Shown in pieces: positions 1 to 64,000 of a stretch of DNA of 64,000 nucleotides; the first letter of the stretch is position 1, and each line of letters starts with the position of its first letter. This DNA is from Candidatus Babeliales bacterium (GTDB taxonomy: Bacteria > Babelota > Babeliae > Babelales > JANWKD01). The position numbers and the translations under genes were made by a program. The stretch covers positions 384,001 to 448,000 of the forward strand of contig CAVXJH010000006.1 in the NCBI GenBank assembly GCA_963762115.1, written 5' to 3'. Under the pieces are notes generated by a model. The model saw only the letters and a program-made list of their open reading frames with translations, had not been told where the DNA came from and did not search any database.

Positions 1-171
1 GCAGATGAACCCACTGGCAACTTAGATGCAAAAACAGCGGCAATGATTATTGATCTTGTGCTTGCGTATCAAGAAGAGTATGCTATGGGTCTGATTATTA
101 GTTCGCATGATGCTGCAATTAAGGCTCGTATGAATAGTATAATTACCGTAAAAGATGGTCTTTTTGTTTGA
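1..171 (+). CDS. ABC transporter ATP-binding subunit, LolD/FtsE-like (3' end only)
   Basis: Frame 1 reads ADEPTGNLDAKTA...IISSHD...VKDGLFV*, i.e. Walker B/D-loop and H-loop; truncated by the window edge. Confidence 0.85.
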   Translation, partial: ADEPTGNLDAKTAAMIIDLVLAYQEEYAMGLIISSHDAAIKARMNSIITVKDGLFV

Positions 172-190
172 ATCAAGAACAAGGATATTC

Positions 191-1873
191 ATGCATACCA
201 AACAAGCAACAGTTGCCTTTGATAAAAAAGGTGTCGTAAGAAAAACAATTCAAGTTGGCAGTTCAACTCTTTTGAGCAGATTAACAGGGCTGGTTCGAGA
301 AATTTTATTGGTAAAATTTTTGGGTGCAGGGGCGCTTTCCGATGCCTTTTTTACTGCCTATAAAATTCCAAACTCGCTGCGAAAAATATTTGCTGAAGGG
401 GCACTAAGTTCAGCATTAGTGCCAACGCTTGTTGGTCTTATTAAAAAAGAGCGAAGAGATCTTGTCAGTTCGTTAATGTCCCTTACATTTTTAGTATTTG
501 AAAGTATTTTGGTTGCTTTATGTTTATTTATTTTTTGGAACGCAGAACTTGTGGTTCGTTGTTTGGCTCCTGGTTGGTATTTAGAAATTGTAACAGAGCG
601 ACTTCATTCAGCAGTGCCACTTATTGGATGGATTTTTGAATATTTATTTCCTGCGTGCTATGTTCCTGGGCCTAATCCAGAAATTGCGCAGTATGCAATT
701 AATTATTTGAAGTTGCTTTTCCCGGTGATTTTATTTTTTTCAAGTGGCGCTATTTTGGCAGGTGCATTACAATCAGTGCACCATTTTTTTATTCCAGCAA
801 TTGCTCCCGTTTTATTTAATATTGTGTATATTACAGGGCTTTTAAGCTGTTTGCGTTTTGGTCTGTCAGTTAATGCTCTTTGCTATTGTTTGTTGATAGC
901 AAGTTTATTTCAATTTTTATTGCATATTTATATGTATTTTAAACTTAACTTTAGTTTTGCAAGAATTGATCAAGAAACACGAAATCATTTTAGAGAATTA
1001 TTAATAAAGTTTGTGCCATTTTTATTTAGTATGAGCATTATGGAAGTTAATTTGGCAATTATCACCACCGTTGCAACGTATTTGCCGCATGGTTCAATTT
1101 CATTTTTAAATTATGCAAATAGATTTATGGGTATTCCTTTGGGTGTTTTTGCAACAGCATTTTCCACCATTTTGTTGCCTTATTTCTCTCGAGTAAGCAC
1201 GTATGCACCAAAACGATTAAGTGTATATTTATTAGAAGCGGCAAAGGTTGTTTTTTGGATTACCATGCCTGCTATGATTATGATGATGTTGTTATCGGAG
1301 AAAATTTTTCATACCTTATTTTTATCAGAGAAGTTTACGGTTGCCCATGTAGCAAAAGCAAGTGATGTTTTGGTTGCATTTTTGGCTGGTTTATTTTTCT
1401 TTTCTTTGTATAAAATTATTTTGAATCTTTTTTATTCATTAAAGGGTTCAACGTCTTCAATTATTATTGTTTCATTGTCGGCGATCGTTGCTAACTATAC
1501 TTTTGGTAAACTCTTAATGCCTTTTTGTGGTGCCGTTGGTTTGGCGTTAGCTATGGTTCTCTCATGTGTTATTCAAATTGTTTTGTTGCTTTGGTTTTTG
1601 CATAAACATTTCGATATTAAAATATATATGAAGCCGTTCCTGTTATTTATGATTGCTGCAGGTAAACAAATGAGTGTATTAATACCGTTATTTGTGCTTG
1701 TCTATCAAGTTGGCATTGTTTTGATTGGATTTTCTTGCCCATCATATATAAGTCATTTTTTGCTCTACAAAGTTGGTTTTTGGTTGTGGGCAGGCCCTTT
1801 ATGTGTTTTTATTGCGTATCTTTTTTATCGCACCCGAAAAATGTTTGCTCTTAATTTGTATTTCTTAGATTAA
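191..1873 (+). CDS. murJ: Lipid II flippase MurJ (MviN)
   Basis: TLLSRLTGLVRE, SDAFFTAYKIPNSLRKIFAEGALS and many TM helices; ATG at 191 follows AAGGA (ORF track starts at 155). Confidence 0.93.
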   Translation: MHTKQATVAFDKKGVVRKTIQVGSSTLLSRLTGLVREILLVKFLGAGALSDAFFTAYKIPNSLRKIFAEGALSSALVPTLVGLIKKERRDLVSSLMSLTFLVFESILVALCLFIFWNAELVVRCLAPGWYLEIVTERLHSAVPLIGWIFEYLFPACYVPGPNPEIAQYAINYLKLLFPVILFFSSGAILAGALQSVHHFFIPAIAPVLFNIVYITGLLSCLRFGLSVNALCYCLLIASLFQFLLHIYMYFKLNFSFARIDQETRNHFRELLIKFVPFLFSMSIMEVNLAIITTVATYLPHGSISFLNYANRFMGIPLGVFATAFSTILLPYFSRVSTYAPKRLSVYLLEAAKVVFWITMPAMIMMMLLSEKIFHTLFLSEKFTVAHVAKASDVLVAFLAGLFFFSLYKIILNLFYSLKGSTSSIIIVSLSAIVANYTFGKLLMPFCGAVGLALAMVLSCVIQIVLLLWFLHKHFDIKIYMKPFLLFMIAAGKQMSVLIPLFVLVYQVGIVLIGFSCPSYISHFLLYKVGFWLWAGPLCVFIAYLFYRTRKMFALNLYFLD

Positions 1874-1885
1874 TTGAGTTTTTTT

Positions 1886-2317
1886 ATGAAAAGAGAATTT
1901 TCTGCTGGGGTTGTTGTCTATCATCAAACACCGCAGCATCGTTATTATTTGCTGTTACAATATGGGGCGGGTCATTGGGATTTCCCTAAAGGACATATTG
2001 AAAAAGGTGAGAATAAGCAAGAAGCAGCATTGCGAGAATTGAAAGAAGAAGCAGGTCTTGAATTAACGTTGCAAGAAGGTTTTGAGCATTCATTTTCTTA
2101 TTTTTTTAAAAATCCTAAAACGCATGAATTAATACTCAAAGAAGTGTATTTTTTTATTGCTTCAAGTCCCCACAAAAAAGTTACTTTGTCATTTGAGCAT
2201 ACTGATTTTGCCTGGCTGCCGTTTGATAAGGCTCTTGAGCAGCTTACCTATAAAAATGCACAGGAGTTGCTTACGGCAGTCGATGCTTGGTTAAGTAACA
2301 TGAAAAGTAAAAATTAG
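1886..2317 (+). CDS. NUDIX hydrolase, asymmetrical Ap4A hydrolase-like
   Basis: Nudix box GHIEKGENKQEAALRELKEEAGL, plus WDFPKG and LSFEHTDFAW. Confidence 0.88.
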   Translation: MKREFSAGVVVYHQTPQHRYYLLLQYGAGHWDFPKGHIEKGENKQEAALRELKEEAGLELTLQEGFEHSFSYFFKNPKTHELILKEVYFFIASSPHKKVTLSFEHTDFAWLPFDKALEQLTYKNAQELLTAVDAWLSNMKSKN

Positions 2318-2347
2318 TATTTTGCATAAAAATAAGAAAAACAGAGG

Positions 2348-2474
2348 TGTCTTCCCGAGGCACATTGTGCCGTGGGGATCCAGATTATAAAATTCTTTTG
2401 ATTTTTTTATTAGAACATTATTATCTGGGTTGCCACACCTACTCAGTTAAAAACTTCGTAGGTTCGCAATGACA
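2348..2474. repeat. Complete two-armed palindromic element (CGTC-type / Rickettsia palindromic element-like); module A plus inverted arm
   Basis: Left arm TGTCTTCCCGAGGCACATTGTGCCGTGGGGATCCAGAT, AT-rich spacer, right arm ATCTGGGTTGCCAC...TCGCAATGACA; the left arm recurs at 10144, 11948 and 46135. Confidence 0.8.
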
Positions 2475-2671
2475 ATTCGATGATATTGTCAGTTATATTT
2501 GATTATTAAGTTTTACGGGTTTTTAATTGACTGGCCTCTGATAATTCTTGAAAAAACAATTAATTACCCTATAATTATAATAATTGAAAAATTTATTTAA
2601 ATATAATTTCCTCAATTTAACTATATAAAATTTCTATTAATCATAAAAAATCTTATTTCGATTGATATATC

Positions 2672-3484
2672 ATGAAAATAAGTCGCAACTCGCTTATACT
2701 ATTTATTCTGATCATATTTAGCGGTCTTTTTTTTGCACGTGAAAATATACGCATGTTTCTTGATGGGTATGCGGTAAAACTGGCCCAAGATCGTTTTGGT
2801 TCACAATCACTTGCGCCTGAACAAGAAGAAAAAATAAGGCACATTGCCCAGGAAATGAATATATTTGAACCGATTATTATTCGCAAAATGAACCATCAAG
2901 CGCTTTGCACAATGGGCTATTATAATGCATTTGCCTACTTTCCACAGTTTTTAAACTGTATTCCTCTCAGCAATCAGCCATTTTTGTTTTTCAGCGAGGG
3001 TTTTTTCCAAGATTTATCGCCTGAGGAGCAGCGGTTTTTAATTGGCCACGAATTAACGCATATCAAAGAGCATCACTTTCAATATCTAAATCTTATGTGG
3101 CTTTTTGTTGTCATTTCGTTGCTTTTAATGGTGTGGTGGTTAAAAAGAAATTGGATGACCCATATTGTTTGCAGTCTCGTCCCTCTTAACTATCAACCCT
3201 ATGCAATAGTAGGATGTGCTTCTTTATTGGTTTATATGAGTTTATTAATTCCTAATTTGTGTAGCATGGCCTATAGAAGACACAGTGAATGGGTCGCCGA
3301 TGAAACATCTCTGAATGTGCTTAATTCTCATGATGGAGCTCTTAAGCTTTTTGAAAAATGGCAAAAAGATTTTAAAATGCCTGATTATTATCCTTATTAT
3401 GGATTGCTTGCAACTCATCCTGATCTTAAAGAACGAAAAATATATTGTTTAAATCTCAAAAACAAGTCGGAAGAAATTTTATGA
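2672..3484 (+). CDS. M48 (HtpX/Ste24-like) membrane metalloprotease
   Basis: GHELTHIKE zinc motif, downstream EWVAD, THP motif, TM helices. Confidence 0.85.
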   Translation: MKISRNSLILFILIIFSGLFFARENIRMFLDGYAVKLAQDRFGSQSLAPEQEEKIRHIAQEMNIFEPIIIRKMNHQALCTMGYYNAFAYFPQFLNCIPLSNQPFLFFSEGFFQDLSPEEQRFLIGHELTHIKEHHFQYLNLMWLFVVISLLLMVWWLKRNWMTHIVCSLVPLNYQPYAIVGCASLLVYMSLLIPNLCSMAYRRHSEWVADETSLNVLNSHDGALKLFEKWQKDFKMPDYYPYYGLLATHPDLKERKIYCLNLKNKSEEIL

Positions 3485-4227
3485 AAACAATGAAACTTAT
3501 CGTAATGTGCGGAACATTTTGCCTTACTGTGTTGAGCAGCGTTCAAGCGAAAATGGTGGAACATCCAGAAAATGCCTATTCGGTACAAGCTTCACAAGAT
3601 TTAGTAGCCCTTGCGCAAAAAGCGGCAACTATCGTTGATTTTGATACTTATTATGAAATTGGAATGCCTACAAAGGCGGGTATTGCAATAAATCCTTTAA
3701 GCAATTTTGTGGTATATGGAATCAATCCACTTACGAAAAATCCTTTTATAATAGCTAACCCTGAATGGCTTGCCAAAATGCCTGAAGAACAACAACTTTT
3801 TTTCTTTGCGCGTAATTTTTTAACATTTAAGGAAGGAAAACCTCTTTTGATGAAGGTTGTTCCCTACTTATATATTCTTTTTTCTATTTTATTGTCGATT
3901 TTTCTATTCTTTGCATTAGGAAAAACACCATTAAAAAATCAGAGGATCTGGGTACGTGTGCTATTAGTTATTGCTCTTATGATGGCTTCTGAATTATTAA
4001 TCACCGACAGATTAGAAGCGGCAATGTTGCGTTATTTAGGTAAACGTTTTGACATCAACATACTTGAATTAGTAGTGCAAAAAACAAAAGATAGAGATGC
4101 CGCAGTAAAAGCTTTGGAATTTTATGACTCTTCAATACAAGATGAAGCGCATAATGATGAAAAGTTCTGGGCACCATATAAAAATTTGTTTGCAGAATAT
4201 GCACAGGAATTAAAAAAGAATAGCTAA
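3481..4227 (+). CDS. M48-like membrane protein lacking HExxH (probable inactive paralog)
   Basis: Same layout as the upstream gene; MPEEQQLFFFARNFLTFKE aligns with LSPEEQRFLIGHELTHIKE; ATGA overlap with the upstream gene. Confidence 0.6.
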   Translation: MKTMKLIVMCGTFCLTVLSSVQAKMVEHPENAYSVQASQDLVALAQKAATIVDFDTYYEIGMPTKAGIAINPLSNFVVYGINPLTKNPFIIANPEWLAKMPEEQQLFFFARNFLTFKEGKPLLMKVVPYLYILFSILLSIFLFFALGKTPLKNQRIWVRVLLVIALMMASELLITDRLEAAMLRYLGKRFDINILELVVQKTKDRDAAVKALEFYDSSIQDEAHNDEKFWAPYKNLFAEYAQELKKNS

Positions 4228-4245
4228 TTTTTTGTGTAAAAAGCT

Positions 4246-4289
4246 AACTCCCTGCTTTATAAAATTATTATAGAGCGGGGAGTTTTTTT
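4246..4289. terminator. Intrinsic terminator between convergent genes
   Basis: AACTCCCTGCTTTATA...TATAGAGCGGGGAGTT hairpin followed by a T-tract. Confidence 0.7.
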
Positions 4290-4304
4290 ATGTAGGTTGT
4301 TGTT

Positions 4305-4616
4305 TTATCCGGCTTTATTGCTTGCAACAATAATTTGTTGAATATCTGATAGCAAGCAAATGCCGCCATATTTTTCTAATTCACTTCGAATAACGCTGAC
4401 CAAATTTTCTGTTTTGTCAGGTTCGCAAATAATCATAATATAACTATTGGCCGAAACGTCGGTGAAATCTTGAGCATCATGAATGCCATGCAATCCTCTG
4501 CCAGCTATGCCGTTAATAATGGTATAACCAGGAAGTGAGAGTGCTTCAAAAGCATCTAAAACATAGGGAAGATAAATCGATTCGATAATGATCTCTATTT
4601 TTTTTGCATTTTTCAT
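4305..4616 (-). CDS. sbtB: PII-like regulator SbtB
   Basis: KKIEIIIE, GYTIINGIAGRGLHG, YGGICLLSD; directly downstream of sbtA. Confidence 0.85.
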   Translation of the reverse strand: MKNAKKIEIIIESIYLPYVLDAFEALSLPGYTIINGIAGRGLHGIHDAQDFTDVSANSYIMIICEPDKTENLVSVIRSELEKYGGICLLSDIQQIIVASNKAG

Positions 4617-4619
4617 TCT

Positions 4620-5588
4620 TTATATCCAAAAATAACGAATAATAAACATATATAAGGGTAACCCAATTATGATATTAAAAGGAAAGGTTATTGCCAATGC
4701 CATAGGAATATACAGACCGGGATTTGCTTGGGGAATTGAAATTCTCATAGCAGCAGGTACGGCAATATGTGAAGCGCTTGCGGTGATTGCGCTCAAGAGG
4801 AGACTGTTGCCGATTGAAAGATTTAAAAAGTATGCAACTACTATGCCCAATAATCCATTGATTAAAGGAATGCCGATTGCAAAAGGAATCAAAAAAGTAG
4901 CGGATTTTTTTAAATCCTGTAATCGTTTAGCTGCTAAAATGCCAATATCAAGCATAAAGAAAGTGAGTATTCCTTTAAAAATATCATGGGTAAATGGCTT
5001 GAGTGCAAGATAACCTTGATGGCCAGAAATAAAGCCAATTAATAAACTGCCAAGGATCAAAAAAACAGAACTATTTAAAAATGCCTCATGAAGAATTGAA
5101 AAATTTTTCACCGTAGGATTTTTTTGAGGGGCAAATTTTTTCGCCAAATAAAGCCCAAGAATAATCGGTGGTGATTCAACTAATGCCAATGCTGCAACCA
5201 TGAAGCCATCAAATTGATAGCCGAGCAACTGTAAAAAATTTGTGGCTGATATAAAGGTGACTGCTCCAACAGATCCATAGGTTGCTGCAATGGCAGCAGA
5301 ATCATACACATTCAATCGTGTGCGGAGCAAAAAGAAGGTATAAAGAGGAATTATGCATGATAAAAGTGTAGCAGCACATAAAGGAATAATGGCTGCAATA
5401 GTGATGCCAGCATGATGCAACTCTACTCCTCCTTGAAAGCCGAGTGCAAACAAAAGATACAATGAAAAAAAGCGTGCTATCGGGTTTGGTATCACTAAAT
5501 CAACATGCAATAAACAAGCACATGCGCCAAGAAGAAAAAAGAGAATTGGTGGACTAATGAGATTGAGAAAAATAAATGATAAATCCAT
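4620..5588 (-). CDS. sbtA: Sodium-dependent bicarbonate transporter family permease SbtA (DUF897)
   Basis: NLISPPILFFLLG, AATYGSVGAVTF, ASASHIAVPAAMR, ITFPFNIIIGLPLY. Confidence 0.9.
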   Translation of the reverse strand: MDLSFIFLNLISPPILFFLLGACACLLHVDLVIPNPIARFFSLYLLFALGFQGGVELHHAGITIAAIIPLCAATLLSCIIPLYTFFLLRTRLNVYDSAAIAATYGSVGAVTFISATNFLQLLGYQFDGFMVAALALVESPPIILGLYLAKKFAPQKNPTVKNFSILHEAFLNSSVFLILGSLLIGFISGHQGYLALKPFTHDIFKGILTFFMLDIGILAAKRLQDLKKSATFLIPFAIGIPLINGLLGIVVAYFLNLSIGNSLLLSAITASASHIAVPAAMRISIPQANPGLYIPMALAITFPFNIIIGLPLYMFIIRYFWI

Positions 5589-5776
5589 ATTTTTGTTTCC
5601 GTTTAAAATATCAACAATAATAAATACTGATTGTAGTTTAACGAATTTTGACTGTTTATTCTATTGAACTTGGCTATGTATTCAGGAACTTTCTTGCTGA
5701 ATTTTTTTATATAAAGTATTTTTGTATAAGAAAGTTGCTCATTATTAATAAGTTATTCACTTTGAGGAGAAATAAT

Positions 5777-6718
5777 ATGAATTGTATGCATTTTATTTTG
5801 TTATTTTTTGCTTTCATGCAGATGGTTAGCGTGCATGCTATGGAAGTTGCATCATTAGAAACTCGTAAGTTGCTTATGCAAGAACCTGACATTGCAAAAG
5901 CAGCTAGCATTTTTGGCGATGTGGGAATTATTGCTGCTCAAGATTTTTTGATTCATGATACAAAATTTAAAGAAAGAAAAGATGAAGGATTAACGTTGTT
6001 GGGGCAACTTTTTGATGTTGCGAGTAATTATGATGTTCTTGTTGATATGACAAATTGTGTTATGACGGAACATGTCAATTATTTACCTTATATTTATGGT
6101 GATAAGACATATGATGAATTTGAAGGTGATATTAAAAATAATTACAACAAGCTTTTTAAATTTGCAAAGCAAAAAAAACATGATGATGTTAAAGCGCAAG
6201 CACTTTTTGCTGATGCTCTTTATACTATGGAAAATACAAGGGTTATGAGAGAAGGTATAAAGAGAGTATTATTAGAAACAAGGGTAGTTGAAATATTAAG
6301 AGGCTATCAAAACAAAATTAATGAATGTGTATGGCGTGCTACTCAAAAAACAAATCTTGAAGCGGTAGAAATACTATCGCAAGAATATAAACGTTGTATA
6401 AAAAATTGTCATTTTGAAGATGCAAAAATAGATGCTCAAAAAAACTATATTAAAATGTGTTATGACTTTTCTTATTGTGCTTGGTTGCAAAATTCTCATG
6501 ATATAGCATTGAAATATGGCAAAGAAGCTTCAGATAAAGCATTGGAATGGGGTCAAAATGAGCCCATTTCGCAAAAAATATTGATTAATTGGCACAGTAC
6601 CCTTTCTGGTAAAAAGCATAAAGAATTTTCAGCAAGACCAGCAAAAACATCCTTCAGGAAAAGAAAACTTCCACGGCCAAAGCCATTTGAAAAAAAACAA
6701 AAGATGTTTACTGAATAA
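5777..6718 (+). CDS. Secreted orphan protein (VHA-ME motif), helical, basic C-terminus
   Basis: GAGGAG RBS before ATG 5777; signal peptide MNCMHFILLFFAFMQMVSVHA-ME. Confidence 0.7.
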   Translation: MNCMHFILLFFAFMQMVSVHAMEVASLETRKLLMQEPDIAKAASIFGDVGIIAAQDFLIHDTKFKERKDEGLTLLGQLFDVASNYDVLVDMTNCVMTEHVNYLPYIYGDKTYDEFEGDIKNNYNKLFKFAKQKKHDDVKAQALFADALYTMENTRVMREGIKRVLLETRVVEILRGYQNKINECVWRATQKTNLEAVEILSQEYKRCIKNCHFEDAKIDAQKNYIKMCYDFSYCAWLQNSHDIALKYGKEASDKALEWGQNEPISQKILINWHSTLSGKKHKEFSARPAKTSFRKRKLPRPKPFEKKQKMFTE

Positions 6719-6727
6719 TGTTATCTA

Positions 6728-7930
6728 TTATTCATGTTTTTCAACTTCTTTTTGTTGGCGCATAAACGTTGGCACATCAAGATCATTTAAATCAATGACC
6801 TCATAATTTTTTTCAACATGTTTTTCTTGCGCGGTTTCTACAACCTGTTCAAGGTGTTCAGCAACAGGAATTTTTATCAATTGAACTTCAGGTTGTGGTG
6901 ATTGCTTAACTATTTGTTCAATAGCAGGTTTAAATTTTTGTGACTCTTGAACTATGTTCATTTCATGATTAAAACCAGTTGCAATCACGGTGATAATAAT
7001 GTCATCAGCAAGAGCTTCATCAATGACCGATCCAACAATAATGCTCGCGTTTTCATCTGCTTGTTCAGCAATAACGGAAGCGGCAACGCCGATTTCATGC
7101 AGGCTTAGATTAAGGCCGCCAGAAATATTAATTAATATACCGCGAGCGCCTTTGATGTTCATATTTTCAAGTAATGGGGAAGATATTGCTTGATAAGCTG
7201 CATCTAAAGCACGATCTTTGCCTGTAGCTTTTCCGGTTCCCATAATTGCCAAGCCCATATCTTTCATGATTGTTCTTACATCAGCAAAATCAACGTTGAT
7301 GTGACCTGGCTTGGTGATAATATCAGCAATACCTTTTACTGATTGATGTAAAATCGTATTAATCATGCCAAATGCATCGATCATTGATACATTTTGATCG
7401 ACCGTTTCAAGTAATTTTTGATTGGGGATAATGAGTAGGGTATCAACTTCTTTTTTTAATGCTTCAATTGATTCTTGTGCAATTGCTGCTCTTTTTTTTC
7501 CTTCAAAAGTAAATGGTTTGGTGACAATTGCAATCGAAAGAATATTTTTTTCTTTAAGTGCGCGAGCAATAACAGGAATTGCGCCTGAACCAGTTCCTCC
7601 ACCCATGCCGGCGGTTAAAAAAACGATATCAGCATCTTCAAGAAGATCCATGATTTTACTCAAATCTTCTTCAGCTGCTCTTTTTCCTAATTCAGGATTT
7701 GCTCCAGCACCGAGTCCCTTTGTTGATTTGAGACCAAGTTGAATTTTGTGAGATGCCTTTGAAAGATTCAGTGCTTGTGCATCGGTATTTGCTACAATAA
7801 ATTCAATGCCGTGATATTGTTGTGCGTCAATCATGCTATTAACCGTGTTTCCGCCAGCACCACCAACTCCTAAAACTTTAATGCGTGCAGAAGGAATCTC
7901 ATCATGATGAGTAACTTCAAATTCAAACAT
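6728..7930 (-). CDS. ftsZ: Cell division GTPase FtsZ
   Basis: GVGGAGGN, GGGTGSG tubulin motif, INVDFADV, C-terminal LDVPTFMR. Confidence 0.98.
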   Translation of the reverse strand: MFEFEVTHHDEIPSARIKVLGVGGAGGNTVNSMIDAQQYHGIEFIVANTDAQALNLSKASHKIQLGLKSTKGLGAGANPELGKRAAEEDLSKIMDLLEDADIVFLTAGMGGGTGSGAIPVIARALKEKNILSIAIVTKPFTFEGKKRAAIAQESIEALKKEVDTLLIIPNQKLLETVDQNVSMIDAFGMINTILHQSVKGIADIITKPGHINVDFADVRTIMKDMGLAIMGTGKATGKDRALDAAYQAISSPLLENMNIKGARGILINISGGLNLSLHEIGVAASVIAEQADENASIIVGSVIDEALADDIIITVIATGFNHEMNIVQESQKFKPAIEQIVKQSPQPEVQLIKIPVAEHLEQVVETAQEKHVEKNYEVIDLNDLDVPTFMRQQKEVEKHE

Positions 7931-7945
7931 GTCCTCTCCTCTTTT

Positions 7946-9184
7946 TTAAAAAAACTCCGATACCCATGATTTCATCCGCCCTATAATGCGTGAAGCAAGG
8001 GGACCGGTGAATCTGTTAATGGAAGTAGTATCCTGTTTTTTTAATGCATGAAGCAAGAGTCCGTAACCAGTTGCATACATTGGATTTTGTAAAAAGGGTG
8101 AAAATGTTGATTGTGTATGGGGAATTCCAATGCGCACGGGCATATTAAAAATGTTTGTTGCGAGTGATTGCATGCCTTTAAGAAGTGCTCCACCGCCGGT
8201 CAGCACAAAGCCACTTGGCATGAAAGAGTAAAGAGAATGTTTTTTGCATTCTTTATCAATGAATCTGAAGAGTTCTTGTGCGCGTGGTTGTAAAATAGCT
8301 AAAAGTTCGCTTTGTAAAATTAATTGTGTTGATTGTTCACTAATGCTTGCCAGTTCTATGCAGGTATCTTCACCTAATAAGTTTGGATCAACAATACCAT
8401 ATTCTTTTTTTATTTCTTCAGCAGCTTTAATTGTTGTTCTCAATCCTATTGCAATATCTTTGGTGAAATGATTGCCAGCAATTGGTAAAACCATGGTATG
8501 CCTAATAGTGCCTTTGTGATAGATTGCCAGATCAGAAGTGCCACCGCCGATATCAAGCATCCCAACACCGAGTAGTTTTTCGTCATCGGTTAATACGGCA
8601 TCGGCAGAAGCAAGTTGCTCTAATACAATATCATTGACGGTGATGCCTGCAGATTCACAACATTTAACTAAATTGTGCACTGAGGCAACTGATCCGGTGA
8701 TGATATGAACATGTGCTTCCAGTCTGACCCCAAACATGCCAAGAGGGTCAACGACTTTTTCATGGGAATCTATAATAAAAAATTGTGGCAACACATGAAG
8801 GATCTGTTGTCCTTCGGGTAAGGCAACGGCGCGAGCTGCCATTGTTGCTTGTATAATATCATAGTTTCTTATTTCACCGCGATTAATTGGTACCATGCCA
8901 CTAGAATTACGTGATTGAATATGTGCACCCGAAATGCCAATGGTGGCTTGTTGAATGGCGCAGCCTGACATTAATTCTGCTTCGCGTAAGGCATTTTTTA
9001 TTGAATGCACTGTTTTTGCTACATCGACAACAACACCTTTTTCTAGACCTTCTGAAGGTGCTTTGCCAATGCCAATTAATTCAAACGAATCATTGCTCAT
9101 TATTTGAGCAACTAAAACACAAATTTTTGTAGTGCCAATATCAAGTGCAACCAATAATTGGTCAGGATGAATAGATTGTTTCAT
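7946..9184 (-). CDS. ftsA: Cell division protein FtsA
   Basis: LDIGTTKI, DIGGGTSD, VLTGGG, C-terminal amphipathic helix; upstream of ftsZ. Confidence 0.96.
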   Translation of the reverse strand: MKQSIHPDQLLVALDIGTTKICVLVAQIMSNDSFELIGIGKAPSEGLEKGVVVDVAKTVHSIKNALREAELMSGCAIQQATIGISGAHIQSRNSSGMVPINRGEIRNYDIIQATMAARAVALPEGQQILHVLPQFFIIDSHEKVVDPLGMFGVRLEAHVHIITGSVASVHNLVKCCESAGITVNDIVLEQLASADAVLTDDEKLLGVGMLDIGGGTSDLAIYHKGTIRHTMVLPIAGNHFTKDIAIGLRTTIKAAEEIKKEYGIVDPNLLGEDTCIELASISEQSTQLILQSELLAILQPRAQELFRFIDKECKKHSLYSFMPSGFVLTGGGALLKGMQSLATNIFNMPVRIGIPHTQSTFSPFLQNPMYATGYGLLLHALKKQDTTSINRFTGPLASRIIGRMKSWVSEFF

Positions 9185-9957
9185 GCTACCCCCTCGTGCA
9201 TTGTATGCACTATAAATTGATTTTTAAAGCGTATATCAACGCCCCATTTTTTTTGTTCTTTTTGATTTTTTTGTGTGTGCTGCGTGAAAAGTTGATTTTT
9301 TATACTATTGCATTGGCTAAAGCAGGGATGTGAGGGATTTTTTGCCGCGTGTGTAATAATGCAAAAATTGGGTACTGATTTATCGCATAATTGAATGCGC
9401 GTATGATCAATCCAACGAATGGTATAAAGAGCAAATAATTCTGAAGAACAATTTTCAAGCCACCGTTTTAGGTGAAAAGCAAACTTTTTTGAACTAATTT
9501 TTTCTTTTTCTTCAACAAGTATAGTTGGTAATTCTTGGATTACTGTTTGTTGAAAGATGGTTGTTGAAGCTATGGCGCCATTTTCAAGCATAACGTGTTG
9601 ATCATTAATGCGAATAATAGGATTTAGGGTTCTTAGCGAAATATGCACATAGCCGGGGCTGATGTAACGAGCATTCACCGCACCCAAAAAATCAAAATGA
9701 GATTTTAGTGTGGTGAGCGAATGTTCATCAAAAATTGTATGTAACACATTTTCATGGGCATAGGTGTTAATTTCTGTATTGGTTTTTTCGGAACAAAGAG
9801 AATCAAGAGTAATCGTGTAGCGCTGAGTCACAAAAAGATAGTGCCAACAATGCCAAAGCCCACTGGCAATCATGATGGCAAGAAAAAAATAAACAAGAAG
9901 ATGCTTCTTGCTAACAACTATTTTTTGTAAGCAGTTTGCTGCAGCAGACATCTTCAT
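9181..9957 (-). CDS. ftsQ: Divergent FtsQ/DivIB-like bitopic membrane protein
   Basis: Single TM, POTRA-like region, C-terminal VDIRFKNQFIV; ATGA overlap with ftsA. Confidence 0.7.
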   Translation of the reverse strand: MKMSAAANCLQKIVVSKKHLLVYFFLAIMIASGLWHCWHYLFVTQRYTITLDSLCSEKTNTEINTYAHENVLHTIFDEHSLTTLKSHFDFLGAVNARYISPGYVHISLRTLNPIIRINDQHVMLENGAIASTTIFQQTVIQELPTILVEEKEKISSKKFAFHLKRWLENCSSELFALYTIRWIDHTRIQLCDKSVPNFCIITHAAKNPSHPCFSQCNSIKNQLFTQHTQKNQKEQKKWGVDIRFKNQFIVHTMHEGVA

Positions 9958-10143
9958 ATTCTCCCCCTAGAATCTGTCCCTGAATTGATAATGAGTAAAA
10001 GAATATTCCTAAACAATACTCTTTTCTATAATTATTAACTTTTTGTCATTAGAAAAGTCAACAATTATGAAGTTTTTTTTAATATGATTATAGTTGTTAA
10101 ATTTAATAACATATATTTTTACGAGAGCTGGGATAGAAAGGTA

Positions 10144-10196
10144 TGTCATTGCGAGGCACATTGTGCCGTGGCAACCCAGCTTATGAAATTCTTTTT
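10144..10196 (+). repeat. Module A palindromic arm
   Basis: TGTCATTGCGAGGCACATTGTGCCGTGGCAACCCAGCTTATGAAATTCTTTTT. Confidence 0.85.
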
Positions 10197-10336
10197 ATTT
10201 TTCCAATTTAAGATCGAATTTTTTTATTTTTAATATCATTCGGCCCTATGCGGGCAGCACAAAGGTATTGTTTGCCCAATACCTTTGATACAAGGGCCCC
10301 AACGTTCCGTTGGATCAAATCTCCCGCGCGTATATG

Positions 10337-11798
10337 CTACTCTTTACCCACATTTTTACTATAATTAACGAGATACAGAATTAATATATCAAAAAAAGAA
10401 AAGTAAAAAATGATTAAAGAATTGTGGGCAGCAAATGAAACTAATCGTATGTCATTAAAAGATAAACGCAGAAATGAAAGAGTTAGAATACTTCTAGAGG
10501 CAGTTGCCGATAGCCCATCAGCAAGCATTTTACAAGCTTGCAACGGAGAAAATGCACAAGCAAAAGGTGCTTACCGTTTTCTTGCCACAACAGAAATTGA
10601 TGAACAAGATATTCTCGAAGGACATTATCAAGCAACCGTCGAAAGAGCTGAAAATGCTGATGGAAAAGTCATTATCGTTAGCGATGGCATGGATGCATCT
10701 TTTAAGAATCTTAAAAAAACTGAGGGACTAGGAACTCTCTCTAATTCAAAAACTTCACTTGGAATAAAGGTTCAAAATACCTATGTATTTAGTGAAAATT
10801 TTATTCCATTAGGTTTAATAAATCAAAAATATTGGGTACGTAATAAAGAAGATTATGGCAAAAAAAAACATAGGCTAAGGCTGCCTACAATAGAAAAAGA
10901 ATCTTATAATTGGGTTGAATCAATTTATCAAATAGAAAAAAAGCTTTCCTTAAATAAAAGCTATCTATTTATAGGTGATGGTGGTGCAGATATTTATGAT
11001 TTACTGATAGCAGAAAGGCGTGTAAATAGCGATTTACTCATTCATCTTGTGCAGAACAGAAATATACAGAATGAGAAGGAGCGTCTTTTTGAATTACTGG
11101 AAAAACAATCAGTACTAGGCGTTATAACGAAAGAATTAGAACGTACAAAAACTCATTCTAAGAGAACTGCAAAATTAGCAATTAGAGTCAAAGAAGTTGA
11201 AATTTGTCCTCCTCTTAATCGAAAAGACAAAAAATTATCAACCATAAATTTAACAGCAATTTATGTACAAGAAATAGAAAATGACAAAACAATAAATGAT
11301 CCAATAGTATGGCGACTTATTACTACGATTAAAATTCAATCATTGGAAGAAGCTGAAAAGCTTATTGCTCTTTACTCAAAACGTTGGCTCATTGAACGTT
11401 ATCACTATATTTTAAAAGAAGGTTGTCGAATAGAAAAATTTCAAATGGAATCGGTTGATAATCTAAAAAGAACCTTAGCTGTTTACTCAATTGCTGCTTG
11501 GCGTTTAATTTATATCACTTATCTTGCAAGAATTAAACCTGATGCCCCATGTAATTTAATTCTTACAATCGATGAAGCTGATGCGTTATATTGCACACAT
11601 CATAAAACTCTTACATTGCCCCCCAAATCTTTTTCTGTTAAAGAAGCAACTCAAATGATAGCAAAATTAGGAGGTTTTCTTGGCAGAAAAAATGATAAGG
11701 ATCCTGGTGCAAAAGTTTTGTGGCAGGGACTATTTCGGCTAGAAGCCATCACACAAGCTTATCTTTTATTTAAAGAACTAAATGTGGGTAAAGGGTAG
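10337..11798 (+). mobile_element. IS4-family insertion sequence (Tn5/IS50-like transposase), 1462 bp, apparently intact
   Basis: 19-bp TIRs CTACTCTTTACCCACATTT / AAATGTGGGTAAAGGGTAG (1 mismatch); 10-bp TSD CGCGTATATG at 10327-10336 and 11799-11808. Confidence 0.95.
10410..11798 (+). CDS. IS4-family DDE transposase
   Basis: Tn5-like N-terminus (LKDKRRNERV, KGAYRFL), VSDG, IGDGGAD, YSKRWLIERYHYILK, LGGFLGRKNDKDPG; stop codon lies inside the right TIR. Confidence 0.95.
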   Translation: MIKELWAANETNRMSLKDKRRNERVRILLEAVADSPSASILQACNGENAQAKGAYRFLATTEIDEQDILEGHYQATVERAENADGKVIIVSDGMDASFKNLKKTEGLGTLSNSKTSLGIKVQNTYVFSENFIPLGLINQKYWVRNKEDYGKKKHRLRLPTIEKESYNWVESIYQIEKKLSLNKSYLFIGDGGADIYDLLIAERRVNSDLLIHLVQNRNIQNEKERLFELLEKQSVLGVITKELERTKTHSKRTAKLAIRVKEVEICPPLNRKDKKLSTINLTAIYVQEIENDKTINDPIVWRLITTIKIQSLEEAEKLIALYSKRWLIERYHYILKEGCRIEKFQMESVDNLKRTLAVYSIAAWRLIYITYLARIKPDAPCNLILTIDEADALYCTHHKTLTLPPKSFSVKEATQMIAKLGGFLGRKNDKDPGAKVLWQGLFRLEAITQAYLLFKELNVGKG

Positions 11799-11947
11799 CG
11801 CGTATATGCACCACACATCATGATGCTGCGCATCATTCTTTCGGGTGCACAACGCACTACCGGACTAACTTATTTATAAATTTTTTATTGTGTGACTTCT
11901 CTAAATAACGTGAACTTGATGTTCAAAATGAGCAAAATAATCACCGC

Positions 11948-11995
11948 TGTCATTGCGAGCGCATGCGTGGCAACCCAGCTTATAAAATTCTTTTT
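11948..11995 (+). repeat. Module A palindromic arm (shorter inner hairpin)
   Basis: TGTCATTGCGAGCGCATGCGTGGCAACCCAGCTTATAAAATTCTTTTT, abutting the Sel1 gene stop. Confidence 0.85.
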
Positions 11996-11997
11996 AT

Positions 11998-12792
11998 TTA
12001 AATCTTCGAATCAGTTTCTTTAAAGTTCTGATTATTAGTAATCGAGTTGCAAATTGTTGTACTATTTCTTTCATCTTGATAAATAGTATCTAATTTCTTT
12101 TGTGCCAAAAGATAATTTTTTGCAGCCGCAAGTGAATAATAATGTTTTGCTTTTTCTATATCGCCTATATTTTGATAATACTCCCAAAGAGCAAATAAAG
12201 CTGAAGTTTCACCTTGATTAGCAGCAAGTGAATAATTACGTATTGCTTCTTCTATATTTCCCTCTTTGAAATTAAGCACCCCTAAATTATATTGTCCAAT
12301 AGGATAACCTTGATTAGCAGCAAGGGAATAATAATGCTTCGCTTTTTCTGTATCCCCTTTTTGAGAATACAGTATTCCTTGGTTAACTTGACACCATGGA
12401 TCATTTGGGTCGAGTGTAAAATAATCAGCATCATCATTGTCAAAAAGAGGTTCTACTGATCTCCAAATTAGCCATGCAGTAAGTGCAGTAAATACCACCC
12501 CAAAATTACGCTTATTAATTAAATTAACTTGATTTGATGCCGTAGTTACGATAGTTGAAGTAATCGGATTTTGGCTCAATGATTTATTTCTTTGATTCGT
12601 CGCAAAAATTTCTTTTTTTGTTAAGTACTCGTTTGAGTGTATTGAAGATAGTGGTAAAGTATGGCGAAGCAATGCTGGTCGAAAGTTGCTTTTAAGGGAG
12701 GATTTAGTGACATCTTTTGATTTATGCATAGCATCTAACTGCTCAGAAATCAAAAAAATTACAGTAAGTAAAAAAAACAACCTTCTTTTCAT
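11998..12792 (-). CDS. Secreted Sel1-repeat protein (LDA-MH motif) with an internal TM segment
   Basis: Three repeats such as EKAKHYYSLAANQG and GQYNLGVL; N-terminal signal peptide. Confidence 0.85.
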   Translation of the reverse strand: MKRRLFFLLTVIFLISEQLDAMHKSKDVTKSSLKSNFRPALLRHTLPLSSIHSNEYLTKKEIFATNQRNKSLSQNPITSTIVTTASNQVNLINKRNFGVVFTALTAWLIWRSVEPLFDNDDADYFTLDPNDPWCQVNQGILYSQKGDTEKAKHYYSLAANQGYPIGQYNLGVLNFKEGNIEEAIRNYSLAANQGETSALFALWEYYQNIGDIEKAKHYYSLAAAKNYLLAQKKLDTIYQDERNSTTICNSITNNQNFKETDSKI

Positions 12793-12922
12793 TTAAACTC
12801 CTGAAGAATTAATTTGACATAATATTGTTTGTAAATATTTTTTAATATAAAGCGCGTTCAGATTATAATCATATACGGCTAATTTGCAAGATATTAGTCT
12901 GAATCTAAGATTGAATCTATTA

Positions 12923-13087
12923 ATAAATAAGTTAGTCCGGTAGTGCGTTGTGCACCCGAAAGAATGATGCGCAGCATCATGATGTGTGGTGCATATACGC
13001 GCGGGAAAATGATCCAACGGAACGTTGGTGCCCTTGTATCAAATGTATTGGGCACGCAATACATTTGTGCTTGGCCCGCATAGGGCC
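12923..13087. repeat. Structured repeat (modules C+B), copy 2, uninterrupted, inverted relative to copy 1
   Basis: ATAAATAAGTTAGTCCGGTAGTGCGTTGTGCACC...GGTGCATATACGCGCGGG...GCCCGCATAGGGCC. Confidence 0.9.
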
Positions 13088-13147
13088 TATTTTTTATAAA
13101 TATTTATTTGCAAATCAACTTGATGTTAATCCTGCAGCAGTAGCTTT

Positions 13148-13879
13148 CTATGCTTGTGATTGGCTGATAATAAACAACAAAATCCCAGCAGCAACAGAAG
13201 CATTATAGGAAATATCAGGTGAGCGTTGAGGTAAGGTAATGAGTGTGCCTGTGTTATGAATTTCACGAGAAATTCCTAAAGCCTCACTGCCAATAACCAA
13301 ACACAACGGTTTTTGATACTGAACCTGTGTAGCATTTTTGCCGTTATCAACAACTGATAAATATATTGAATACCCAGCTTTTTTTAATTCTTGAGCAGCC
13401 ATGGAAGCTGAAGGGGCCATATAAATTTCCACATGTTCAGCAAGCCCTGCAGAGGATTTGATGGCACTTGCATTGAGCGGTGCACCATGTTTGGTGATCA
13501 TAATAACGCCATCAACACCGGTGCAATACCCTGAACGCAAAATTGCCCCTAAATTCCTGACATCTTGGATGCCATCAAGCATAAGAAGGAATTTTTCTCG
13601 TGTTGGATCAAAGAACTTTTTGCGGATGACAAAAGGTGAGGCATAGGCAACGATGCCTTGATGATCGGTGGTGTTTGCCAATTTATGCAAAACTTCACGA
13701 TCAACATATTGAATCTGTATGCCTTTTGGGAGGAGTTTTTCTATCTCCTGAAAGCCTTTTGGTGTTGGTCTTGTAGTGTATAAGATGACCAAACGACGTC
13801 TTTTTGCCTTGAGGAGCTCTAAAATGGGGTGAATGCCAAAAATAAGTTCATTATCTTTGTATTGTATTTGTTTTTTCAT
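13148..13879 (-). CDS. rlmB: TrmH/SpoU-family RNA 2'-O-methyltransferase, RlmB-like
   Basis: IFGIHPI, HQGIVA, LDGIQDVRNLGAILRS, VIGSEALG, SYNASVAAGI. Confidence 0.88.
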   Translation of the reverse strand: MKKQIQYKDNELIFGIHPILELLKAKRRRLVILYTTRPTPKGFQEIEKLLPKGIQIQYVDREVLHKLANTTDHQGIVAYASPFVIRKKFFDPTREKFLLMLDGIQDVRNLGAILRSGYCTGVDGVIMITKHGAPLNASAIKSSAGLAEHVEIYMAPSASMAAQELKKAGYSIYLSVVDNGKNATQVQYQKPLCLVIGSEALGISREIHNTGTLITLPQRSPDISYNASVAAGILLFIISQSQA

Positions 13880-14071
13880 AGGTATAAGTATATAAAATAC
13901 TGATCAAATAAGCAAAACATAGTAAATTTTCTTTATAGAGGTTTTTTATGGGTATTTGTCGAATTTTTATAAAAATGCAAGGTATGTCCCATTGAAAATG
14001 ATGTGCTATTTTGTTACCATTATCTAGTAAGAAAAAATATAATAATTATTCCTTTTGCAAAGGAGGATTTT

Positions 14072-14680
14072 ATGCAAAAACAAATTCACTTTTCAACAAA
14101 AGTTTTAATGCTTATCGCTTCTTTGATGGGCACACAAATGGTGCGTTCAGATTTTGGTCTTGATGGTGCGTTGCAAGAGATGACGCGTTCTGTTGAAAAA
14201 ATTCAAAAGAAGTTCACCAAAATAAACAACTCAATGCATACAAGCATGAATAATTTTATGCAAGGAGCTTTTTCAGCGCAAGTTGGCACGCTTACTATTG
14301 CAACGCAAGATGCTCATGTTGTTATTACGGTTGCTATGAACGATCTTGATAAAGATTCAATTAAGGCAGTAGTTCATAATAATGTCTTAACCATTAATGC
14401 GCGCAATAAGCAAACTGAAATGGAACTTGTTGTTGATGCTCATTCGGCAAAATTGAATATGCAGCAAAAAGTTGAAGTGGCATCAGAAGAAGTGGATAAG
14501 AATGGCGATAAGAAATCTTCACGTGTTTCTTTTAGTTCACAACAAAATAGGCAATCGTTACCTGTTGAAGTTGGCCTTAGTGATGTTGCTGTTGAATATG
14601 AAAATGGTGTTTTAACCGTTAAGCTTTCTCGTGTTGAGCCGGTTGTTTCGCCAAAAGTTATTCAAGTAATTAAGAAATAA
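14072..14680 (+). CDS. Hsp20/alpha-crystallin family protein with an N-terminal signal peptide
   Basis: AGGAGG RBS; DKDSIKAVVHNNVLTI and AVEYENGVLTVKL...KVIQVI. Confidence 0.75.
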   Translation: MQKQIHFSTKVLMLIASLMGTQMVRSDFGLDGALQEMTRSVEKIQKKFTKINNSMHTSMNNFMQGAFSAQVGTLTIATQDAHVVITVAMNDLDKDSIKAVVHNNVLTINARNKQTEMELVVDAHSAKLNMQQKVEVASEEVDKNGDKKSSRVSFSSQQNRQSLPVEVGLSDVAVEYENGVLTVKLSRVEPVVSPKVIQVIKK

Positions 14681-14710
14681 TCAAAAAAATAATGTGTAGG
14701 GACTGCATTA

Positions 14711-15376
14711 ATGTATATTCTTGAAGGCAATATTGGTGCAGGTAAATCAACCTTTTTAAAATTGCTTGCACAAAATATTTCAGCTATTTCCGTTGGATTT
14801 GAACCGTTGCATAATTGGCAAAGTAAGGTGCATGGGCAATCTTTATTGAGCAATTTCTATGAAAAGCCACAGCGATGGGCTTATAGCCTTGAGACCTTTG
14901 CTATGATTTGCCGTGTTTATGAACATCTCAAAGATCAAGAATATGAACATGATATTATTATTGAACGTTCAATTTATTCGGGCCATTATGTTTTTGCGGT
15001 TAATGGGTATGAACAAGGTTTTATGAGTGATATTGAATGGCATATGTATAATCAATGGTTTAATGCACTCGTCTCAACACATTGCAAAAAACCTCAAGGG
15101 TTCATCTATTTGCGCGTTGATCCTGCTATTGCCTATAAACGAATTAAGAAACGGAATCGTTTAGCGGAAAAAAAAATTACCTTGGCGTATCTTAAACAAA
15201 TTCATGCATGCCATGAAAAGTTTTTACGAGAAAAAGTTGGTATTTTGTCTGAACTTACTTCTGTCCCTGTTTTGATACTCGATTGTAACGAAGATTTTGA
15301 GAATGATGAACGTGTTTTACAATCACATCTTGATCTTGTCAAAGATTTTGTTATAAAAAGTAATCTTATAGTTTAG
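14711..15376 (+). CDS. Deoxynucleoside kinase (dAK/dGK family)
   Basis: EGNIGAGKST P-loop, ERSIYS, IYLRVDP...RIKKRNR lid. Confidence 0.92.
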   Translation: MYILEGNIGAGKSTFLKLLAQNISAISVGFEPLHNWQSKVHGQSLLSNFYEKPQRWAYSLETFAMICRVYEHLKDQEYEHDIIIERSIYSGHYVFAVNGYEQGFMSDIEWHMYNQWFNALVSTHCKKPQGFIYLRVDPAIAYKRIKKRNRLAEKKITLAYLKQIHACHEKFLREKVGILSELTSVPVLILDCNEDFENDERVLQSHLDLVKDFVIKSNLIV

Positions 15377-15869
15377 CATTCCCATTTATTTTAGCTTTTT
15401 TATTTCTTTTTTGGGCATTAATGGTGATGGCAATAGTTATTCCGTCAACAGGCATTTTTTTTGTATAGGCAAAAAGTGGCTTTTTTTGCATAAGTTCTGG
15501 GTATGTTTCGGTGAGAATGTTTTGTACTATTCTTTGTTTTTTTGGATTATTAACCAGTATTCGGCAACGGGTGATATCACCACAAGTCATGCCATTATTT
15601 TTGAGTTCTTGCAAAGCTGATTTTACCACTTCATGCGTTTGTGTTTCAGTGGTTTTATGTTTTTCTTCTACGACAAATACTGGTGTTTTAATAAATTCTA
15701 TCTTTTTACCGTATTCTGTTGTGGTTTCAGTCATAAGATTTGCAAATCTTTTCTCTAAGGAAATTAATATTTTTTCGGCCAAATCATATATAGGTCCTGA
15801 ATCCATCCCAAATAGTGCAGTAGGCATTATTGCGACTAAAAGAAAAAATGATAGGTGAAATTTATTCAT
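15366..15869 (-). CDS. Secreted orphan (LFG-MD motif) with a possible degenerate RidA/YjgF fold
   Basis: Signal peptide; QTHEVVKSALQELKNNGMTCGDITRCRILV resembles the RidA core pattern. Confidence 0.55.
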   Translation of the reverse strand: MNKFHLSFFLLVAIMPTALFGMDSGPIYDLAEKILISLEKRFANLMTETTTEYGKKIEFIKTPVFVVEEKHKTTETQTHEVVKSALQELKNNGMTCGDITRCRILVNNPKKQRIVQNILTETYPELMQKKPLFAYTKKMPVDGITIAITINAQKRNKKAKINGNAKL

Positions 15870-16051
15870 AATCTAGCCTTATTGGTTTAAATAATTAATT
15901 TAATTTGTAATTAATTGTTGATAATAAGTATGCCAGGTTTAAAAAAAATGTAAAACGGGGTTTTTCCAAGCAGTTTTTGCAATTTTTTTTTTGATCGTAG
16001 TATGATGATGAAAAATATTTTTTTAAAATTTTCATCTAAAAGGAGTTGCGT

Positions 16052-16564
16052 ATGTGGTTCATTCTTTTGTGTCTAGCGGGACTTTTTATGAATGCTCAGG
16101 CAATGGAAAATGAAGAAGGAAAAAAGTTTGGAAATGCTCCGGTTAAAACATATTTGCAAGAATGTGGTAAAAAAGATTTAAAAAAAGATGGGTTATGTCG
16201 TTATGTTTCAAGTAAGGGGGTCACCATTTCTGCACGGAAACAGGGGGCTACCATAAAATTGACAACTAAAATCCACAAGGCAACTGATACTGCAAGTGAA
16301 CCTGAATTTGGTAATGCTAAAGCCGATAATGATGCATTAGGTTATTCACTTGTTGGTTTACGGGCTTTAATGCATGCATATCGCAATAATGATAATCCTG
16401 ATAGAAAAACAGAGTGCACAACAAGGCATTCTTTGTATGTTGAAAAATATTCTGGGCGGACGCAAAGCTATTCTGATCGAGAATGTGTCACCTATATTTC
16501 TGCTAAAAAAGTATATAAGTTAAATGGTGTTAAAAAGAAAAAAGATTATGGAATTGGTGAGTAG
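16052..16564 (+). CDS. Secreted basic orphan protein (AQA-ME motif)
   Basis: AGGAG RBS; MWFILLCLAGLFMNAQA-ME. Confidence 0.7.
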   Translation: MWFILLCLAGLFMNAQAMENEEGKKFGNAPVKTYLQECGKKDLKKDGLCRYVSSKGVTISARKQGATIKLTTKIHKATDTASEPEFGNAKADNDALGYSLVGLRALMHAYRNNDNPDRKTECTTRHSLYVEKYSGRTQSYSDRECVTYISAKKVYKLNGVKKKKDYGIGE

Positions 16565-16620
16565 ATGTTGTCTTAATTCAGGTAATCATTCAAGAGAAGA
16601 TTGATCTTATATTTTTTAAA

Positions 16621-16655
16621 AATTAAGTAGGAGCATTTTAAACTCCTACTTAATT
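16621..16655. terminator. Hairpin terminator between convergent genes
   Basis: AATTAAGTAGGAG-loop-CTCCTACTTAATT. Confidence 0.65.
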
Positions 16656-16667
16656 AAAATCAAATGA

Positions 16668-19361
16668 TTAACTGATTATACAGCGTTCTTTTTTTTCTAA
16701 TAAATCGAGTGCTTCTTTATTGTTATTTTCTAATAAATCAAGTGCTTTTTTATTCCCGGCCTTTATTGCCCATCCATGAATTTTATGTTTGCTTTCTTCA
16801 TCAAGATTTGGATGATGGGAGAGAATGCATTTGAGAATTTCAATACATTTAATATCTTCGGTTACCCATTGAAGTATTGTTATAGAGGTATTCGCTTTGT
16901 ATGGAACGTTTACATTGGCGCCAGCTTCAATCAATAATTGAGCAACTGGGAGTTTTTTTCTCCAATATATGGCGTGCATTAGAGGGCTTATTCCCCTATT
17001 ATCAGGTGTATTGATATCAGCGCCTTTGGCAATTAGCAATTGTGCAATTGTGTTTTTTTCTCTGTCTATAGCATATATTAAAGGTGTTATTCCGTGGTTA
17101 TCAGGCGTATGAATGTCAACGCCGTTTGTAATTAACAATTGAGCAATTGTAGTGTTTTCTCCCCAGTATAATATGGCGAACATTAAAGGAGTTATTCCGT
17201 TATTATCAGCCGTATGGATATCAGCGCCTTTAGTAATTAACAATTGAGCAATTGTATTTCTTTCTCTGTCTATAGCATACATTAGAGGAGCTCTTCCCTT
17301 GTTATCAGGCATACGGATATCTGCGCCTTTGGCAACTAGCAATTGAGTAATTGAAAGATCTCCTTGGTCGATGGCGTGTATTAGAGGAGTTCTTCCATTA
17401 TTATTAGCTTTATGAATATTAGCACCTTTGGCAATTAGCAATTGAGCAATTGAGAGATTTCCTTTGTTTATAGCGTATATTAGAGGAGTTCTTTCTTCGT
17501 TATCATGCATATGAATATCAGCGCCTTTGGCAATTAGCAATTGAGCAATTGAGAGATCTTTATTTGTAGAGGCACACATTAGAGGAGTTCTTCCTTCATT
17601 ATCATGCATATGAATATCAGCGCCTTTGGAGATTAGCAATTGAGCAATTATGGGATTTTCATCGTCTATGGCGTGTATTAGAGGAGTTCTGCCCTTGTTG
17701 TCAGGCATATGGATATCAGCACCTTTGGCGATTAACAATTGAGCAATTGAGAGATCTGTACTATTCATAGCGTACATTAGAGGAGTTCTTCCATTTTTAT
17801 CAGGGGTATGGATATTAGCGCCTTTGGCAATTAGCAATTGAATAATTGAAAGATCTCTTTTGCCTATGGCGTGTATTAAAGGTGTTCTTCCATTATTATC
17901 AGCTTTATGAATATCAGCGCCTTTGGCAATTAGCAATTGAATAATTGAGAGATTTCCTTGGTCTATGGCGTGTATTAAAGGTGTTCTTCCATTATTATCA
18001 GCTTTATGAATATCAGCGCCTTTGGCAATTAATAATTGTGGAATATGTGCAATATGCGAAAAGTGGCTAAGGTTGATTGTGGTTATCAATGGTGTATAGC
18101 TAAATAATTGATCGGTTTTATTAATATTAGCATAGCCTGTTTTCAATAACCATTGAACAATTTTAGGATTAATATTTAAAGTTCTGCAAGAGGTGTGTTG
18201 AGTAAATACCGTGTCAGTCAAAATAAGAATGCTTGTCTCATGATCATGAACTGCAAGATTAATATCAATCCCATGTAAAATTGCATCTTGGATTGTATCA
18301 AGATCATTACTTTCAAATGCTTTTATAAGTTTGCTTGAAAGATCAGAATTTTCGTCAAAGTAGTAGTTTGATGTTTCTTTGATAGTAATATTTTTATTTT
18401 GGGCTACAGATCTTAAAAACTTTACTATTGCTTGATTAATTTTATGAACTGGATTTAGAGGGCTAGTTTCTATTGATTCATCTTCAATAATTGCACCAAG
18501 ATTGACTAATTTTTTAATCAAATCAAAGTTATCTTTTTCGGCAGCATAAACCAAGGGAGTTTTCTTGTAGCGATCGCAAGCATTAATCAATGCCCCTTTG
18601 TTAATTAAATAATCAATTATTTCAAAACAATTAAAACTTATCGCATACATTAAGGGTGTTATTTGATCATTATTGCATGCATTTGGATTAGCGCCATAAG
18701 CAAGTAACAATTTAACAAGTTCAAAATTCTTAATTGCAATCGCATGCATTAACAATGTTAAACCATCTTTACAACGTATATCAATACCGGTAATAGTATT
18801 AGTTAATAAAAATTGAATAGCTTTTTCTAAGTCGATATTCTCTTTGCACAAAATATCATAGGCTGTTTTAAAATTTCTATCCCTTAATGCAATAACAATT
18901 TTTTTAAGACTAATATTGTTTTTATTTGATTGTTGATTCCCAGCAGGCGCAACAGATTGTCCTTCTGAAGTAAACTGTGTACCCTCTGCAAGAGCACCAT
19001 CAAACTCTTCATCTGAATATTCTAAATCAGGCATTTCTTCCTGAGTTAGTTCTCCTTGAATTTTTTCTTTACCATCTTTAATACCACTTCGAGCACCATT
19101 ATCTATCAAATAATTAACAATTTTGAAGTCGCCACTCTTTTGGCACATTTGAATTGCTTTCAAAAGAGCAGTTGACCAATCCAAGTCTTGCTCATTAATA
19201 TCGGCACCGGATTTAACAATCGCTTGAACAAGATCAAAATCATTCTGCCGAACAGCAGAAATTAATGGTGTTGTCTCACTATTATCAGCTTCCATGGCCA
19301 AAATGGGCGAAAGATTAGCGATAGTGAGAAAAATGGTTAAGAAAATAATATGTTTTTTCAT
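16668..19361 (-). CDS. Secreted ankyrin-repeat protein (ILA-ME motif) ending in CaaX (CIIS)
   Basis: MKKHIIFLTIFLTIANLSPILA-ME after AGGAG; many TPL..A..LL..GA repeats; terminal KKERCIIS*. Confidence 0.92.
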   Translation of the reverse strand: MKKHIIFLTIFLTIANLSPILAMEADNSETTPLISAVRQNDFDLVQAIVKSGADINEQDLDWSTALLKAIQMCQKSGDFKIVNYLIDNGARSGIKDGKEKIQGELTQEEMPDLEYSDEEFDGALAEGTQFTSEGQSVAPAGNQQSNKNNISLKKIVIALRDRNFKTAYDILCKENIDLEKAIQFLLTNTITGIDIRCKDGLTLLMHAIAIKNFELVKLLLAYGANPNACNNDQITPLMYAISFNCFEIIDYLINKGALINACDRYKKTPLVYAAEKDNFDLIKKLVNLGAIIEDESIETSPLNPVHKINQAIVKFLRSVAQNKNITIKETSNYYFDENSDLSSKLIKAFESNDLDTIQDAILHGIDINLAVHDHETSILILTDTVFTQHTSCRTLNINPKIVQWLLKTGYANINKTDQLFSYTPLITTINLSHFSHIAHIPQLLIAKGADIHKADNNGRTPLIHAIDQGNLSIIQLLIAKGADIHKADNNGRTPLIHAIGKRDLSIIQLLIAKGANIHTPDKNGRTPLMYAMNSTDLSIAQLLIAKGADIHMPDNKGRTPLIHAIDDENPIIAQLLISKGADIHMHDNEGRTPLMCASTNKDLSIAQLLIAKGADIHMHDNEERTPLIYAINKGNLSIAQLLIAKGANIHKANNNGRTPLIHAIDQGDLSITQLLVAKGADIRMPDNKGRAPLMYAIDRERNTIAQLLITKGADIHTADNNGITPLMFAILYWGENTTIAQLLITNGVDIHTPDNHGITPLIYAIDREKNTIAQLLIAKGADINTPDNRGISPLMHAIYWRKKLPVAQLLIEAGANVNVPYKANTSITILQWVTEDIKCIEILKCILSHHPNLDEESKHKIHGWAIKAGNKKALDLLENNNKEALDLLEKKERCIIS
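16905..18045 (-). repeat. Tandem ~99-bp ankyrin-coding repeats (11-12 units)
   Basis: Recurring GCGCCTTTGGCAATTAGCAATTGAGCAATT at ~99-bp period; the first two units are nearly identical at DNA level. Confidence 0.9.
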
Positions 19362-20143
19362 GGGGGGTTCTCCTTGTTTTTGAACCTGAAAAATAGTAAA
19401 AATATCAATTTTAATATAATTAAATGATAGCATATATATAAAAAATAGCAAGTAGTTAATTTCCTAATTGAAAATAAATCAAGTTGAGTTTTGTGATAAT
19501 AATTTAGAAAGGTTATTTTCCTATGTTTTTTTGAGAAAAAAATCTTAAGGTTAATAACAAGGAAGCAAATGAAGGTAAAAAATTCAATTAGTTAAAAATA
19601 TATAATATTTCATTATGCATATTGATTATATTTTTATATATTTTATACTTATTATTGTCTGATATTGTTAGTTTTTCAGTGTAAGAAGGAAATGCTCGTG
19701 AAAAAATCTATTTTATATGCCTTAATTTTTGGTTTTTGTGTTGGAAATGTGCTCAATGTTTGTGCAATGGAAGAAAAATCAACGGAGACTCTCAATCAAA
19801 AAGAAGCTCCTGAAATAACTGTTGAGGTTGGTTTGGAAAGCCTTGACAGTAAATGGTTTTTTGAAAATCAAAAAAATAAGGATTTTGGTGCTGCGCGAGG
19901 TTCTGTTAGAGCTTTAAATGCTATAAAAAAATATGACAATAACGCGAAATCTGAATATGAGCTTTATCCAAATTCTATTCCAAAGTACAGAGCGCTTAGG
20001 GGAAAATTATGCAGAAAACAAAAAGTATTTGATGCATTTTTTAACATACAAGTTCGAGATGTTCCAGAAGAAAAAAAAGTGATTGCAGCTGGTAGTGCTA
20101 AAATAAAAGAGCGTAGAATAGAATGGGATGCAACTGAATTTAT

Positions 20144-20711
20144 TTCGTATGACAGAAAACCCCAGGGTTTTAAACCTGGGGATGAATGTCATCAAATGCG
20201 CGAGCGAAGCAAAAATGTAAATTTTTGCGAAGTGAGGTTAGTTTTGTCATACTAATTGACATGACAAAGAAATATTGGCACGGAGCGCATACAACTCATA
20301 GGCATATGTATCATATAGTTTGGTTACCTAAATATAGAAAAAAAGTATTAGAAGGCAAAGTTAAGAGCAGGTTAGAAGAACTTTTGCGAGAATGTGCGGA
20401 AATTAATGCATGGGAAATTCAAGAACTAAATATTCAGATAGACCATGTGCATCTTGTAATACAATTACCACCAAGTGTGAGTGTGAGCAAGGCCGTTCAA
20501 TTACTCAAGGGAATTTCAAGTAAAATGCTCAGAGCTGAATTACCTGAAATAAAGAAATTTTTGTGGGGTAACGATTTTTGGGCAGATGGATATTTCTCTG
20601 AAACATTTGGACAATGTTCAGAAGAGACAATTCTCAATTATGTTAGAAATCAATAAAAAGCTTTCATCTCGTGCTTCTAAATCCACGGCTTTTAAGCCGT
20701 GTGTTGTTTAA
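20144..20711 (+). mobile_element. IS200/IS605-family element, tnpA only, 568 bp
   Basis: Left hairpin CCCCAGG...CCTGGGG preceded by AAAA; right hairpin CACGGC...GCCGTG preceded by AAAT; inferred target TTAT and right end TTAA; no TSD. Confidence 0.85.
20261..20656 (+). CDS. tnpA: Y1 HUH transposase TnpA
   Basis: YHIVWLPKYRKKVL, DHVHL (HUH), FWADGYF, ILNYVRNQ (catalytic Tyr). Confidence 0.95.
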   Translation: MTKKYWHGAHTTHRHMYHIVWLPKYRKKVLEGKVKSRLEELLRECAEINAWEIQELNIQIDHVHLVIQLPPSVSVSKAVQLLKGISSKMLRAELPEIKKFLWGNDFWADGYFSETFGQCSEETILNYVRNQ

Positions 20712-20951
20712 TGATGCAATTCTTGAAGAGTTTGTTCTTACTGAAGCATATGAAAAAGGCTTTGATGAGCTTGCAAAAACAGCTCATGCTAAAGAAGTTC
20801 TTGCTGCTGAGCGCAAGCGTAGAGGTTTTTTTAATAAAGATACTTTGATTGGTATAGGTATTGGAGCAACTCCAATGGCAGTAGCAGGGTGCTATTATGC
20901 AGCGAGATATTTTAGGGCGAAGTAAATAAGTTAATTTTTAGAAAATTTATT

Positions 20952-20992
20952 AAGGCGGATAAGGAAAAATGTTCTTTATCCGCCTTTTTTTT
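20952..20992. terminator. Intrinsic terminator
   Basis: AAGGCGGATAAG...TTTATCCGCCTT followed by a T-tract, between convergent genes. Confidence 0.8.
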
Positions 20993-20995
20993 GCG

Positions 20996-22204
20996 TCATT
21001 CAATATGATAAATTCTATGCTTCCCAACTTTCACATGCATGCCAGATTTCCAAGAAATCATTGCTTTGAAATCAGTTATTTTTTGATCATCAATGGCAAC
21101 AGCGCCAGCTTCAAGTAATCGTTTAGCTTCCGAAGAAGTTTGTAGGGCGCCGAGCAGTTTTAAAAAATCAACTATCCAGATTGGATTGGCTGTTTCTTTT
21201 GGTAACGTTACCGGTGTTGCTTGTGAATAATCTTTTTTCTGAAATACTGCTTCAAATTGCTCTTGCGCGATATCAGCATCAACAGGGGACCAGAATTTGG
21301 CAATAATAGCATGTGCCATTTCTTTTTTGAGTTCCATAGGATGAGCGGTTCCTGAAGCAACTCGTTCCTGTAAGCTACTAATTTCTTGTTTGTTTTTACG
21401 CAATAAGAGCGCAAAATAACGCCACATAAGTGTATCGGAAATCGACATCAGTTTGCCATATGCTTGCGGCGCAGGTTCAGCGAGCCCAATATAATTGCCG
21501 AGTGATTTGGACATTTTTGCAACGCCATCAAGACCTTCTAAAAGTGGCATAGTGATGACAATTTGTGGTTCTTGGCCATAATGCTGTTGCAGTTCTCTAC
21601 CCATTAATAAATTGAAAGTTTGATCAGTGCCACCAATTTCAACATCAGCGTTAAGGGCAACTGAATCATATCCTTGAAAGAGAGGGTATAAGAGTTCGTG
21701 AAAACTAATTGGCTGTTGTTTTTCAAGGCGATTTTTAAAATCTTCTCGTTCAATAAGACGCGCGACGGTTGTTTTTGCACATAACTCTATGATTTGTTGC
21801 GCAGTTAAATGACCCAGAAGCTCAGAGTTGAAACGAATTTTGACCAAAGCAGGATCAAGAATTTTGCTTACTTGCTCAAAATAGGTCGCCGTATTTTCGG
21901 CAATTTGTGCTTGCGTGAGTGGCGGTCTTGTTTTTGATTTTCCCGTGGGGTCGCCTATTTTGGCGGTGAAATCGCCAATTAAGAAAATAACTTCATGACC
22001 TAAATCTTGAAAGTCTTTTAATTTTGATAATACAACAGCATGACCCAAATGCAAATCGGGTGCTGTTGGATCAGCGCCTAATTTTATTTTTAAAGGTTTT
22101 CCACGCGCAAGGCGTTTTGCTAATTCTTCTTGATTAATAACGAGTTCTGCGCCTTCTTGAATGCGTTCAAGAGCAGCCGCACTCGTTGAGTTTAAGGTTT
22201 TCAT
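20996..22204 (-). CDS. tyrS: Tyrosine--tRNA ligase
   Basis: [27 protein letters not shown]-terminal S4 domain. Confidence 0.97.
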
Positions 22205-22911
22205 ACAAATGTTCCGCCAAGTAAACGAGTGAGATGGTAAGCAAGGACAATAATGATATCAACGGCTTTGTGGCGTAAAGGATCAGCCAAAAACACAATG
22301 AGCAGAATAGGTATGAAAAATTCTAAATACCCTGCACCCAAACTTTCTTGAAAGAAAAAGAGAATTATCAAACGTACTGTGTTAACAATGAGATTTAGTA
22401 CGGCAAGTAATACACAAAGATAGATGATTGCAGCCAAAATAATGGCAAGAGTTAGGGCAAATGAAGATTTATCAGGATAATATTGTGCCAAAATAGGCAG
22501 GGCAATATGTTGATAAAAAATCATGGGTTTTACCAGCTCAAGCATAGTCAAGCCGAATGATTTTAATAAGATAACCAAAGCAAGTAATGCTAAAACCAAT
22601 CGAGCAAAGGTGTCGGAAAAATAAGCAATGGTAATTTTTAATTTTTGAAATGGTTCGTGAATATTAAGGTGATTAATCGGTATATAACGCCCCCAACCAA
22701 AATTATAAAGAATGAGAAAGATTACGCCGACAAAATCGATATGCACTAAGGGGTTGAGGCTTAGGTAGCCATTGCGTTCAGGACCATCATCACCCATTTT
22801 TTTTGCTACCCAAGCACGAAAAAAACCGCAGCTTGTTTCAGTAATAATATAGGCAATAAACATGGTGACAAGACTCATGAAAAATTCTATGCTTCTTAAA
22901 TTTATGTTCAT
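22201..22911 (-). CDS. Site-2-protease (M50)-like membrane protein lacking catalytic motifs
   Basis: [27 protein letters not shown] pattern retained; HExxH and NxxPxxxLDG absent. Confidence 0.65.
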
Positions 22912-23103
22912 CTGAGTGTCCTAAAATTCATATATATTTTTCTTAAATTTACCATTTTATTAATACTCTTGTAGTCTAGACCATTCAATAAAAGGGGTCA
23001 AACCTTTGCATGAACGGACAATTCTTTCACTCGACAAAATTAGATGATGCAGTAGAATGTCAATCAAAAAAGAATAGTACCTATGTTGCTAAAGGAAAGT
23101 AGT

Positions 23104-25377
23104 ATGAAAAAAAATAGATTAGATAAAAGAAATAATGCATCATATCAACTTGCTATAGTTCCGTTTGATTGGTGGCAAATTTCGCTTATTCCCCTTGCTC
23201 TATTACCACTTTTAACCTTTCTTTTTTATTACCCTTCTTTGCATTATAACTTTCAGTTTGATGATTTGGCCAATATTACCAAGTTTTTCAATATTCGACA
23301 TGCTACTTTCAGCGGCCTGTTTTTTTCAGGAACACGTTGGATTAGTTATTGGATTAACACGATTCATTATTCGTTAGGAAAGTTTGATCCGTTTACTTAT
23401 CGTTTTGGCAATGTTACTTCACATACTATAACGGGCATTGTGCTTTATTATTTTTTGTTGTTGTCGCTTTCGCGAGTAAAAAATCATCTTTTTGTTTCTT
23501 CAAACGCTTTTTTAATTGCATTCACCACAGCAGCACTCTTTTTATTGCATCCGGTGCAAAGTCAAACAGTATCATATGTGATTCAAGGTCAATTGGAAGG
23601 TATTGCAACATTGTGCATTATGATAATGTCATTGAGCTTATTGCTTTTTGATCGAGCAAAAACCATGGGCAGTAAAATAGTGTTTATTGCTCTTCTTTTC
23701 ATCGTTGGCATTTTATCATGCGGCACTAAAGAAATCACTATCGTTTCTCCGGTATTATTGTTGTTAGTTGATTGGTTTTTTATTGCGCAAGGCGATATGC
23801 AATCATTGAAAAAAAGATTGTGGATTTATGGTGTTTTGACGGTGCTTGTCTTTAGTATTTATATTTACTTTCTTAAATTTGCCTTTTTTTCAAATCTTGT
23901 AACGTTGAAAATGGAAGCGCGCAATAATATTGGTAATGTGTTAACCGATAAAGCAAGTGATAAAATTTTGCCGCTTCATTTTTTTATTTCTCAATTTAAA
24001 GTGATTCTTCATTATTTATGCATGTTTTTATGGCCATTTAACATTAGTGTTGAATATGATTGGAAATTAGTTAAAAGCTTTTTTGCGAAAGATTGTATTC
24101 TTCCTCTCTTGGCATTATGTAGCATTGCCGGCGGCGTGTATTTTTTACTGAAAAAAAATGTAACATCAATTATTGCTTTTGCTTTTTTGTGGTTCATTGT
24201 TGCCATAGCGCCACGTTCATCTTTTATTCCTTCTTCGGAATTATTAACTGATTATAAAACATATTTAAGTTCTCCAGGCATTATGCTTTTGCTTGCGCTT
24301 GCTTTGGTAAAATTGCTTACTCTGCTTTTTTCCTATGAAAAATTGCCACCGTTTATTATCACCTATCGTCATCAGTTTCGCTTAGGCGTATTGATGATTT
24401 GTTTGTTTTGTATTGGTTTTTTGGTGTATCAACGTAACAAAGTGTGGCGTTCTGGTGAAGAATTTTGGTTTAATATTATTCAAAATGCACCGGGCAAAGC
24501 GCGAGCGTATAACAATTATGCAGTCGCGCTTTCTGAAAAAGGTTTGTATAAAGAGTCTATACCGTATTATGAAAAAGCCATTGCAATGGATGCCCATTAT
24601 CCAGATCCTTTGAATAATTTGGCAGTTGCGCATTCATTTATGGGTAATATGGATCATGCCATTGCTGCCTTGCAACGGAGTATTACTATTCAACCCCATT
24701 ATCCTGAAGCATATAATAATCTTGCTTCCTTTTTAATTGTAAAAAATGATCTTGATGGTGCGGAAAAAGCATTGAATGTTGCCTTGCAATTGCGGCCATA
24801 TTATGGAAAAGCATTCTTTAATATGGGCAAAATCTGGCTGTCGCGTAATAATGCAGAAAAAGCATTAGAATGTTTTAAGAATGCTTGTTTTAAGGCAGAT
24901 CTTGATACGGCAGATGGTTTTAAAATATGCACTAAAGTAGCGCTTTCTATGAAGAAATTTGAAGATGCCATTCTTGCGGGTAAAAAGTTGTTGGAACTTG
25001 AACCTTCTGCTGAAAACTGTTTTATGTTGGCGACCGCTTATCAAATGAGTAATAAACTTGAAGATGCTAAACGGATTTGTTTGCAAGCAGCTAAGATGAA
25101 ACCTAATGATTTTGGGCTTTGGTATAATTTAGGAGAATTGTCTATTCAACTGAGTAAGCATGAAGAAGCGGTTACGTATTTTAAAAAAGCAAATCAGTTG
25201 AATCCTTCTCAGCCACAAACACCTTTTAAGATTGCGTATTGTTATGTGCAAATGCAAAAGAAAGAAGAAGCAAGAAATCAACTTCAATCTATTATTGATG
25301 GTTCAATTTTTAATGAGCAAATTAAAGGATTAGCGCGACATGAACTCACGCAGCTTGGAAAAGTCGTTTCTGTTTAA
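23104..25377 (+). CDS. Multi-TM plus TPR protein, TMTC-like putative GT-C glycosyltransferase
   Basis: FQFDD acidic motif after TM1, LFLLHPVQ, KE motif, RNKVW, then several TPRs (ARAYNNYA, PEAYNNLA). Confidence 0.75.
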   Translation: MKKNRLDKRNNASYQLAIVPFDWWQISLIPLALLPLLTFLFYYPSLHYNFQFDDLANITKFFNIRHATFSGLFFSGTRWISYWINTIHYSLGKFDPFTYRFGNVTSHTITGIVLYYFLLLSLSRVKNHLFVSSNAFLIAFTTAALFLLHPVQSQTVSYVIQGQLEGIATLCIMIMSLSLLLFDRAKTMGSKIVFIALLFIVGILSCGTKEITIVSPVLLLLVDWFFIAQGDMQSLKKRLWIYGVLTVLVFSIYIYFLKFAFFSNLVTLKMEARNNIGNVLTDKASDKILPLHFFISQFKVILHYLCMFLWPFNISVEYDWKLVKSFFAKDCILPLLALCSIAGGVYFLLKKNVTSIIAFAFLWFIVAIAPRSSFIPSSELLTDYKTYLSSPGIMLLLALALVKLLTLLFSYEKLPPFIITYRHQFRLGVLMICLFCIGFLVYQRNKVWRSGEEFWFNIIQNAPGKARAYNNYAVALSEKGLYKESIPYYEKAIAMDAHYPDPLNNLAVAHSFMGNMDHAIAALQRSITIQPHYPEAYNNLASFLIVKNDLDGAEKALNVALQLRPYYGKAFFNMGKIWLSRNNAEKALECFKNACFKADLDTADGFKICTKVALSMKKFEDAILAGKKLLELEPSAENCFMLATAYQMSNKLEDAKRICLQAAKMKPNDFGLWYNLGELSIQLSKHEEAVTYFKKANQLNPSQPQTPFKIAYCYVQMQKKEEARNQLQSIIDGSIFNEQIKGLARHELTQLGKVVSV

Positions 25378-26446
25378 TGTTATTTTTTTTCTGACTTTTT
25401 TATATTTTTTCCCCCTACATGCGATGGAAAAACATATTTCTGGCTATTGGAGCGATGAAGCGCATGAGCAGGAATTATTGTTGCCCAAACAAGAAAAAAA
25501 GAAGAAAGAAGAAACGCAGGATGATTCAGTTATTTTTCGTAAAGGTGATTGCCTTTTAAAGAAATTAGATCCTGAAATAACGGCATATATTTTTTCGTTT
25601 TTGCCAGCTGATGGTAAAGATCTCAATACAGTAATGCGATGGGATGGCTTTCAGCCAAAAACAAATCCTGTAGAAGCTTCGCCTTTTTATGCAGTTGTAG
25701 AACGCATTAGAAATGCACATTCAAATTATATTTTTAAACGGTGTGAGCAGTCAATCAATAGGTTTGCGTATGATAGGGATTATGGAGTATTTTCTTTGAT
25801 GTGTTCTTTCATGAGAACTACTAAATATAAAGAAAATAAAAAAAATACTTTTTTCTGGTCAGATGTTCACGAGTTGAATGCATTAATATCTGATCATGTT
25901 TCTGCACAAGAGCTTGGTGCAAATGAAGAGCAATTAAAGGATGTATTGCATAGATTTGTAGCTGAAACAGAGGAGCGGTATTATACATCGATCTATTTTA
26001 ATAGCGGAAAAAAAATGCGTAGTCATGATTTTGAGCCTCGAGATATTTATCATTTTGCGCGTCAAAGGATTTTAGCAGAATTCAAAGAGCGCTTAAGGAG
26101 CAATCAGGATTGGTATGATTATGATGAAGAGATGCTTCATGGTTGCTGTGAAGGGGTAGCGCCTCGTTGGGCGTGTGGTTGTTCTCTATGTTGCCTTCTT
26201 AGTACAGGGTTGACGGCTTTTTTTTGTGGAGTGCATGCACCAATAGGATATATCGTGGGTACTGGCGCAATGAATATTGTAACTGGTTTTTGTGCAAGTG
26301 CATCTCTGGGGCGCGTGGCATGGGAAAGAAAAATATATTATGAGCAGAAACCTGGGCGAGATAAGGTTTGGCAAAGTTATCTTTTATTATCTGATGCTTG
26401 TGAAGAGCTTCAAGATATAGGGCCATTAAAAAAACTATTGATTTAA
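25340..26446 (+). CDS. Secreted orphan (LHA-ME motif) with F-box-like motif and C-terminal TM hairpin
   Basis: LLKKLDPEITAYIFSFLP..DL; Cys-rich stretch before two hydrophobic segments. Confidence 0.65.
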   Translation: MNSRSLEKSFLFNVIFFLTFLYFFPLHAMEKHISGYWSDEAHEQELLLPKQEKKKKEETQDDSVIFRKGDCLLKKLDPEITAYIFSFLPADGKDLNTVMRWDGFQPKTNPVEASPFYAVVERIRNAHSNYIFKRCEQSINRFAYDRDYGVFSLMCSFMRTTKYKENKKNTFFWSDVHELNALISDHVSAQELGANEEQLKDVLHRFVAETEERYYTSIYFNSGKKMRSHDFEPRDIYHFARQRILAEFKERLRSNQDWYDYDEEMLHGCCEGVAPRWACGCSLCCLLSTGLTAFFCGVHAPIGYIVGTGAMNIVTGFCASASLGRVAWERKIYYEQKPGRDKVWQSYLLLSDACEELQDIGPLKKLLI

Positions 26447-26567
26447 TAAAATTAATGACGAGAATTTAAATTTAAGAAAATATTTTCACGTTTTTTAATT
26501 TTGACCGCTTTCTTCTTTATCAGTAGACTAAAAATTAAAAATATTTTTAGGTAGCAAAAGAAAAATT

Positions 26568-29018
26568 ATGGAAAAACAGTACGATCATCATCTTCATGAG
26601 AAAAAAGCTCAACAGTTGTGGCTTGAGCATCACACCTATGCAGCCAAGAATAATCCTGGGCAATTGTATAGTATTGATACGCCGCCGCCAACTGTCTCAG
26701 GCTCTTTGCATATTGGTCACATTTTTTCCTATACGCATACTGATATCATGGCGCGTTATAAACGTATGAGTGGTTATTCAGTATTTTATCCTTTTGGTTT
26801 TGATGATAATGGATTGCCAACAGAACGTTTTGTTGAAAAGAAGCTTGATATTCAAGCGCATAGTATGAAACGTTCCGATTTTATTGCTACTTGTTTACAA
26901 GAAACCGTTGCGGTAGAACAAACATTTAAAGAACTATGGCAGCGTATGGGGTTATCAGTTGATTGGAACTTAGATTATTCAACGATATCAAAAGAAGCCC
27001 GTAAAATTTCTCAAGAATCGTTTATTTTATTGTATAAAAAAAGGTTTGTGTATAGAAAATATGAACCTGCTTTGTATTGTACGATGTGTAGAACTTCAGT
27101 TGCACAAGCAGACCTTGATGATGTGGAAAAACCATCTTTTTTTAATGATATTCTATTTAAACTTGCTGATGGAACATTGTTAACCATTGGCACAACGCGG
27201 CCGGAATTACTTTCTTCATGTGTTGCACTTTTTTATAATCCTGCCGATGATCGTTATAAACATTTGGCTGGTAAAGAAGCATTCGTTCCTCTTTATAATA
27301 ATGCGGTGCCAATTTTGCCAGATGATCAAGTGGTGATTGAAAAAGGCACGGGCCTTGTGATGTGCTGTACCTTTGGTGATAAAACTGATATTTATTGGTT
27401 CAAAAAACATAATTTACCGTATCGTCAATCAATTGGCATTGACGGTAAATGGGTTGCAAGTACCGGCATTTTAGCAGGACTTTCAGCGCATAAAGCACGT
27501 GAAACAATTTTGCAAGCACTTAAAGAGCAAGAATTATTAGTTGCACAAAAACCAATTATGCATACCGTTAATGTGCATGAACGGTGTAAAAGAGAAATTG
27601 AATATGTTGCTTTATCACAATGGTTTTTGAATATTCTTTCGTATAAAAAAGAATTAGTAGCCTTAGCTGATTCTATTAATTGGTTCCCTGCTTTTATGAA
27701 AACACGGTATACCAATTGGGTTGAATCGTTGGGGTGGGATTGGTGCCTTTCGCGACAACGTTTTTATGGCATTCCGTTTCCCGTGTGGCATTGCCAAAAT
27801 GGTCATATTCTTCTTGCTGATATTCAACAGTTGCCCATTGATCCACAAGAAACAAATTTTGTTGGTAGTTGTCCAGAATGTGAAAGTAAGGTGATTACTC
27901 CTGATACTGACGTTATGGATACCTGGAACACATCATCATTAACGCCACAAATTTGTTATTCACTTTTTGATAAAGCTTCATCGCCTTTTGATGCACAAGC
28001 AACAAAAGAATTTATACCGATGAGTATGCGGCCCCAAGCGCATGATATTATTCGTACGTGGGCTTTTTATACGATTATCAAATCATGGATGCACTTTGGA
28101 ACAATTCCATGGCGCGATATTGTCATTTCTGGTCATGTTTTGACTGATACTAAAGAAAAAATTTCAAAATCAAAAGATAATAATAAAGTTGCGCCGGAAA
28201 ATTTATTGCAACAATATCCTGCTGATGTTATTCGGTATTGGACCGCATCGGGTCAATTAGGTCATGATGTAGCATTCTCAGAAAATCAGCTGAAAATTGG
28301 GCAACGCTTAGTGACAAAATTATGGAATGCATTCCGGTTTATGTATGAACATATTCCTGCATTTGAACCTGAACGACCAAAAAATCTTGGTGTGGTGAAT
28401 GAGTGGATTTTGCATCAAAATAATGTATGTTTTGAAAAATTTAGTAACTATTTGAATGAATATGAATTAAGTATAGCGCTTGATGCCGTTGAACATTTTT
28501 TTTGGCATGATTTTTGCGATAATTATATTGAACTGGTTAAAAATCAAATTTTCAATCCGCAAGAATATACTCCTGAAACACTTGAGGGAACCCGTTGGAC
28601 ATTATACAAAGTGGGATTGCGTCTTTTGCAATTATATGCGCCTTATTTACCCCATGTGACAGAAACTTTATATCAAATGGTGTATCAGCGAGATGAAAAG
28701 TTCTTATCATTGCATCAAACTCGCTTTGATCATATTCATTATTCGTTTGAAAACAGTGCGCGCATTATGCAGCATTGCATTGCCTTAATAACGCAAGTTC
28801 GTGCAATCAAAACAAAGCAACAATTATCACTTAAAGTTGAATTGCAACTCTTGGAAATCATTTGTTCAGATCAAGCAGTGCTTGATGATCTTATGAGTAT
28901 TGAGCAGATGGTGAAAGGGGTTACACAAGCAAAAGTTATTGTGTATTCACCAAGCGGTGCGCAAGAATCGAGTTTGTTGCAAGAAAATGATTTGTGGCAA
29001 GCAAAAATTGTGCTTTAA
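26568..29018 (+). CDS. valS: Valine--tRNA ligase (type 2, archaeal-like subfamily)
   Basis: DTPPPTVSGSLHIGH, GFDDNGLPTER, DWCLSRQR, RPQAHDIIRTW, KISKS. Confidence 0.96.
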   Translation: MEKQYDHHLHEKKAQQLWLEHHTYAAKNNPGQLYSIDTPPPTVSGSLHIGHIFSYTHTDIMARYKRMSGYSVFYPFGFDDNGLPTERFVEKKLDIQAHSMKRSDFIATCLQETVAVEQTFKELWQRMGLSVDWNLDYSTISKEARKISQESFILLYKKRFVYRKYEPALYCTMCRTSVAQADLDDVEKPSFFNDILFKLADGTLLTIGTTRPELLSSCVALFYNPADDRYKHLAGKEAFVPLYNNAVPILPDDQVVIEKGTGLVMCCTFGDKTDIYWFKKHNLPYRQSIGIDGKWVASTGILAGLSAHKARETILQALKEQELLVAQKPIMHTVNVHERCKREIEYVALSQWFLNILSYKKELVALADSINWFPAFMKTRYTNWVESLGWDWCLSRQRFYGIPFPVWHCQNGHILLADIQQLPIDPQETNFVGSCPECESKVITPDTDVMDTWNTSSLTPQICYSLFDKASSPFDAQATKEFIPMSMRPQAHDIIRTWAFYTIIKSWMHFGTIPWRDIVISGHVLTDTKEKISKSKDNNKVAPENLLQQYPADVIRYWTASGQLGHDVAFSENQLKIGQRLVTKLWNAFRFMYEHIPAFEPERPKNLGVVNEWILHQNNVCFEKFSNYLNEYELSIALDAVEHFFWHDFCDNYIELVKNQIFNPQEYTPETLEGTRWTLYKVGLRLLQLYAPYLPHVTETLYQMVYQRDEKFLSLHQTRFDHIHYSFENSARIMQHCIALITQVRAIKTKQQLSLKVELQLLEIICSDQAVLDDLMSIEQMVKGVTQAKVIVYSPSGAQESSLLQENDLWQAKIVL

Positions 29019-29028
29019 AGTAAGAAAA

Positions 29029-29394
29029 TTACTGAAAAATACATTTTTTTTTAGTTGGTGCAGGCACAGGTTCAGGTTCTTGAGCTTGAATTGCATCTAA
29101 AAAGAATTTTAATCCTATCTCCTGGTTGGTAATAGTATTATTTGATAGAAATACTATATTCGAACTTGCATAAAATTCTGCTTTGGTACATTCGTTGAGC
29201 CTATAAATTGCCTTACCATTTTCAGCAAGAAGAGCTTGGTTCATAGCAAAATGTACTTCGGTGGTTTTTCCAATCCATGGAAAAAAAAGATCTTCAAGTT
29301 CTTCTTGGCTAAGATGCATGCAATAACTAAATTGTATACTTAAAAAAAATATGATTTTGGTTACTTTTAAACTATTTTTTAAAAAGAAAATCAT
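29029..29394 (-). CDS. Small secreted orphan (SYC-MH motif) ending in polybasic plus CaaX (KKKCIFQ)
   Basis: Signal peptide; terminal PEPVPAPTKKKCIFQ*. Confidence 0.65.
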   Translation of the reverse strand: MIFFLKNSLKVTKIIFFLSIQFSYCMHLSQEELEDLFFPWIGKTTEVHFAMNQALLAENGKAIYRLNECTKAEFYASSNIVFLSNNTITNQEIGLKFFLDAIQAQEPEPVPAPTKKKCIFQ

Positions 29395-29471
29395 TATAAA
29401 AAAGTCCCTTGTTTTTATATTGTTTGTGATTAATTCGTTTAAGGATACTAAAAAACATACAATAAATGCAA

Positions 29472-29680
29472 TTAAGATTGTTTTTTTATGGTTTTTATAA
29501 ATTCACCAGAAGCAATTGTTTCAAGGCCATAAGCAGATTTATTTTGTTTTTCTTCTTTTGAAGCTTCAAATATTTGTGTCCATTGAGGAGGTTCTTCCAT
29601 TGCATCACATGAAAGATTGAGACAGAAAAAAACAATACTATAATTGAGCTCCAATGCGTATTGAAGAGAGCATTTTCCAT
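29472..29680 (-). pseudogene. Short secreted orphan (CDA-ME motif), probably frameshifted in a T7 tract
   Basis: RBS-preceded ATG at 29680 gives MENALFNTHWSSIIVLFF; the CLNLSCDA-MEEPP part is in another frame past the 7-nt homopolymer at 29626-29632. Confidence 0.45.
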
Positions 29681-29861
29681 AATAAATAATCTCCCCCATT
29701 ATCTTTGCGTTAGATAAAAAGAAAAAAATTTTTTATGATCTATTTTTTTAAAAAATGGAGAAGGAGGAATGCCTTGAGGCGTTTCTTTTTTTGTGTTAAG
29801 TTACCAATATAAACTTTATTAAAATATTTTATTATGCTCAGCAAAACACGAAAGATTGATT

Positions 29862-30698
29862 ATGTTTTATTTTGCACCATTTTTACTGGTGTTATTATTT
29901 TCTTGTGCGATGCCCACAATAAGTCATGCTATGGAAGAGGATGATGTGAGCCATGAACAAGGAGAAGATGAAGTGCTAGAAGTAATGAATCAGCTTAATG
30001 TACATAAACTTGCGAGCACTTATTTGCACATTCTCGAACAACTTCCCTATGCAAAGTTAAAAACGATTGATGCTAGTTTGGTAATGGAATATCAAGATTA
30101 TGATGTTGCAATGAAATTCTTAGTTATGCGAGATAAAAAAAGAAATGCACAGTATGAGAAATGTGTAGAAAAAATTATTTCCAAGAATCGACCTGTTAAT
30201 AGATTATATGAAAAGTTGGATCATAATACGCCATTAGTTGCTTCATTTTATACAGGGTCGAAGGCATTGGAATTTATCGGCAAATGTATAGAGAGAGGCG
30301 CAGATGTCAATTATGCACATAGACAAACCTCTTGGTCTCCTTTGATGATCGCCGTTGAAATGCTTCCTGGGGCGGTAGAGCCATTATTATTGGCAAAAGC
30401 AGATCCTAATAAGAGGTCTGGTTGGTGTAACGAAGGCCATAATACATCATTAATGTTGGCAACTGGATTTAATAAACCTGAAGTTGCTGAAATCTTAATT
30501 AAACATGGAGCTACAGTAAATTTTAGAGATGAGAATAATTATAGTGCATTAACATGTGCAATAGATAATGAGAATGTGGAAATGGTTGATTTTTTGTTGC
30601 AAAAAGGTGCTTCAGTAATGCCTACTGAAATAGCTGGTGTTCATGCAATAGAAAATGAGAAAAAAAAGTTGGAAGTTTTTGAGATATTATCGAAATAA
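29862..30698 (+). CDS. Secreted ankyrin-repeat protein (SHA-ME motif)
   Basis: Signal peptide; about 4 ankyrin repeats (RGADVN, SPLMIA, HGATVN, FLLQKGA). Confidence 0.88.
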   Translation: MFYFAPFLLVLLFSCAMPTISHAMEEDDVSHEQGEDEVLEVMNQLNVHKLASTYLHILEQLPYAKLKTIDASLVMEYQDYDVAMKFLVMRDKKRNAQYEKCVEKIISKNRPVNRLYEKLDHNTPLVASFYTGSKALEFIGKCIERGADVNYAHRQTSWSPLMIAVEMLPGAVEPLLLAKADPNKRSGWCNEGHNTSLMLATGFNKPEVAEILIKHGATVNFRDENNYSALTCAIDNENVEMVDFLLQKGASVMPTEIAGVHAIENEKKKLEVFEILSK

Positions 30699-30730
30699 GC
30701 GTTAATAAGGTGGTATGAATTTGGGCGGCG

Positions 30731-30781
30731 ATTAAGATTGTTTTTTTAATTGTTGCATAAATTTACCAGAAGTAATTGTTT
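30731..30781. repeat. 51-bp imperfect direct repeat of 29471-29521
   Basis: 43/51 identical; both copies encode a ...KKQS* C-terminus on the minus strand. Confidence 0.7.
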
Positions 30782-30788
30782 TGTAATT

Positions 30789-30841
30789 AAAAAGTTCCTT
30801 GTAAAATCTAAATCTAATTTAGATTTTACAAGGAACTTTTT
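30789..30841. terminator. Perfect 25-bp inverted repeat, probable bidirectional terminator
   Basis: AAAAAGTTCCTTGTAAAATCTAAAT-CTA-ATTTAGATTTTACAAGGAACTTTTT. Confidence 0.75.
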
Positions 30842-30881
30842 CTTTTTTCAGAGTTAGGATTCATAAAAAACTTGCAATCAT

Positions 30882-31328
30882 TTACTTTTTTTCTTCAATT
30901 ATAAATTGAGCAACATTAGATGGAACGGTTGGTTTTATATTTACTTGATAATCTTTTTCTTTGGGGTTATTTATAATTGGGCTGGGGGAAATGAATTCTT
31001 GATGTGCTTTAAAAACTCCGAACACCATCAATGAGTTGTTTTCTGCATCAATTCCATAATCACCTACTTCAAAAAGCCGTGTTTTAGGATCATTTGAGTT
31101 TGATTTTGCTTCAATGAGTATTCCAATTTGATCAGCGCCGGTAAGAGTCTTATTAAATACTGAGGGAGAATCATAACCCGCAAAGCTTGCTCGTACCATT
31201 ATTGGATAGTCAGTTGTATTAATAATTTTATTTTTTTTGAACCAAGTAGGCAGAGTAAAAGTGGTTGTTGCAGGTATTATATCGAAAGTGGCTAATGACA
31301 GTAATGTAATAAAAAATAATTTTTTCAT
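30882..31328 (-). CDS. Secreted hypothetical protein
   Basis: GGGGA RBS; signal peptide MKKLFFITLLSLATFDIIP. Confidence 0.65.
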   Translation of the reverse strand: MKKLFFITLLSLATFDIIPATTTFTLPTWFKKNKIINTTDYPIMVRASFAGYDSPSVFNKTLTGADQIGILIEAKSNSNDPKTRLFEVGDYGIDAENNSLMVFGVFKAHQEFISPSPIINNPKEKDYQVNIKPTVPSNVAQFIIEEKK

Positions 31329-31473
31329 AATATCCCCTTTTTATTTCTTGATTAAACAGTATGTATAATTTTTAAATATGTAATAATTGTAATAAAATGT
31401 AGATATAAAAATCAATGGATATTATAGGATTTTTTCTCTATAATTCAGTATTTTTTTGCTGTTTTATAGCGCA

Positions 31474-31518
31474 TTGTCCTTGTAAATCTTGAATTGGATT
31501 TAGATTTTACAAGGACAA
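31474..31518. repeat. Second copy of the TCCTTGTAAA...TTTACAAGGA palindrome
   Basis: TTGTCCTTGTAAATCT...ATTTAGATTTTACAAGGACAA shares an 18-nt exact arm with 30817-30834. Confidence 0.7.
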
Positions 31519-31628
31519 ATGAGTAAATAATGGTATTTTTGACTTATCGGTGATTACATCTAATGATTAGAACTATAAAATTTTTACCCTGAAATTGCGT
31601 GAAGCACTGTTTTGATTGAAAGGAAAAA

Positions 31629-32234
31629 ATGCTTACTTCTGTTGCGATTACTGTTTTATTAGGTCTTCAACTTACTCCAGATTTAGCTGAAAAGTTATTG
31701 CCGACGTGGCTTGATGCTCTTAAAGAATATCCAGTATTAGCTCAAGGATCTATTGAAGGAGGAAGAGGTTATCTTGCTACTTTTGCCAAAGAAGAACACG
31801 GAGCAGTTATTCTTGCAGAGGCTGGTGCCAAAAATTTAGCAGGATTTGTTGTAGGAATTCCATTTGCAAAATATCAATTTGCTGACATGAGTTTATTTCA
31901 GGAATCGGAATATTATTATTTGAGTGATGCTATTGTTTCGCCACATTATAGAAAGCAAGGTATTGTAAAAAAACTGATAAAAAAATTAGAAGAGCATGCG
32001 CAATTATGCGGCTATAAGGGCGTGTATCTTGCGACTGTTGTTCGAGAAAAAGATCATCCGCTCAAGCCATCAGATTATAAAGATAAAAATCCCAAAAAAA
32101 TTTGGAAAAAATTAGGATTCAAAAGGACTAAGCTGGCTGTTATTGAACGATATCCTACTATCATTGATAGTGAAGGAAGAGTTGAAGAGCGTGAAAATCA
32201 GTTATCGCTTTGGGTTAAAGAGTTTAAATCATAA
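31629..32234 (+). CDS. GNAT-family N-acetyltransferase
   Basis: VSPHYRKQGI acetyl-CoA motif, WKKLGF. Confidence 0.85.
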   Translation: MLTSVAITVLLGLQLTPDLAEKLLPTWLDALKEYPVLAQGSIEGGRGYLATFAKEEHGAVILAEAGAKNLAGFVVGIPFAKYQFADMSLFQESEYYYLSDAIVSPHYRKQGIVKKLIKKLEEHAQLCGYKGVYLATVVREKDHPLKPSDYKDKNPKKIWKKLGFKRTKLAVIERYPTIIDSEGRVEERENQLSLWVKEFKS

Positions 32235-32241
32235 AAAATAA

Positions 32242-33477
32242 TTATTTTTTCCATAAAAAACTTATTGGTAGTGCATAGAGATCTTTGCCAAAAGGAACTA
32301 CTTGAGAACCATTATAAAGCACAATGCCTTTCATAAATGATTCGCCTGTTTCTGCTTGAAGGTATTGTAATCCTTTGAAATCATGTGCCGTGACCGTTTC
32401 GCTATTTTTTATTTCTATACCAACAAGTGCACCCGCTTGATTTTCAAGAATAATATCGACTTCTATGCCCGTTACCGTTCTGAAATGATACAGTTTAATG
32501 CGCATGCTGTTCCACGTTAACTGTTTTTGCAGTTCATTAAAAATAAAGTTTTCAAGAATGCTACCAATAAAACGATAATCGCTTATGGCTTTATCAATAC
32601 GCAAGTCTAATAAAAAAGACAGAAGGCCGGTATCAACTAAATATGTTTTTGGTGATTTGGTTAATCGTTTCCCAACGTTGGTGTGCCAAGGTGGTTGAAA
32701 TACAACAAGAAAAACTGTTTCAAGAAGGGTGATATAACGATGCAATGTTGTTGATGATATTCCTGTTGATCTGCCCAGTTCTGCTACATTAATTAAATTA
32801 CCGACCCGTGTTGCAAGAAGTTTTAAGAGATGAGGTAATTCAGATAATCCTGAAATATTGGCTAAATCTTGAACATCTCGTTGTAAGATTGTCGTGATAT
32901 AGGAATTGAACCATGCCTCACGCCCTTCATCATTCATGTTTTGTACTAATGGATAACCGCCTTGAATTATTTTGTGGTAGAGATCTGTTTTGGTTAGTGC
33001 GTTTTTTGTAAGAGGGTAAATATGATTTTTATCAAATGCGGTATCAATAAAACTTTCTTGTAGGCCTAATAGTTCACCTTGTGAGAGTGGTAATAATTCA
33101 AGAATTTCCATGCGACCTGCTAATGAATCACCCAGGCGAGGAATGAGTAAAGGATTGGCCGAACCGGTTAAAATGAAACGACCTAGCTCGCGATTTTCGT
33201 CGACATCATGTTTGATTGCCAAAAAGATTTCAGGAACTCTTTGCACCTCATCAAGAATGACGGGTTTTTCAAGACCTTGTATAAAGCCAATGGGATCATT
33301 TTTGGCCGCTGAGAGAAAACGCAAATCATCAAAGGTGACATAAGAATAATTTTTATTTTTGCCAATATGCTTTATTAGGGTTGTTTTGCCTGTTTGCCGA
33401 GCGCCGGTGAGCAAAATTACTGGGCTTCTTAAAACTGCTTTTTCTAATTTTGAGGTAATATTTCGTTTAAAATACAT
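32242..33477 (-). CDS. AAA+ ATPase (AAA_14) with DUF4143 (wHTH plus PD-(D/E)xK-like C-terminus)
   Basis: GARQTGKT, ILDEVQ, ILTGS, SLAGR, GGYP, KSPKTYLVDTGL, EVDII..GIEIK. Confidence 0.92.
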   Translation of the reverse strand: MYFKRNITSKLEKAVLRSPVILLTGARQTGKTTLIKHIGKNKNYSYVTFDDLRFLSAAKNDPIGFIQGLEKPVILDEVQRVPEIFLAIKHDVDENRELGRFILTGSANPLLIPRLGDSLAGRMEILELLPLSQGELLGLQESFIDTAFDKNHIYPLTKNALTKTDLYHKIIQGGYPLVQNMNDEGREAWFNSYITTILQRDVQDLANISGLSELPHLLKLLATRVGNLINVAELGRSTGISSTTLHRYITLLETVFLVVFQPPWHTNVGKRLTKSPKTYLVDTGLLSFLLDLRIDKAISDYRFIGSILENFIFNELQKQLTWNSMRIKLYHFRTVTGIEVDIILENQAGALVGIEIKNSETVTAHDFKGLQYLQAETGESFMKGIVLYNGSQVVPFGKDLYALPISFLWKK

Positions 33478-33503
33478 AAAATCCCCCCTGAAAATGTAAA
33501 ATC

Positions 33504-33569
33504 TACCATCTCATGGTAAATATTATACCATTTCGTGGTGGATTTTCTACCATTTCGTGGTGGATTTTA
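33504..33569. promoter_or_regulatory. Three tandem 22-bp dyad repeats over an extended -10 promoter of the AAA+ gene (putative operator array)
   Basis: TACCATCTCATGGTAAATATTA / TACCATTTCGTGGTGGATTTTC / TACCATTTCGTGGTGGATTTTA; minus-strand TGGTATAAT at 33522-33530. Confidence 0.7.
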
Positions 33570-33721
33570 TAAATTTTTCTTTTTTTGGGGGGTAATTAAA
33601 TCCAAGCTCAATTTTAACATTTAGACTTATTTGTTGGCTTTTGAGAAAAGTTTTTTTTTGTATATAATATATAATATGATATTATTTTTAGTCCTATATG
33701 CTTTATTATAAGGAACTTCAT

Positions 33722-34267
33722 ATGAAACATGGAGTATTTTTTTTAGCTTTACTCGTGGTCTCAGGTCTTTTTGGCATGGATGGCAATAAAAAGCTTCCTC
33801 TAGATGTTTTAGCAAAGAATTTTAAGAGTTATCAGGAAGGGCAACTAGCTGAACACCTTAAAGGAAGGGAAAAAGTTGCCAAGCGATTTGCAGAAGATAA
33901 AATTGAAGAAATAGAACAATCAACTTATTTGCCAAAATTATGGGCTTATTCTGGTCTTGCACTTGTAGGAACTGGTCTTAGTGCGTATGGTATTTATCAT
34001 GTAGCAAAAAATGCTATGTGCTTGTTAGCAACTTATACCCTGCAAACAGGCCCCTCTGTAGAAGGCTTTAAACCGTTGTACTATACAGGTTTTGGTATTT
34101 TAGCAGCACTTGGAGCAGTGTCAACTACCATTGGTGGAATTGGCGCTGGAATCGGGTTATATAACATTCCAAAATATCTGCCAGAAGCTTTTGAAAAAAG
34201 AAAGAAGCAGGAAAAAAAACATTATGAGGACTTTAAATCAGAAGTTTCTAAATTACCAAAAGACTAG
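33722..34267 (+). CDS. Secreted/membrane orphan (LFG-MD motif) with Gly-rich TM segments
   Basis: AAGGA RBS; MKHGVFFLALLVVSGLFG-MD. Confidence 0.7.
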   Translation: MKHGVFFLALLVVSGLFGMDGNKKLPLDVLAKNFKSYQEGQLAEHLKGREKVAKRFAEDKIEEIEQSTYLPKLWAYSGLALVGTGLSAYGIYHVAKNAMCLLATYTLQTGPSVEGFKPLYYTGFGILAALGAVSTTIGGIGAGIGLYNIPKYLPEAFEKRKKQEKKHYEDFKSEVSKLPKD

Positions 34268-34355
34268 TTTATATCTAATTAATTTTTTGAATAAAGTTAA
34301 CAACTTTATTGAAGTTCAAGCATAAAAATCAAATGAATTGATACATGTGGTGAAA

Positions 34356-34994
34356 TTAATTCATTTGTAATGTCATAAGCTGGGATTCTCCATAAGGTGT
34401 TGAAAAAATGCCATAGGTGATAAATCCTACTTTTTCATAACAGCGAATTGCGGCATGATTTTCAGGTTCAGGATCAACAATGATCATAGTTGTTTGAGGT
34501 TCTAAGGTTGTTGTAAGAAAAGTAATGAACTCTTTAAGAAAACGAGTGCCATATCCTTTTCCGATGAATTTAGGGTCACCAATAAACTGATCCATACCAA
34601 TGGTAGTTTCAGGTAATTCTTTGGGGAACCAAGAACCGGCTTTTTCAAGAGTGCGATCAATATAATAATATTGAATATAGCCAAGGGGATTATTATTAAG
34701 AAGAACTAAGTAAGGTATGGTATCTTTTGATCGAATTCGTTCTAAAAACTTTTCAAAAAGCTCATTTTTTTCAGGAACGGGCCACCATTCTTTTACGTGA
34801 GGTTCTTGAAACCAGGTATAGAGTAATGATAAATCATCTCTGGTAACTTTTCTAAAAGTAAATATAGATTTTTCTTCTTTCGTGATGAAGATACTTTTAT
34901 GGGAGAAAATTGTATGTGTTAGCAAGAGGCTAATCCATGCAATAATGAATGAACTTTTTTTAAGAGATAAGATTTGATACATAATATATAACAT
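34356..34994 (-). CDS. GNAT acetyltransferase, AAC(6')-Ib/AlcB-like
   Basis: WFQEPHVKEWW, GYIQYY, GMDQFIG..IGKGYGT, VDPEPENHAAIRCYEKVGF; start uncertain. Confidence 0.85.
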   Translation of the reverse strand: MLYIMYQILSLKKSSFIIAWISLLLTHTIFSHKSIFITKEEKSIFTFRKVTRDDLSLLYTWFQEPHVKEWWPVPEKNELFEKFLERIRSKDTIPYLVLLNNNPLGYIQYYYIDRTLEKAGSWFPKELPETTIGMDQFIGDPKFIGKGYGTRFLKEFITFLTTTLEPQTTMIIVDPEPENHAAIRCYEKVGFITYGIFSTPYGESQLMTLQMN

Positions 34995-34996
34995 TA

Positions 34997-35040
34997 TCTC
35001 GTGGTGGATTTTCTACCATTTGGTGGGAGATTTTACAAAT
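34997..35040. repeat. Second copy of the 22-bp operator-like repeat
   Basis: TCGTGGTGGATTTTCTACCATTT (34999-35021) is identical to 33533-33555. Confidence 0.8.
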
Positions 35041-35185
35041 CATCGAGAGAATCCCACTCGTTAATGGTTTTTATGCGGTTGGGATCTTTTTCTGCTTGTG
35101 CATCAGCTTCTTTTAAAATATGGGATTTTTCCTCATTAATTGATGCATTAGTTCCTGTTGAATCAGTATTATTTAATTTTTTCAT
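35033..35185 (-). CDS. 50-aa protein resembling an antitoxin C-terminal tail (below the ORF-track cutoff)
   Basis: AAGGAG RBS; MKKLNNTDST...LKEADAQAEKDPNRIKTINEWDSLDDL*. Confidence 0.45.
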   Translation of the reverse strand: MKKLNNTDSTGTNASINEEKSHILKEADAQAEKDPNRIKTINEWDSLDDL

Positions 35186-35324
35186 GATTTTTTACTCCTT
35201 ATGCTTAAGATATCATATTTTTGGGCAATTTGATTATCGTGTTGAAAAGACATAAAATAATTAATGGCAATAAACTTTACCCACTTTCCCATTTATGCTA
35301 CAATTTAAAATAAGAGGTGTTATT

Positions 35325-35585
35325 ATGAAAAAAGAAACTATATATGTTAAAGTTGACTCACGTAATCGAGTCACCATCCCCAAAGAAATAGCTAAAGATC
35401 TATCCCATCTTTATAAAATATATGAAAAGAGCGGAAAAATTATTCTTGAACCAATTCAGGAAATTCCTCAAGAAGAAAAGTGGCTTTTTGATCCCAAAAA
35501 TAAAGCCATTGTTGATGAACTAAAAGAAGCTCTTAAGCAAAAAGCTGACAGGGTTATTGATTTAGGGATTTTTGAAGAAGAATAA
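35325..35585 (+). CDS. AbrB/MazE/SpoVT-fold antitoxin
   Basis: VKVDSRNRVTIPKEI...GKIILEP; GAGG RBS; extended -10 TGCTACAAT upstream. Confidence 0.8.
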   Translation: MKKETIYVKVDSRNRVTIPKEIAKDLSHLYKIYEKSGKIILEPIQEIPQEEKWLFDPKNKAIVDELKEALKQKADRVIDLGIFEEE

Positions 35586-35588
35586 TGT

Positions 35589-35885
35589 ATGATTCATAAA
35601 TTAATATACACAGAGGCCGCCGAAACTCATTTATGGAATCTTAAAAATGATCTTTCAAAACAAAGAATCTTAAAAGATGTTATCAAGGCTTTACGTTATA
35701 TGGAAGCAAATTTACGCCATCCTTCTTTGAATACTCATGAATATCATAATCTTAAGGGGCCAAATGGAGAAAAAATATTTGAAGCATATGTACAACAAAA
35801 AACAGCAGGTGCTTATCGAATATTTTGGCATTATGGACCTGAAAAGCAAATGGTTACCATCATAGCCATATTGCCTCATCCATAA
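35589..35885 (+). CDS. RelE/ParE-fold toxin
   Basis: NLRHPSLNTHE, FEAYV, AYRIFWHYG, IIAILPHP; 3 nt after the antitoxin. Confidence 0.8.
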   Translation: MIHKLIYTEAAETHLWNLKNDLSKQRILKDVIKALRYMEANLRHPSLNTHEYHNLKGPNGEKIFEAYVQQKTAGAYRIFWHYGPEKQMVTIIAILPHP

Positions 35886-35933
35886 ATATTTATTAATTTA
35901 ACCTTTTTACTTTTTCCTTGGAGTGTGTTTTTC

Positions 35934-37856
35934 ATGAAAATAAATTCAAAAATTGCTGGTCTTTTTATAATTACTTTTGCAACAATCATAGTGAGTTATG
36001 CATCATTCAAAATGCATAATAAGGTGCCGTTGATACCTCGAACAGTTCTTTTTGGCAATCCTGAAAAATCCTATCCTTCACTTTCTCCTGATGGAATTTA
36101 TCTGGCATATTGTGCGCCAAATAAAGGGGTGATGAATATTTGGATCAGAACGGTGGGCAAAAATGATGATAAAGCTATTACTCATGAAACTAAACAGGGC
36201 ATTTATAGCTTTAGTTGGACGCCAAATGGTCAACAATTATTGTATGTTCGTGATAATGATGGTGATGAAAATTATCAGATATTGGCAGTTGATAGGGTAA
36301 CAGAGGACATAAAAAATTATACACTTTTTCCTGGCGTGAAAGCTCATATACTTCAAATTGATAAAGAGTATCCTTATGAAATTTTAGTGGAGATAAACAA
36401 GGAGAATCCAAAAGTTTTTGATGTATATCATCTTGATTTAAGAACTGGAGCTTTGACGTTAGTTGTAAAAAATCCTGGAACGTTTACCGAATGGATTGCT
36501 GGCAGTAATCTGCAAGTTTTAGGTGCTTTGCAAACAAACGCTGATGGCTCACAAGACTTATTTGTACGCGATAGTAATGATGATGAATGGAGGAAACTAG
36601 TATCAGTTAGTTTTGAAGATACGTTAGTTGATGAGATGCATTCAGGACTTTTAGGATTTAATAAAGATAATACAATTTTATATTTGAATAGCTCCTTAGG
36701 AACTAATACAAGAAGCCTCCAAGCCGTAAATGTAAAAACAGGTGAACGTATAATTATGGCACAAGATTCTGAATTTGATGTTGATTATGTAACATTTAAT
36801 GTGTTTACCTTTGAGCCTGAAATTGTCTGTTTTGAAAAAGAACGCTATGAATACAAAGTTCTTAATCCTACTCTTGAGAAAGATTTTGATCGAATACGAT
36901 CTATTTGTTCAGGTGATTTGGCAGCTATAAGAAAAACTAAAGATGGCAAAAAGGTATTACTCGGTTTTGTATTTGATAACAAATCAGTTGAATATTATGT
37001 ATATGATTTTTGCACAAAAGAATCTACATTTTTATTCTATCAACGTCCAGAACTCAATAAATATCAACTTGCGCCCATGGAACCAATCTCTTTTGTTGCG
37101 CGCGATGGATTAAAGATTCATGGTTATCTTACGTGTCCATTGAAAGTTAAAAAAGAAAATTTACCATTAGTGTTATATGTTCATGGTGGGCCATTTTATC
37201 GAGATAGTTGGGAATATAATTCAGTAGTTCAATTGTTGGCCAATCGAGGATGCGCGTGCTTACAAATTAATTTTCGTGGTTCAAGTGGGTATGGCAAAGC
37301 ATTTTTAGCTGCAGGCAATGGAGAATGGGGCGGTAAAATGCAAGATGATCTTGTTGATGGTGTTCAATGGGCAATTGATCAAGGCATTGCTGATCCAAAG
37401 AAAATGGCGATTTTTGGCGGTTCATATGGCGGGTATGCGGTGCTTGTTGGTGCAACATGTACGCCAGATCTTTTTTGTTGTGCTATAGATATGTGTGGAC
37501 CAAGTAATTTAACAACGGTTTTACAAACATTGCCGCCTTATTGGTCGTTAGCGCAATGGGAACAACGTATAGGAAAATTGAGTGATGAAGAGTTTCTTAA
37601 ATCGCGTTCGCCTTTATTTAAAACCGATCAAATAAAAATTCCAATGCTTATTGCGCATGGCGCTAATGATGTGCGAGTTAAACAGGCAGAATCAGAGCAG
37701 ATTGTTGCAGCCATGAAAGAAAAAGGTATTGATTATGAATACTTACTTTTTCCTGATGAAGGTCACGGTCTTGCTCGACCAGAAAATCGATTAAAATTTT
37801 ATGCACATGTTGAACAATTCTTAGCCAAACATCTTGGCACGCGTTTTGAACGATAA
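35934..37856 (+). CDS. S9 family peptidase (dipeptidyl aminopeptidase/acylaminoacyl peptidase)
   Basis: VHGGP, GGSYGGY nucleophile, DVRV, DEGHG; N-terminal beta-propeller. Confidence 0.93.
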   Translation: MKINSKIAGLFIITFATIIVSYASFKMHNKVPLIPRTVLFGNPEKSYPSLSPDGIYLAYCAPNKGVMNIWIRTVGKNDDKAITHETKQGIYSFSWTPNGQQLLYVRDNDGDENYQILAVDRVTEDIKNYTLFPGVKAHILQIDKEYPYEILVEINKENPKVFDVYHLDLRTGALTLVVKNPGTFTEWIAGSNLQVLGALQTNADGSQDLFVRDSNDDEWRKLVSVSFEDTLVDEMHSGLLGFNKDNTILYLNSSLGTNTRSLQAVNVKTGERIIMAQDSEFDVDYVTFNVFTFEPEIVCFEKERYEYKVLNPTLEKDFDRIRSICSGDLAAIRKTKDGKKVLLGFVFDNKSVEYYVYDFCTKESTFLFYQRPELNKYQLAPMEPISFVARDGLKIHGYLTCPLKVKKENLPLVLYVHGGPFYRDSWEYNSVVQLLANRGCACLQINFRGSSGYGKAFLAAGNGEWGGKMQDDLVDGVQWAIDQGIADPKKMAIFGGSYGGYAVLVGATCTPDLFCCAIDMCGPSNLTTVLQTLPPYWSLAQWEQRIGKLSDEEFLKSRSPLFKTDQIKIPMLIAHGANDVRVKQAESEQIVAAMKEKGIDYEYLLFPDEGHGLARPENRLKFYAHVEQFLAKHLGTRFER

Positions 37857-37876
37857 GGTACTTAATAGTAACAACA

Positions 37877-38527
37877 ATGCTAAAAAAACATTTTTTTTTA
37901 TTATTATTAACATTGCATTGTTCGGTGCAAGCGGTTAACAATAAACATGAAATTAATGATAACTCTCATGAAGTCGTTTGTAATAGAGTGTTAGTAGGAA
38001 GCTTCTACTCTGTCCTTGCTTTTGATGTTGCATTATTGTTATCAAGATCGCTTCAATCTTTTGTCTTTGGCAATGGAGCAGTTGATGTTGCAACTGAAAA
38101 TGGTGTTGGAAAAATTGCCAATGCCATTGATATGCAATCGACGCCAATAATAAAACAAGCTTATTCTGGTTGGCGTGGGATAGCAGGTGCAGTATTTTCT
38201 AATCATGATGTACTTTTTATTAGTTCTGGCTTAGATCAAATAAATCACTATGATGAAACATTCATACGAGAGATCAAGCAGGGTCTGATTAATATAGAAT
38301 ACAAGCGTGATCGTAATGTCCTTATTGCATCAGCAGCAATTCCAATCCTTATTTTTGGTGGTATTAAGGCCGCATCAAATCTCTTTGCAGAAAATGAGAT
38401 TGATAATAATCTTAAAAAGAGTGTTAATTATCTTTCTCAGAATTTCACGGCAAAAGCTCTTCTATCATTATTGAGTATTTATGCATTCATTAAAATACAA
38501 GATTATTGTTTGCATTCAGGTTGTTGA
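37877..38527 (+). CDS. Hypothetical membrane protein with signal peptide
   Basis: 216-aa ORF with signal peptide and hydrophobic segments. Confidence 0.6.
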   Translation: MLKKHFFLLLLTLHCSVQAVNNKHEINDNSHEVVCNRVLVGSFYSVLAFDVALLLSRSLQSFVFGNGAVDVATENGVGKIANAIDMQSTPIIKQAYSGWRGIAGAVFSNHDVLFISSGLDQINHYDETFIREIKQGLINIEYKRDRNVLIASAAIPILIFGGIKAASNLFAENEIDNNLKKSVNYLSQNFTAKALLSLLSIYAFIKIQDYCLHSGC

Positions 38528-38543
38528 CCAAAAAATGAGTATG

Positions 38544-39260
38544 TTAGTTGAGCATTCCAGGTTCTTTAATTTTATCAAGACACTCTTTTAGTTTTATTAG
38601 TATGGCATTTCTTTGTTCATGAAGATATTCTGCATTGTTCATTTGTTCAGCGCTATAAGTGAACCGTTTCATAGTTTCTATATCTTGCAGCGTTGAATAA
38701 GTATTTTCAGGTGATTGTTGTATTTTTAAGAAAGATGTAGCAATCCACAATAATTGTTCTGCGGCTAGATCTTTGGAGAAAGTATTATCTTGTTCTAAAA
38801 TAGTTGATGAGACATTCCATAATTCTCCAAATAGTTTTTTTGTTTCTGCACTGTATGCTTTGCCTATTTCTTGATAGGCTTTTTGTGATACTTCAACATA
38901 TATAGTATGAAGTTTTTCATGGCATGCTCTGATTTTGTTAAAATTGATCATTCCATCATGATGCGGTCTTGCTTTAAGCTGTTGCCAGGTTGCGCTTCCT
39001 TCTTGTAAAATTCCATAGGTTGATTGTGGGCATGCGCGCATTAGATAAATTGAATTAGGAATAATTTCTAAGGCAGGTTTTAAGTCTTCATCTGGAATAG
39101 GTGCATAAATACTGAGTAACTCTTCATGTATTTCTATTGTTTCTTGAGCATGAGCCGCGCTTTTTTCGCCTTTGATTATATCATTTATTGAAAAGTTATG
39201 CATTGATTGTGATTGAAATATTGTTTGTAATACTAGCAAAAGTATAATGCATTTTTTCAT
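38544..39260 (-). CDS. Secreted helical orphan (SQS-MH motif)
   Basis: AGGA RBS; MKKCIILLLVLQTIFQSQS-MH. Confidence 0.65.
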   Translation of the reverse strand: MKKCIILLLVLQTIFQSQSMHNFSINDIIKGEKSAAHAQETIEIHEELLSIYAPIPDEDLKPALEIIPNSIYLMRACPQSTYGILQEGSATWQQLKARPHHDGMINFNKIRACHEKLHTIYVEVSQKAYQEIGKAYSAETKKLFGELWNVSSTILEQDNTFSKDLAAEQLLWIATSFLKIQQSPENTYSTLQDIETMKRFTYSAEQMNNAEYLHEQRNAILIKLKECLDKIKEPGMLN

Positions 39261-39434
39261 AACATGTTCCTAAAATTGCAATTGGTATCGATTATATTTT
39301 GATTGCGATTGTACCATCTTTATTTAACATTGTTAAATAAAAAATCGTTATTCTTGAGAAAAAATATAATTAATTATTATGGTAACACAGAGTTGAATAT
39401 ACCTTTTATAATTCTTTATTTTCTGGGAATTGCA

Positions 39435-41057
39435 ATGTCACATTCTAAAAACATAGTTTTTATAACGTTATTATTAAGCGGAGTTGTTATGGAAAGAATT
39501 ATGGGTGCAAGTACGGTGCGTGGTGATATTCATGTCTCTTATTATGGAAAGACGGTTGATGATTTAATGATTGAATATATGGAGAAAAACAATATTCCTG
39601 GTATGTCATTAGCAATTGTGCAAGCGCCCTATATTCCCCGTGTTGTTGCTTATGGCATTTCTGATAAAGAAGCTAAACGATTAGCAGCAACAAATACTGT
39701 TTTTAATATTGGGCAAATGACTAATGCTTTCACTGGTGTTGCCATCATGCAATTAAAGGGAGAAGGCAAACTTAGTTTAGAAGATTCGATTATGAAGTAC
39801 TTACCGGAAGTTCCAAAAAAATGGGCAGAAATTTCAATTCGTGATTTGATAACGCACACTTCAGGATTGCCAAGTTATACTGAAATGCCTGGTTTTGATT
39901 ATAGTAAGGAATATACGCCATTGCAGATTATTGCATTGGTTAAAGATCAAGATTTGTTATTTGAACCAGGAACTCAAGCATATGCAAGTGCAACTGATCA
40001 CTATCTGTTAGGTCTTATCATTGAAAAAGTTAGTGGCATGCCTTATGAAGAGTATGTAACAAAAAATCAAATTGAGCGTGTTGGCTTGAAAGATACTTTT
40101 TTTATTTCAAATCAAGATACCATCCAAAATGAAGTTAATAATGGTTCAAAACCATTTAAGCATAGTGAATTTTTGCATAATTCCATTTTTATTAATCCAA
40201 CAGAATTGGCAACAGGGTATGGTGAATCTGATGGGAAACTTAATCCAAGCAAAAAATGTAGTTGGTCTGCAACCTTTGCCGATAGTGGTATGATTGCTTC
40301 CAGCCAAGATATTAGTATGTGGGATATTTCGTTAGCGGGGGATATTTTAGTCAAAGATGCCAAAGATAGAGAGTTTTTATATAGTCCCGTGAAATTAAAA
40401 AATGGTCAAATAATACCGGGCAATGCCGGATGGTTTTTCCCCGGTCATAAAGGTCTCATGGAAATAAAGGGAAATATTCCCGGATATTCATCATTTTTGA
40501 GTCGTTTTACTGATCCTAAAGAACTATTATGTGTTACGTTATTGGCTAATAAAGAAAATTTGGCTGACTTAGATATTTTGGCGCGTAAAATTGCAGCTGC
40601 TTTTGAGTCATCTCTTGCAACACCTCGAAGTTCAGCATGGTCAGTTACTATGCAGAGTCCTTATTCGGTTGAAAAAACATTAGACCGTGTGGTTGAGTTT
40701 GTCAAAGCACATGGTGGCGCGGTGTTTGCGCGTATTGATCATGCACAAGAAGCGGCAAAAGCTGATCAAAAATTACAACCAACTCAAGTGTTGATAGTGG
40801 GAAACCCTGCTCAAGGAACTGCTATGATGCAAGCAACGCCGCAAATGGCATTGGATTTGCCGTTGCGCATTATGGCAACGCAAGATGCTTCTAATAAAGT
40901 ATGGTTAAGTTTCACTGATCCGATTGTTCTTGCACGAGAATATGGCAATGATGATCTGCAGCATAAAGAACATTTAAAGAAGATACATAATGCATTGCTT
41001 AAAGCATGCCAAGCGGCAATATTACCTTATTCTAGCGTTCCTCAAAAAAGTGTATAA
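39435..41057 (+). CDS. Beta-lactamase/serine hydrolase-fold protein fused to DUF302; catalytic motifs degenerate
   Basis: IPGMSLAI, LITHTSGL, LLFEPG; SxxK position reads GQMTN; C-terminal VFARIDH..GNP..GT..LDLPLR. Confidence 0.85.
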   Translation: MSHSKNIVFITLLLSGVVMERIMGASTVRGDIHVSYYGKTVDDLMIEYMEKNNIPGMSLAIVQAPYIPRVVAYGISDKEAKRLAATNTVFNIGQMTNAFTGVAIMQLKGEGKLSLEDSIMKYLPEVPKKWAEISIRDLITHTSGLPSYTEMPGFDYSKEYTPLQIIALVKDQDLLFEPGTQAYASATDHYLLGLIIEKVSGMPYEEYVTKNQIERVGLKDTFFISNQDTIQNEVNNGSKPFKHSEFLHNSIFINPTELATGYGESDGKLNPSKKCSWSATFADSGMIASSQDISMWDISLAGDILVKDAKDREFLYSPVKLKNGQIIPGNAGWFFPGHKGLMEIKGNIPGYSSFLSRFTDPKELLCVTLLANKENLADLDILARKIAAAFESSLATPRSSAWSVTMQSPYSVEKTLDRVVEFVKAHGGAVFARIDHAQEAAKADQKLQPTQVLIVGNPAQGTAMMQATPQMALDLPLRIMATQDASNKVWLSFTDPIVLAREYGNDDLQHKEHLKKIHNALLKACQAAILPYSSVPQKSV

Positions 41058-41068
41058 AACGAGTAAGG

Positions 41069-42034
41069 TTATTTTTTCCATCGCCAAATAGTTTTAGCAA
41101 TTAATTCAGGTGCTTGCAAAAGAATGGAAAGATGTTTTGCATGAGGGATAATTTCTGCTATGGAATTCTCTTTTTTATATTCCACTATTTTTTCAGATAA
41201 AAATTGTTCATCATCTTGTCCGATATAGATTGCAAAAGGTTTGTTCAGTTGAGCAAATAAATAGTGTATGTCGTAGGGAGTTGTTGCACATGACATTGCA
41301 TAGGAATATGAAGAGACGATAAGAGGATCTTCATCAAGTAACAATGGTGGATAATTAAAGAATACTGCATGGATATGCCGTAAAAAATTCCATGAAATTA
41401 GATTATTAATAATATAAACCCAAATGCGAGCTTTTTTTACAAAATTTTGTTTTGGATTTTTGTGTTCTTTTAAGGTGCCAGATTGAGGACCTAGATAAGG
41501 AGCTAAAAAAATGTAGCCGCTAATATCTTTTGCGTTTTTTCCATACGCATTATAATTTATTAACAATCCACTGCCCGATGAATGGCCCGCAAGATATAAG
41601 GGAAGATTTGGATATTTATTTTTTATTTTTTCAACAATGGTATCAACATCCTGCCATACTTGTTCAATTGTCGGCGTATCACCTCGAGGGCCATTTGAAT
41701 TTCCATGGCCACGAATATCGATCATGTAACAAGCAATATTGTATTTTTGTTGTAATTCTGTAGCAACCCATTGATGTGATTTATTTGTATATAATCCAGC
41801 ACCATGATAAAAAATAACAATGGCAGTAGGATTTTGTGGGATAAAAGGATAATACGCTAAAAATGTACCATCGGAAGCCCCTAAAAAACGTGGTTCTTGT
41901 GGTTCGATTGGTGCAATAGTTTGTAATTCATCAAAACTAAATGGGCCCATCTCATCTTCAGCATAATACGCATTTAAGTCATAAAAAAATAGTATTGTTA
42001 ATAAGAGTGTGATTGTGTAATTTGTTTTTTTCAT
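41069..42034 (-). CDS. Secreted alpha/beta hydrolase (lysophospholipase-like)
   Basis: YHGAG, DIRGHGNS, GHSSG nucleophile elbow, Asp and His candidates. Confidence 0.88.
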   Translation of the reverse strand: MKKTNYTITLLLTILFFYDLNAYYAEDEMGPFSFDELQTIAPIEPQEPRFLGASDGTFLAYYPFIPQNPTAIVIFYHGAGLYTNKSHQWVATELQQKYNIACYMIDIRGHGNSNGPRGDTPTIEQVWQDVDTIVEKIKNKYPNLPLYLAGHSSGSGLLINYNAYGKNAKDISGYIFLAPYLGPQSGTLKEHKNPKQNFVKKARIWVYIINNLISWNFLRHIHAVFFNYPPLLLDEDPLIVSSYSYAMSCATTPYDIHYLFAQLNKPFAIYIGQDDEQFLSEKIVEYKKENSIAEIIPHAKHLSILLQAPELIAKTIWRWKK

Positions 42035-42170
42035 TTGTAATAATAATTAATATTTTTGAAAATTAAATTTAAGTTTAGTCTATCTATTTTTTCTTTCTAA
42101 ATCAAATTATTTTCTTGTTATCATCGGTGTTTTTGTATTAAAGTATTGTTGTTCACTATAAAATAAAAAG

Positions 42171-42294
42171 ATGATTCGAAGTATAAAGAACATTTAAAGA
42201 AGATACATAATGCACTGCTTAAAGCGTGCCAAGCAGCAATATTACCTTATTCTGGAGTTCCTCAGAAAAGTGTATAAAACTATAGTAAGGTTAT
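42171..42294 (+). repeat. Direct repeat of the 3' end of the serine hydrolase-DUF302 gene (40951-41072)
   Basis: 42183-42280 vs 40963-41060: 92/98 identical, including the stop codon. Confidence 0.9.
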
Positions 42295-42320
42295 CATTAT
42301 TACTTTGAAAGGTAAGAATT

Positions 42321-42545
42321 ATGAATCAAGCTAGGATGCTTTCAATGATTTTGTTGTTCGGCATGGTGTATAATGTTTCTTATTGCATGAACAAGGGATC
42401 TGATGTTGATGCATATAATCGAAAATTATTAAAAAAGAAACAACCAGCTCAAGTTATAGACAATCAAGAAGACATAGCTGAAATACTTATGAGCTTAAGT
42501 CAGCGTGAAAATAAAGGTAAACAGACTAGCAAGCAAACAAAATGA
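42321..42545 (+). CDS. Small secreted orphan (SYC-MN motif)
   Basis: Signal peptide followed by a ~50-aa mature part. Confidence 0.55.
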   Translation: MNQARMLSMILLFGMVYNVSYCMNKGSDVDAYNRKLLKKKQPAQVIDNQEDIAEILMSLSQRENKGKQTSKQTK

Positions 42546-42579
42546 TATCTATGTTTTATAAAAATAAAAAAGGATAAAA

Positions 42580-42966
42580 ATGGAAAAAGATCATATCAAA
42601 GCATGTAATACGTGCATTCTTGCTTGTGAAGCATCACTTGCGGCGTGTAAAAAAATTTCTGAGCAAACACAGAATCAACAATTAGAACAAACATATACGC
42701 AAATATTTCAAGAGAGCGTAACGGCTTGTCAAGATTGCATTAATGATTGCAGAAAACATTTAAAAGAATGTAAAGATCCTGAGTGTATTGAAGTAACCCA
42801 GGCGTGTATTCGTGTGTGTGAACAATGCCTTGATGCTTGTGATAAATCAGCAGATCTTTGTGATGTGCTTGATGAAAAATGTGTTGATTCATGTCAAAGG
42901 ACAAAAGATGTTTGTCGAGAATGTATCCAAGCTTGTGATGCATGTATCGAACATTCTTGTTGTTAA
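42580..42966 (+). CDS. Cys-rich four-helix-bundle copper storage protein (Csp3/DUF326-like)
   Basis: 22 Cys in CxxC/CxxxC helical spacing; no signal peptide; AAGGA RBS. Confidence 0.75.
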   Translation: MEKDHIKACNTCILACEASLAACKKISEQTQNQQLEQTYTQIFQESVTACQDCINDCRKHLKECKDPECIEVTQACIRVCEQCLDACDKSADLCDVLDEKCVDSCQRTKDVCRECIQACDACIEHSCC

Positions 42967-43070
42967 GAAGATTTGATTTATAAAGACTAAACATAATTGA
43001 TTTTTTTGAAAATAAATTTAAACTAAAAAAACAATGTATTAATACTATATATTTAGGGAAAAAATCAACT

Positions 43071-43319
43071 ATGAAAACATATTTTTATCTTTCTTTTTTT
43101 GCATTGATGTTTTTTGTTGCAAAAAATAATGCGATGTCTCTTGAAGAGCAAATGAGGAATCCTGTTATAAGACAATATATTCAAGATCCAAAAGATCATG
43201 TAAATTATCCTCAATGTTTGTTTGAAGCATTAGGTTATAATCCTGATCAATACCGTTCTGCTCTTAATCAATCATGCGAAAAATGTCACAGATTGGTGTT
43301 AGAATCTAAAAGAAAATAA
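43071..43319 (+). CDS. Small secreted orphan (NNA-MS motif)
   Basis: MKTYFYLSFFALMFFVAKNNA-MS; contains a CEKCH sequence. Confidence 0.55.
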   Translation: MKTYFYLSFFALMFFVAKNNAMSLEEQMRNPVIRQYIQDPKDHVNYPQCLFEALGYNPDQYRSALNQSCEKCHRLVLESKRK

Positions 43320-43339
43320 CATATATTCGAATAATAAAA

Positions 43340-43378
43340 AAAGCCCTCTTATGTTTTTGGAAAGCATATGAGGGCTTT
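43340..43378. terminator. Bidirectional terminator
   Basis: AAAGCCCTC..ATG...CAT..GAGGGCTTT between convergent genes. Confidence 0.7.
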
Positions 43379-43393
43379 ATAATTTTAAATATA

Positions 43394-43990
43394 TTATGCT
43401 TTATGCGTAGGTAAAGATATCATCTTTTTTGCTGCAAGCGACAACATAATCCATGTCCACCCAGTAAAAATCGTATCAATGCCAACAAACATACCAATGA
43501 CCCAAAGTCCTGAATAAGGCCATTGTTTCCAAATGAGAACGCCAAGCACTAAGGTGAGAACACCATTTAGTACTAACCAAAATTTGTGGGGAATATGTTT
43601 GGCAAAAGCAAAAATTATTTTTAAAATGCCAGAAACAACAAAGAATATCGCTAGAAATAAGGTAAGGTTTATGGCATTGACGGTGGGATCCATAACCATA
43701 AAGAATCCACCCACAATAAATAAGATGCCCAATATGAGATGTAAAAAAAAGAGGCTCCAACGACTCATTTTGAACGCCTGAAATGCTTCAAAACCGCCGA
43801 CAGTCATGAGTAATAGGCCAAGATAGATTACTGAGAACACTGTTGAGGTGTAAGCAAAAATCATTGCTAACGTTCCTAATACCACCAAGCCGATGCCAAG
43901 TAATAAATACCATGTTGAATTTTCTTTAAGTTGTGCAATGCATTGAGGATTTATTTCAAAATCTAATTTATTATTGTGGTGATTCATCAT
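43394..43990 (-). CDS. hdeD: HdeD/DUF308 family membrane protein
   Basis: WYLLLGIGLVVLG, WPYSGLWVIGMFVGIDTIFTGW; AAGGAG RBS before ATG 43990. Confidence 0.85.
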   Translation of the reverse strand: MMNHHNNKLDFEINPQCIAQLKENSTWYLLLGIGLVVLGTLAMIFAYTSTVFSVIYLGLLLMTVGGFEAFQAFKMSRWSLFFLHLILGILFIVGGFFMVMDPTVNAINLTLFLAIFFVVSGILKIIFAFAKHIPHKFWLVLNGVLTLVLGVLIWKQWPYSGLWVIGMFVGIDTIFTGWTWIMLSLAAKKMISLPTHKA

Positions 43991-44176
43991 ATTTATGCTC
44001 CTTTGGGTAGGTAAAAAAAGATTATGAAATAATGGTAAAAAAAATTCTTTTTTATTAGCAAGACATTTGATGTAATGTTTTTTATTATTTTTTTTTCTTC
44101 TATTAACTTTTGTGGTATCATGCATTGGATTAAAAAATTAATACTCTATTCGATTTCTATCTGGAAGGATTTGCTG

Positions 44177-45628
44177 ATGATTGTAATGAAACGAATTGTG
44201 CCATTTTTATTATTGATAGTAAGTTTACATAAAGTAAATGGTTATCTTGATGAAAATGGTGTGCCAAAAGAAGGCATATTTGGGTATCGAGGGATTCAGA
44301 AAAATTTGTATTGTTTAATTACTGTTGATTGGTCTCGTGAAAAAAAGATGCTTGAAGCATTTGATAATGTTCTCAAACCTGATAATGCAGATAAAGCTGA
44401 AGATTTAAAAACATTTAAAGAGAAGTTTTACCCTGAAGATTGTGGGCGTCATCCTCGTTTGGTTCAACAAGCACTTGAAAGCAATCGATCAGATTTAATA
44501 GAGTTTATGAAAGAAAAAGGCTTAAATATAAAAAGTACTTTTCAAGAACATTGTGTTGATAAAGCTGAACAAAAAACTGAATTTTTGAAACATCCGTTGC
44601 ATGCCATTGTGCAAAAGCACGGTAATCAAGGTGTTGCTTTAGTGAGTCTGATGATTAGATTAGGTTTTGATCCTAAATTAAAAGATGCTCAAGGAAATAC
44701 CTTATTTCATAATGCTGCAGAAAAAAAATCTGTGAAGATTATTCAGGCATTAAAAGAAAAGATCAATGTTAACGAAAGAAATAAACAAGGCAAAACAGCG
44801 TTTCTTATTGCTATTGAAAAATGCGATCAACAAGCTATCGATGAACTTGTTGCACAAGGTGCCTATAGTTGTCTGCAAGATGCTAAAGGCAATACATCAG
44901 TGCACGATGCCGCGGCATATGCAAATTCTACTGGCTTGAAATATTTAGAGGAATTAGCAAAAACTAAAGATTTTGACCCTAATGTAGCGAATGCTGAAGG
45001 TGAAACGCCGTTATTTGTTGCAACAAAGAATAAGAATAAAGATGGTGCGGCTTTTTTAATAGCTAAAGGCGCGAAAACTGGTCATAAAAACAATCAAGAA
45101 GATACTCCTCTTCATATTGTGGCTCGCTTACAACCACCGTCAGCGTATGAGGCTCTTTTTGAAGAATTGTTAAAATCTATGGATTTTGATGATGAGATTG
45201 TTGATACCAAAGGTAAGAAAGTGTTTGATATCAATAATGAACAAGAAGAATGTTATTGTAACCCACCAAAAATAGGGACAATATTAACATCAAAAGAATT
45301 TACAAAACGAAAAGAAGAATGTTCAATTATTGGCAATCGCAAAGAGAAGTTTAAAGAACGCTGTAAAGATAAATATAAAAAATATCTTTATCAAGTTAAT
45401 GAGGAACAAAATGCAGAAACCTCTCGCAAGAATCAAGAAGATTTAGAATTAGTTAGAAAGCAAAATGAAGAGAAAAAAAGAGAAGCTGAGGCAACATTGG
45501 CAAGATTTCAAATGTTAGAAGCTGATACTCAAATATTAGAAAAAAAAGAATCTGAAATAATTAACAAAAATGAAGAATTTGAAAAAACTAAAAATGATCA
45601 AGTTGAAGAATTAGTAAAAAGTATTTAA
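44177..45628 (+). CDS. Secreted ankyrin-repeat protein with C-terminal coiled coil
   Basis: GNTLFHNAA, GKTAFLIA, GETPLFVA, DTPLHIVA; E/K-rich tail. Confidence 0.85.
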   Translation: MIVMKRIVPFLLLIVSLHKVNGYLDENGVPKEGIFGYRGIQKNLYCLITVDWSREKKMLEAFDNVLKPDNADKAEDLKTFKEKFYPEDCGRHPRLVQQALESNRSDLIEFMKEKGLNIKSTFQEHCVDKAEQKTEFLKHPLHAIVQKHGNQGVALVSLMIRLGFDPKLKDAQGNTLFHNAAEKKSVKIIQALKEKINVNERNKQGKTAFLIAIEKCDQQAIDELVAQGAYSCLQDAKGNTSVHDAAAYANSTGLKYLEELAKTKDFDPNVANAEGETPLFVATKNKNKDGAAFLIAKGAKTGHKNNQEDTPLHIVARLQPPSAYEALFEELLKSMDFDDEIVDTKGKKVFDINNEQEECYCNPPKIGTILTSKEFTKRKEECSIIGNRKEKFKERCKDKYKKYLYQVNEEQNAETSRKNQEDLELVRKQNEEKKREAEATLARFQMLEADTQILEKKESEIINKNEEFEKTKNDQVEELVKSI

Positions 45629-45636
45629 AGCTAACA

Positions 45637-46086
45637 ATGATAACAATTAAAAACACACAACGTAAAATAACTGTTAATGTTAAGCAATTAGAAAAAGATG
45701 CGCAGACAATTCTGCGCATCTTGCGCTATGAAGATTATGATCTGGGCATTTGGTTAACAACTGATAAGATGATTAGAAAATATAATCGAGAATATCGGCA
45801 CAAAGACAAAGCAACTGATATTCTTTCATTTGCGTATCATGCAACGCTTAAAGCTGGTGAGCGTATTAAGCCAAAAGAAGTGGAAGATAGAAATCTTGGT
45901 GACTTAATTATTTCTGTTGAATATGTGCAGAATGTGGCAGAAGAAATGGATGTTAGTTTGCATAAAAGAATGCAAGTTTTGCTTGTGCATGGTATTTGTC
46001 ATTTGCTTGGGTATGATCATGAAGTTGATGCAGATTATAAGGTGATGCATCGTAAAGAATTGGCGCTTTTGAAGCATTTAAAGTGA
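45637..46086 (+). CDS. ybeY: rRNA maturation endoribonuclease YbeY
   Basis: NREYRHKDKATDILSF, LGDLIIS, HGICHLLGYDH. Confidence 0.95.
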   Translation: MITIKNTQRKITVNVKQLEKDAQTILRILRYEDYDLGIWLTTDKMIRKYNREYRHKDKATDILSFAYHATLKAGERIKPKEVEDRNLGDLIISVEYVQNVAEEMDVSLHKRMQVLLVHGICHLLGYDHEVDADYKVMHRKELALLKHLK

Positions 46087-46134
46087 TAGTAAAAATCGCA
46101 TTTCTCAAAGCTAAAAAAACATTAATGACAGAAA

Positions 46135-46187
46135 TGTCATTCCGAGGCACATTGTGCCGTGGGAACCCAGCCTATAAAATTCTTTTT
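46135..46187 (+). repeat. Module A palindromic arm
   Basis: TGTCATTCCGAGGCACATTGTGCCGTGGGAACCCAGCCTATAAAATTCTTTTT. Confidence 0.85.
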
Positions 46188-46219
46188 AATTTTTTCATAA
46201 TTTTTTTAAATAAAATCTA

Positions 46220-46456
46220 TCGGCCCTATGCGGGCAGCATCCTCCTACGCTTATCCACGCCTTCCGGCTTGGCAAGCTACAGCGGACAGGCCAACCCTTC
46301 GAAGCTTTAGCGCAGTAGGGCCGCGCGAATATGCACCATTCCATTGTTGATGCCTTCAGCATCAAAATTCCAGGTGCACGTCGCACTACCGGACTAACTT
46401 ATTTATAAAAATTTCACCATGCAACATCTATATTATTCCTGCCCGCATAGGGCCGA
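46220..46456. repeat. 237-bp MITE-like structured repeat, copy 3 (B-variable-C-inverted B)
   Basis: Perfect 18-bp terminal inverted repeat TCGGCCCTATGCGGGCAG / CTGCCCGCATAGGGCCGA; contains CGCACTACCGGACTAACTTATTTAT. Confidence 0.85.
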
Positions 46457-46580
46457 AAGATAGAATTAAAATAAGATAAAATTAGAACTCTTTATTAATT
46501 TGTATTTTTTATTCTTTAAAGAGTTGCTATATTAATATTGGAATAAAATGTATCAAAAAATCAATTTAAGAAAGGTTTAT

Positions 46581-46928
46581 ATGAAATTAATAAAATTTTC
46601 TCTTATGCTTAGTATAAGCTTACTACCTTTATGTATGAAGGGAATGGATGAAAAAAAGTTAATAAAAAGTAATGGACCTGAGAATGCAAAAGCTGGCGTA
46701 TACGCCGTATTAGCACATTTTGATGATTTTAATCGGTATGAAGCTAATGGAAAATATAGTAATCAAGTTAAAGAGTATGCAAGGAAACTTAATAGTGCTC
46801 CTTCGGGATTTGATTATCAAGAATTTGAAACTATCATTCGAAACAAATGGTTTGATTGTGTAGCTGAGATATATGAGGCAAGTACTGATAACGTAAAAAA
46901 TGTAATATATTTAAATGATAAAAAATAG
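46581..46928 (+). CDS. Small secreted orphan (MKG-MD motif)
   Basis: MKLIKFSLMLSISLLPLCMKG-MD. Confidence 0.6.
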   Translation: MKLIKFSLMLSISLLPLCMKGMDEKKLIKSNGPENAKAGVYAVLAHFDDFNRYEANGKYSNQVKEYARKLNSAPSGFDYQEFETIIRNKWFDCVAEIYEASTDNVKNVIYLNDKK

Positions 46929-46954
46929 AAAAATATAATAGCCAAAAATACTGA

Positions 46955-46993
46955 AAATAGAGTGTTCATGAATTATAAGTGGGCACTCTATTT
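46955..46993. terminator. Terminator hairpin
   Basis: AAATAGAGTG...CACTCTATTT between convergent genes. Confidence 0.6.
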
Positions 46994-48641
46994 AATCGCC
47001 GCCACCGGAACTTAAGAATCCAAACTTAGCAGCAACAGCCTTGAGTGCAGCATCATCAAAACGTATTCCCATGCCAAAGAATCCATTAGAGTTTTCTTGA
47101 CTGATAAAATCATCAGCACCAAATGCGCAGTAAATGTTTCTCAGTATGAATACTCTATTCATCCATTTAACATGCGGTCTGCTGTCATTAATACGTTGTC
47201 GACCTCTGAAATCAAATAATTCGAAGGTAGTAACCCATCTGAAATTGTCATTATTGAATGGAATTTCAATATCAATACCAACACCAGACCATCCTTCAAT
47301 TAAGCCAAAACGCAATGCAACATCTTTGAATATTTTACCAATTTGAATGCCATAGCGAGGTGCATCAAGAGTACGTTTAATCGTTTCAACTCTACCAACT
47401 AATTCACCAAGAAAATGGGCTCGTTGAAAGAAATCACTTGGTAAAAACTGTTTATCATTTTCATCATACCAATTTTTAACTAATGATTCTCTTTCTAAGT
47501 TACCACGTTGAGAGGTCACTCGTTGTATCATATAAAAATGATCATCGGTGGGATGTATTCTAATATCAATGTATCCTTTTGCTTCTTCAAAAACCATATG
47601 TTCTGCTGGGCGATACATAAATTCACCATGCGCATCAAGAACGATGCTCAATTTATCAATCATGGAGAAATAATTTTTTAAACCGCCAATTGCATATTTT
47701 ATGTCGCTGTATGTTTCATCTTCATTAATGAGTTTACCAAGCAGGCCTTTGCCATCATCAAGTTTTCCAGAAATTGAACTGATATTTTTGAAGCTGTCAG
47801 ATGCTTGAAGCGCTGCATCTTCTAATGCTTCGGTTGTTTTTTCAACTTTTTGAGCAATGCGATTTACATCGCGGTCAAAGACTTCAGACATTCGTTCTAT
47901 GCTTGCCTGAAACGAGGGAAGGAATTCTGATTCCATGCGTTTTGAAAGGCGACCAAAATCATCGCTGAGTGCTGGTATTGATTTTACCATTTCATGAGTA
48001 ATATCACGGACGTCAGTGAGAATATTATTTATATTATTTTCATTGTTTGATAACGTGCGATCAAGTGCGCTAGCAAACGTGGAAATTTTTTCAGCCGCTT
48101 GATTGAGATAACGCATAGTATATTGCAATTCGCTTTTTCCTTCAGCGCCACCAAATGTTTCCTGTAATGATGCGGTTACATCAACAACATGTCCTGCAAT
48201 AGTATGTACTTTGTGCAAAATATCATCGATAGAAACTGCTGCATGAGCAGGTCTTACTAATTCATGACCTTCGGGTAAAGCAGGAAGTGAAGAATCTCCC
48301 GGTATAATTTCAAGGTATTTGGTGCCAAGAAGGCCTTCTTGACGTACTTTGGCTGATGCATCGGTGTGTAATATATATTGTTTGAGAATCATAATATATG
48401 CTTTTGCCAAATAGTTTTCACCTTCAAGTAATTCTATTCGATCTACCCACCCGACGATGACGCCAGCAATTTTGACTTCAGCTTTTCTATCAAGTCCGCC
48501 AATATCATGAAATTTAACGACTTGAAGTTTATAATTACCTTTATGCAATCTGAAAACGCCTAATTGCAAGGTCATATAAAAGAAAATTCCCAAAGCAAGT
48601 ATGACGAATATTCCAACGCGTGTTTCTGTTTTGATCTGCAA
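46992..48641 (-). CDS. mlaD: Long MCE/MlaD protein (TM, MCE domain, helical stalk, beta-rich C-terminus)
   Basis: ETRVGIFV, GLDRKAEVKIAGVIVGWV, GLLGTKYLEIIPG, GLLGKLINEDETY. Confidence 0.88.
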   Translation of the reverse strand: MQIKTETRVGIFVILALGIFFYMTLQLGVFRLHKGNYKLQVVKFHDIGGLDRKAEVKIAGVIVGWVDRIELLEGENYLAKAYIMILKQYILHTDASAKVRQEGLLGTKYLEIIPGDSSLPALPEGHELVRPAHAAVSIDDILHKVHTIAGHVVDVTASLQETFGGAEGKSELQYTMRYLNQAAEKISTFASALDRTLSNNENNINNILTDVRDITHEMVKSIPALSDDFGRLSKRMESEFLPSFQASIERMSEVFDRDVNRIAQKVEKTTEALEDAALQASDSFKNISSISGKLDDGKGLLGKLINEDETYSDIKYAIGGLKNYFSMIDKLSIVLDAHGEFMYRPAEHMVFEEAKGYIDIRIHPTDDHFYMIQRVTSQRGNLERESLVKNWYDENDKQFLPSDFFQRAHFLGELVGRVETIKRTLDAPRYGIQIGKIFKDVALRFGLIEGWSGVGIDIEIPFNNDNFRWVTTFELFDFRGRQRINDSRPHVKWMNRVFILRNIYCAFGADDFISQENSNGFFGMGIRFDDAALKAVAAKFGFLSSGGGD

Positions 48642-48659
48642 AGTACTATCCTTTTTGGA

Positions 48660-49757
48660 TTACAACCAATAGAGTTTCTTTATGGTATAAGGAACCTGAG
48701 CATTTTTATTCCGTTCAATAATTGCAAAAACTTTTTGTGTTATATTTCCTACAATACCATAGGACAGTATACCAAATGTTTTTGCTTCAAAGTTTTGTGC
48801 TAACAAACTAGTAAAATCAGTAGGCACGGCTTTTAATTCTTTTCCATAGAGTTTTTGTAATACTTTTTCCCATGTTATTTTTATATCTCCTTCGATAGAT
48901 TTCATTCCCTTCAGGAGTTGTTCAATTTCTTTTTCTCGTGCTGGCACATCACCTGTTTCAGCGCGCTTTAATCCAACTATGGCGCAAATTGAATCCGAAA
49001 GCAACCAAGGATTTAATGTTTTGGTACCTGACCATAGCGTAAGTATATCCATTAAGTACACGGGCCTTTGCTCCTTTTTTGTGCCTTTTAGTGCAGGCGG
49101 CTCGTAAAATAGTGCTTCTTTAAATGCCTCGCGAAATTCTTTTATTGAAAGAAGTTCGGTGACATCATTCAACTTATACTGCCTCTGTTTTAAAAACTTT
49201 TCAAATAGTTCGAATAAGTCTTTGCCCCCTGCAGTTTTTTTCATGCTATTAAAGAGCGCTTTAAATATCTTTTTTCCATCAAGTGATGTTGCACCTTCGC
49301 CAATAAATTTTTTTTTGCCGAAGTCATACCATTGATTAATATCTATTTTACCATCTTCGCAAGTAATGCAAAGCCTGATCTCACCATCTAATCCATCAAT
49401 TTCTTCTTTGAGAGTGAATGATTGCCATCTATTGAGTGCCGGCATACTCTTTTTCAAGAGTTCTATGTTTGGATCTTTTTTTTCTTCGGCATCTTTTTGC
49501 TGAGCGGTCTGTGTTTTTTCGTTTGATTTTTTTTCTTCGGGTTTTGGTATGGTGAGCATACTTATTGCTAATTCAATACCGCCCTTTGCTAATGTTTTGG
49601 CTTTTTCGCGTTCAATCATGGTGCGATTAAAATAAAAATGTATTGTACTATTTTGAAAAAGTTGTGTAACGAGCATGACGATCATGCTTAAGATCATAAG
49701 GGTAAGGACGAGAATAAAGCCTGATTGCTGATGTGCAGAATGAGGAGATTTATTCAT
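48660..49757 (-). CDS. gspK: Type II secretion minor pseudopilin GspK
   Basis: SG-FILVLTL leader, ITCEDGKIDIN, TELLSIK; operon position. Confidence 0.8.
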   Translation of the reverse strand: MNKSPHSAHQQSGFILVLTLMILSMIVMLVTQLFQNSTIHFYFNRTMIEREKAKTLAKGGIELAISMLTIPKPEEKKSNEKTQTAQQKDAEEKKDPNIELLKKSMPALNRWQSFTLKEEIDGLDGEIRLCITCEDGKIDINQWYDFGKKKFIGEGATSLDGKKIFKALFNSMKKTAGGKDLFELFEKFLKQRQYKLNDVTELLSIKEFREAFKEALFYEPPALKGTKKEQRPVYLMDILTLWSGTKTLNPWLLSDSICAIVGLKRAETGDVPAREKEIEQLLKGMKSIEGDIKITWEKVLQKLYGKELKAVPTDFTSLLAQNFEAKTFGILSYGIVGNITQKVFAIIERNKNAQVPYTIKKLYWL

Positions 49758-49773
49758 GAACGATCCTTACTGT

Positions 49774-50694
49774 TTATGGTTTTGGGGGTGTGTTAGGTAT
49801 TTTACCAGTTTGATTTAAATTTTTTTGCGGTTTTTCTTTATCAGATTTTTTTTCTTGTTGCGATGTATCATTAAAAGAGGCAATTGCATAGTTTAATATA
49901 AATTTTTGCGATTGACGATGATGAAGATCCCATAGTTCAAGAATGATGTTTATACATTGTGGAATTTTAGGGATCGTTTCTTTTTCTTTGGCGGGTAGAT
50001 TTTCTTTTCCCCATTCTTTAACCATTTTAAACGTGATTGGTTGTTGTTCTGGTTTTGCGTCTTGAGGATTAGATTCTTTTGTTTCTTTTTTCCCCTCTGG
50101 TTTTGAAGGCTCAGGATAGCGGTATTCTACTTGAAGAGATTTAATATTTTGAGTAAGTTCATAAGCGCGAATTCCTTGTTTCCCTTTAATTTCAAAGTCT
50201 TTTAAATCAAGATTGGTTGCTTCTTGACGAGTAAGGGCAAAAGATGTTTTATCTTCGTTGGGCACCAGTTTATAGACAACGCGTACCATGCGAGAAGTGG
50301 GACCTTCTTTGTGATACATTTGCAAAGGATTATTAGTTATGAATGAGAGAAGTTGTAATGAGGTATCTTTGTTGGAGCTAATAAAAATATCTTTAATTTC
50401 TTTTTGTGGAGATTCTTTTTCTTGTTCAGGTGCCTTTGCCGGTTGTTTTGCGTTTGGTGCTGCTGCAATGGTTGTTGTAGTGGTGCTTGAAAGTTGCAAG
50501 GGAACAAAAATGCCAGAAAAATCATTTTCAAGTTGATGTGCTACAAGAGCAATATGCACATCAATATTGATAATATCATCACTCGCTTTAATCACTTTCC
50601 CGGTAACATAAAAACTGGAATAAAGAGCAAGTAAGATAATGCTTGAAATTAACAAACCAATAATAAGTTCAATAAGGGTAAACCCAGACCTCAT
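49774..50694 (-). CDS. gspJ: Type II secretion minor pseudopilin GspJ
   Basis: MRSG-FTLIEL prepilin motif; operon position. Confidence 0.8.
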   Translation of the reverse strand: MRSGFTLIELIIGLLISSIILLALYSSFYVTGKVIKASDDIINIDVHIALVAHQLENDFSGIFVPLQLSSTTTTTIAAAPNAKQPAKAPEQEKESPQKEIKDIFISSNKDTSLQLLSFITNNPLQMYHKEGPTSRMVRVVYKLVPNEDKTSFALTRQEATNLDLKDFEIKGKQGIRAYELTQNIKSLQVEYRYPEPSKPEGKKETKESNPQDAKPEQQPITFKMVKEWGKENLPAKEKETIPKIPQCINIILELWDLHHRQSQKFILNYAIASFNDTSQQEKKSDKEKPQKNLNQTGKIPNTPPKP

Positions 50695-51119
50695 GCTTTT
50701 TCTTTCTCTTTTGTTGGCTGTTGATATAAAAAAGTGATGAGCGTTTCTTTATTTTCTCGTAGTACGCCTGACCATGTTGCCTCAGCTTTTTCAATGATGA
50801 TATCAGCAAATGGTGCAAGAGCAGAATTTTGAGGAACTTTTTGTGTTGAATAACGCAGGGTTGTTTCAATAATTTCAGAAACTTTTTTTTCTTCTTGTGC
50901 ATAACCTTTATTTTGTGCTCGTGCATAGGCAGCATCAAATAAAACATTTTTCAAGAGCAAAACAGCCCTTAAGCGTTCAGAATATTTCACAATGCTGGTG
51001 AAGCTGCTATTTTGTAATCCTAAGGCAGCAGTTAGCATGATGCCGAGCATTAAGACAGCAAGCACTATTTCGATGAAGGTGAATCCATCACCATTGTTAT
51101 GGTTTTTGAAATGTATCAT
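50691..51119 (-). CDS. gspI: Type II secretion minor pseudopilin GspI
   Basis: DG-FTFIEIVL prepilin motif; operon position. Confidence 0.75.
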   Translation of the reverse strand: MIHFKNHNNGDGFTFIEIVLAVLMLGIMLTAALGLQNSSFTSIVKYSERLRAVLLLKNVLFDAAYARAQNKGYAQEEKKVSEIIETTLRYSTQKVPQNSALAPFADIIIEKAEATWSGVLRENKETLITFLYQQPTKEKEKA

Positions 51120-51639
51120 ATACTTTGAACTGTACAATAAAAGGATTGAGCACTAAACCTAAAGGAACTTCTTTTTGTTCGCCAACGTCAACAACATTGA
51201 TAATAACATCCTGTCCTAATCCTTCTGGCGTTACAAAAATCCAAATTTTATCGATTTTTTTACTTTCTTTTAAACCTTCAATAATAAATTCTCGTATTTC
51301 AAGATTTTTATCCCATGTGTAGGTTGTTTTTCGGTAGGCACCACTTACATTTTGGAAGGTAGTTTTTCCTTTTTCATCTTGTTTTGTTTCAACTTCAATC
51401 TTAATCGTTCTTGTATCAAAATCAAACAAAACGCGATGCAATTGATTGGTGCTGAGTGCATGTTCCCAGGTGATTGCCATGAGCGCGTTTAATTCGGTTA
51501 CAAACTGTTTTCGTTTGTAACCAGGAGCTTGTTGCAAAAGATTCGGAACAACAATGGTTGCCATCACGCCAATAATCATGATGACAACCAATATTTCTAT
51601 AAGCGAAAAACCAACTAGTTTTTTAGACTTCCCAAACAC
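51097..51639 (-). CDS. gspH: Type II secretion minor pseudopilin GspH
   Basis: VG-FSLIEILVV prepilin motif; VTPEG. Confidence 0.78.
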   Translation of the reverse strand: MFGKSKKLVGFSLIEILVVIMIIGVMATIVVPNLLQQAPGYKRKQFVTELNALMAITWEHALSTNQLHRVLFDFDTRTIKIEVETKQDEKGKTTFQNVSGAYRKTTYTWDKNLEIREFIIEGLKESKKIDKIWIFVTPEGLGQDVIINVVDVGEQKEVPLGLVLNPFIVQFKVYDTFQKP

Positions 51640-52060
51640 TTATGTGTTCCTCTTCAGGGCTTTCTTCACCATTTGGACCATAAGAAAATAGATCATAAGG
51701 ATGTTTGCCGCCCGGTGTTATTTTATAGTAGAAATCATGGCTCCAACCATCTTGCGGTGTTTTTGTCTTTGATAAATAAGGCCCTTGCCATTTTTTGGCT
51801 ACCGCTTTTGGTGCTTCGATTAAATCTTCAAGTTGTTTTGGATAGGCGCCAACGTCGGCCTTATATAAATCAAGTGATTGACTAAGAGCATTCATGCTTG
51901 AAATTGTACTGGTTCTGCTTGCACGTTTTAAATAATTAAGGGCGCCGGTGCCAACAACAGCAGCTAAAATGCCCATAATGAGTACAGCAACAAGAATTTC
52001 AATAAGACTGAATCCATCTTGGGCATGTGATCTGTGTGAATGAGAGTCTTGATATGTCAT
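51623..52060 (-). CDS. gspG: Type II secretion major pseudopilin GspG
   Basis: DG-FSLIEIL, LDLYKADVGAYP, WQGPYL, DGWSHDFYY, LFSYGPNG. Confidence 0.93.
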   Translation of the reverse strand: MTYQDSHSHRSHAQDGFSLIEILVAVLIMGILAAVVGTGALNYLKRASRTSTISSMNALSQSLDLYKADVGAYPKQLEDLIEAPKAVAKKWQGPYLSKTKTPQDGWSHDFYYKITPGGKHPYDLFSYGPNGEESPEEEHISVWEV

Positions 52061-52080
52061 AAATAAAAATCCTTTCATGA

Positions 52081-53307
52081 TTATTGTTTTATTATTTCCT
52101 CTGTACCTACCATATTTGTCATAGGCATTACAATTGATAAAACTATAAAACCGACAACAACGGCCATGATGATTAACATAACCGGTTCTAAAGCAGCTGA
52201 CAAATTATCAGAAAAATCGGCTAAATCATCTTCATAGTTTTTTGCAACAGTGAGTAACATAAAATCGAGTTGTCCACTTTCCTCACCCGTTTTAAGCAAA
52301 TAAATTGCAATGGGGGGAAAGATATTTGTTTGTTTCAAGTACTCAGTTATTTTACCTTGTTTGATAATTTTGTCTCGTGCTTCATTGAGCGCGTCTTTGA
52401 GAATGCGATTATCAATAATTTTTACGACAATATCGAGTGATTCAGAAAGATTAACGCCACTTTCAATAAGCAAGCCTAAGGTGCGACTAAATTGAACCAC
52501 GGCGCCCATACGCGTGAAAAATCGTATGACGGGAATTTTTAATTTTATTTTATCAATGGTGCGCGCACCACTTGGTGTTTTGCTCCAAAAGCGATAGGAA
52601 AACACAATGCAAATAATGGTGCCAATAATCAAGAGATAATATGAGCGGAAAATATCTGATAGCCCCATGAGCATTCGGGTTGGTAGGGGTAATGCGTTAC
52701 CTTGTGAGGTGAATGTTTCTGCTAATTTTGGAATAACAAACGTAACCAACGCAACCACCACAAGAACAATAACGCCAAGTTGCATAAGAGGATATGAAAG
52801 TGCTGCTTTGACTTTTTTCACGAGCGCAGCACGCTTTTCCATATAGTCAACTAAGCGCAGTAAAATTGTTTCTAATTTACCACTTGCTTCACCAGCACGC
52901 ACTAGTTGAATATAAATAGTATCAAATACTTTTGGGTATCGACTCAAGCCATCAGCAAATGATTTACCTTCTTTAATACCATCTTTAATGCTAATTAATA
53001 TTGAGCGGAGTGTTCCCTCAAATTGTTCAACCAATAATTCAATAGCTTGTAATAAAGGAACGCCAGATTTTAAGAGCACTGCAAGTTGTTTGGTAAATAA
53101 GATTTTATCTTTGAGGGAAATTGATGGTGTAAAGATGCTTTTATACCAAGGAAGTGTTTCGCTTTGGCTTTTTGCAAGCTCAATTTTACTGGGGTACATT
53201 CCCGTTCTTACCAGCTGTTGTCGCACAGCTTCTTGTGAGGGTGCATCAAGGATTCCGGTCGTCCTTTTACCATCTTTTGTGTAAGCTTGGTAACTATATA
53301 ACGCCAT
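52081..53307 (-). CDS. gspF: Type II secretion platform protein GspF (PilC family)
   Basis: FTKQLAVLLKSGVPL, AGEASGKL, ALSYP, TGEESGQL, LEPV. Confidence 0.93.
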   Translation of the reverse strand: MALYSYQAYTKDGKRTTGILDAPSQEAVRQQLVRTGMYPSKIELAKSQSETLPWYKSIFTPSISLKDKILFTKQLAVLLKSGVPLLQAIELLVEQFEGTLRSILISIKDGIKEGKSFADGLSRYPKVFDTIYIQLVRAGEASGKLETILLRLVDYMEKRAALVKKVKAALSYPLMQLGVIVLVVVALVTFVIPKLAETFTSQGNALPLPTRMLMGLSDIFRSYYLLIIGTIICIVFSYRFWSKTPSGARTIDKIKLKIPVIRFFTRMGAVVQFSRTLGLLIESGVNLSESLDIVVKIIDNRILKDALNEARDKIIKQGKITEYLKQTNIFPPIAIYLLKTGEESGQLDFMLLTVAKNYEDDLADFSDNLSAALEPVMLIIMAVVVGFIVLSIVMPMTNMVGTEEIIKQ

Positions 53308-53436
53308 TTTTATATTCCTTTACCATTCGGATACTTTACCTATTTCAGAATCACGTTGTATAAAAATTTTTTTTCATGTTATTCTACAATTTATTTATTG
53401 TATATTTTAGTATACTTATTCTCATAGGGAGTTGCT

Positions 53437-54426
53437 ATGAAAATTACAACACCTTTTGTCTTTGCCATTATTACCGCATTTAGTCTTACTTTAAAATCGG
53501 TTGATTATCAACATCATTATTTTGGCAAACAAAATGATCCTTCATATCTTTTTTGCGCACCAATTCAGTTTACCCGTAATGGTATGCATTATTATTTACA
53601 AACAATTTTTAATGATCCATCATATGCTCAGGATTTTTTACCCTATTCACTCACTCACTTTATTCAATTCTTAGAGCATGGTAAAGAGATGCAGCAAAGT
53701 AGTGCCTTTATAGAATATGCTCTGCGCCTTTTTTGTAATAAAATAAAAGCAGCACCCTATATTTCCGCTCCTGCTTTTTCAGATATGCTTAGCAAAGCAC
53801 CAATTTTGATTAAAAAATATGCATTAAATACGTATGAAGAAATTAATTTTGATCAGATTCAAAACGCAATAAAAAATAGTATGTATGATATGTTTTTAAC
53901 GCGATTTACGGTGTTTAAACAAGAACCTGAAAAATTTCTTAATGATTTATCACATGATTTGGTAAAAAAAGTTGAAATAATCTATTCAATTGATGAAAGA
54001 ATTGCTCAGGAACGATTAATACAAATGTTCATTCGCTTTCTTGATAGCAGTACGCTTAAACTTATGTGGAATTCTCGTGATGAAATGCGCGTGTGGGATT
54101 CGGTCAAAAAAATTGCAAATCAATTTGCTGATCTTGTGCAGGAAGATATTCTGAATCGTGATGATTTGGATGATCTTTATCGATCGCTTATTGAAAGGTT
54201 CTGTTATTTCCTTGATTTGACTGGTTCAGACCTTTCAATCGATGTTATAAAACAAATCAAAGAAGACATCATTGCCGATGAGCTTTTATTATTTACGCTT
54301 GAAGAGCAAGAAGATTTAATTGAATCTCGTGCAGAACGTATGATGCAAGCTGTTTTGCAAACTGAAGCAAAAATTGAAGCTAAAAAATATGGCATGATTA
54401 CTGATATGCTGGTTTATAATAAATAA
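53437..54426 (+). CDS. Secreted helical hypothetical protein
   Basis: GGGGAG RBS, signal peptide, 329-aa ORF. Confidence 0.7.
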   Translation: MKITTPFVFAIITAFSLTLKSVDYQHHYFGKQNDPSYLFCAPIQFTRNGMHYYLQTIFNDPSYAQDFLPYSLTHFIQFLEHGKEMQQSSAFIEYALRLFCNKIKAAPYISAPAFSDMLSKAPILIKKYALNTYEEINFDQIQNAIKNSMYDMFLTRFTVFKQEPEKFLNDLSHDLVKKVEIIYSIDERIAQERLIQMFIRFLDSSTLKLMWNSRDEMRVWDSVKKIANQFADLVQEDILNRDDLDDLYRSLIERFCYFLDLTGSDLSIDVIKQIKEDIIADELLLFTLEEQEDLIESRAERMMQAVLQTEAKIEAKKYGMITDMLVYNK

Positions 54427-54544
54427 TAAAAAATTCTTGTTTTTGTTAAGGCTATTTTAAATTACATTGCATGATTGTAGTGCCGTATATTTGATCTTTA
54501 TCTTCTTTGGATAATCCTCATCTATGCATTCAGAAAAAGAGGAA

Positions 54545-56023
54545 TTATTGCAAGCCGCATGATGGGTAATATGAATATGTATCTTGTTCAGTTGGGGCGA
54601 TATGATCATTATTTTCATTGATTTCTTTAGTTTCAGTTTTAGCGGGCAATGATAATGTTGCATCTATTTTTTTTAATAGTTGATTTTTATAATCTTCAGG
54701 TAAATCGTTTATTAGTGTTGATTGCTTAAGCGCTGATAACAATGTTTTATCATGAGAAGAATTTGAAAATGCAATGAATGCAAAGATTTCTTTAAGTGAG
54801 GGTATATTGAATTTTTTTATACCGTCAAAATGGCCATTCCATGGTTGTTCAAAAAAATTGATTACTTTTCCTGTTTCAATGTCACACGAAAGAAATTTAA
54901 AAACTTTATGAACATAAGCTTCTGCGCCAAATTGTAAACAATACGTTAAAATACCATTATCAAAGTCTGCAATGCGTTTGGTAGCATATCCCCCGAATAT
55001 TGATTTTGTATTATTTTCTGTATTTTGAGGTTGTGGAGAAAATTTTTTAAGAAAAGTTAATGTGTTATCAATATTTTCAATAAAATAAAAATCACTATTT
55101 GCGTCATTTGTTGTTAAAATAATATTTTTTTTGTTATTGATTAAAGTTGCACATATATTTTGGGGAAATTCAAGTGAAGATATTTTTTGTAAAAATGTTC
55201 CATCATTATTTTTACGTACTGCCCATAGAAAGTTTTTTGTATCAAGTAAGAGCAATAAACTATTATGATCGGTATCTTGTACATGAATGACTTTTGTTAG
55301 AGAGGGTTTTTCTTCTTGAATTTTTATAACGTGTTCATCTTGCATATTCCAAATAGTGACTTTATGTAGATTTGAAGGATAGCTAGGCAATCGGCAAGTG
55401 GCAAAAGTTTTATTGTCTAGAAAAGAAACAAATGATGGATATTTAAAAGGGCATGGTGTATCTAATTGTTCATCGATAGATGCTTTGTTTTTCCATATTC
55501 CATTATCATTTGTCGCAACGGTAATATGTTCCTGGTCATCAGTTGCTTGAAAAGTAAACGTTAAATATTTTTTATTAGGTGAAAGTTCAGACTTAACCAG
55601 TTGACCTTGATAATTAGAATCACTCAACAACATTCTATGAGTAATATTATATGCCATATTATTACGGCTTGCATAACAATTTATGCTAAAATCAAAGGTA
55701 TATCCATGAGTTGTAGCTTCAATTAATGTTTGTTGTTCAACAAGTGGTTGCAATTCAATAGGTAACCTTGCAAGTGTGTTATTTGTTTTTGTGAAAAATG
55801 TATCAACGGTACTTCCAGTTATTTTATGAAAGTGAGATACGATATTTTTTCCAACTTGTTTACTTGCACAGTGAATGAGAGAAAGCGGTTGATTTGTAAA
55901 ACAATCTCGAGCGCGATCATATTTTGGTGTATTTGGTCTTTCTACTGTTTCTGTTATTTCCATTGCATTAAGCGGGAAGTATACAACAGCAAAGAGCAAA
56001 AGAGTTCGAAGTGTCTGTTTCAT
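54545..56023 (-). CDS. Secreted beta-propeller-like orphan (LNA-ME motif) ending in CaaX (CGLQ); paralog of 56715-57953
   Basis: MKQTLRTLLLFAVVYFPLNA-ME; LARLPIEL; WD-like LSPNKKYL and VTIWNM; terminal YPSCGLQ*. Confidence 0.75.
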   Translation of the reverse strand: MKQTLRTLLLFAVVYFPLNAMEITETVERPNTPKYDRARDCFTNQPLSLIHCASKQVGKNIVSHFHKITGSTVDTFFTKTNNTLARLPIELQPLVEQQTLIEATTHGYTFDFSINCYASRNNMAYNITHRMLLSDSNYQGQLVKSELSPNKKYLTFTFQATDDQEHITVATNDNGIWKNKASIDEQLDTPCPFKYPSFVSFLDNKTFATCRLPSYPSNLHKVTIWNMQDEHVIKIQEEKPSLTKVIHVQDTDHNSLLLLLDTKNFLWAVRKNNDGTFLQKISSLEFPQNICATLINNKKNIILTTNDANSDFYFIENIDNTLTFLKKFSPQPQNTENNTKSIFGGYATKRIADFDNGILTYCLQFGAEAYVHKVFKFLSCDIETGKVINFFEQPWNGHFDGIKKFNIPSLKEIFAFIAFSNSSHDKTLLSALKQSTLINDLPEDYKNQLLKKIDATLSLPAKTETKEINENNDHIAPTEQDTYSYYPSCGLQ

Positions 56024-56216
56024 CGAATGTCCTACCATATAAAATTTATTAAAAATATACATAGAATATTAAGTTTTTTTGATGAATTGTCAAATTGAAT
56101 AGATGTTATGAGATTTTTTAAAACATTTTTTTTGATTGAAGTATTGACATGATAAAAGGCAAAAGAAGTAATCTTGATTTTGTAATCGTTATGTTAATTT
56201 TAATAAAAGGAATTAT

Positions 56217-56612
56217 ATGAATGGACAATCAGCTTCAAAGCTTACGCATGGTACTTGGTTAATGCTTAAGGTCACCTATGGTTTAGTTGGCATAGCAGCA
56301 GGTGCTGACAAATTTTTTAATATTATTACTAACTGGGAACAATATTTGAGCCCTAAGATTAGTGCACTTATCCCTCTTATTCCTACTCATTTTATGTATA
56401 TTGTTGGTATTGTTGAAATTGCAGTAGGAATTTTAATTCTTACCAAATTCACGCGTCTTGGTGCGTATCTTATTGCTGCATGGCTTGTCATAATTGTAGC
56501 AAATTTACTTTCAATGGGCATGTATTATGATATTGCTGTTCGCGATGTTGTCATGGCTGTTGGCGCGTTAGCTCTTGCGCAACTTACCCTTATACAAGAA
56601 AAAAATATATAA
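56217..56612 (+). CDS. DoxX-family membrane protein
   Basis: AGADKFFN..W..YL, VGIVEIAVG, YYDIAVRD. Confidence 0.8.
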   Translation: MNGQSASKLTHGTWLMLKVTYGLVGIAAGADKFFNIITNWEQYLSPKISALIPLIPTHFMYIVGIVEIAVGILILTKFTRLGAYLIAAWLVIIVANLLSMGMYYDIAVRDVVMAVGALALAQLTLIQEKNI

Positions 56613-56714
56613 TAATTTTAAAGATTTAAGTGTAAAAATATCTTATTTGAATCTAACTGTAAAATTTGGGCGGCAAGCTCTAGCTGCTCATGGGGCTGTT
56701 TGCCCCTGAATTGC

Positions 56715-57953
56715 TCAGTGTAATTTTTGATCTATGTGTGAATTTGCACCTGCAATTGATGCAAAAATTGCATTTAAGGGCGGATTAAGCATTGGTTCAA
56801 AACCGTATTCTAGTTCTATATTATTAACAATTTTTTCTGTATCGATATCGATTGAGGTGTGCTCGTAAATAGGCGATTTATCTGCATGTTCAAAAGTTAA
56901 AATGCCATTTTCAAAGCTTCTTATATAATATCTTGGGAATTTAGTTGGTGCTGATTTTAGCGAAATTTTTTTGATTAATGTTAATGAACCATCGATATTG
57001 GCAATAACCCGAATAGTAAGGCTATTAGGATTTGATAAAGCAATAAGTTGCTTGTTTTTTGCTTCAAAAACATCATGCAAATCATGCAGTGATTCAAGAG
57101 AGGTAATTTTTTGTAAATATTTTCCGTTATTGTTTTTATGACATCCCCATAAGGTTTTCTTTGTATCTAGAAAAAGTAAAAATTCTTTACAAGATGACTC
57201 TATATCTCCAACAGTAAATTCTAGTGGTTCCTCTGTTCGAGTTAAATTGCCATTATCTGCAATATGCCAAATATCAATTTTTTCAGGGGAATTATTTATC
57301 CAAGAAAGACAAGTCTGATGATCTACAAAGCGAGCAACATGGTTTTCACAATTGTCTGCTTTTTGTTGAGTTGCTGAAAGGCTATTGAATATGTTGTTAT
57401 CATTTTTAAAAAATTGAATATTTCCATTATGAAGTGCAATTGCTAATAATTGTTCATTTGATGAAAGGTGACAATCAAATACCACTGAATCAAAATCTAA
57501 GTGCTGAAGGGCCACTGCTTGATTTCCATTTTCATTAAATATTTTTTTTCTTATTGTTACGCGGAAGCCATAACTGCGCACTCCATACATAAATTTCCAG
57601 TCGGGATCTTGGAGCTTATTCTTACTATAATCACCTATATAACCTCTCTTTGCTGCTTCAATTAATGTTTGCTGTTCAACAAGAGGCCGCAATTCAATTG
57701 GCAACGTTGTAAATTCTGCGTTAAATTCTGATGCGAATGCATCGACTGTTTCACCATTTATTTGACCAAAATATTCTGATATATTTTGTGCAACTTGTTT
57801 GCTTGATTGATGTATGAGAGAAAGTGGCTGCGTGGTAAAGCAATCTCGTGCGCGATCATATTTTGGCGTGTTAGGTTTTTCTGTTATTTCCATCGCATTA
57901 AGTGGAAAGTATATAACAAAAAAGAGAAAAAAAATGCGAAGAGATTGTTTCAT
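56715..57953 (-). CDS. Secreted beta-propeller-like orphan (LNA-ME motif); paralog of 54545-56023
   Basis: Shares PNTPKYDRARDCFT.QPLSLIH and LPIEL.PLVEQQTLIEA; WD-like LSSNEQLLAIALHNGNIQFF. Confidence 0.75.
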   Translation of the reverse strand: MKQSLRIFFLFFVIYFPLNAMEITEKPNTPKYDRARDCFTTQPLSLIHQSSKQVAQNISEYFGQINGETVDAFASEFNAEFTTLPIELRPLVEQQTLIEAAKRGYIGDYSKNKLQDPDWKFMYGVRSYGFRVTIRKKIFNENGNQAVALQHLDFDSVVFDCHLSSNEQLLAIALHNGNIQFFKNDNNIFNSLSATQQKADNCENHVARFVDHQTCLSWINNSPEKIDIWHIADNGNLTRTEEPLEFTVGDIESSCKEFLLFLDTKKTLWGCHKNNNGKYLQKITSLESLHDLHDVFEAKNKQLIALSNPNSLTIRVIANIDGSLTLIKKISLKSAPTKFPRYYIRSFENGILTFEHADKSPIYEHTSIDIDTEKIVNNIELEYGFEPMLNPPLNAIFASIAGANSHIDQKLH

Positions 57954-58094
57954 GAAAAATAAATCCTATAAAAAATAATAAAATAAGTTTTTTACATTAT
58001 ATAGAATCTAAAGTATTTTTTTGAATAGTCAAACTGAATCATTGTTTGAAAAAAGCTTTTACTACAAAGCAATGTTCTAAATAATTTTTTATGT

Positions 58095-59363
58095 CTAAAA
58101 ATTTAAGGTAATTGCAGCACCAACCGTGTTAACAAGTATTGCACGTGTTCCATTAAATGGTAATTTGTAAAACACAAAAATATTAGGCTTTAAGCTCGCC
58201 GAGTTATCAAGATCGCACTGAAAATCATAATTTATTTTAAAAATGACTTGATGCATGGTCCATTCTTGTAATTTTTCTGCGGTGTTTGCAATGTCATTAG
58301 AATATTGATTAGTAAATAGTGCTAACTTGTCTTCGCCATGTCGCCAAAATTGATAAATCATGCCAGCAGAAAGGCCATGGAAGAATCGATATCCTTCAAA
58401 ATAAAGATTGTATTGTTGGGTAAAACCATAATCGGTGTGCGCATATACTTTTGCCAAAAATAAAAGATCGGTTTGATCTTTTTGTGTTTTGATGCGTTGG
58501 AAGCGCGAATTGCCAAATAAATGTAAAAATTCAAAATCAAGGCCACCGCGAATATAATCAAACCAGTTGAGCGTTATGCCAGCGCCAAACCATAAGCCTG
58601 CTGATCCGTTATAGCCAAAAGGAATTGATAAAATTTGATCTTCGTTGGTGCGTAATCCCGTTGGCAAGGTGATACCAAGACGTGTTGTTAAATCAACATT
58701 TTTTAAAATAGGTTTTGCTTGGCAAAATGAACCTTGCCAATCGGCAAAAAGTGCGAAATCGCCAACGCCAGTTCGATTCCATCCTCTGAGATCAAGTGAT
58801 GGGTCTAATGCTAGCATTGTTTGGAAAAAATTATCAGTGAGGTTTTCACGAACGATAATATCTTCATTGGTGAGATCTTGGGTCAAATCTTTAAATACGA
58901 TGTTTTTTAATTTCATAGCATAAAAAGGTAAATGAGCACTCAAAGTAATATCATAAGGCAGATGGTAACGTGCAGAAATGCCGGCGCTTGCAGTGAGGTC
59001 AAATTTTCCGGTAACGGTGAAATGTCCCCGTACGCCATCATCTTGTGGGTTCATGAGAATATTTTGAAAAAAACGAGTTTCAGGACTATTAGCAGGAAAT
59101 CCCTGCAGCATTGCAAGAGCATCTTGTGTTGGTTGCCATAGTTGCATAACGTTTACTTTATCATTATCAGGATTATAACCACGTGCTTTTAATCCTGTTT
59201 CATCATAACCAGTGAGTTGAAAAGAAGTATTGCACCAAAGAGGAGGGCGCAGATTAATATCCCAAGGGGTAAATACGTTAATCGGAAAAATACCGTGTGT
59301 TTTTTCTACAAAAACTAAACAGAGTATAACAAGATAAAAAAATTTATTTTTATTAATGACCAT
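58095..59363 (-). CDS. Putative outer-membrane beta-barrel protein
   Basis: Signal peptide, GVGDFAL, LGITLPTG, alternating beta strands, terminal Phe (AITLNF). Confidence 0.65.
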   Translation of the reverse strand: MVINKNKFFYLVILCLVFVEKTHGIFPINVFTPWDINLRPPLWCNTSFQLTGYDETGLKARGYNPDNDKVNVMQLWQPTQDALAMLQGFPANSPETRFFQNILMNPQDDGVRGHFTVTGKFDLTASAGISARYHLPYDITLSAHLPFYAMKLKNIVFKDLTQDLTNEDIIVRENLTDNFFQTMLALDPSLDLRGWNRTGVGDFALFADWQGSFCQAKPILKNVDLTTRLGITLPTGLRTNEDQILSIPFGYNGSAGLWFGAGITLNWFDYIRGGLDFEFLHLFGNSRFQRIKTQKDQTDLLFLAKVYAHTDYGFTQQYNLYFEGYRFFHGLSAGMIYQFWRHGEDKLALFTNQYSNDIANTAEKLQEWTMHQVIFKINYDFQCDLDNSASLKPNIFVFYKLPFNGTRAILVNTVGAAITLNF

Positions 59364-59380
59364 AGTTGCAATATCCTTAT

Positions 59381-62266
59381 TTATTCATTAGAGCGAATAC
59401 CAAAATCTCCGGCTGCAATCCAATTTCCTGTAGCAGAGTTTTGAACAATTTTTACTATATTATTTGCTTTGTGCCCTTGGAGTGGCATTTGAGAACAAAA
59501 GTGATCCGAGACAAAGACTTTTTTAATCATTTCTTGAGGAATTAAATTTAAAAATGGTTTTTCTGATGTTTGGCGTGATCGTGAGCTAAAATAATGACTC
59601 CCATCAGTGACAAAATTTGATCTGAAATTATTAAATGATAAAAAAGGCGTTGGAATATCTTTATAAATATGATCATTTGTTGCTTGCACGGTTGTTTCTT
59701 TGATGCCTTTTTCATAGACATTATCAATATATAAACGGAAAACATCAGTTTTATTTTCTGCTAAGGATCCTGTTGATGCAAAGAGTTGAGCGCCATGGGC
59801 AAAATCATGTTCATGACGAGTGCGTGTGACAAAAAATAGTTTATAAACACACGTTGAATTGCACGGTAGTTTCACCGATGTTAACCGAGATGTGCTTAAT
59901 GTATTATTTTCATAACGTGCGTCAGTTCCTTGTGGATTATGCAACAGACCGTTCGATGTTGCGAGTAACACAAGAGGTCCAGAAACGCTACCGTCAAAGA
60001 TAATTTCTGTGTTGCTTTTTACTAAGGTATGAGCAGTTAGTTCTGGCTTTAATAACGATTCGGGAGATAAAGGAATTCGCTCGACCGTTTTATTGGTGAT
60101 GATATAAAGATTATTATTATCGCAGATTAATTTTTGAATGAAGCGAGAATTGCCACATTTTTTAAAGTTCATTGCAGCGGCATGAGTTTCAAATAATGGC
60201 GCTATGCCATGTTCTGTTGACCAGCCATTGCCATGTGCATCAGTAAGCACGGCAACACCACGAGCACCACCAACAAAAAGCCATGATTGTGTGCCGTTGG
60301 TGCCAATCGCTGCACAGGTTATAGAGCCAAGTGCTGCCAAAATGTCATCTGAAAAAATCAATGTTTTTGGCATTTCTGATGGTTGGTTTGGGTTAATAGT
60401 TTCCTGGGCATGGGCAATAGTATTTAAAAACATGTTTTTATGAGCAGTAAAAATACCATTTTTATTGTTACCACCCGTTTGAATGAGAGCAACTTTTTTT
60501 TGTCCCATTGCAATCATTAATGAGAGAGGATTTTCTTGTGTGCTTAATCCTGGTGTTGTGCAAGAAAAATCAACAAGCCCCTGTAATCCGCCGTGTTCTT
60601 GAGGAAAAATTGTTTCGATTAATCCTTCAAGAATATCATCTGGTGGTGGTATTTGTTCATTTTTTTTGCGTTTTAATGGATGTTTCCATTGTGTTAAAAC
60701 AAAAAGCGGCAAATCACTATATAAAAAACTAGTGGTATAGTGAGTGGGGTTAATGGAGAATTTAGCAACGCCAACTTCGACGCCAAAACGCTGCCAACAA
60801 GTCCACGCAGCAATTCTTCCTTCGTTATCAAGAATTGCTTGTGAATGGAAAATCCCTGGTTGTTGTCCATTGCCTGGCTGTGCAACACTCACAAACACGG
60901 CATCACCTGAACTATATATATCAGTTATGTCATTTGGTAGTATGCTTTGATTGCCAATACCTATGGCAGGATCATAACAAGAATAAAGATCATGAGCAGT
61001 TTTTGCTGGCGTTGTTAAAAGACGTGCTGTCAAGGTTTTGTCATAGCCATAAATTGCATGAGGCATATCAGATTTGGCAGCAAGAGTACCATGCAAATGA
61101 TCTTGCATAACTTCATGGCGACTTTTATCATGTCCACAGTGGGCAAGGGGAAGAGCATATAAGCAGCGCTTGGTAGTTTCTGGTGCACCGTGACCTCCTA
61201 AAACTATCAGATAGCGTATGCCGGTGCTGGTGATAAAAGGGCGAACTTTATGCAATGATATTTCTTGGTTGGGGCCAACGGCGCCGATGATTTTATCATT
61301 GCCATTGCATAATGCATCAGGTGTTATAGGGTCGAGTATTAATTTGTCTTCGTGAATTCTAGCAACTAGAAGTGCGCGTGCTCCTTGTTCATTTGTGGCA
61401 TCAGCTTTTGTTTTAATATGTAAGGCAATATAAAGTCGTTCAACATTGGGATGCCAGCACATATCAATGACATTTGGCGTAATTGATGCTAAGCCACCAT
61501 TAATGTTGAGCGCTGATGAAATTTCATGTATGCCTAAGGGAATAGCTTTATTACCAAATTCTATGCCGTTGGTTGCATCGAGAACATCAAGTTGTAATTC
61601 TGTTTTTGTGGAACTTCTGCCAATGGTTATTTTTTCTTTGGTGAGTTCTTCTTTTATAATAATATGATGTTTTATTAAAGAAAAACCGCTCTTGTCATCG
61701 CCAAAAAAGCCTTCATGTGGTGAGATGGCAGCAATTGTATACACATGCAGAGAAGTGTCACTGGTGCCGGTTACGGCAGTTTCTAGACATACAATTGCTT
61801 GTGCTTCATTGCCTTGTGCATCATTAAGAGGGGGTATGGTGATAATTGATTGCTGAGAAGTTGTTATAAGATTTTCCAAAAGACAAATTACATTAGGTAT
61901 ATCTGCTGGCACAGCAATTGGCTTATTAGCACCATTATTAAGATGAAGAATTTTTTTATCATATAAAGGATTTGGTTGATCAGGGATATAATTGATTTGT
62001 ACGCGTGGCGGTGTTAATCCAGTAATTATGTCGCCTTGTTGCGTGAGGAAATGTTGAACAATTGAATGGTCTTTACTACCAGGAACTGCTGCACCGGTAT
62101 ACGCTGCAAATGAGGTGAAGTACGCAGCGCCGACAGTATAAAGGCCTTTTTGTTCAGGTTCTTGTGGTTGTGTTGTACTATTGAGATCGTCTATAATCGG
62201 CTCAGACTCTGCTTGCGCATTTCGCGGTAACAGTAATAATAGTAAAAAAACTACGTTGAGAATCAT
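59381..62266 (-). CDS. Large secreted beta-rich (propeller-like) hypothetical protein
   Basis: 961-aa ORF, signal peptide AQA-ES, likely co-transcribed with the barrel gene. Confidence 0.7.
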   Translation of the reverse strand: MILNVVFLLLLLLPRNAQAESEPIIDDLNSTTQPQEPEQKGLYTVGAAYFTSFAAYTGAAVPGSKDHSIVQHFLTQQGDIITGLTPPRVQINYIPDQPNPLYDKKILHLNNGANKPIAVPADIPNVICLLENLITTSQQSIITIPPLNDAQGNEAQAIVCLETAVTGTSDTSLHVYTIAAISPHEGFFGDDKSGFSLIKHHIIIKEELTKEKITIGRSSTKTELQLDVLDATNGIEFGNKAIPLGIHEISSALNINGGLASITPNVIDMCWHPNVERLYIALHIKTKADATNEQGARALLVARIHEDKLILDPITPDALCNGNDKIIGAVGPNQEISLHKVRPFITSTGIRYLIVLGGHGAPETTKRCLYALPLAHCGHDKSRHEVMQDHLHGTLAAKSDMPHAIYGYDKTLTARLLTTPAKTAHDLYSCYDPAIGIGNQSILPNDITDIYSSGDAVFVSVAQPGNGQQPGIFHSQAILDNEGRIAAWTCWQRFGVEVGVAKFSINPTHYTTSFLYSDLPLFVLTQWKHPLKRKKNEQIPPPDDILEGLIETIFPQEHGGLQGLVDFSCTTPGLSTQENPLSLMIAMGQKKVALIQTGGNNKNGIFTAHKNMFLNTIAHAQETINPNQPSEMPKTLIFSDDILAALGSITCAAIGTNGTQSWLFVGGARGVAVLTDAHGNGWSTEHGIAPLFETHAAAMNFKKCGNSRFIQKLICDNNNLYIITNKTVERIPLSPESLLKPELTAHTLVKSNTEIIFDGSVSGPLVLLATSNGLLHNPQGTDARYENNTLSTSRLTSVKLPCNSTCVYKLFFVTRTRHEHDFAHGAQLFASTGSLAENKTDVFRLYIDNVYEKGIKETTVQATNDHIYKDIPTPFLSFNNFRSNFVTDGSHYFSSRSRQTSEKPFLNLIPQEMIKKVFVSDHFCSQMPLQGHKANNIVKIVQNSATGNWIAAGDFGIRSNE

Positions 62267-62483
62267 TTCCTAATCCTTATTTTTTATTTTTAAAATAGTT
62301 GCTCATTAATTCCTACGCATGTTGAGCATTTAGTGTAAGATAATTTTAAAAAAGAATCACTTTTTCAAAATTATTATAGCTTACAAAAAAAATATTTTAT
62401 TTCCAAATGATAAAACATATGCTATACAAATAAGAGTAAATAAGTTTTTTTAATTTTATAAAATATTCATAGTAGGTTTTTTA

Positions 62484-64000
62484 ATGCATGCTAAAGTTTA
62501 TGCTGCTACGCCGATTGGCATAGAAGCGCATGAGGTAGTTGTTGAAGTTGATCTATCCTTTGGTATGTTACAGTTCTTTATTGTTGGATTGCCTGATAGA
62601 GCCATTACAGAAAGTCGTCAACGAATTCAAACCGCGTTGAAAAACAGTGGTATTCGCTTGCCTGAACGTAAGATTACGGTGAATCTTGCACCAGCCGATC
62701 TGAAAAAAGAAGGAACGTTGTTTGATTTGCCGATTGCATTAGGCATTATGCAGGCAAGTAACTATATTGAATTATCAAAAGCTTTTCTGGAAGAAACATT
62801 GTTTTTGGGCGAGTTATCACTTGATGGTTCAATTCGAGGTATTAAAGGGGCTTTAGCCATTGCTTTTGATGCTAAAAAACTTGGCAAGCGTCGTATTATT
62901 TTATCAAAAGATAATGCTGCTGAAGCTGCATTAATTAGTGATATTGAAGTTATTGGCGTAGAAAGTTTGGTGCAATTAGTTGCTTTTGTGCGAGGGGAAT
63001 TAGCTCTTGAGCCTACACGCATTGAACTTGGTGCTTTACATGAAGCTATGTTTGATACGACCATTGATTTTGGTGAAGTTAAAGGGCAAACACAAGCAAA
63101 AAGAGCATTGCAAATTGCTGCCGCTGGAAGGCATAACATTCTTTTTATTGGACCTCCTGGATCAGGAAAAACAATGCTTGCAAAAAGGCTGCCAACACTC
63201 ATGCCTGCAATGACGTTTAAAGAAATTCTTGAAACAACAAAAATTTATTCAGTGAGTGGAAAATTATCAAACAAAGTGTTAATTACCCAACGGCCATTTC
63301 GAAGTCCTCATCACACTATTTCACAAGCGGGATTAGTTGGCGGTGGTTCTTTTCCACAACCTGGTGAAATTAGTTTGACGCATAACGGCATTTTATTTTT
63401 AGATGAGTTAACGGAATTTAAACGAACTACTTTGGAAGTTTTACGTCAACCATTGGAAAATAAAACGGTGTGTATTTCTCGTGCTAATCATGCTGTTTCT
63501 TTCCCCGCTTCATTTTTGTTGGTGGCGGCACTTAATCCGTGTCCTTGTGGTTTCTTGGGCGATAAGAAAAAAGAGTGTACTTGTTCTCGCGCACAAGTTG
63601 AGCGTTATTTGGAAAAACTTTCAGGTCCCTTGCTTGATCGCATTGATTTACAAATTAATGTACAATCAGTCAGTTATGATTCTCTGAAAGATACGTCACA
63701 AGGCCATAATTCAGCCGATTTATTAGTTGCCGTGAAACGCGCTGTTTTAAAACAGCGTGAACGATTTGGTGAACAAGATGTTTGGAATAGTTCAATGAAT
63801 AATGCTGCGCTTGATGCTCATTGTATTTTAACTGATGCAGCGCAAGAAATTATTAAAAAGGCTTTTGATAGATTGCGCTTGAGTATGCGTGGGTATCATA
63901 AAATTCTTAAAGTTGCTCGTACTATTGCGGATTTATCAGGGTCTGAAGTCATTGATGTTGTGCATATCCAAGAAGCAATTATGTATCGTTCTCTTGATCA
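62484..64000 (+). CDS. comM: ComM/YifB Mg-chelatase-like AAA+ ATPase (runs off the window; missing from the ORF track)
   Basis: MHAKVYAAT..IVGLPD..ITVNLAPADLKKEG, GPPGSGKTMLA, RPFRSPHHT, LDE, SGPLLDRID. Confidence 0.93.
   Translation, partial: MHAKVYAATPIGIEAHEVVVEVDLSFGMLQFFIVGLPDRAITESRQRIQTALKNSGIRLPERKITVNLAPADLKKEGTLFDLPIALGIMQASNYIELSKAFLEETLFLGELSLDGSIRGIKGALAIAFDAKKLGKRRIILSKDNAAEAALISDIEVIGVESLVQLVAFVRGELALEPTRIELGALHEAMFDTTIDFGEVKGQTQAKRALQIAAAGRHNILFIGPPGSGKTMLAKRLPTLMPAMTFKEILETTKIYSVSGKLSNKVLITQRPFRSPHHTISQAGLVGGGSFPQPGEISLTHNGILFLDELTEFKRTTLEVLRQPLENKTVCISRANHAVSFPASFLLVAALNPCPCGFLGDKKKECTCSRAQVERYLEKLSGPLLDRIDLQINVQSVSYDSLKDTSQGHNSADLLVAVKRAVLKQRERFGEQDVWNSSMNNAALDAHCILTDAAQEIIKKAFDRLRLSMRGYHKILKVARTIADLSGSEVIDVVHIQEAIMYRSLD

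Follow-up and report, generated by a model that had tools for sequence, protein, structure and literature searches.

A lineage-wide rule for the residue that follows the signal peptidase I (SPase I) site is known from Bacteroidetes, where the Q-rule has been tied to the stability of exported proteins (PMC5837995, PMC10653852). In Plasmodium, cleavage at the PEXEL/HT element makes the N-terminus of host-bound proteins, and the first two residues of that N-terminus matter (PMC3567231, PMC10038149). A further precedent is the host N-end rule, by which the residue that a bacterial signal peptidase has left on Sec-secreted proteins is read in the cytosol (PMC2518864). Phytoplasma SAP54/phyllogen effectors with the SVM leader (PF12113) are also Sec-secreted, act in the host cytosol and carry G/A-M-N/D behind the leader (PMC8026896 supplement); that paper makes no mention of methionine. 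Babela massiliensis and Chromulinavorax destructans have ankyrin and orphan proteins with signal peptides that belong to the same class as those considered here, with export through Sec and a type II secretion system (T2SS) proposed, and the accessible parts of both papers note the signal peptides without a rule for the residues behind them (PMC4378268, PMC6561590). No earlier account of a rule placing Met at +1 was found in the literature searched.

The sequence studied is a window of 64,000 nucleotides from the genome of a Babeliales (Dependentiae/TM6) bacterium (G000), of which 510 signal-peptide proteins form the base set. The bacterium is a parasite of single-celled eukaryotes (protists), and we know of no genetics for the phylum Babelota. 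The initial annotation had picked out 17 open reading frames in the window whose signal peptide ends in a small residue followed by Met, and all were recovered at their coordinates and with their dipeptides (Table 1; minus-strand genes had been named by their low coordinate). Cleavage directly before the Met, as it had supposed, was predicted for 15 of the 17 by a (-3,-1) rule blind to +1, the exceptions being 43071 and 29472, and the five secreted proteins that it had named as lacking the Met (58095, 59381, 53437, 14072 and 41069) do lack it. Of the 17, which it had described as mostly unrelated, 54545 and 56715 are paralogues. The placing of eukaryote-like modules in the Met class has to be narrowed, as one of the three ankyrin proteins in the window (44177) starts with Tyr and the F-box of 25340 is a pattern match only. 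The G001 orthologue of 43071 has NNA-ME plus an 11-residue stretch that ends in a second Met.

Table 1. Marked proteins, a counter-example and secretion genes; a hyphen within a motif stands at the predicted cleavage site.
Feature	Motif and Met	Position	Strand	Basis and remarks
Orphan, 313 aa	VHA-ME, Met22 at 5840	5777..6718	+	no Pfam match; G001 orthologue 25% identity, also signal peptide and ME
Sel1/TPR protein, 264 aa	LDA-MH, Met22	11998..12792	-	Pfam and cleavage rule
Orphan, 167 aa	LFG-MD, Met22	15366..15869	-	cleavage rule
Orphan, 170 aa	AQA-ME, Met18 at 16103	16052..16564	+	G001 orthologue 36% identity, AQA-ME kept
Ankyrin-repeat protein, 897 aa	ILA-ME, Met23	16668..19361	-	Pfam and cleavage rule; C-terminal CaaX-like CIIS
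Orphan, 185 aa	VCA-ME, Met at 19767	19698..20255	+	cleavage rule
Orphan, 368 aa	LHA-ME, Met29 at 25424	25340..26446	+	no Pfam match; F-box-like motif by pattern only; G001 orthologue 34%, A-ME kept
Orphan, 121 aa	SYC-MH, Met26	29029..29394	-	cleavage rule; C-terminal CIFQ, CaaX-like by eye
Doubtful member, short ORF	CDA-ME	29472..29699	-	no proper n/h-region or start
Ankyrin-repeat protein, 278 aa	SHA-ME, Met24 at 29931	29862..30698	+	Pfam and cleavage rule
Orphan, 181 aa	LFG-MD, Met19 at 33776	33722..34267	+	cleavage rule
Orphan, 238 aa	SQS-MH, Met20	38544..39260	-	cleavage rule
Orphan, 74 aa	SYC-MN, Met23 at 42387	42321..42545	+	cleavage rule
Orphan, 82 aa	NNA-MS, Met22 at 43134	43071..43319	+	looser test only
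Ankyrin protein, counter-example	signal peptide, predicted +1 Tyr	44177..45628	+	Pfam and cleavage rule
Orphan, 115 aa	MKG-MD, Met22 at 46644	46581..46928	+	cleavage rule
Orphan, 492 aa	LNA-ME, Met21	54545..56023	-	cleavage rule; paralogue of 56715
Weak beta-propeller match, 412 aa	LNA-ME, Met21	56715..57953	-	Pfam; G001 orthologue 28%, A-ME kept
T2SS inner-membrane and pseudopilin cluster		48660..53307	-	Pfam T2SSF, T2SSG, N_methyl
gspK-like		48660-49757	-	named from position only
Three prepilin-type genes		49774-51639	-	Pfam N_methyl
gspG		51623-52078	-	Pfam T2SSG
gspF		52081-53307	-	Pfam T2SSF
gspC, two gspD, PilM/GspL-like gene		G000:C6:205033-213979		Pfam Secretin, T2SSC
GspE/PilB-like ATPase		C3:453701		Walker-A pattern match only

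Cleavage sites were predicted across the genome with our own fixed (-3,-1) heuristic, rather than SignalP or proteomics, which was adopted after an unsupervised EM model of the cleavage site had settled on the h-region. Applied to control proteins drawn largely from Bacteroidota, the same predictor returned Gln, as known, as the commonest residue at +1. A loose pattern (A, G, S or C before Met, no more than 11 residues past the h-region) was present in 202/510 signal-peptide proteins; shifted windows gave 20/510, 19/510 and 20/506, and 500 within-window shuffles averaged 75 (maximum 95). The strict rule, which removes Skp and a few others as false positives, leaves Met at the predicted +1 in 195/510, where the runner-up, Leu, stands in 56, the background is 1.6-1.8% and other bacteria give 1/133 with the same predictor; signal-peptide genes with other start codons add 66 candidates. 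By the heuristic, the leaders have the features of Sec/SPase I substrates (basic n-region, h-region, small residues at -3 and -1), with A, G, S or C at -1, mostly L, I, A, S or V at -3 and the Met mostly at residue 18-27, and no conserved Arg or other motif was found at positions -8 to -2, so that there is no RxL-type element. The set comprises 137 families, 116 of them singletons. At the level of predicted N-termini, the Met mark is confirmed as real and as much wider than the window, which holds 11 marked proteins, little more than the genome mean of 8.2 per 64 kb, so that their proximity to the gsp genes is no argument; no clustering of marked proteins near these genes was seen.

After Met, the +2 residue (n=195) is Glu in 109, Gln in 25, Asp in 16, Asn in 11, His in 9 and Lys in 7. 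Met-Asn and Met-Gln are NatB substrates as well as Met-Asp and Met-Glu, and one of these four residues stands at +2 in 161/195 Met sites of G000 and 48/69 of its relatives, against 57/156 non-Met sites, 61/282 cytoplasmic starts and 83/195 at +3 of the Met proteins themselves. The PEXEL consensus at P2' is Glu, Gln or Asp, and these three occupy +2 in 150/195. Small residues, in turn, are found there in 15/195 Met sites versus 46/156 non-Met sites, and hydrophobic ones in 6/195 versus 39/156. A passive filter would be expected to leave 56 Glu, about half of the number observed.

When the proteins were sorted into eukaryote-like, envelope, enzyme and orphan classes of our own making from Pfam matches, Met+1 was predicted for 43/68 eukaryote-like proteins and 1/41 envelope and beta-helix proteins (p=2e-11), the one being BamA; this contrast is overstated, in that about 20 of the 41 look, by eye, like cleavable SPase I substrates. 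Enzymes had it in 7/64, and the comparison of orphans with housekeeping proteins that the initial annotation had proposed gave, under our own rule, 144/326 for the orphans against that single envelope protein. CaaX ends, which are readable only in the eukaryotic cytosol, occur on 12/195 Met+1 proteins versus 2/315 others (p=3e-4), that is, 12 of the 14 CaaX proteins are marked. NLS-like, C-terminal KK and F-box patterns did not separate the marked from the unmarked classes. Among the unmarked are 25/68 eukaryote-like proteins, two CaaX proteins included, and some of the 25 have a predicted destabilising +1 residue (Arg in a deubiquitinase; Asn, Gln, Glu or Lys in ankyrins). Of 15 orthologue pairs aligned on the Met, with a median identity of 34%, 11 share the +2 residue and 10 the -1 residue, whereas other positions agree in 0-6. 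These predictions show the restriction of the mark to eukaryote-like, CaaX and orphan proteins, together with its conservation and its pattern.

Across the phylum, at least 8 pattern matches were counted in 54/230 genomes, from 9/21 families, versus 0/301 alphaproteobacterial genomes; the tally of any match (208/230) overstates the spread, because chance gives one match or more in 184/301 alphaproteobacterial genomes too. The share of Met+1 runs from near 0 to 55% among the genomes sampled, and eleven other Babeliales samples, five of them picked for low counts, gave 13/190. Where Met+1 is scarce, the predicted first residue of LRR, ankyrin and mitochondrial-carrier proteins is Ala, Ser, Gln or Glu. 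Met+1 is also predicted for 5/30 BamA orthologues, of which four belong to families f1 and f11; this suggests a certain tilt of whole lineages that would bear no relation to the host. Two genomes considered as a second lineage outside Babeliales, L102 and L174, were set aside, with FtsZ identity at the Babeliales level and no GcrA found in either; L174 belongs to the same order as G000.

Predicted Met is in similar excess in phytoplasma SAP54 and in an order of Alphaproteobacteria that depend on hosts. Over all matches in 24 genomes from that order, the order of G362, 30/106 Met matches were in-frame signal peptides by eye, and in the Ile control from the same order 4 (at most 11) of 146. Holosporales proper gave about 14 in-frame matches by eye in 22 genomes, with the Ile control run in G333 only (2 versus 4). 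GspG was not found in 5/5 high-count alphaproteobacterial genomes tested, genome completeness limiting the absences in G362 and G514, which both encode secretins; TolC was present in 3/3 tested, and G362 encodes ATP/ADP translocases. Phytoplasmas have no outer membrane. Their SAP54/phyllogen proteins have G/A-M-N/D in 20/22 sequences shown, from one family only, and SAP11 has Ala or Ser at the position behind its leader. SVM leaders form one homologous family, whereas those of Babeliales are unrelated in sequence.

The Q-rule and the Babeliales mark share a strong enrichment of one residue at +1, which in Babeliales is Met, not Gln, and comes with a preference at +2. The Q-rule also covers most SPase I substrates, whereas the Babeliales mark is confined to eukaryote-like and orphan proteins, and no bacterial modifying enzyme was found for the latter, whose reader would be the host. 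An exported GNAT, considered as a bacterial NatB, did not look general: of three exported GNATs, the one searched for (31629) occurs in 3/5 high-Met genomes. Unlike PEXEL proteins, those of Babeliales would be handled by Sec and SPase I, without RxL, a dedicated protease or a known translocon, and their +1 residue is fixed as Met, where that of PEXEL is variable. The host N-end rule cases are single proteins, listeriolysin O reportedly being another, whereas the Babeliales bias involves two residues and spans the proteome.

We consider it probable, with some reserve, that SPase I exposes a eukaryote-like Met-Glu on about 200-260 exported proteins, which would in this way escape host N-degron pathways, perhaps with acetylation by NatB. 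The proteins would pass through Sec, be cleaved before the Met and then cross the outer membrane via the T2SS or vesicles, a step for which the Met would not be needed. In the protist cytosol, Met would be stabilising, and a +2 residue that is large and polar would both block its removal by the host methionine aminopeptidase and avoid a Met-hydrophobic degron; that Glu is favoured beyond this (in one family, Asp) would likely come from NatB or a similar host reader. Selection would act on the host side, which would account for the same excess in intracellular bacteria that are unrelated and leave their cells by different routes of export. The initial annotation had suggested that cleavage restores a host-like N-terminus, which the eukaryote-like and CaaX bias and the avoidance of small and hydrophobic residues at +2 support, or exposes a tag for sorting by the T2SS, which is weakened by the evidence given below. 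Ala, Ser, Gly or Val would serve plain N-degron escape equally, so that plain escape leaves the choice of Met unexplained. NatB substrates begin with Met followed by Asp or Glu, and NatB is described as acting co-translationally (PMC8874572); no paper on its acting on delivered bacterial proteins was found in the literature searched.

A bolder reading, which we put forward tentatively, is that a two-residue code (Met-Glu/Asp, with Ala/Ser in some) has evolved repeatedly in intracellular bacteria and would, in Babeliales, be read actively, either by host NatB after delivery or in a PEXEL-like step tied to a two-secretin T2SS. The T2SS is the only secretion system found in G000 (GspC, two GspD, GspF, GspG and pseudopilins by Pfam, the ATPase by motif), TolC was not found in G000 or G001, and the two secretins share one operon, an arrangement also reported elsewhere (PMC4776705).

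That operon and the missing TolC would suit a PEXEL-like sorting tag, Met-Glu/Gln/Asp, that sends proteins to the host cytosol and is read by a periplasmic chaperone, GspD or a vacuole-membrane translocon. Such a tag would also go with the sharp split between envelope and eukaryote-like proteins and the doubled Glu, and in Plasmodium the N-terminus left after cleavage is both required and enough for export (PMC3567231). We nevertheless regard it as unlikely, since the GspD secretin is present in 227/230 phylum genomes, yet the mark ranges so widely among them, and low-Met genomes give LRR, ankyrin and carrier proteins other starts. By sequence comparison, the Met would be neither necessary, given the unmarked eukaryote-like proteins, nor sufficient, given BamA, and the similar alphaproteobacterial excess occurs where GspG was not found. 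Furthermore, T2SS substrates are generally recognised by folded surfaces, and no candidate receptor was identified.

It is improbable that the mark is bacterial housekeeping, with Met-Glu either favoured at P1'/P2' by the Babeliales SPase or by Sec, or shielding long-stored periplasmic cargo from the cell's own peptidases in the way of pyroglutamate under the Q-rule. Several peptidases (M3, S9, S8, C11) are exported. Resident envelope proteins and enzymes would need that shield most, yet they are the classes in which Met+1 is rare. The two tandem LepB genes of G000, BamA with Met+1 in high-Met families and the general Sec preference for early acidic residues, visible at the non-Met sites, speak for such a preference, but LepB number does not track the mark (a single LepB match goes with 27-33 pattern hits in G032, G061 and G223), and a second signal peptidase was rejected as the cause on that ground.

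Least likely of all, and already largely refuted, is a start codon, either a fossil one in genes that acquired a leader, as the initial annotation had proposed as an alternative, or one that is still active, with the pattern spreading by duplication or leader shuffling without N-terminal selection. A few members, among them a DnaJ and a methyltransferase, do have the Met about where their cytoplasmic relatives begin (by eye), and among 18,128 unrelated pairs 4 have 9-10 of 15 leader residues in common; a portable leader cassette was rejected. Against a start codon, a Shine-Dalgarno score of at least 2.5 precedes 56% of leader starts and 0% of internal Mets, residue 2 of cytoplasmic proteins is Lys, Ser, Ile or Ala, with Glu in 11/282 against 109/195 after the Met, Val and Leu (GTG/TTG) show no matching excess at +1, and Met-Glu persists where other leader positions have changed, so that a fossil start may be the origin of some members, not the means of their upkeep.

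Signal-peptide orphans make up a large share of the genes in Babelota genomes, and the two-residue mark would provide a sequence-only predictor of effectors for this almost uncultured phylum, one that splits likely host-cytosol proteins from those of the envelope or vacuole. Should the alphaproteobacterial and phytoplasma excess hold, Sec-exported effectors would in general be under convergent pressure from the N-degron and acetylation rules of their hosts, an influence so far shown, in the literature found, for single proteins. Were an actively read code to prove true, it would define an effector class comprising as much as one fifth of the proteome, and bacteria would have their own equivalent of the export code of malaria parasites.

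The source genome (G000; 1.53 Mb, GC 34%, completeness 95%; window at C6:384001-448000) is taken as a member of the Babeliales (Babelota/TM6), which are parasites living inside protist cells. By FtsZ, its relatives make up a phylum with one order, genomes of its own order having 50-73% identity. A purpose-written gene caller gave 1,413 genes, from which a purpose-written filter (not SignalP) drew 510 soluble signal-peptide candidates, with cleavage sites placed by a fixed (-3,-1) rule that is blind to the +1 residue. Against a background Met frequency of 1.6-1.8%, Met was predicted directly behind the cleavage site (Met+1) in 162/510 proteins and at 56 of 124 high-confidence sites, and a small residue followed by Met occurs in the c-region of 202/510, while shifted windows give 19-20. 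A strict version of the rule yielded the 195 Met+1 proteins used for the tallies, the runner-up at +1 being Leu (56); 66 further candidates, six of them among the 17 window genes, came from a directed, non-blind search with other start codons. The same pipeline applied to 71 loci of other bacteria found Met+1 in 1/133 proteins (the gene that brought in each locus excluded), with Gln as the top residue, as the Bacteroidetes Q-rule (Gln at +1) predicts for a Bacteroidota-rich control set. The 17 window orphans described in the initial annotation as having a small residue and Met behind a signal peptide are all present, with cleavage predicted directly before the Met in 15 by the blind rule and in one by a looser test only, the gene at 29472 being doubtful.

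All 510 candidates were scanned against Pfam and sorted by us into classes. Met+1 is found in 24/38 ankyrin, 11/12 WD40-like and 8/18 other eukaryote-like proteins, in 7/64 enzymes, and in none of eight beta-helix proteins or 11 cytoplasmic false positives of the filter. The proposed enrichment in orphans over envelope proteins was borne out (144/326 versus 1/33), although lipoproteins and signal anchors account for roughly half of the envelope set, which brings a fair figure closer to 1 in 20. The single envelope protein is BamA, 5/30 of whose orthologues have Met+1. CaaX-like C-termini occur in 12/195 Met+1 proteins and 2/315 of the others. These 195 proteins represent 137 families whose leaders are unrelated in sequence (the best match between unrelated proteins is 10/15), and one tandem array is a candidate set of nuclear effectors (Table).

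Conservation was followed in a same-genus relative, G001, where 400 kb carries the mark in 44/132 proteins. Reciprocal pairs are Met/Met in 13 cases, Met/non-Met in four and non-Met/Met in two, both signal anchors; seven more have one partner outside the filter, mostly from mis-called starts. Among 15 Met-anchored orthologue pairs (median identity 34%), the +2 residue is identical in 11. The strength of the mark varies between genomes: it is frequent in another Babeliales genome, G020 (12/22), but weak in eleven others (13/190), five of them chosen for low counts. The DNA pattern MKK...(small)ME scores at least 8 in 54/230 genomes of the phylum, drawn from 9/21 families by our count, and in 0/301 alphaproteobacterial genomes (maximum 7; one row is the unpublished G380, on which nothing here depends). 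Two loci, L102 and L174, behave as Babeliales (FtsZ identity 56% each, no GcrA), L174 within the order of the source genome.

Features of the source genome and its relatives (G, genomes; C, contigs; L, loci; G000 is the source genome, G200 and G087 are low-Met genomes)
Feature	Location	Remark
IS4/Tn5-type transposase	window 10410-11798	Pfam
IS200-like ORF	window 20186-20656	by eye
Two adjoining large exported orphans	window 58095-62266	no Pfam match; first has C-terminal Phe like outer-membrane barrel
Three GNAT acetyltransferases, each with an export signal at the N-terminus	window 31629-32234, 34356-34994; L046:9053-9634	relatives of 31629 in 3/5 genomes tested
Operon with GspC, a PilM/GspL-like gene and two GspD-type secretins	G000:C6:205033-213979 (L054, L055)	
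Two tandem signal peptidase I (LepB) genes	G000:C3:458081-459687 (L296, L302)	~4 kb from GspE/PilB-like ATPase, C3:453701
About 15 tandem Met+1 paralogues	L062:238-13302	3 with weak C2H2 zinc-finger matches
Four LRR paralogues (start Ala-Ala-Pro) and mitochondrial-carrier-family protein with signal peptide (start Ala-Glu)	L221:16019-19772, L224:18079-19179 (G200); L230:17182-18129 (G087)	
Enzymes that are usually cytoplasmic or of eukaryote type, carrying a signal peptide but no Met+1	L053:9630, L055:8276, L078:12958, L035:6000, L015:16415, L061:3732, L036:13816	glutamine synthetase, glucokinase, MutS-like, histone deacetylase, DOT1-like methyltransferase, deubiquitinase, MavL-like macrodomain

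The residue behind the Met is also restricted (E109, Q25, D16, N11, H9, K7, S6, plus ten others). E/Q/D/N account for 161/195 at +2 versus 83/195 at +3, 57/156 at confident non-Met sites and 61/282 at cytoplasmic starts, and counting one protein per family (n = 137; E68, D15, Q13, N10) leaves the order of magnitude unchanged; G020 favours Asp (7/12). In eukaryotes, a small residue after Met leads to Met removal and a hydrophobic one creates a degron, and these are the classes that are scarce here (15/195 and 6/195). With both avoided and Lys/Arg disfavoured by Sec, E/Q/D/N/H are left, although Glu is twice as frequent as composition predicts (109 versus 56).

With the pattern, its class restriction, its conservation and its independence from T2SS and LepB counts established, selection on the host side for a stable, possibly NatB-acetylated N-terminus is probably the explanation: the signal peptide would be cleaved before the Met, the marked proteins would reach the host cytosol, and the exposed Met would be beneficial there. 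A bacterial sorting tag is rather unlikely. The source genome does encode GspC, two GspD, GspF, GspG and pseudopilins, and no TolC match was found in it, in agreement with PMC4378268, which describes the T2SS as the sole secretion system of Babela. The suggested link to the T2SS is weakened, however, as a secretin is found in 227/230 phylum genomes and so does not track the uneven mark. Two secretin copies were already known for the phylum (PMC4776705), and the two here could serve two substrate classes. An effect of Sec or the peptidase is improbable, LepB copy number being unrelated to the mark, and a fossil start codon is more improbable still, since Shine-Dalgarno sites precede the leader and never the inner Met.

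Selection for a host-compatible N-terminus may take another form in low-Met genomes, where LRR and mitochondrial-carrier proteins begin with Ala (Table) and ankyrin proteins begin Ser-Asp, Gln-Glu or Glu-His (71/140 listed proteins scanned). Ala/Ser, the other main class of eukaryotic N-termini, may stand in for Met there, a lead resting on small numbers (possible Ala/Ser in 14/25 and 9/18 versus 38/132 in controls). Outside the phylum, the alphaproteobacterium G362 has an in-frame signal peptide with Met-Glu/Asp in 10/17 pattern matches versus 0/17 for an Ile control; there were 3 versus 2 in G529 and, with this pattern, 0 versus 2 in G333 and none in G531. Across the 24 genomes of its order (inferred to be a Holosporineae-type group) that were fully listed for both residues, counting by eye gave Met 30/106 and Ile 4 (at most 11)/146. 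ATP/ADP translocases, a sign of host dependence, occur in all five alphaproteobacterial genomes examined; GspG had no match in the five searched, TolC is present in 3/3 tested, and secretins are present. In phytoplasma SAP54/phyllogen, G/A-M-N/D stands at the cleavage site, by our reading, in 20/22 sequences from one of the 19 supplement parts of PMC8026896, and SAP11 has Ala/Ser at the same place. In the Pelagibacteraceae, one family of small exported proteins has retained A|MEK after the signal peptide (L082, L086, L104, L110, L126, L149, L156, L173); Met+1 can thus be fixed within a single family of free-living bacteria.

A literature search found no description of a Met+1 rule, although one may exist in subscription journals or in supplements of the Babelota papers (e.g., the table of signal peptides in PMC4378268), which lay outside its scope; the word "methionine" has no occurrence in PMC4378268, PMC8026896 and PMC5837995. 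The Babeliales code behaves like a mixture of the Q-rule and of PEXEL, the Plasmodium export motif, but is a member of neither. It is real and strong, has apparently not been described before, and marks the N-termini of the likely effector class of the Babeliales, with hints of convergence in other lineages.

Follow-up and report, generated by a model that had tools for sequence, protein, structure and literature searches.

A structured, most likely mobile intergenic repeat with a covarying pseudoknot in Babeliales genomes

A 64,000-nucleotide stretch of DNA (herein the window; C6:384001-448000 of G000, a Babeliales metagenome-assembled genome [MAG] of 1,530,897 bp in seven contigs with ~34% GC) carries three copies of a repeat that is real, structured, and without description in the RNA database or the literature that we searched. 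The repeat family is most likely mobile. Judging from sequence data, we put the chances at about even that the copy at 12923-13090 (+) is a non-autonomous mobile repeat of a REP/REPIN-like kind, one into which transcription would run at gene 3′ ends, as opposed to a free-standing RNA gene. Nearly all that is known of the Dependentiae comes from metagenomes, and a search of the literature on repeats in Dependentiae/Babeliales found nothing relevant.

The repeat is 160 to 200 nt long (the tag and hairpin C delimit about 160 nt) and non-coding, and it consists of a 5′ domain followed by a 3′ module (Table 1). The 5′ domain comprises an unpaired UCCGGUAG tag, a long bulged stem (P1) with a variable interior that usually terminates in a 7-bp hairpin, and a GGGAGA linker. 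The 3′ module is built, in order, of a 6-bp hairpin (B1), five pseudoknot bases, an 11-bp hairpin (B2), and a short GC-rich end hairpin (C). The long stem GTGCG..GTGCACC / GGTGCAT..CGCGC, put forward in an earlier sequence-only reading of the window, is present in the predicted fold; the pairing of TGCCC with GGGCA is interleaved with B2 and therefore forms a pseudoknot. The tag ends in GTAG directly 5′ of P1 in 45 of 59 aligned copies from genomes and in 22 of 27 from metagenome contigs; the other tags read ATAG, CTAG, GTAA, GCAG, TTAG, ATAA, or TAAG. A coding reading of the repeat was ruled out by indels between copies and by paired changes in the stems.

Table 1. Features of the structured repeat and of the insertion sequence that splits it (window positions unless a contig of G000 is given)
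Feature	Position	Strand	Remarks
Matches to 25-mer ATAAATAAGTTAGTCCGGTAGTGCG	12923-12947; 11853-11877; 46382-46406	+; -; -	
Intact repeat copy, 5′ domain and 3′ module	12923..13090	+	R1 12915-13008, 92.5 bits; R2 12999-13089, 76.4 bits
Unpaired tag TCCGGTAG, ending in GTAG, directly 5′ of P1	12936..12943	+	Invariant in 16 G000 copies
Stem P1, one bulge, enclosing inner hairpin 12964-12980	12943..13002 (12943-12958 with 12985-13002)	+	Predicted fold; 18/21 pairs vary on both sides
Hairpin B1 (CCAACGGAACGTTGG)	13014..13028	+	6/6 pairs vary on both sides; 98.6% of cells paired
Pseudoknot, TGCCC 13029-13033 with GGGCA 13050-13054 in B2 loop	13029..13054	+	4/5 pairs vary on both sides; 90.7% paired
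Hairpin B2	13036..13070	+	Predicted fold; 9/11 pairs vary on both sides (helices 3 and 4)
End hairpin C (GGCCCGCATAGGGCC)	13073..13087	+	4/4 pairs vary on both sides; T-run after C in this copy only
IS-split copy, 5′ domain	11792..11885	-	R1 match, 90.1 bits
IS-split copy, 3′ module	10240..10329	-	R2 match, 61.9 bits
Variant copy	46221..46414	-	5′ domain 46317-46414 (R1, 113.2 bits); long B′ hairpin in B1 slot; end hairpin C 46221-46236
Inverted end hairpin C, 5′ side of variant copy	46441..46456	+	
Tn5-like IS4-family IS, 1463 bp, in 3′ strand of P1	10337..11799	+	Transposase 10410-11798; Pfam Tnp_DNA_bind, DDE_Tnp_1, Dimer_Tnp_Tn5
Tn5-like IS copies	10337-11799; C3:422775-424237; C5:111119-112581; C6:301939-303401		

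The 25-mer that the sequence-only reading had called invariant among three copies has three exact matches in the window and 0 in 100 shuffles. The first copy, at 10240-11885 (-), was correctly described as split: a 1463-bp insertion sequence (IS) lies inside it, with the target duplicated on either side. For the third, at 46220-46456 (-), the same 5′ part is there as stated; the middle module differs from that of the other copies. A 126-aa ORF without a Pfam match (46548-46928) adjoins this third copy. A further repeat family with a palindromic core, GTCATTGCGAGG...GCAACCCAGC, adjoins structured-repeat copies at 10136-10175, 11941-11985, and 46133-46175, and is also found, in reversed orientation, in the ybeY-mlaD spacer of the congeneric genome G001.

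A profile search of the whole of G000, the contigs of which have 31 to 37% GC (34 to 36% for the four large ones), finds 16 copies of the 5′ domain (E 5.6e-15 or better); of the 3′ module, G000 has 19 copies. All 16 copies of the 5′ domain lie between genes, as judged by a simple ORF rule, and have unrelated flanks. The 5′ domain is joined directly to the 3′ module in nine; four are split by the Tn5-like IS; and in three a long B′ hairpin replaces B1, one of these being split by an IS110-family element as well. Fourteen of the 16 have a nearest copy within the same genome that is 92 to 99% identical, compared with 73 to 84% for the best match in another genome. Of the 16 copies, 6 have an end hairpin or a 3′ module in inverted orientation on their 5′ side, and the others are without one. 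Other small repeats and ISs are found nested in the structured repeat. At C3:527560-527980 of G000, a B′-type unit is nested in the B2 loop of one copy with both hairpin arms intact, which indicates that small repeats insert into one another.

To follow the fold beyond the window, we used two covariance models, R1 for the 5′ domain (built from the 16 G000 copies) and R2 for the 3′ module (built from 15 copies of three other genomes). The three compensatory changes noted in the window are all present: GCGT/ACGC versus GCGA/TCGC, ATGATGC/GCATCAT versus TTGATGC/GCATCAA in the inner hairpin, and CAAATGTATTG/CAATACATTTG versus CAAAGGTATTG/CAATACCTTTG in the distal hairpin. The sequence-only reading had named covariation in larger alignments as a check, and there the structure held, with 85 to 96% of cells paired as against 64 to 72% after shuffling and 17 to 56% when partners were slid. 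For the 5′ domain in seven genomes (60 rows, 58 distinct) 86.2% of cells are paired (71.0% shuffled; 20 to 44% slid), and 18 of 21 pairs have changed on both sides. The 3′ module in eight genomes (94 rows, 87 distinct) reaches 95.8% (72.1% shuffled; 33 to 56% slid), with 23 of 26 pairs changed on both sides. A set of metagenome copies, drawn from 48 contigs found by a 3′-module pattern and left out of the building of R1, gives 84.9% for the 5′ domain (27 rows; 63.8% shuffled; 17 to 51% slid; 18 of 21 pairs changed on both sides), and the structure also holds on 56 metagenome-contig copies of the 3′ module. None of 500 shuffles matched the observed value on any measure for the 5′ domain in seven genomes; for the 3′ module in eight genomes, 6 of 500 matched the count of changed pairs and none the other measures. 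The cells tally sequences, not events, and because the alignments were fitted to the models and the genomes are kin, the counts lean toward structure. The pseudoknot occurs with the pair types TGCCC/GGGCA, CGCCC/GGGCG, CACCC/GGGTG, TGTCC/GGACA, and TGTAT/GTACA, and within G000 also as TGCAC/GTGCA and TGCTC/GAGCA.

The same alignments bear on the strand that folds. A bias of G-U pairs toward the strand read as + at 12923 had been claimed for the long stem; in the predicted fold it does hold G-U pairs at U22-G79 and G28-U72, in addition to G36-U63. On this strand G-U cells outnumber A-C cells by 65:15 in the 3′ module and by 75:54 in the 5′ domain, where 34 of the 54 A-C cells come from one column pair beside the bulge. 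The excess therefore points to one defined folding strand, that read as + at 12923. The + strand of 12923-13097 has a predicted folding energy of -66.1 kcal/mol (z -4.0) and its complement one of -52.9 kcal/mol (z -3.2).

Among 151 sampled Babeliales genomes, R1 matches 7 (4 to 17 matches each) and R2 matches 19, in seven families besides the genome of the window; outside G000 there are 2 to 28 3′ modules per genome among the matches listed. A pattern scan of species-representative genomes located the whole element in G151, a 1.1 Mb MAG with ~53% GC. The GyrB of G151 is 55 to 65% identical to Babeliales GyrB over full-length matches, which makes membership of the Babeliales group likely. (In G005, G007, G023, G040, G043, and G044 the GyrB matches come in two parts within open frames of ~980-1400 aa, which would fit interruption of the gene by an intein or some other insert in several genomes of the Babeliales.) Despite the changed base composition of this 53% GC genome, the tag, the GGGAGA linker, ATCCAAC, GTTGGYGCCCTT, and GCCCGCATAGGGC are kept. 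The copies in G151 form tandem arrays with periods of roughly 270 to 440 bp and up to seven units in one direction; the arrays are arranged head-to-head, copies on the minus strand lying left of a centre and those on the plus strand right of it, and are found among ordinary genes (e.g., alr, a nucleoside transporter, and gyrB). A search of viral contigs with the 3′-module pattern gave 0 matches.

Head-to-head pairs are found in G000 too, at C5:110830(-)/111037(+) and, around genes, at 11885(-)/12915(+) of the window and C6:27735(-)/32014(+), as well as in G001 and in metagenome contigs. Many inverted 3′ modules that seemed solo have a 5′ domain of another kind, placed back to back with the first; such a pair is a foldback of two related elements. 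By the simple ORF rule, the upstream gene lies on the strand of the element in 11 of 16 copies in G000 and 31 of 41 elsewhere (42 of 57 in total), and 22 of the 41 copies outside G000 lie between convergent genes. Such a bias is consistent with transcription running on from the upstream gene into the element, as PMC3733652 also states for many REPs; the 15 of 57 copies that are antisense to the upstream gene count against a mobile repeat working at 3′ ends.

The ybeY-mlaD spacer of G001 is without the element and measures 123 bp, versus 910 bp in G000, and one contig of sequencing run X2 joins across 46184-46991 with nine differences in 409 bases on the mlaD side. Neither is a clean empty site, since the small 126-aa ORF is missing from both the G001 spacer and the X2 contig. 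None was found among the three loci compared with G001, where the differences exceed the element alone, and the contigs of two DNA runs across 9000-15000 were broken at repeats and gave no usable joint. By eye, no target duplication of the element itself was recognised above chance in the AT-rich flanks.

The repeat is itself a target of insertion. All four copies of the Tn5-like IS in G000 (93.6 to 100% identical) lie at one site in P1 (..GCATATACGCGC..), one of them reversed relative to the other three, and 8-10 bp (CATATACG(CG)) are duplicated there; all four hosts belong to a six-copy subfamily (type 2) of the repeat. Such single-site target choice is unusually selective for the Tn5 family. 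The sequence-only reading had overlooked this shared insertion site, as well as the 3′ module with its pseudoknot and how many copies the genome really has. A search for relatives of this IS in five other genomes gave one distant match (29% identity), in G094 and outside the element. An IS110-family element is present in five copies in G000 (e.g., C3:514097-515038), three of which adjoin repeat copies. Two of its junctions were read, and in both the insertion follows ..TCCGCC within a second family of palindromic repeats (B′ type). The window also holds an IS200-type element at about 20150-20710, with tnpA at 20186-20656 and, as end hairpins, CCCCAGGG..CCTGGGG together with CCACGGC..GCCGTG. 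An ORF (19665-20255 and 20671-20925) seems to be interrupted by this element, of which G000 has five copies. No parent IS with the same ends as the repeat was found: the ends of the Tn5-like, IS200, and IS110 elements of G000 all differ from those of the repeat.

Genes that might mobilise the repeat were also sought. The sequence-only reading had suggested a substrate for an HUH or GIY-YIG enzyme. In one form of the HUH proposal the repeat would be a gene-less derivative of an IS200/IS605-type element, or a true REP, and a Y1 HUH transposase, here the resident IS200-type TnpA, would excise and reinsert its folded top strand in single-stranded form. The layout of tag and hairpin, the strand-specific fold, and the resemblance of the head-to-head pairs to REPINs all speak for this. 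Y1_Tnp genes, found in 52 of the 151 genomes, are present in 6 of the 7 that carry the 5′ domain and in 46 of the other 144, an association that is weak because the genomes are kin and four of the six belong to one family. Against it, all HUH genes that we found are tnpA of the IS200 type, present in several copies (in G000 five Y1 genes with identical or nearly identical scores), and in the three elements read, from the window and from G001, the end hairpins resemble no helix of the repeat. No single-copy RAYT gene flanked by the repeat was found among the Y1_Tnp matches of G000, all of which are IS200-type, and no Y1 gene was found in G151 or G094, which carry the element. HUH substrates are also not known to contain a pseudoknot. 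The HUH suggestion is not supported by these results, and we regard the Y1-based reading as very unlikely. G000 holds no TnpB above the cut-off and no reverse transcriptase. An IS110 transposase was rejected as the mobiliser, as it is present in 14 of 151 genomes but in only 2 of the 19 holding the 3′ module; integron attC sites, which resemble the repeat in their one-strand fold and arrays, were set aside as the array units of ~300 bp are without cassettes.

A second question is whether the repeat is an RNA gene. The pseudoknot, the conserved unpaired motifs, and the peripheral helices of variable length look more like those of a functional RNA than like any described REP or MITE, and the copies could be free-standing “sibling” small RNA (sRNA) genes, each with its own promoter just upstream of the tag and an RNA with an unpaired 5′ UCCGGUAG that acts in trans or binds a protein. 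This reading is favoured by the one-strand G-U bias, the covariation of the pseudoknot, the unpaired motifs kept in both 34% and 53% GC genomes, and the fixed positions at which peripheral helices vary in length (the P1 interior; B1 versus B′). Boxes resembling a -10 element (e.g., TATAAA) are most frequent where they begin 8-11 nt upstream of the tag, with matches over these four offsets numbering 53 in 60 copies and 16 in 27, counts in which one copy may figure repeatedly and which are biased because the box columns belong to R1. This AT-rich box is absent in G151, and no sigma-70 -35/-10 pair is conserved across copies; a promoter scan of two copies found none. Nor is there a conserved U-tract terminator, a terminator-like U-tract following hairpin C at one copy only (C at 13073-13087). 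RNA genes that are needed would rarely show a patchy distribution, tandem arrays, or splitting by ISs, and the orientation of the repeat follows that of the upstream gene in 42 of 57 copies. On balance we consider free-standing sRNA genes unlikely. The absence of a known family, for which the sequence-only reading had proposed an Rfam search, is borne out: at the gathering score there are 0 Rfam matches in the window, the element itself gives only a chance miRNA match (E 1.5), and at nine loci of other genomes none falls on the element. A more radical proposal, which strikes us as very unlikely, is that the copies represent a novel class of functional RNA, structured and mobile, e.g., self-processing or guide-type. 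Chemistry or target choice would then be the task of the conserved junction (UCCGGUAG / GGGAGA), the pseudoknot, and the hypervariable interior of the stem; the tandem ~300-nt arrays would serve as multimeric precursors, and homing to the element would be an evolved trait of the Tn5-like IS.

In the reading that we prefer, that of a REP/REPIN-like repeat read through at gene ends, new copies would be made at the DNA level by an enzyme supplied in trans, and the fold would be selected because the sense strand is used single-stranded. In the simplest case the strand would serve as the 3′ end of the upstream gene's transcript, either blocking exonucleases or signalling a stop; the enzyme that spreads the repeat may also recognise this fold as its substrate. 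The family shows that the REP-like repeats of small, reduced Dependentiae genomes can greatly exceed the classical ones in complexity, and a covarying pseudoknot without a recognisable transposase raises the questions of how such repeats spread and why the fold is kept. Should the fold prove to act in RNA, it would represent a previously undescribed 3′-end or regulatory motif of bacteria. In practical terms, covariance models like R1 and R2 could allow annotators to mask or label repeats that break assemblies and mimic RNA genes, and the Tn5-like IS could be studied as a site-specific DDE transposase.

Comparison with known systems places the repeat near several of them. With multi-copy “sibling” small RNAs the repeat shares several structured, almost identical copies and a single-stranded 5′ stretch that is conserved; in contrast, no conserved promoter or terminator was seen, and its copies occur in arrays, in inverted pairs, and split by ISs. 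With gene-less derivatives of IS200/IS605 elements (PATEs) it has in common strand-specific hairpins and a conserved motif 5′ of the hairpin, although its hairpins are unrelated to the resident IS200 ends and G000 gave no TnpB above the cut-off. Bacterial MITEs include Correia/CREE, ERIC, and RUP. Like these, the repeat is non-coding, dispersed, similar within a genome, and nested with other repeats, and some copies are bounded by inverted end modules; in contrast to them, no parent IS was found for it, no target duplication was recognised by eye, its ends are fuzzy, and its structure, pseudoknot included, is kept across families by compensatory change.

The closest likeness is to REP/BIME/REPIN elements. 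REPs bear an unpaired GTAG or CGTC tag at one end of the palindrome and are found between co-directional or convergent genes. Those with a GTAG tag are thought to be mobilised by RAYT Y1 transposases, and for our repeat no cognate RAYT gene was found. It is 160 to 200 nt long, with four helices and a pseudoknot, whereas REPs are single hairpins of 20-40 bp; this four- to eightfold difference in length counts against a REP-like reading. Its copies number 4 to about 30 per genome, while REPs often exceed 100. The resemblance to REPINs claimed from the window is nevertheless apparent in the unpaired GTAG tag, the head-to-head pairs, and the clusters: the repeat is intergenic and multi-copy, with GTAG unpaired beside an imperfect palindrome, and it forms inverted dimers and clusters, lies mostly downstream of genes, and serves as a landing site for ISs. 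PMC3733652 describes REPs as carrying an unpaired GTAG tag, lying mostly downstream of genes, forming inverted dimers, and being plausibly transcribed, and PMC1525189 describes them as targets of ISs. Therefore, while set apart from REP/BIME/REPIN elements by its size, its copy number, and the RAYT search, the repeat is akin to them.
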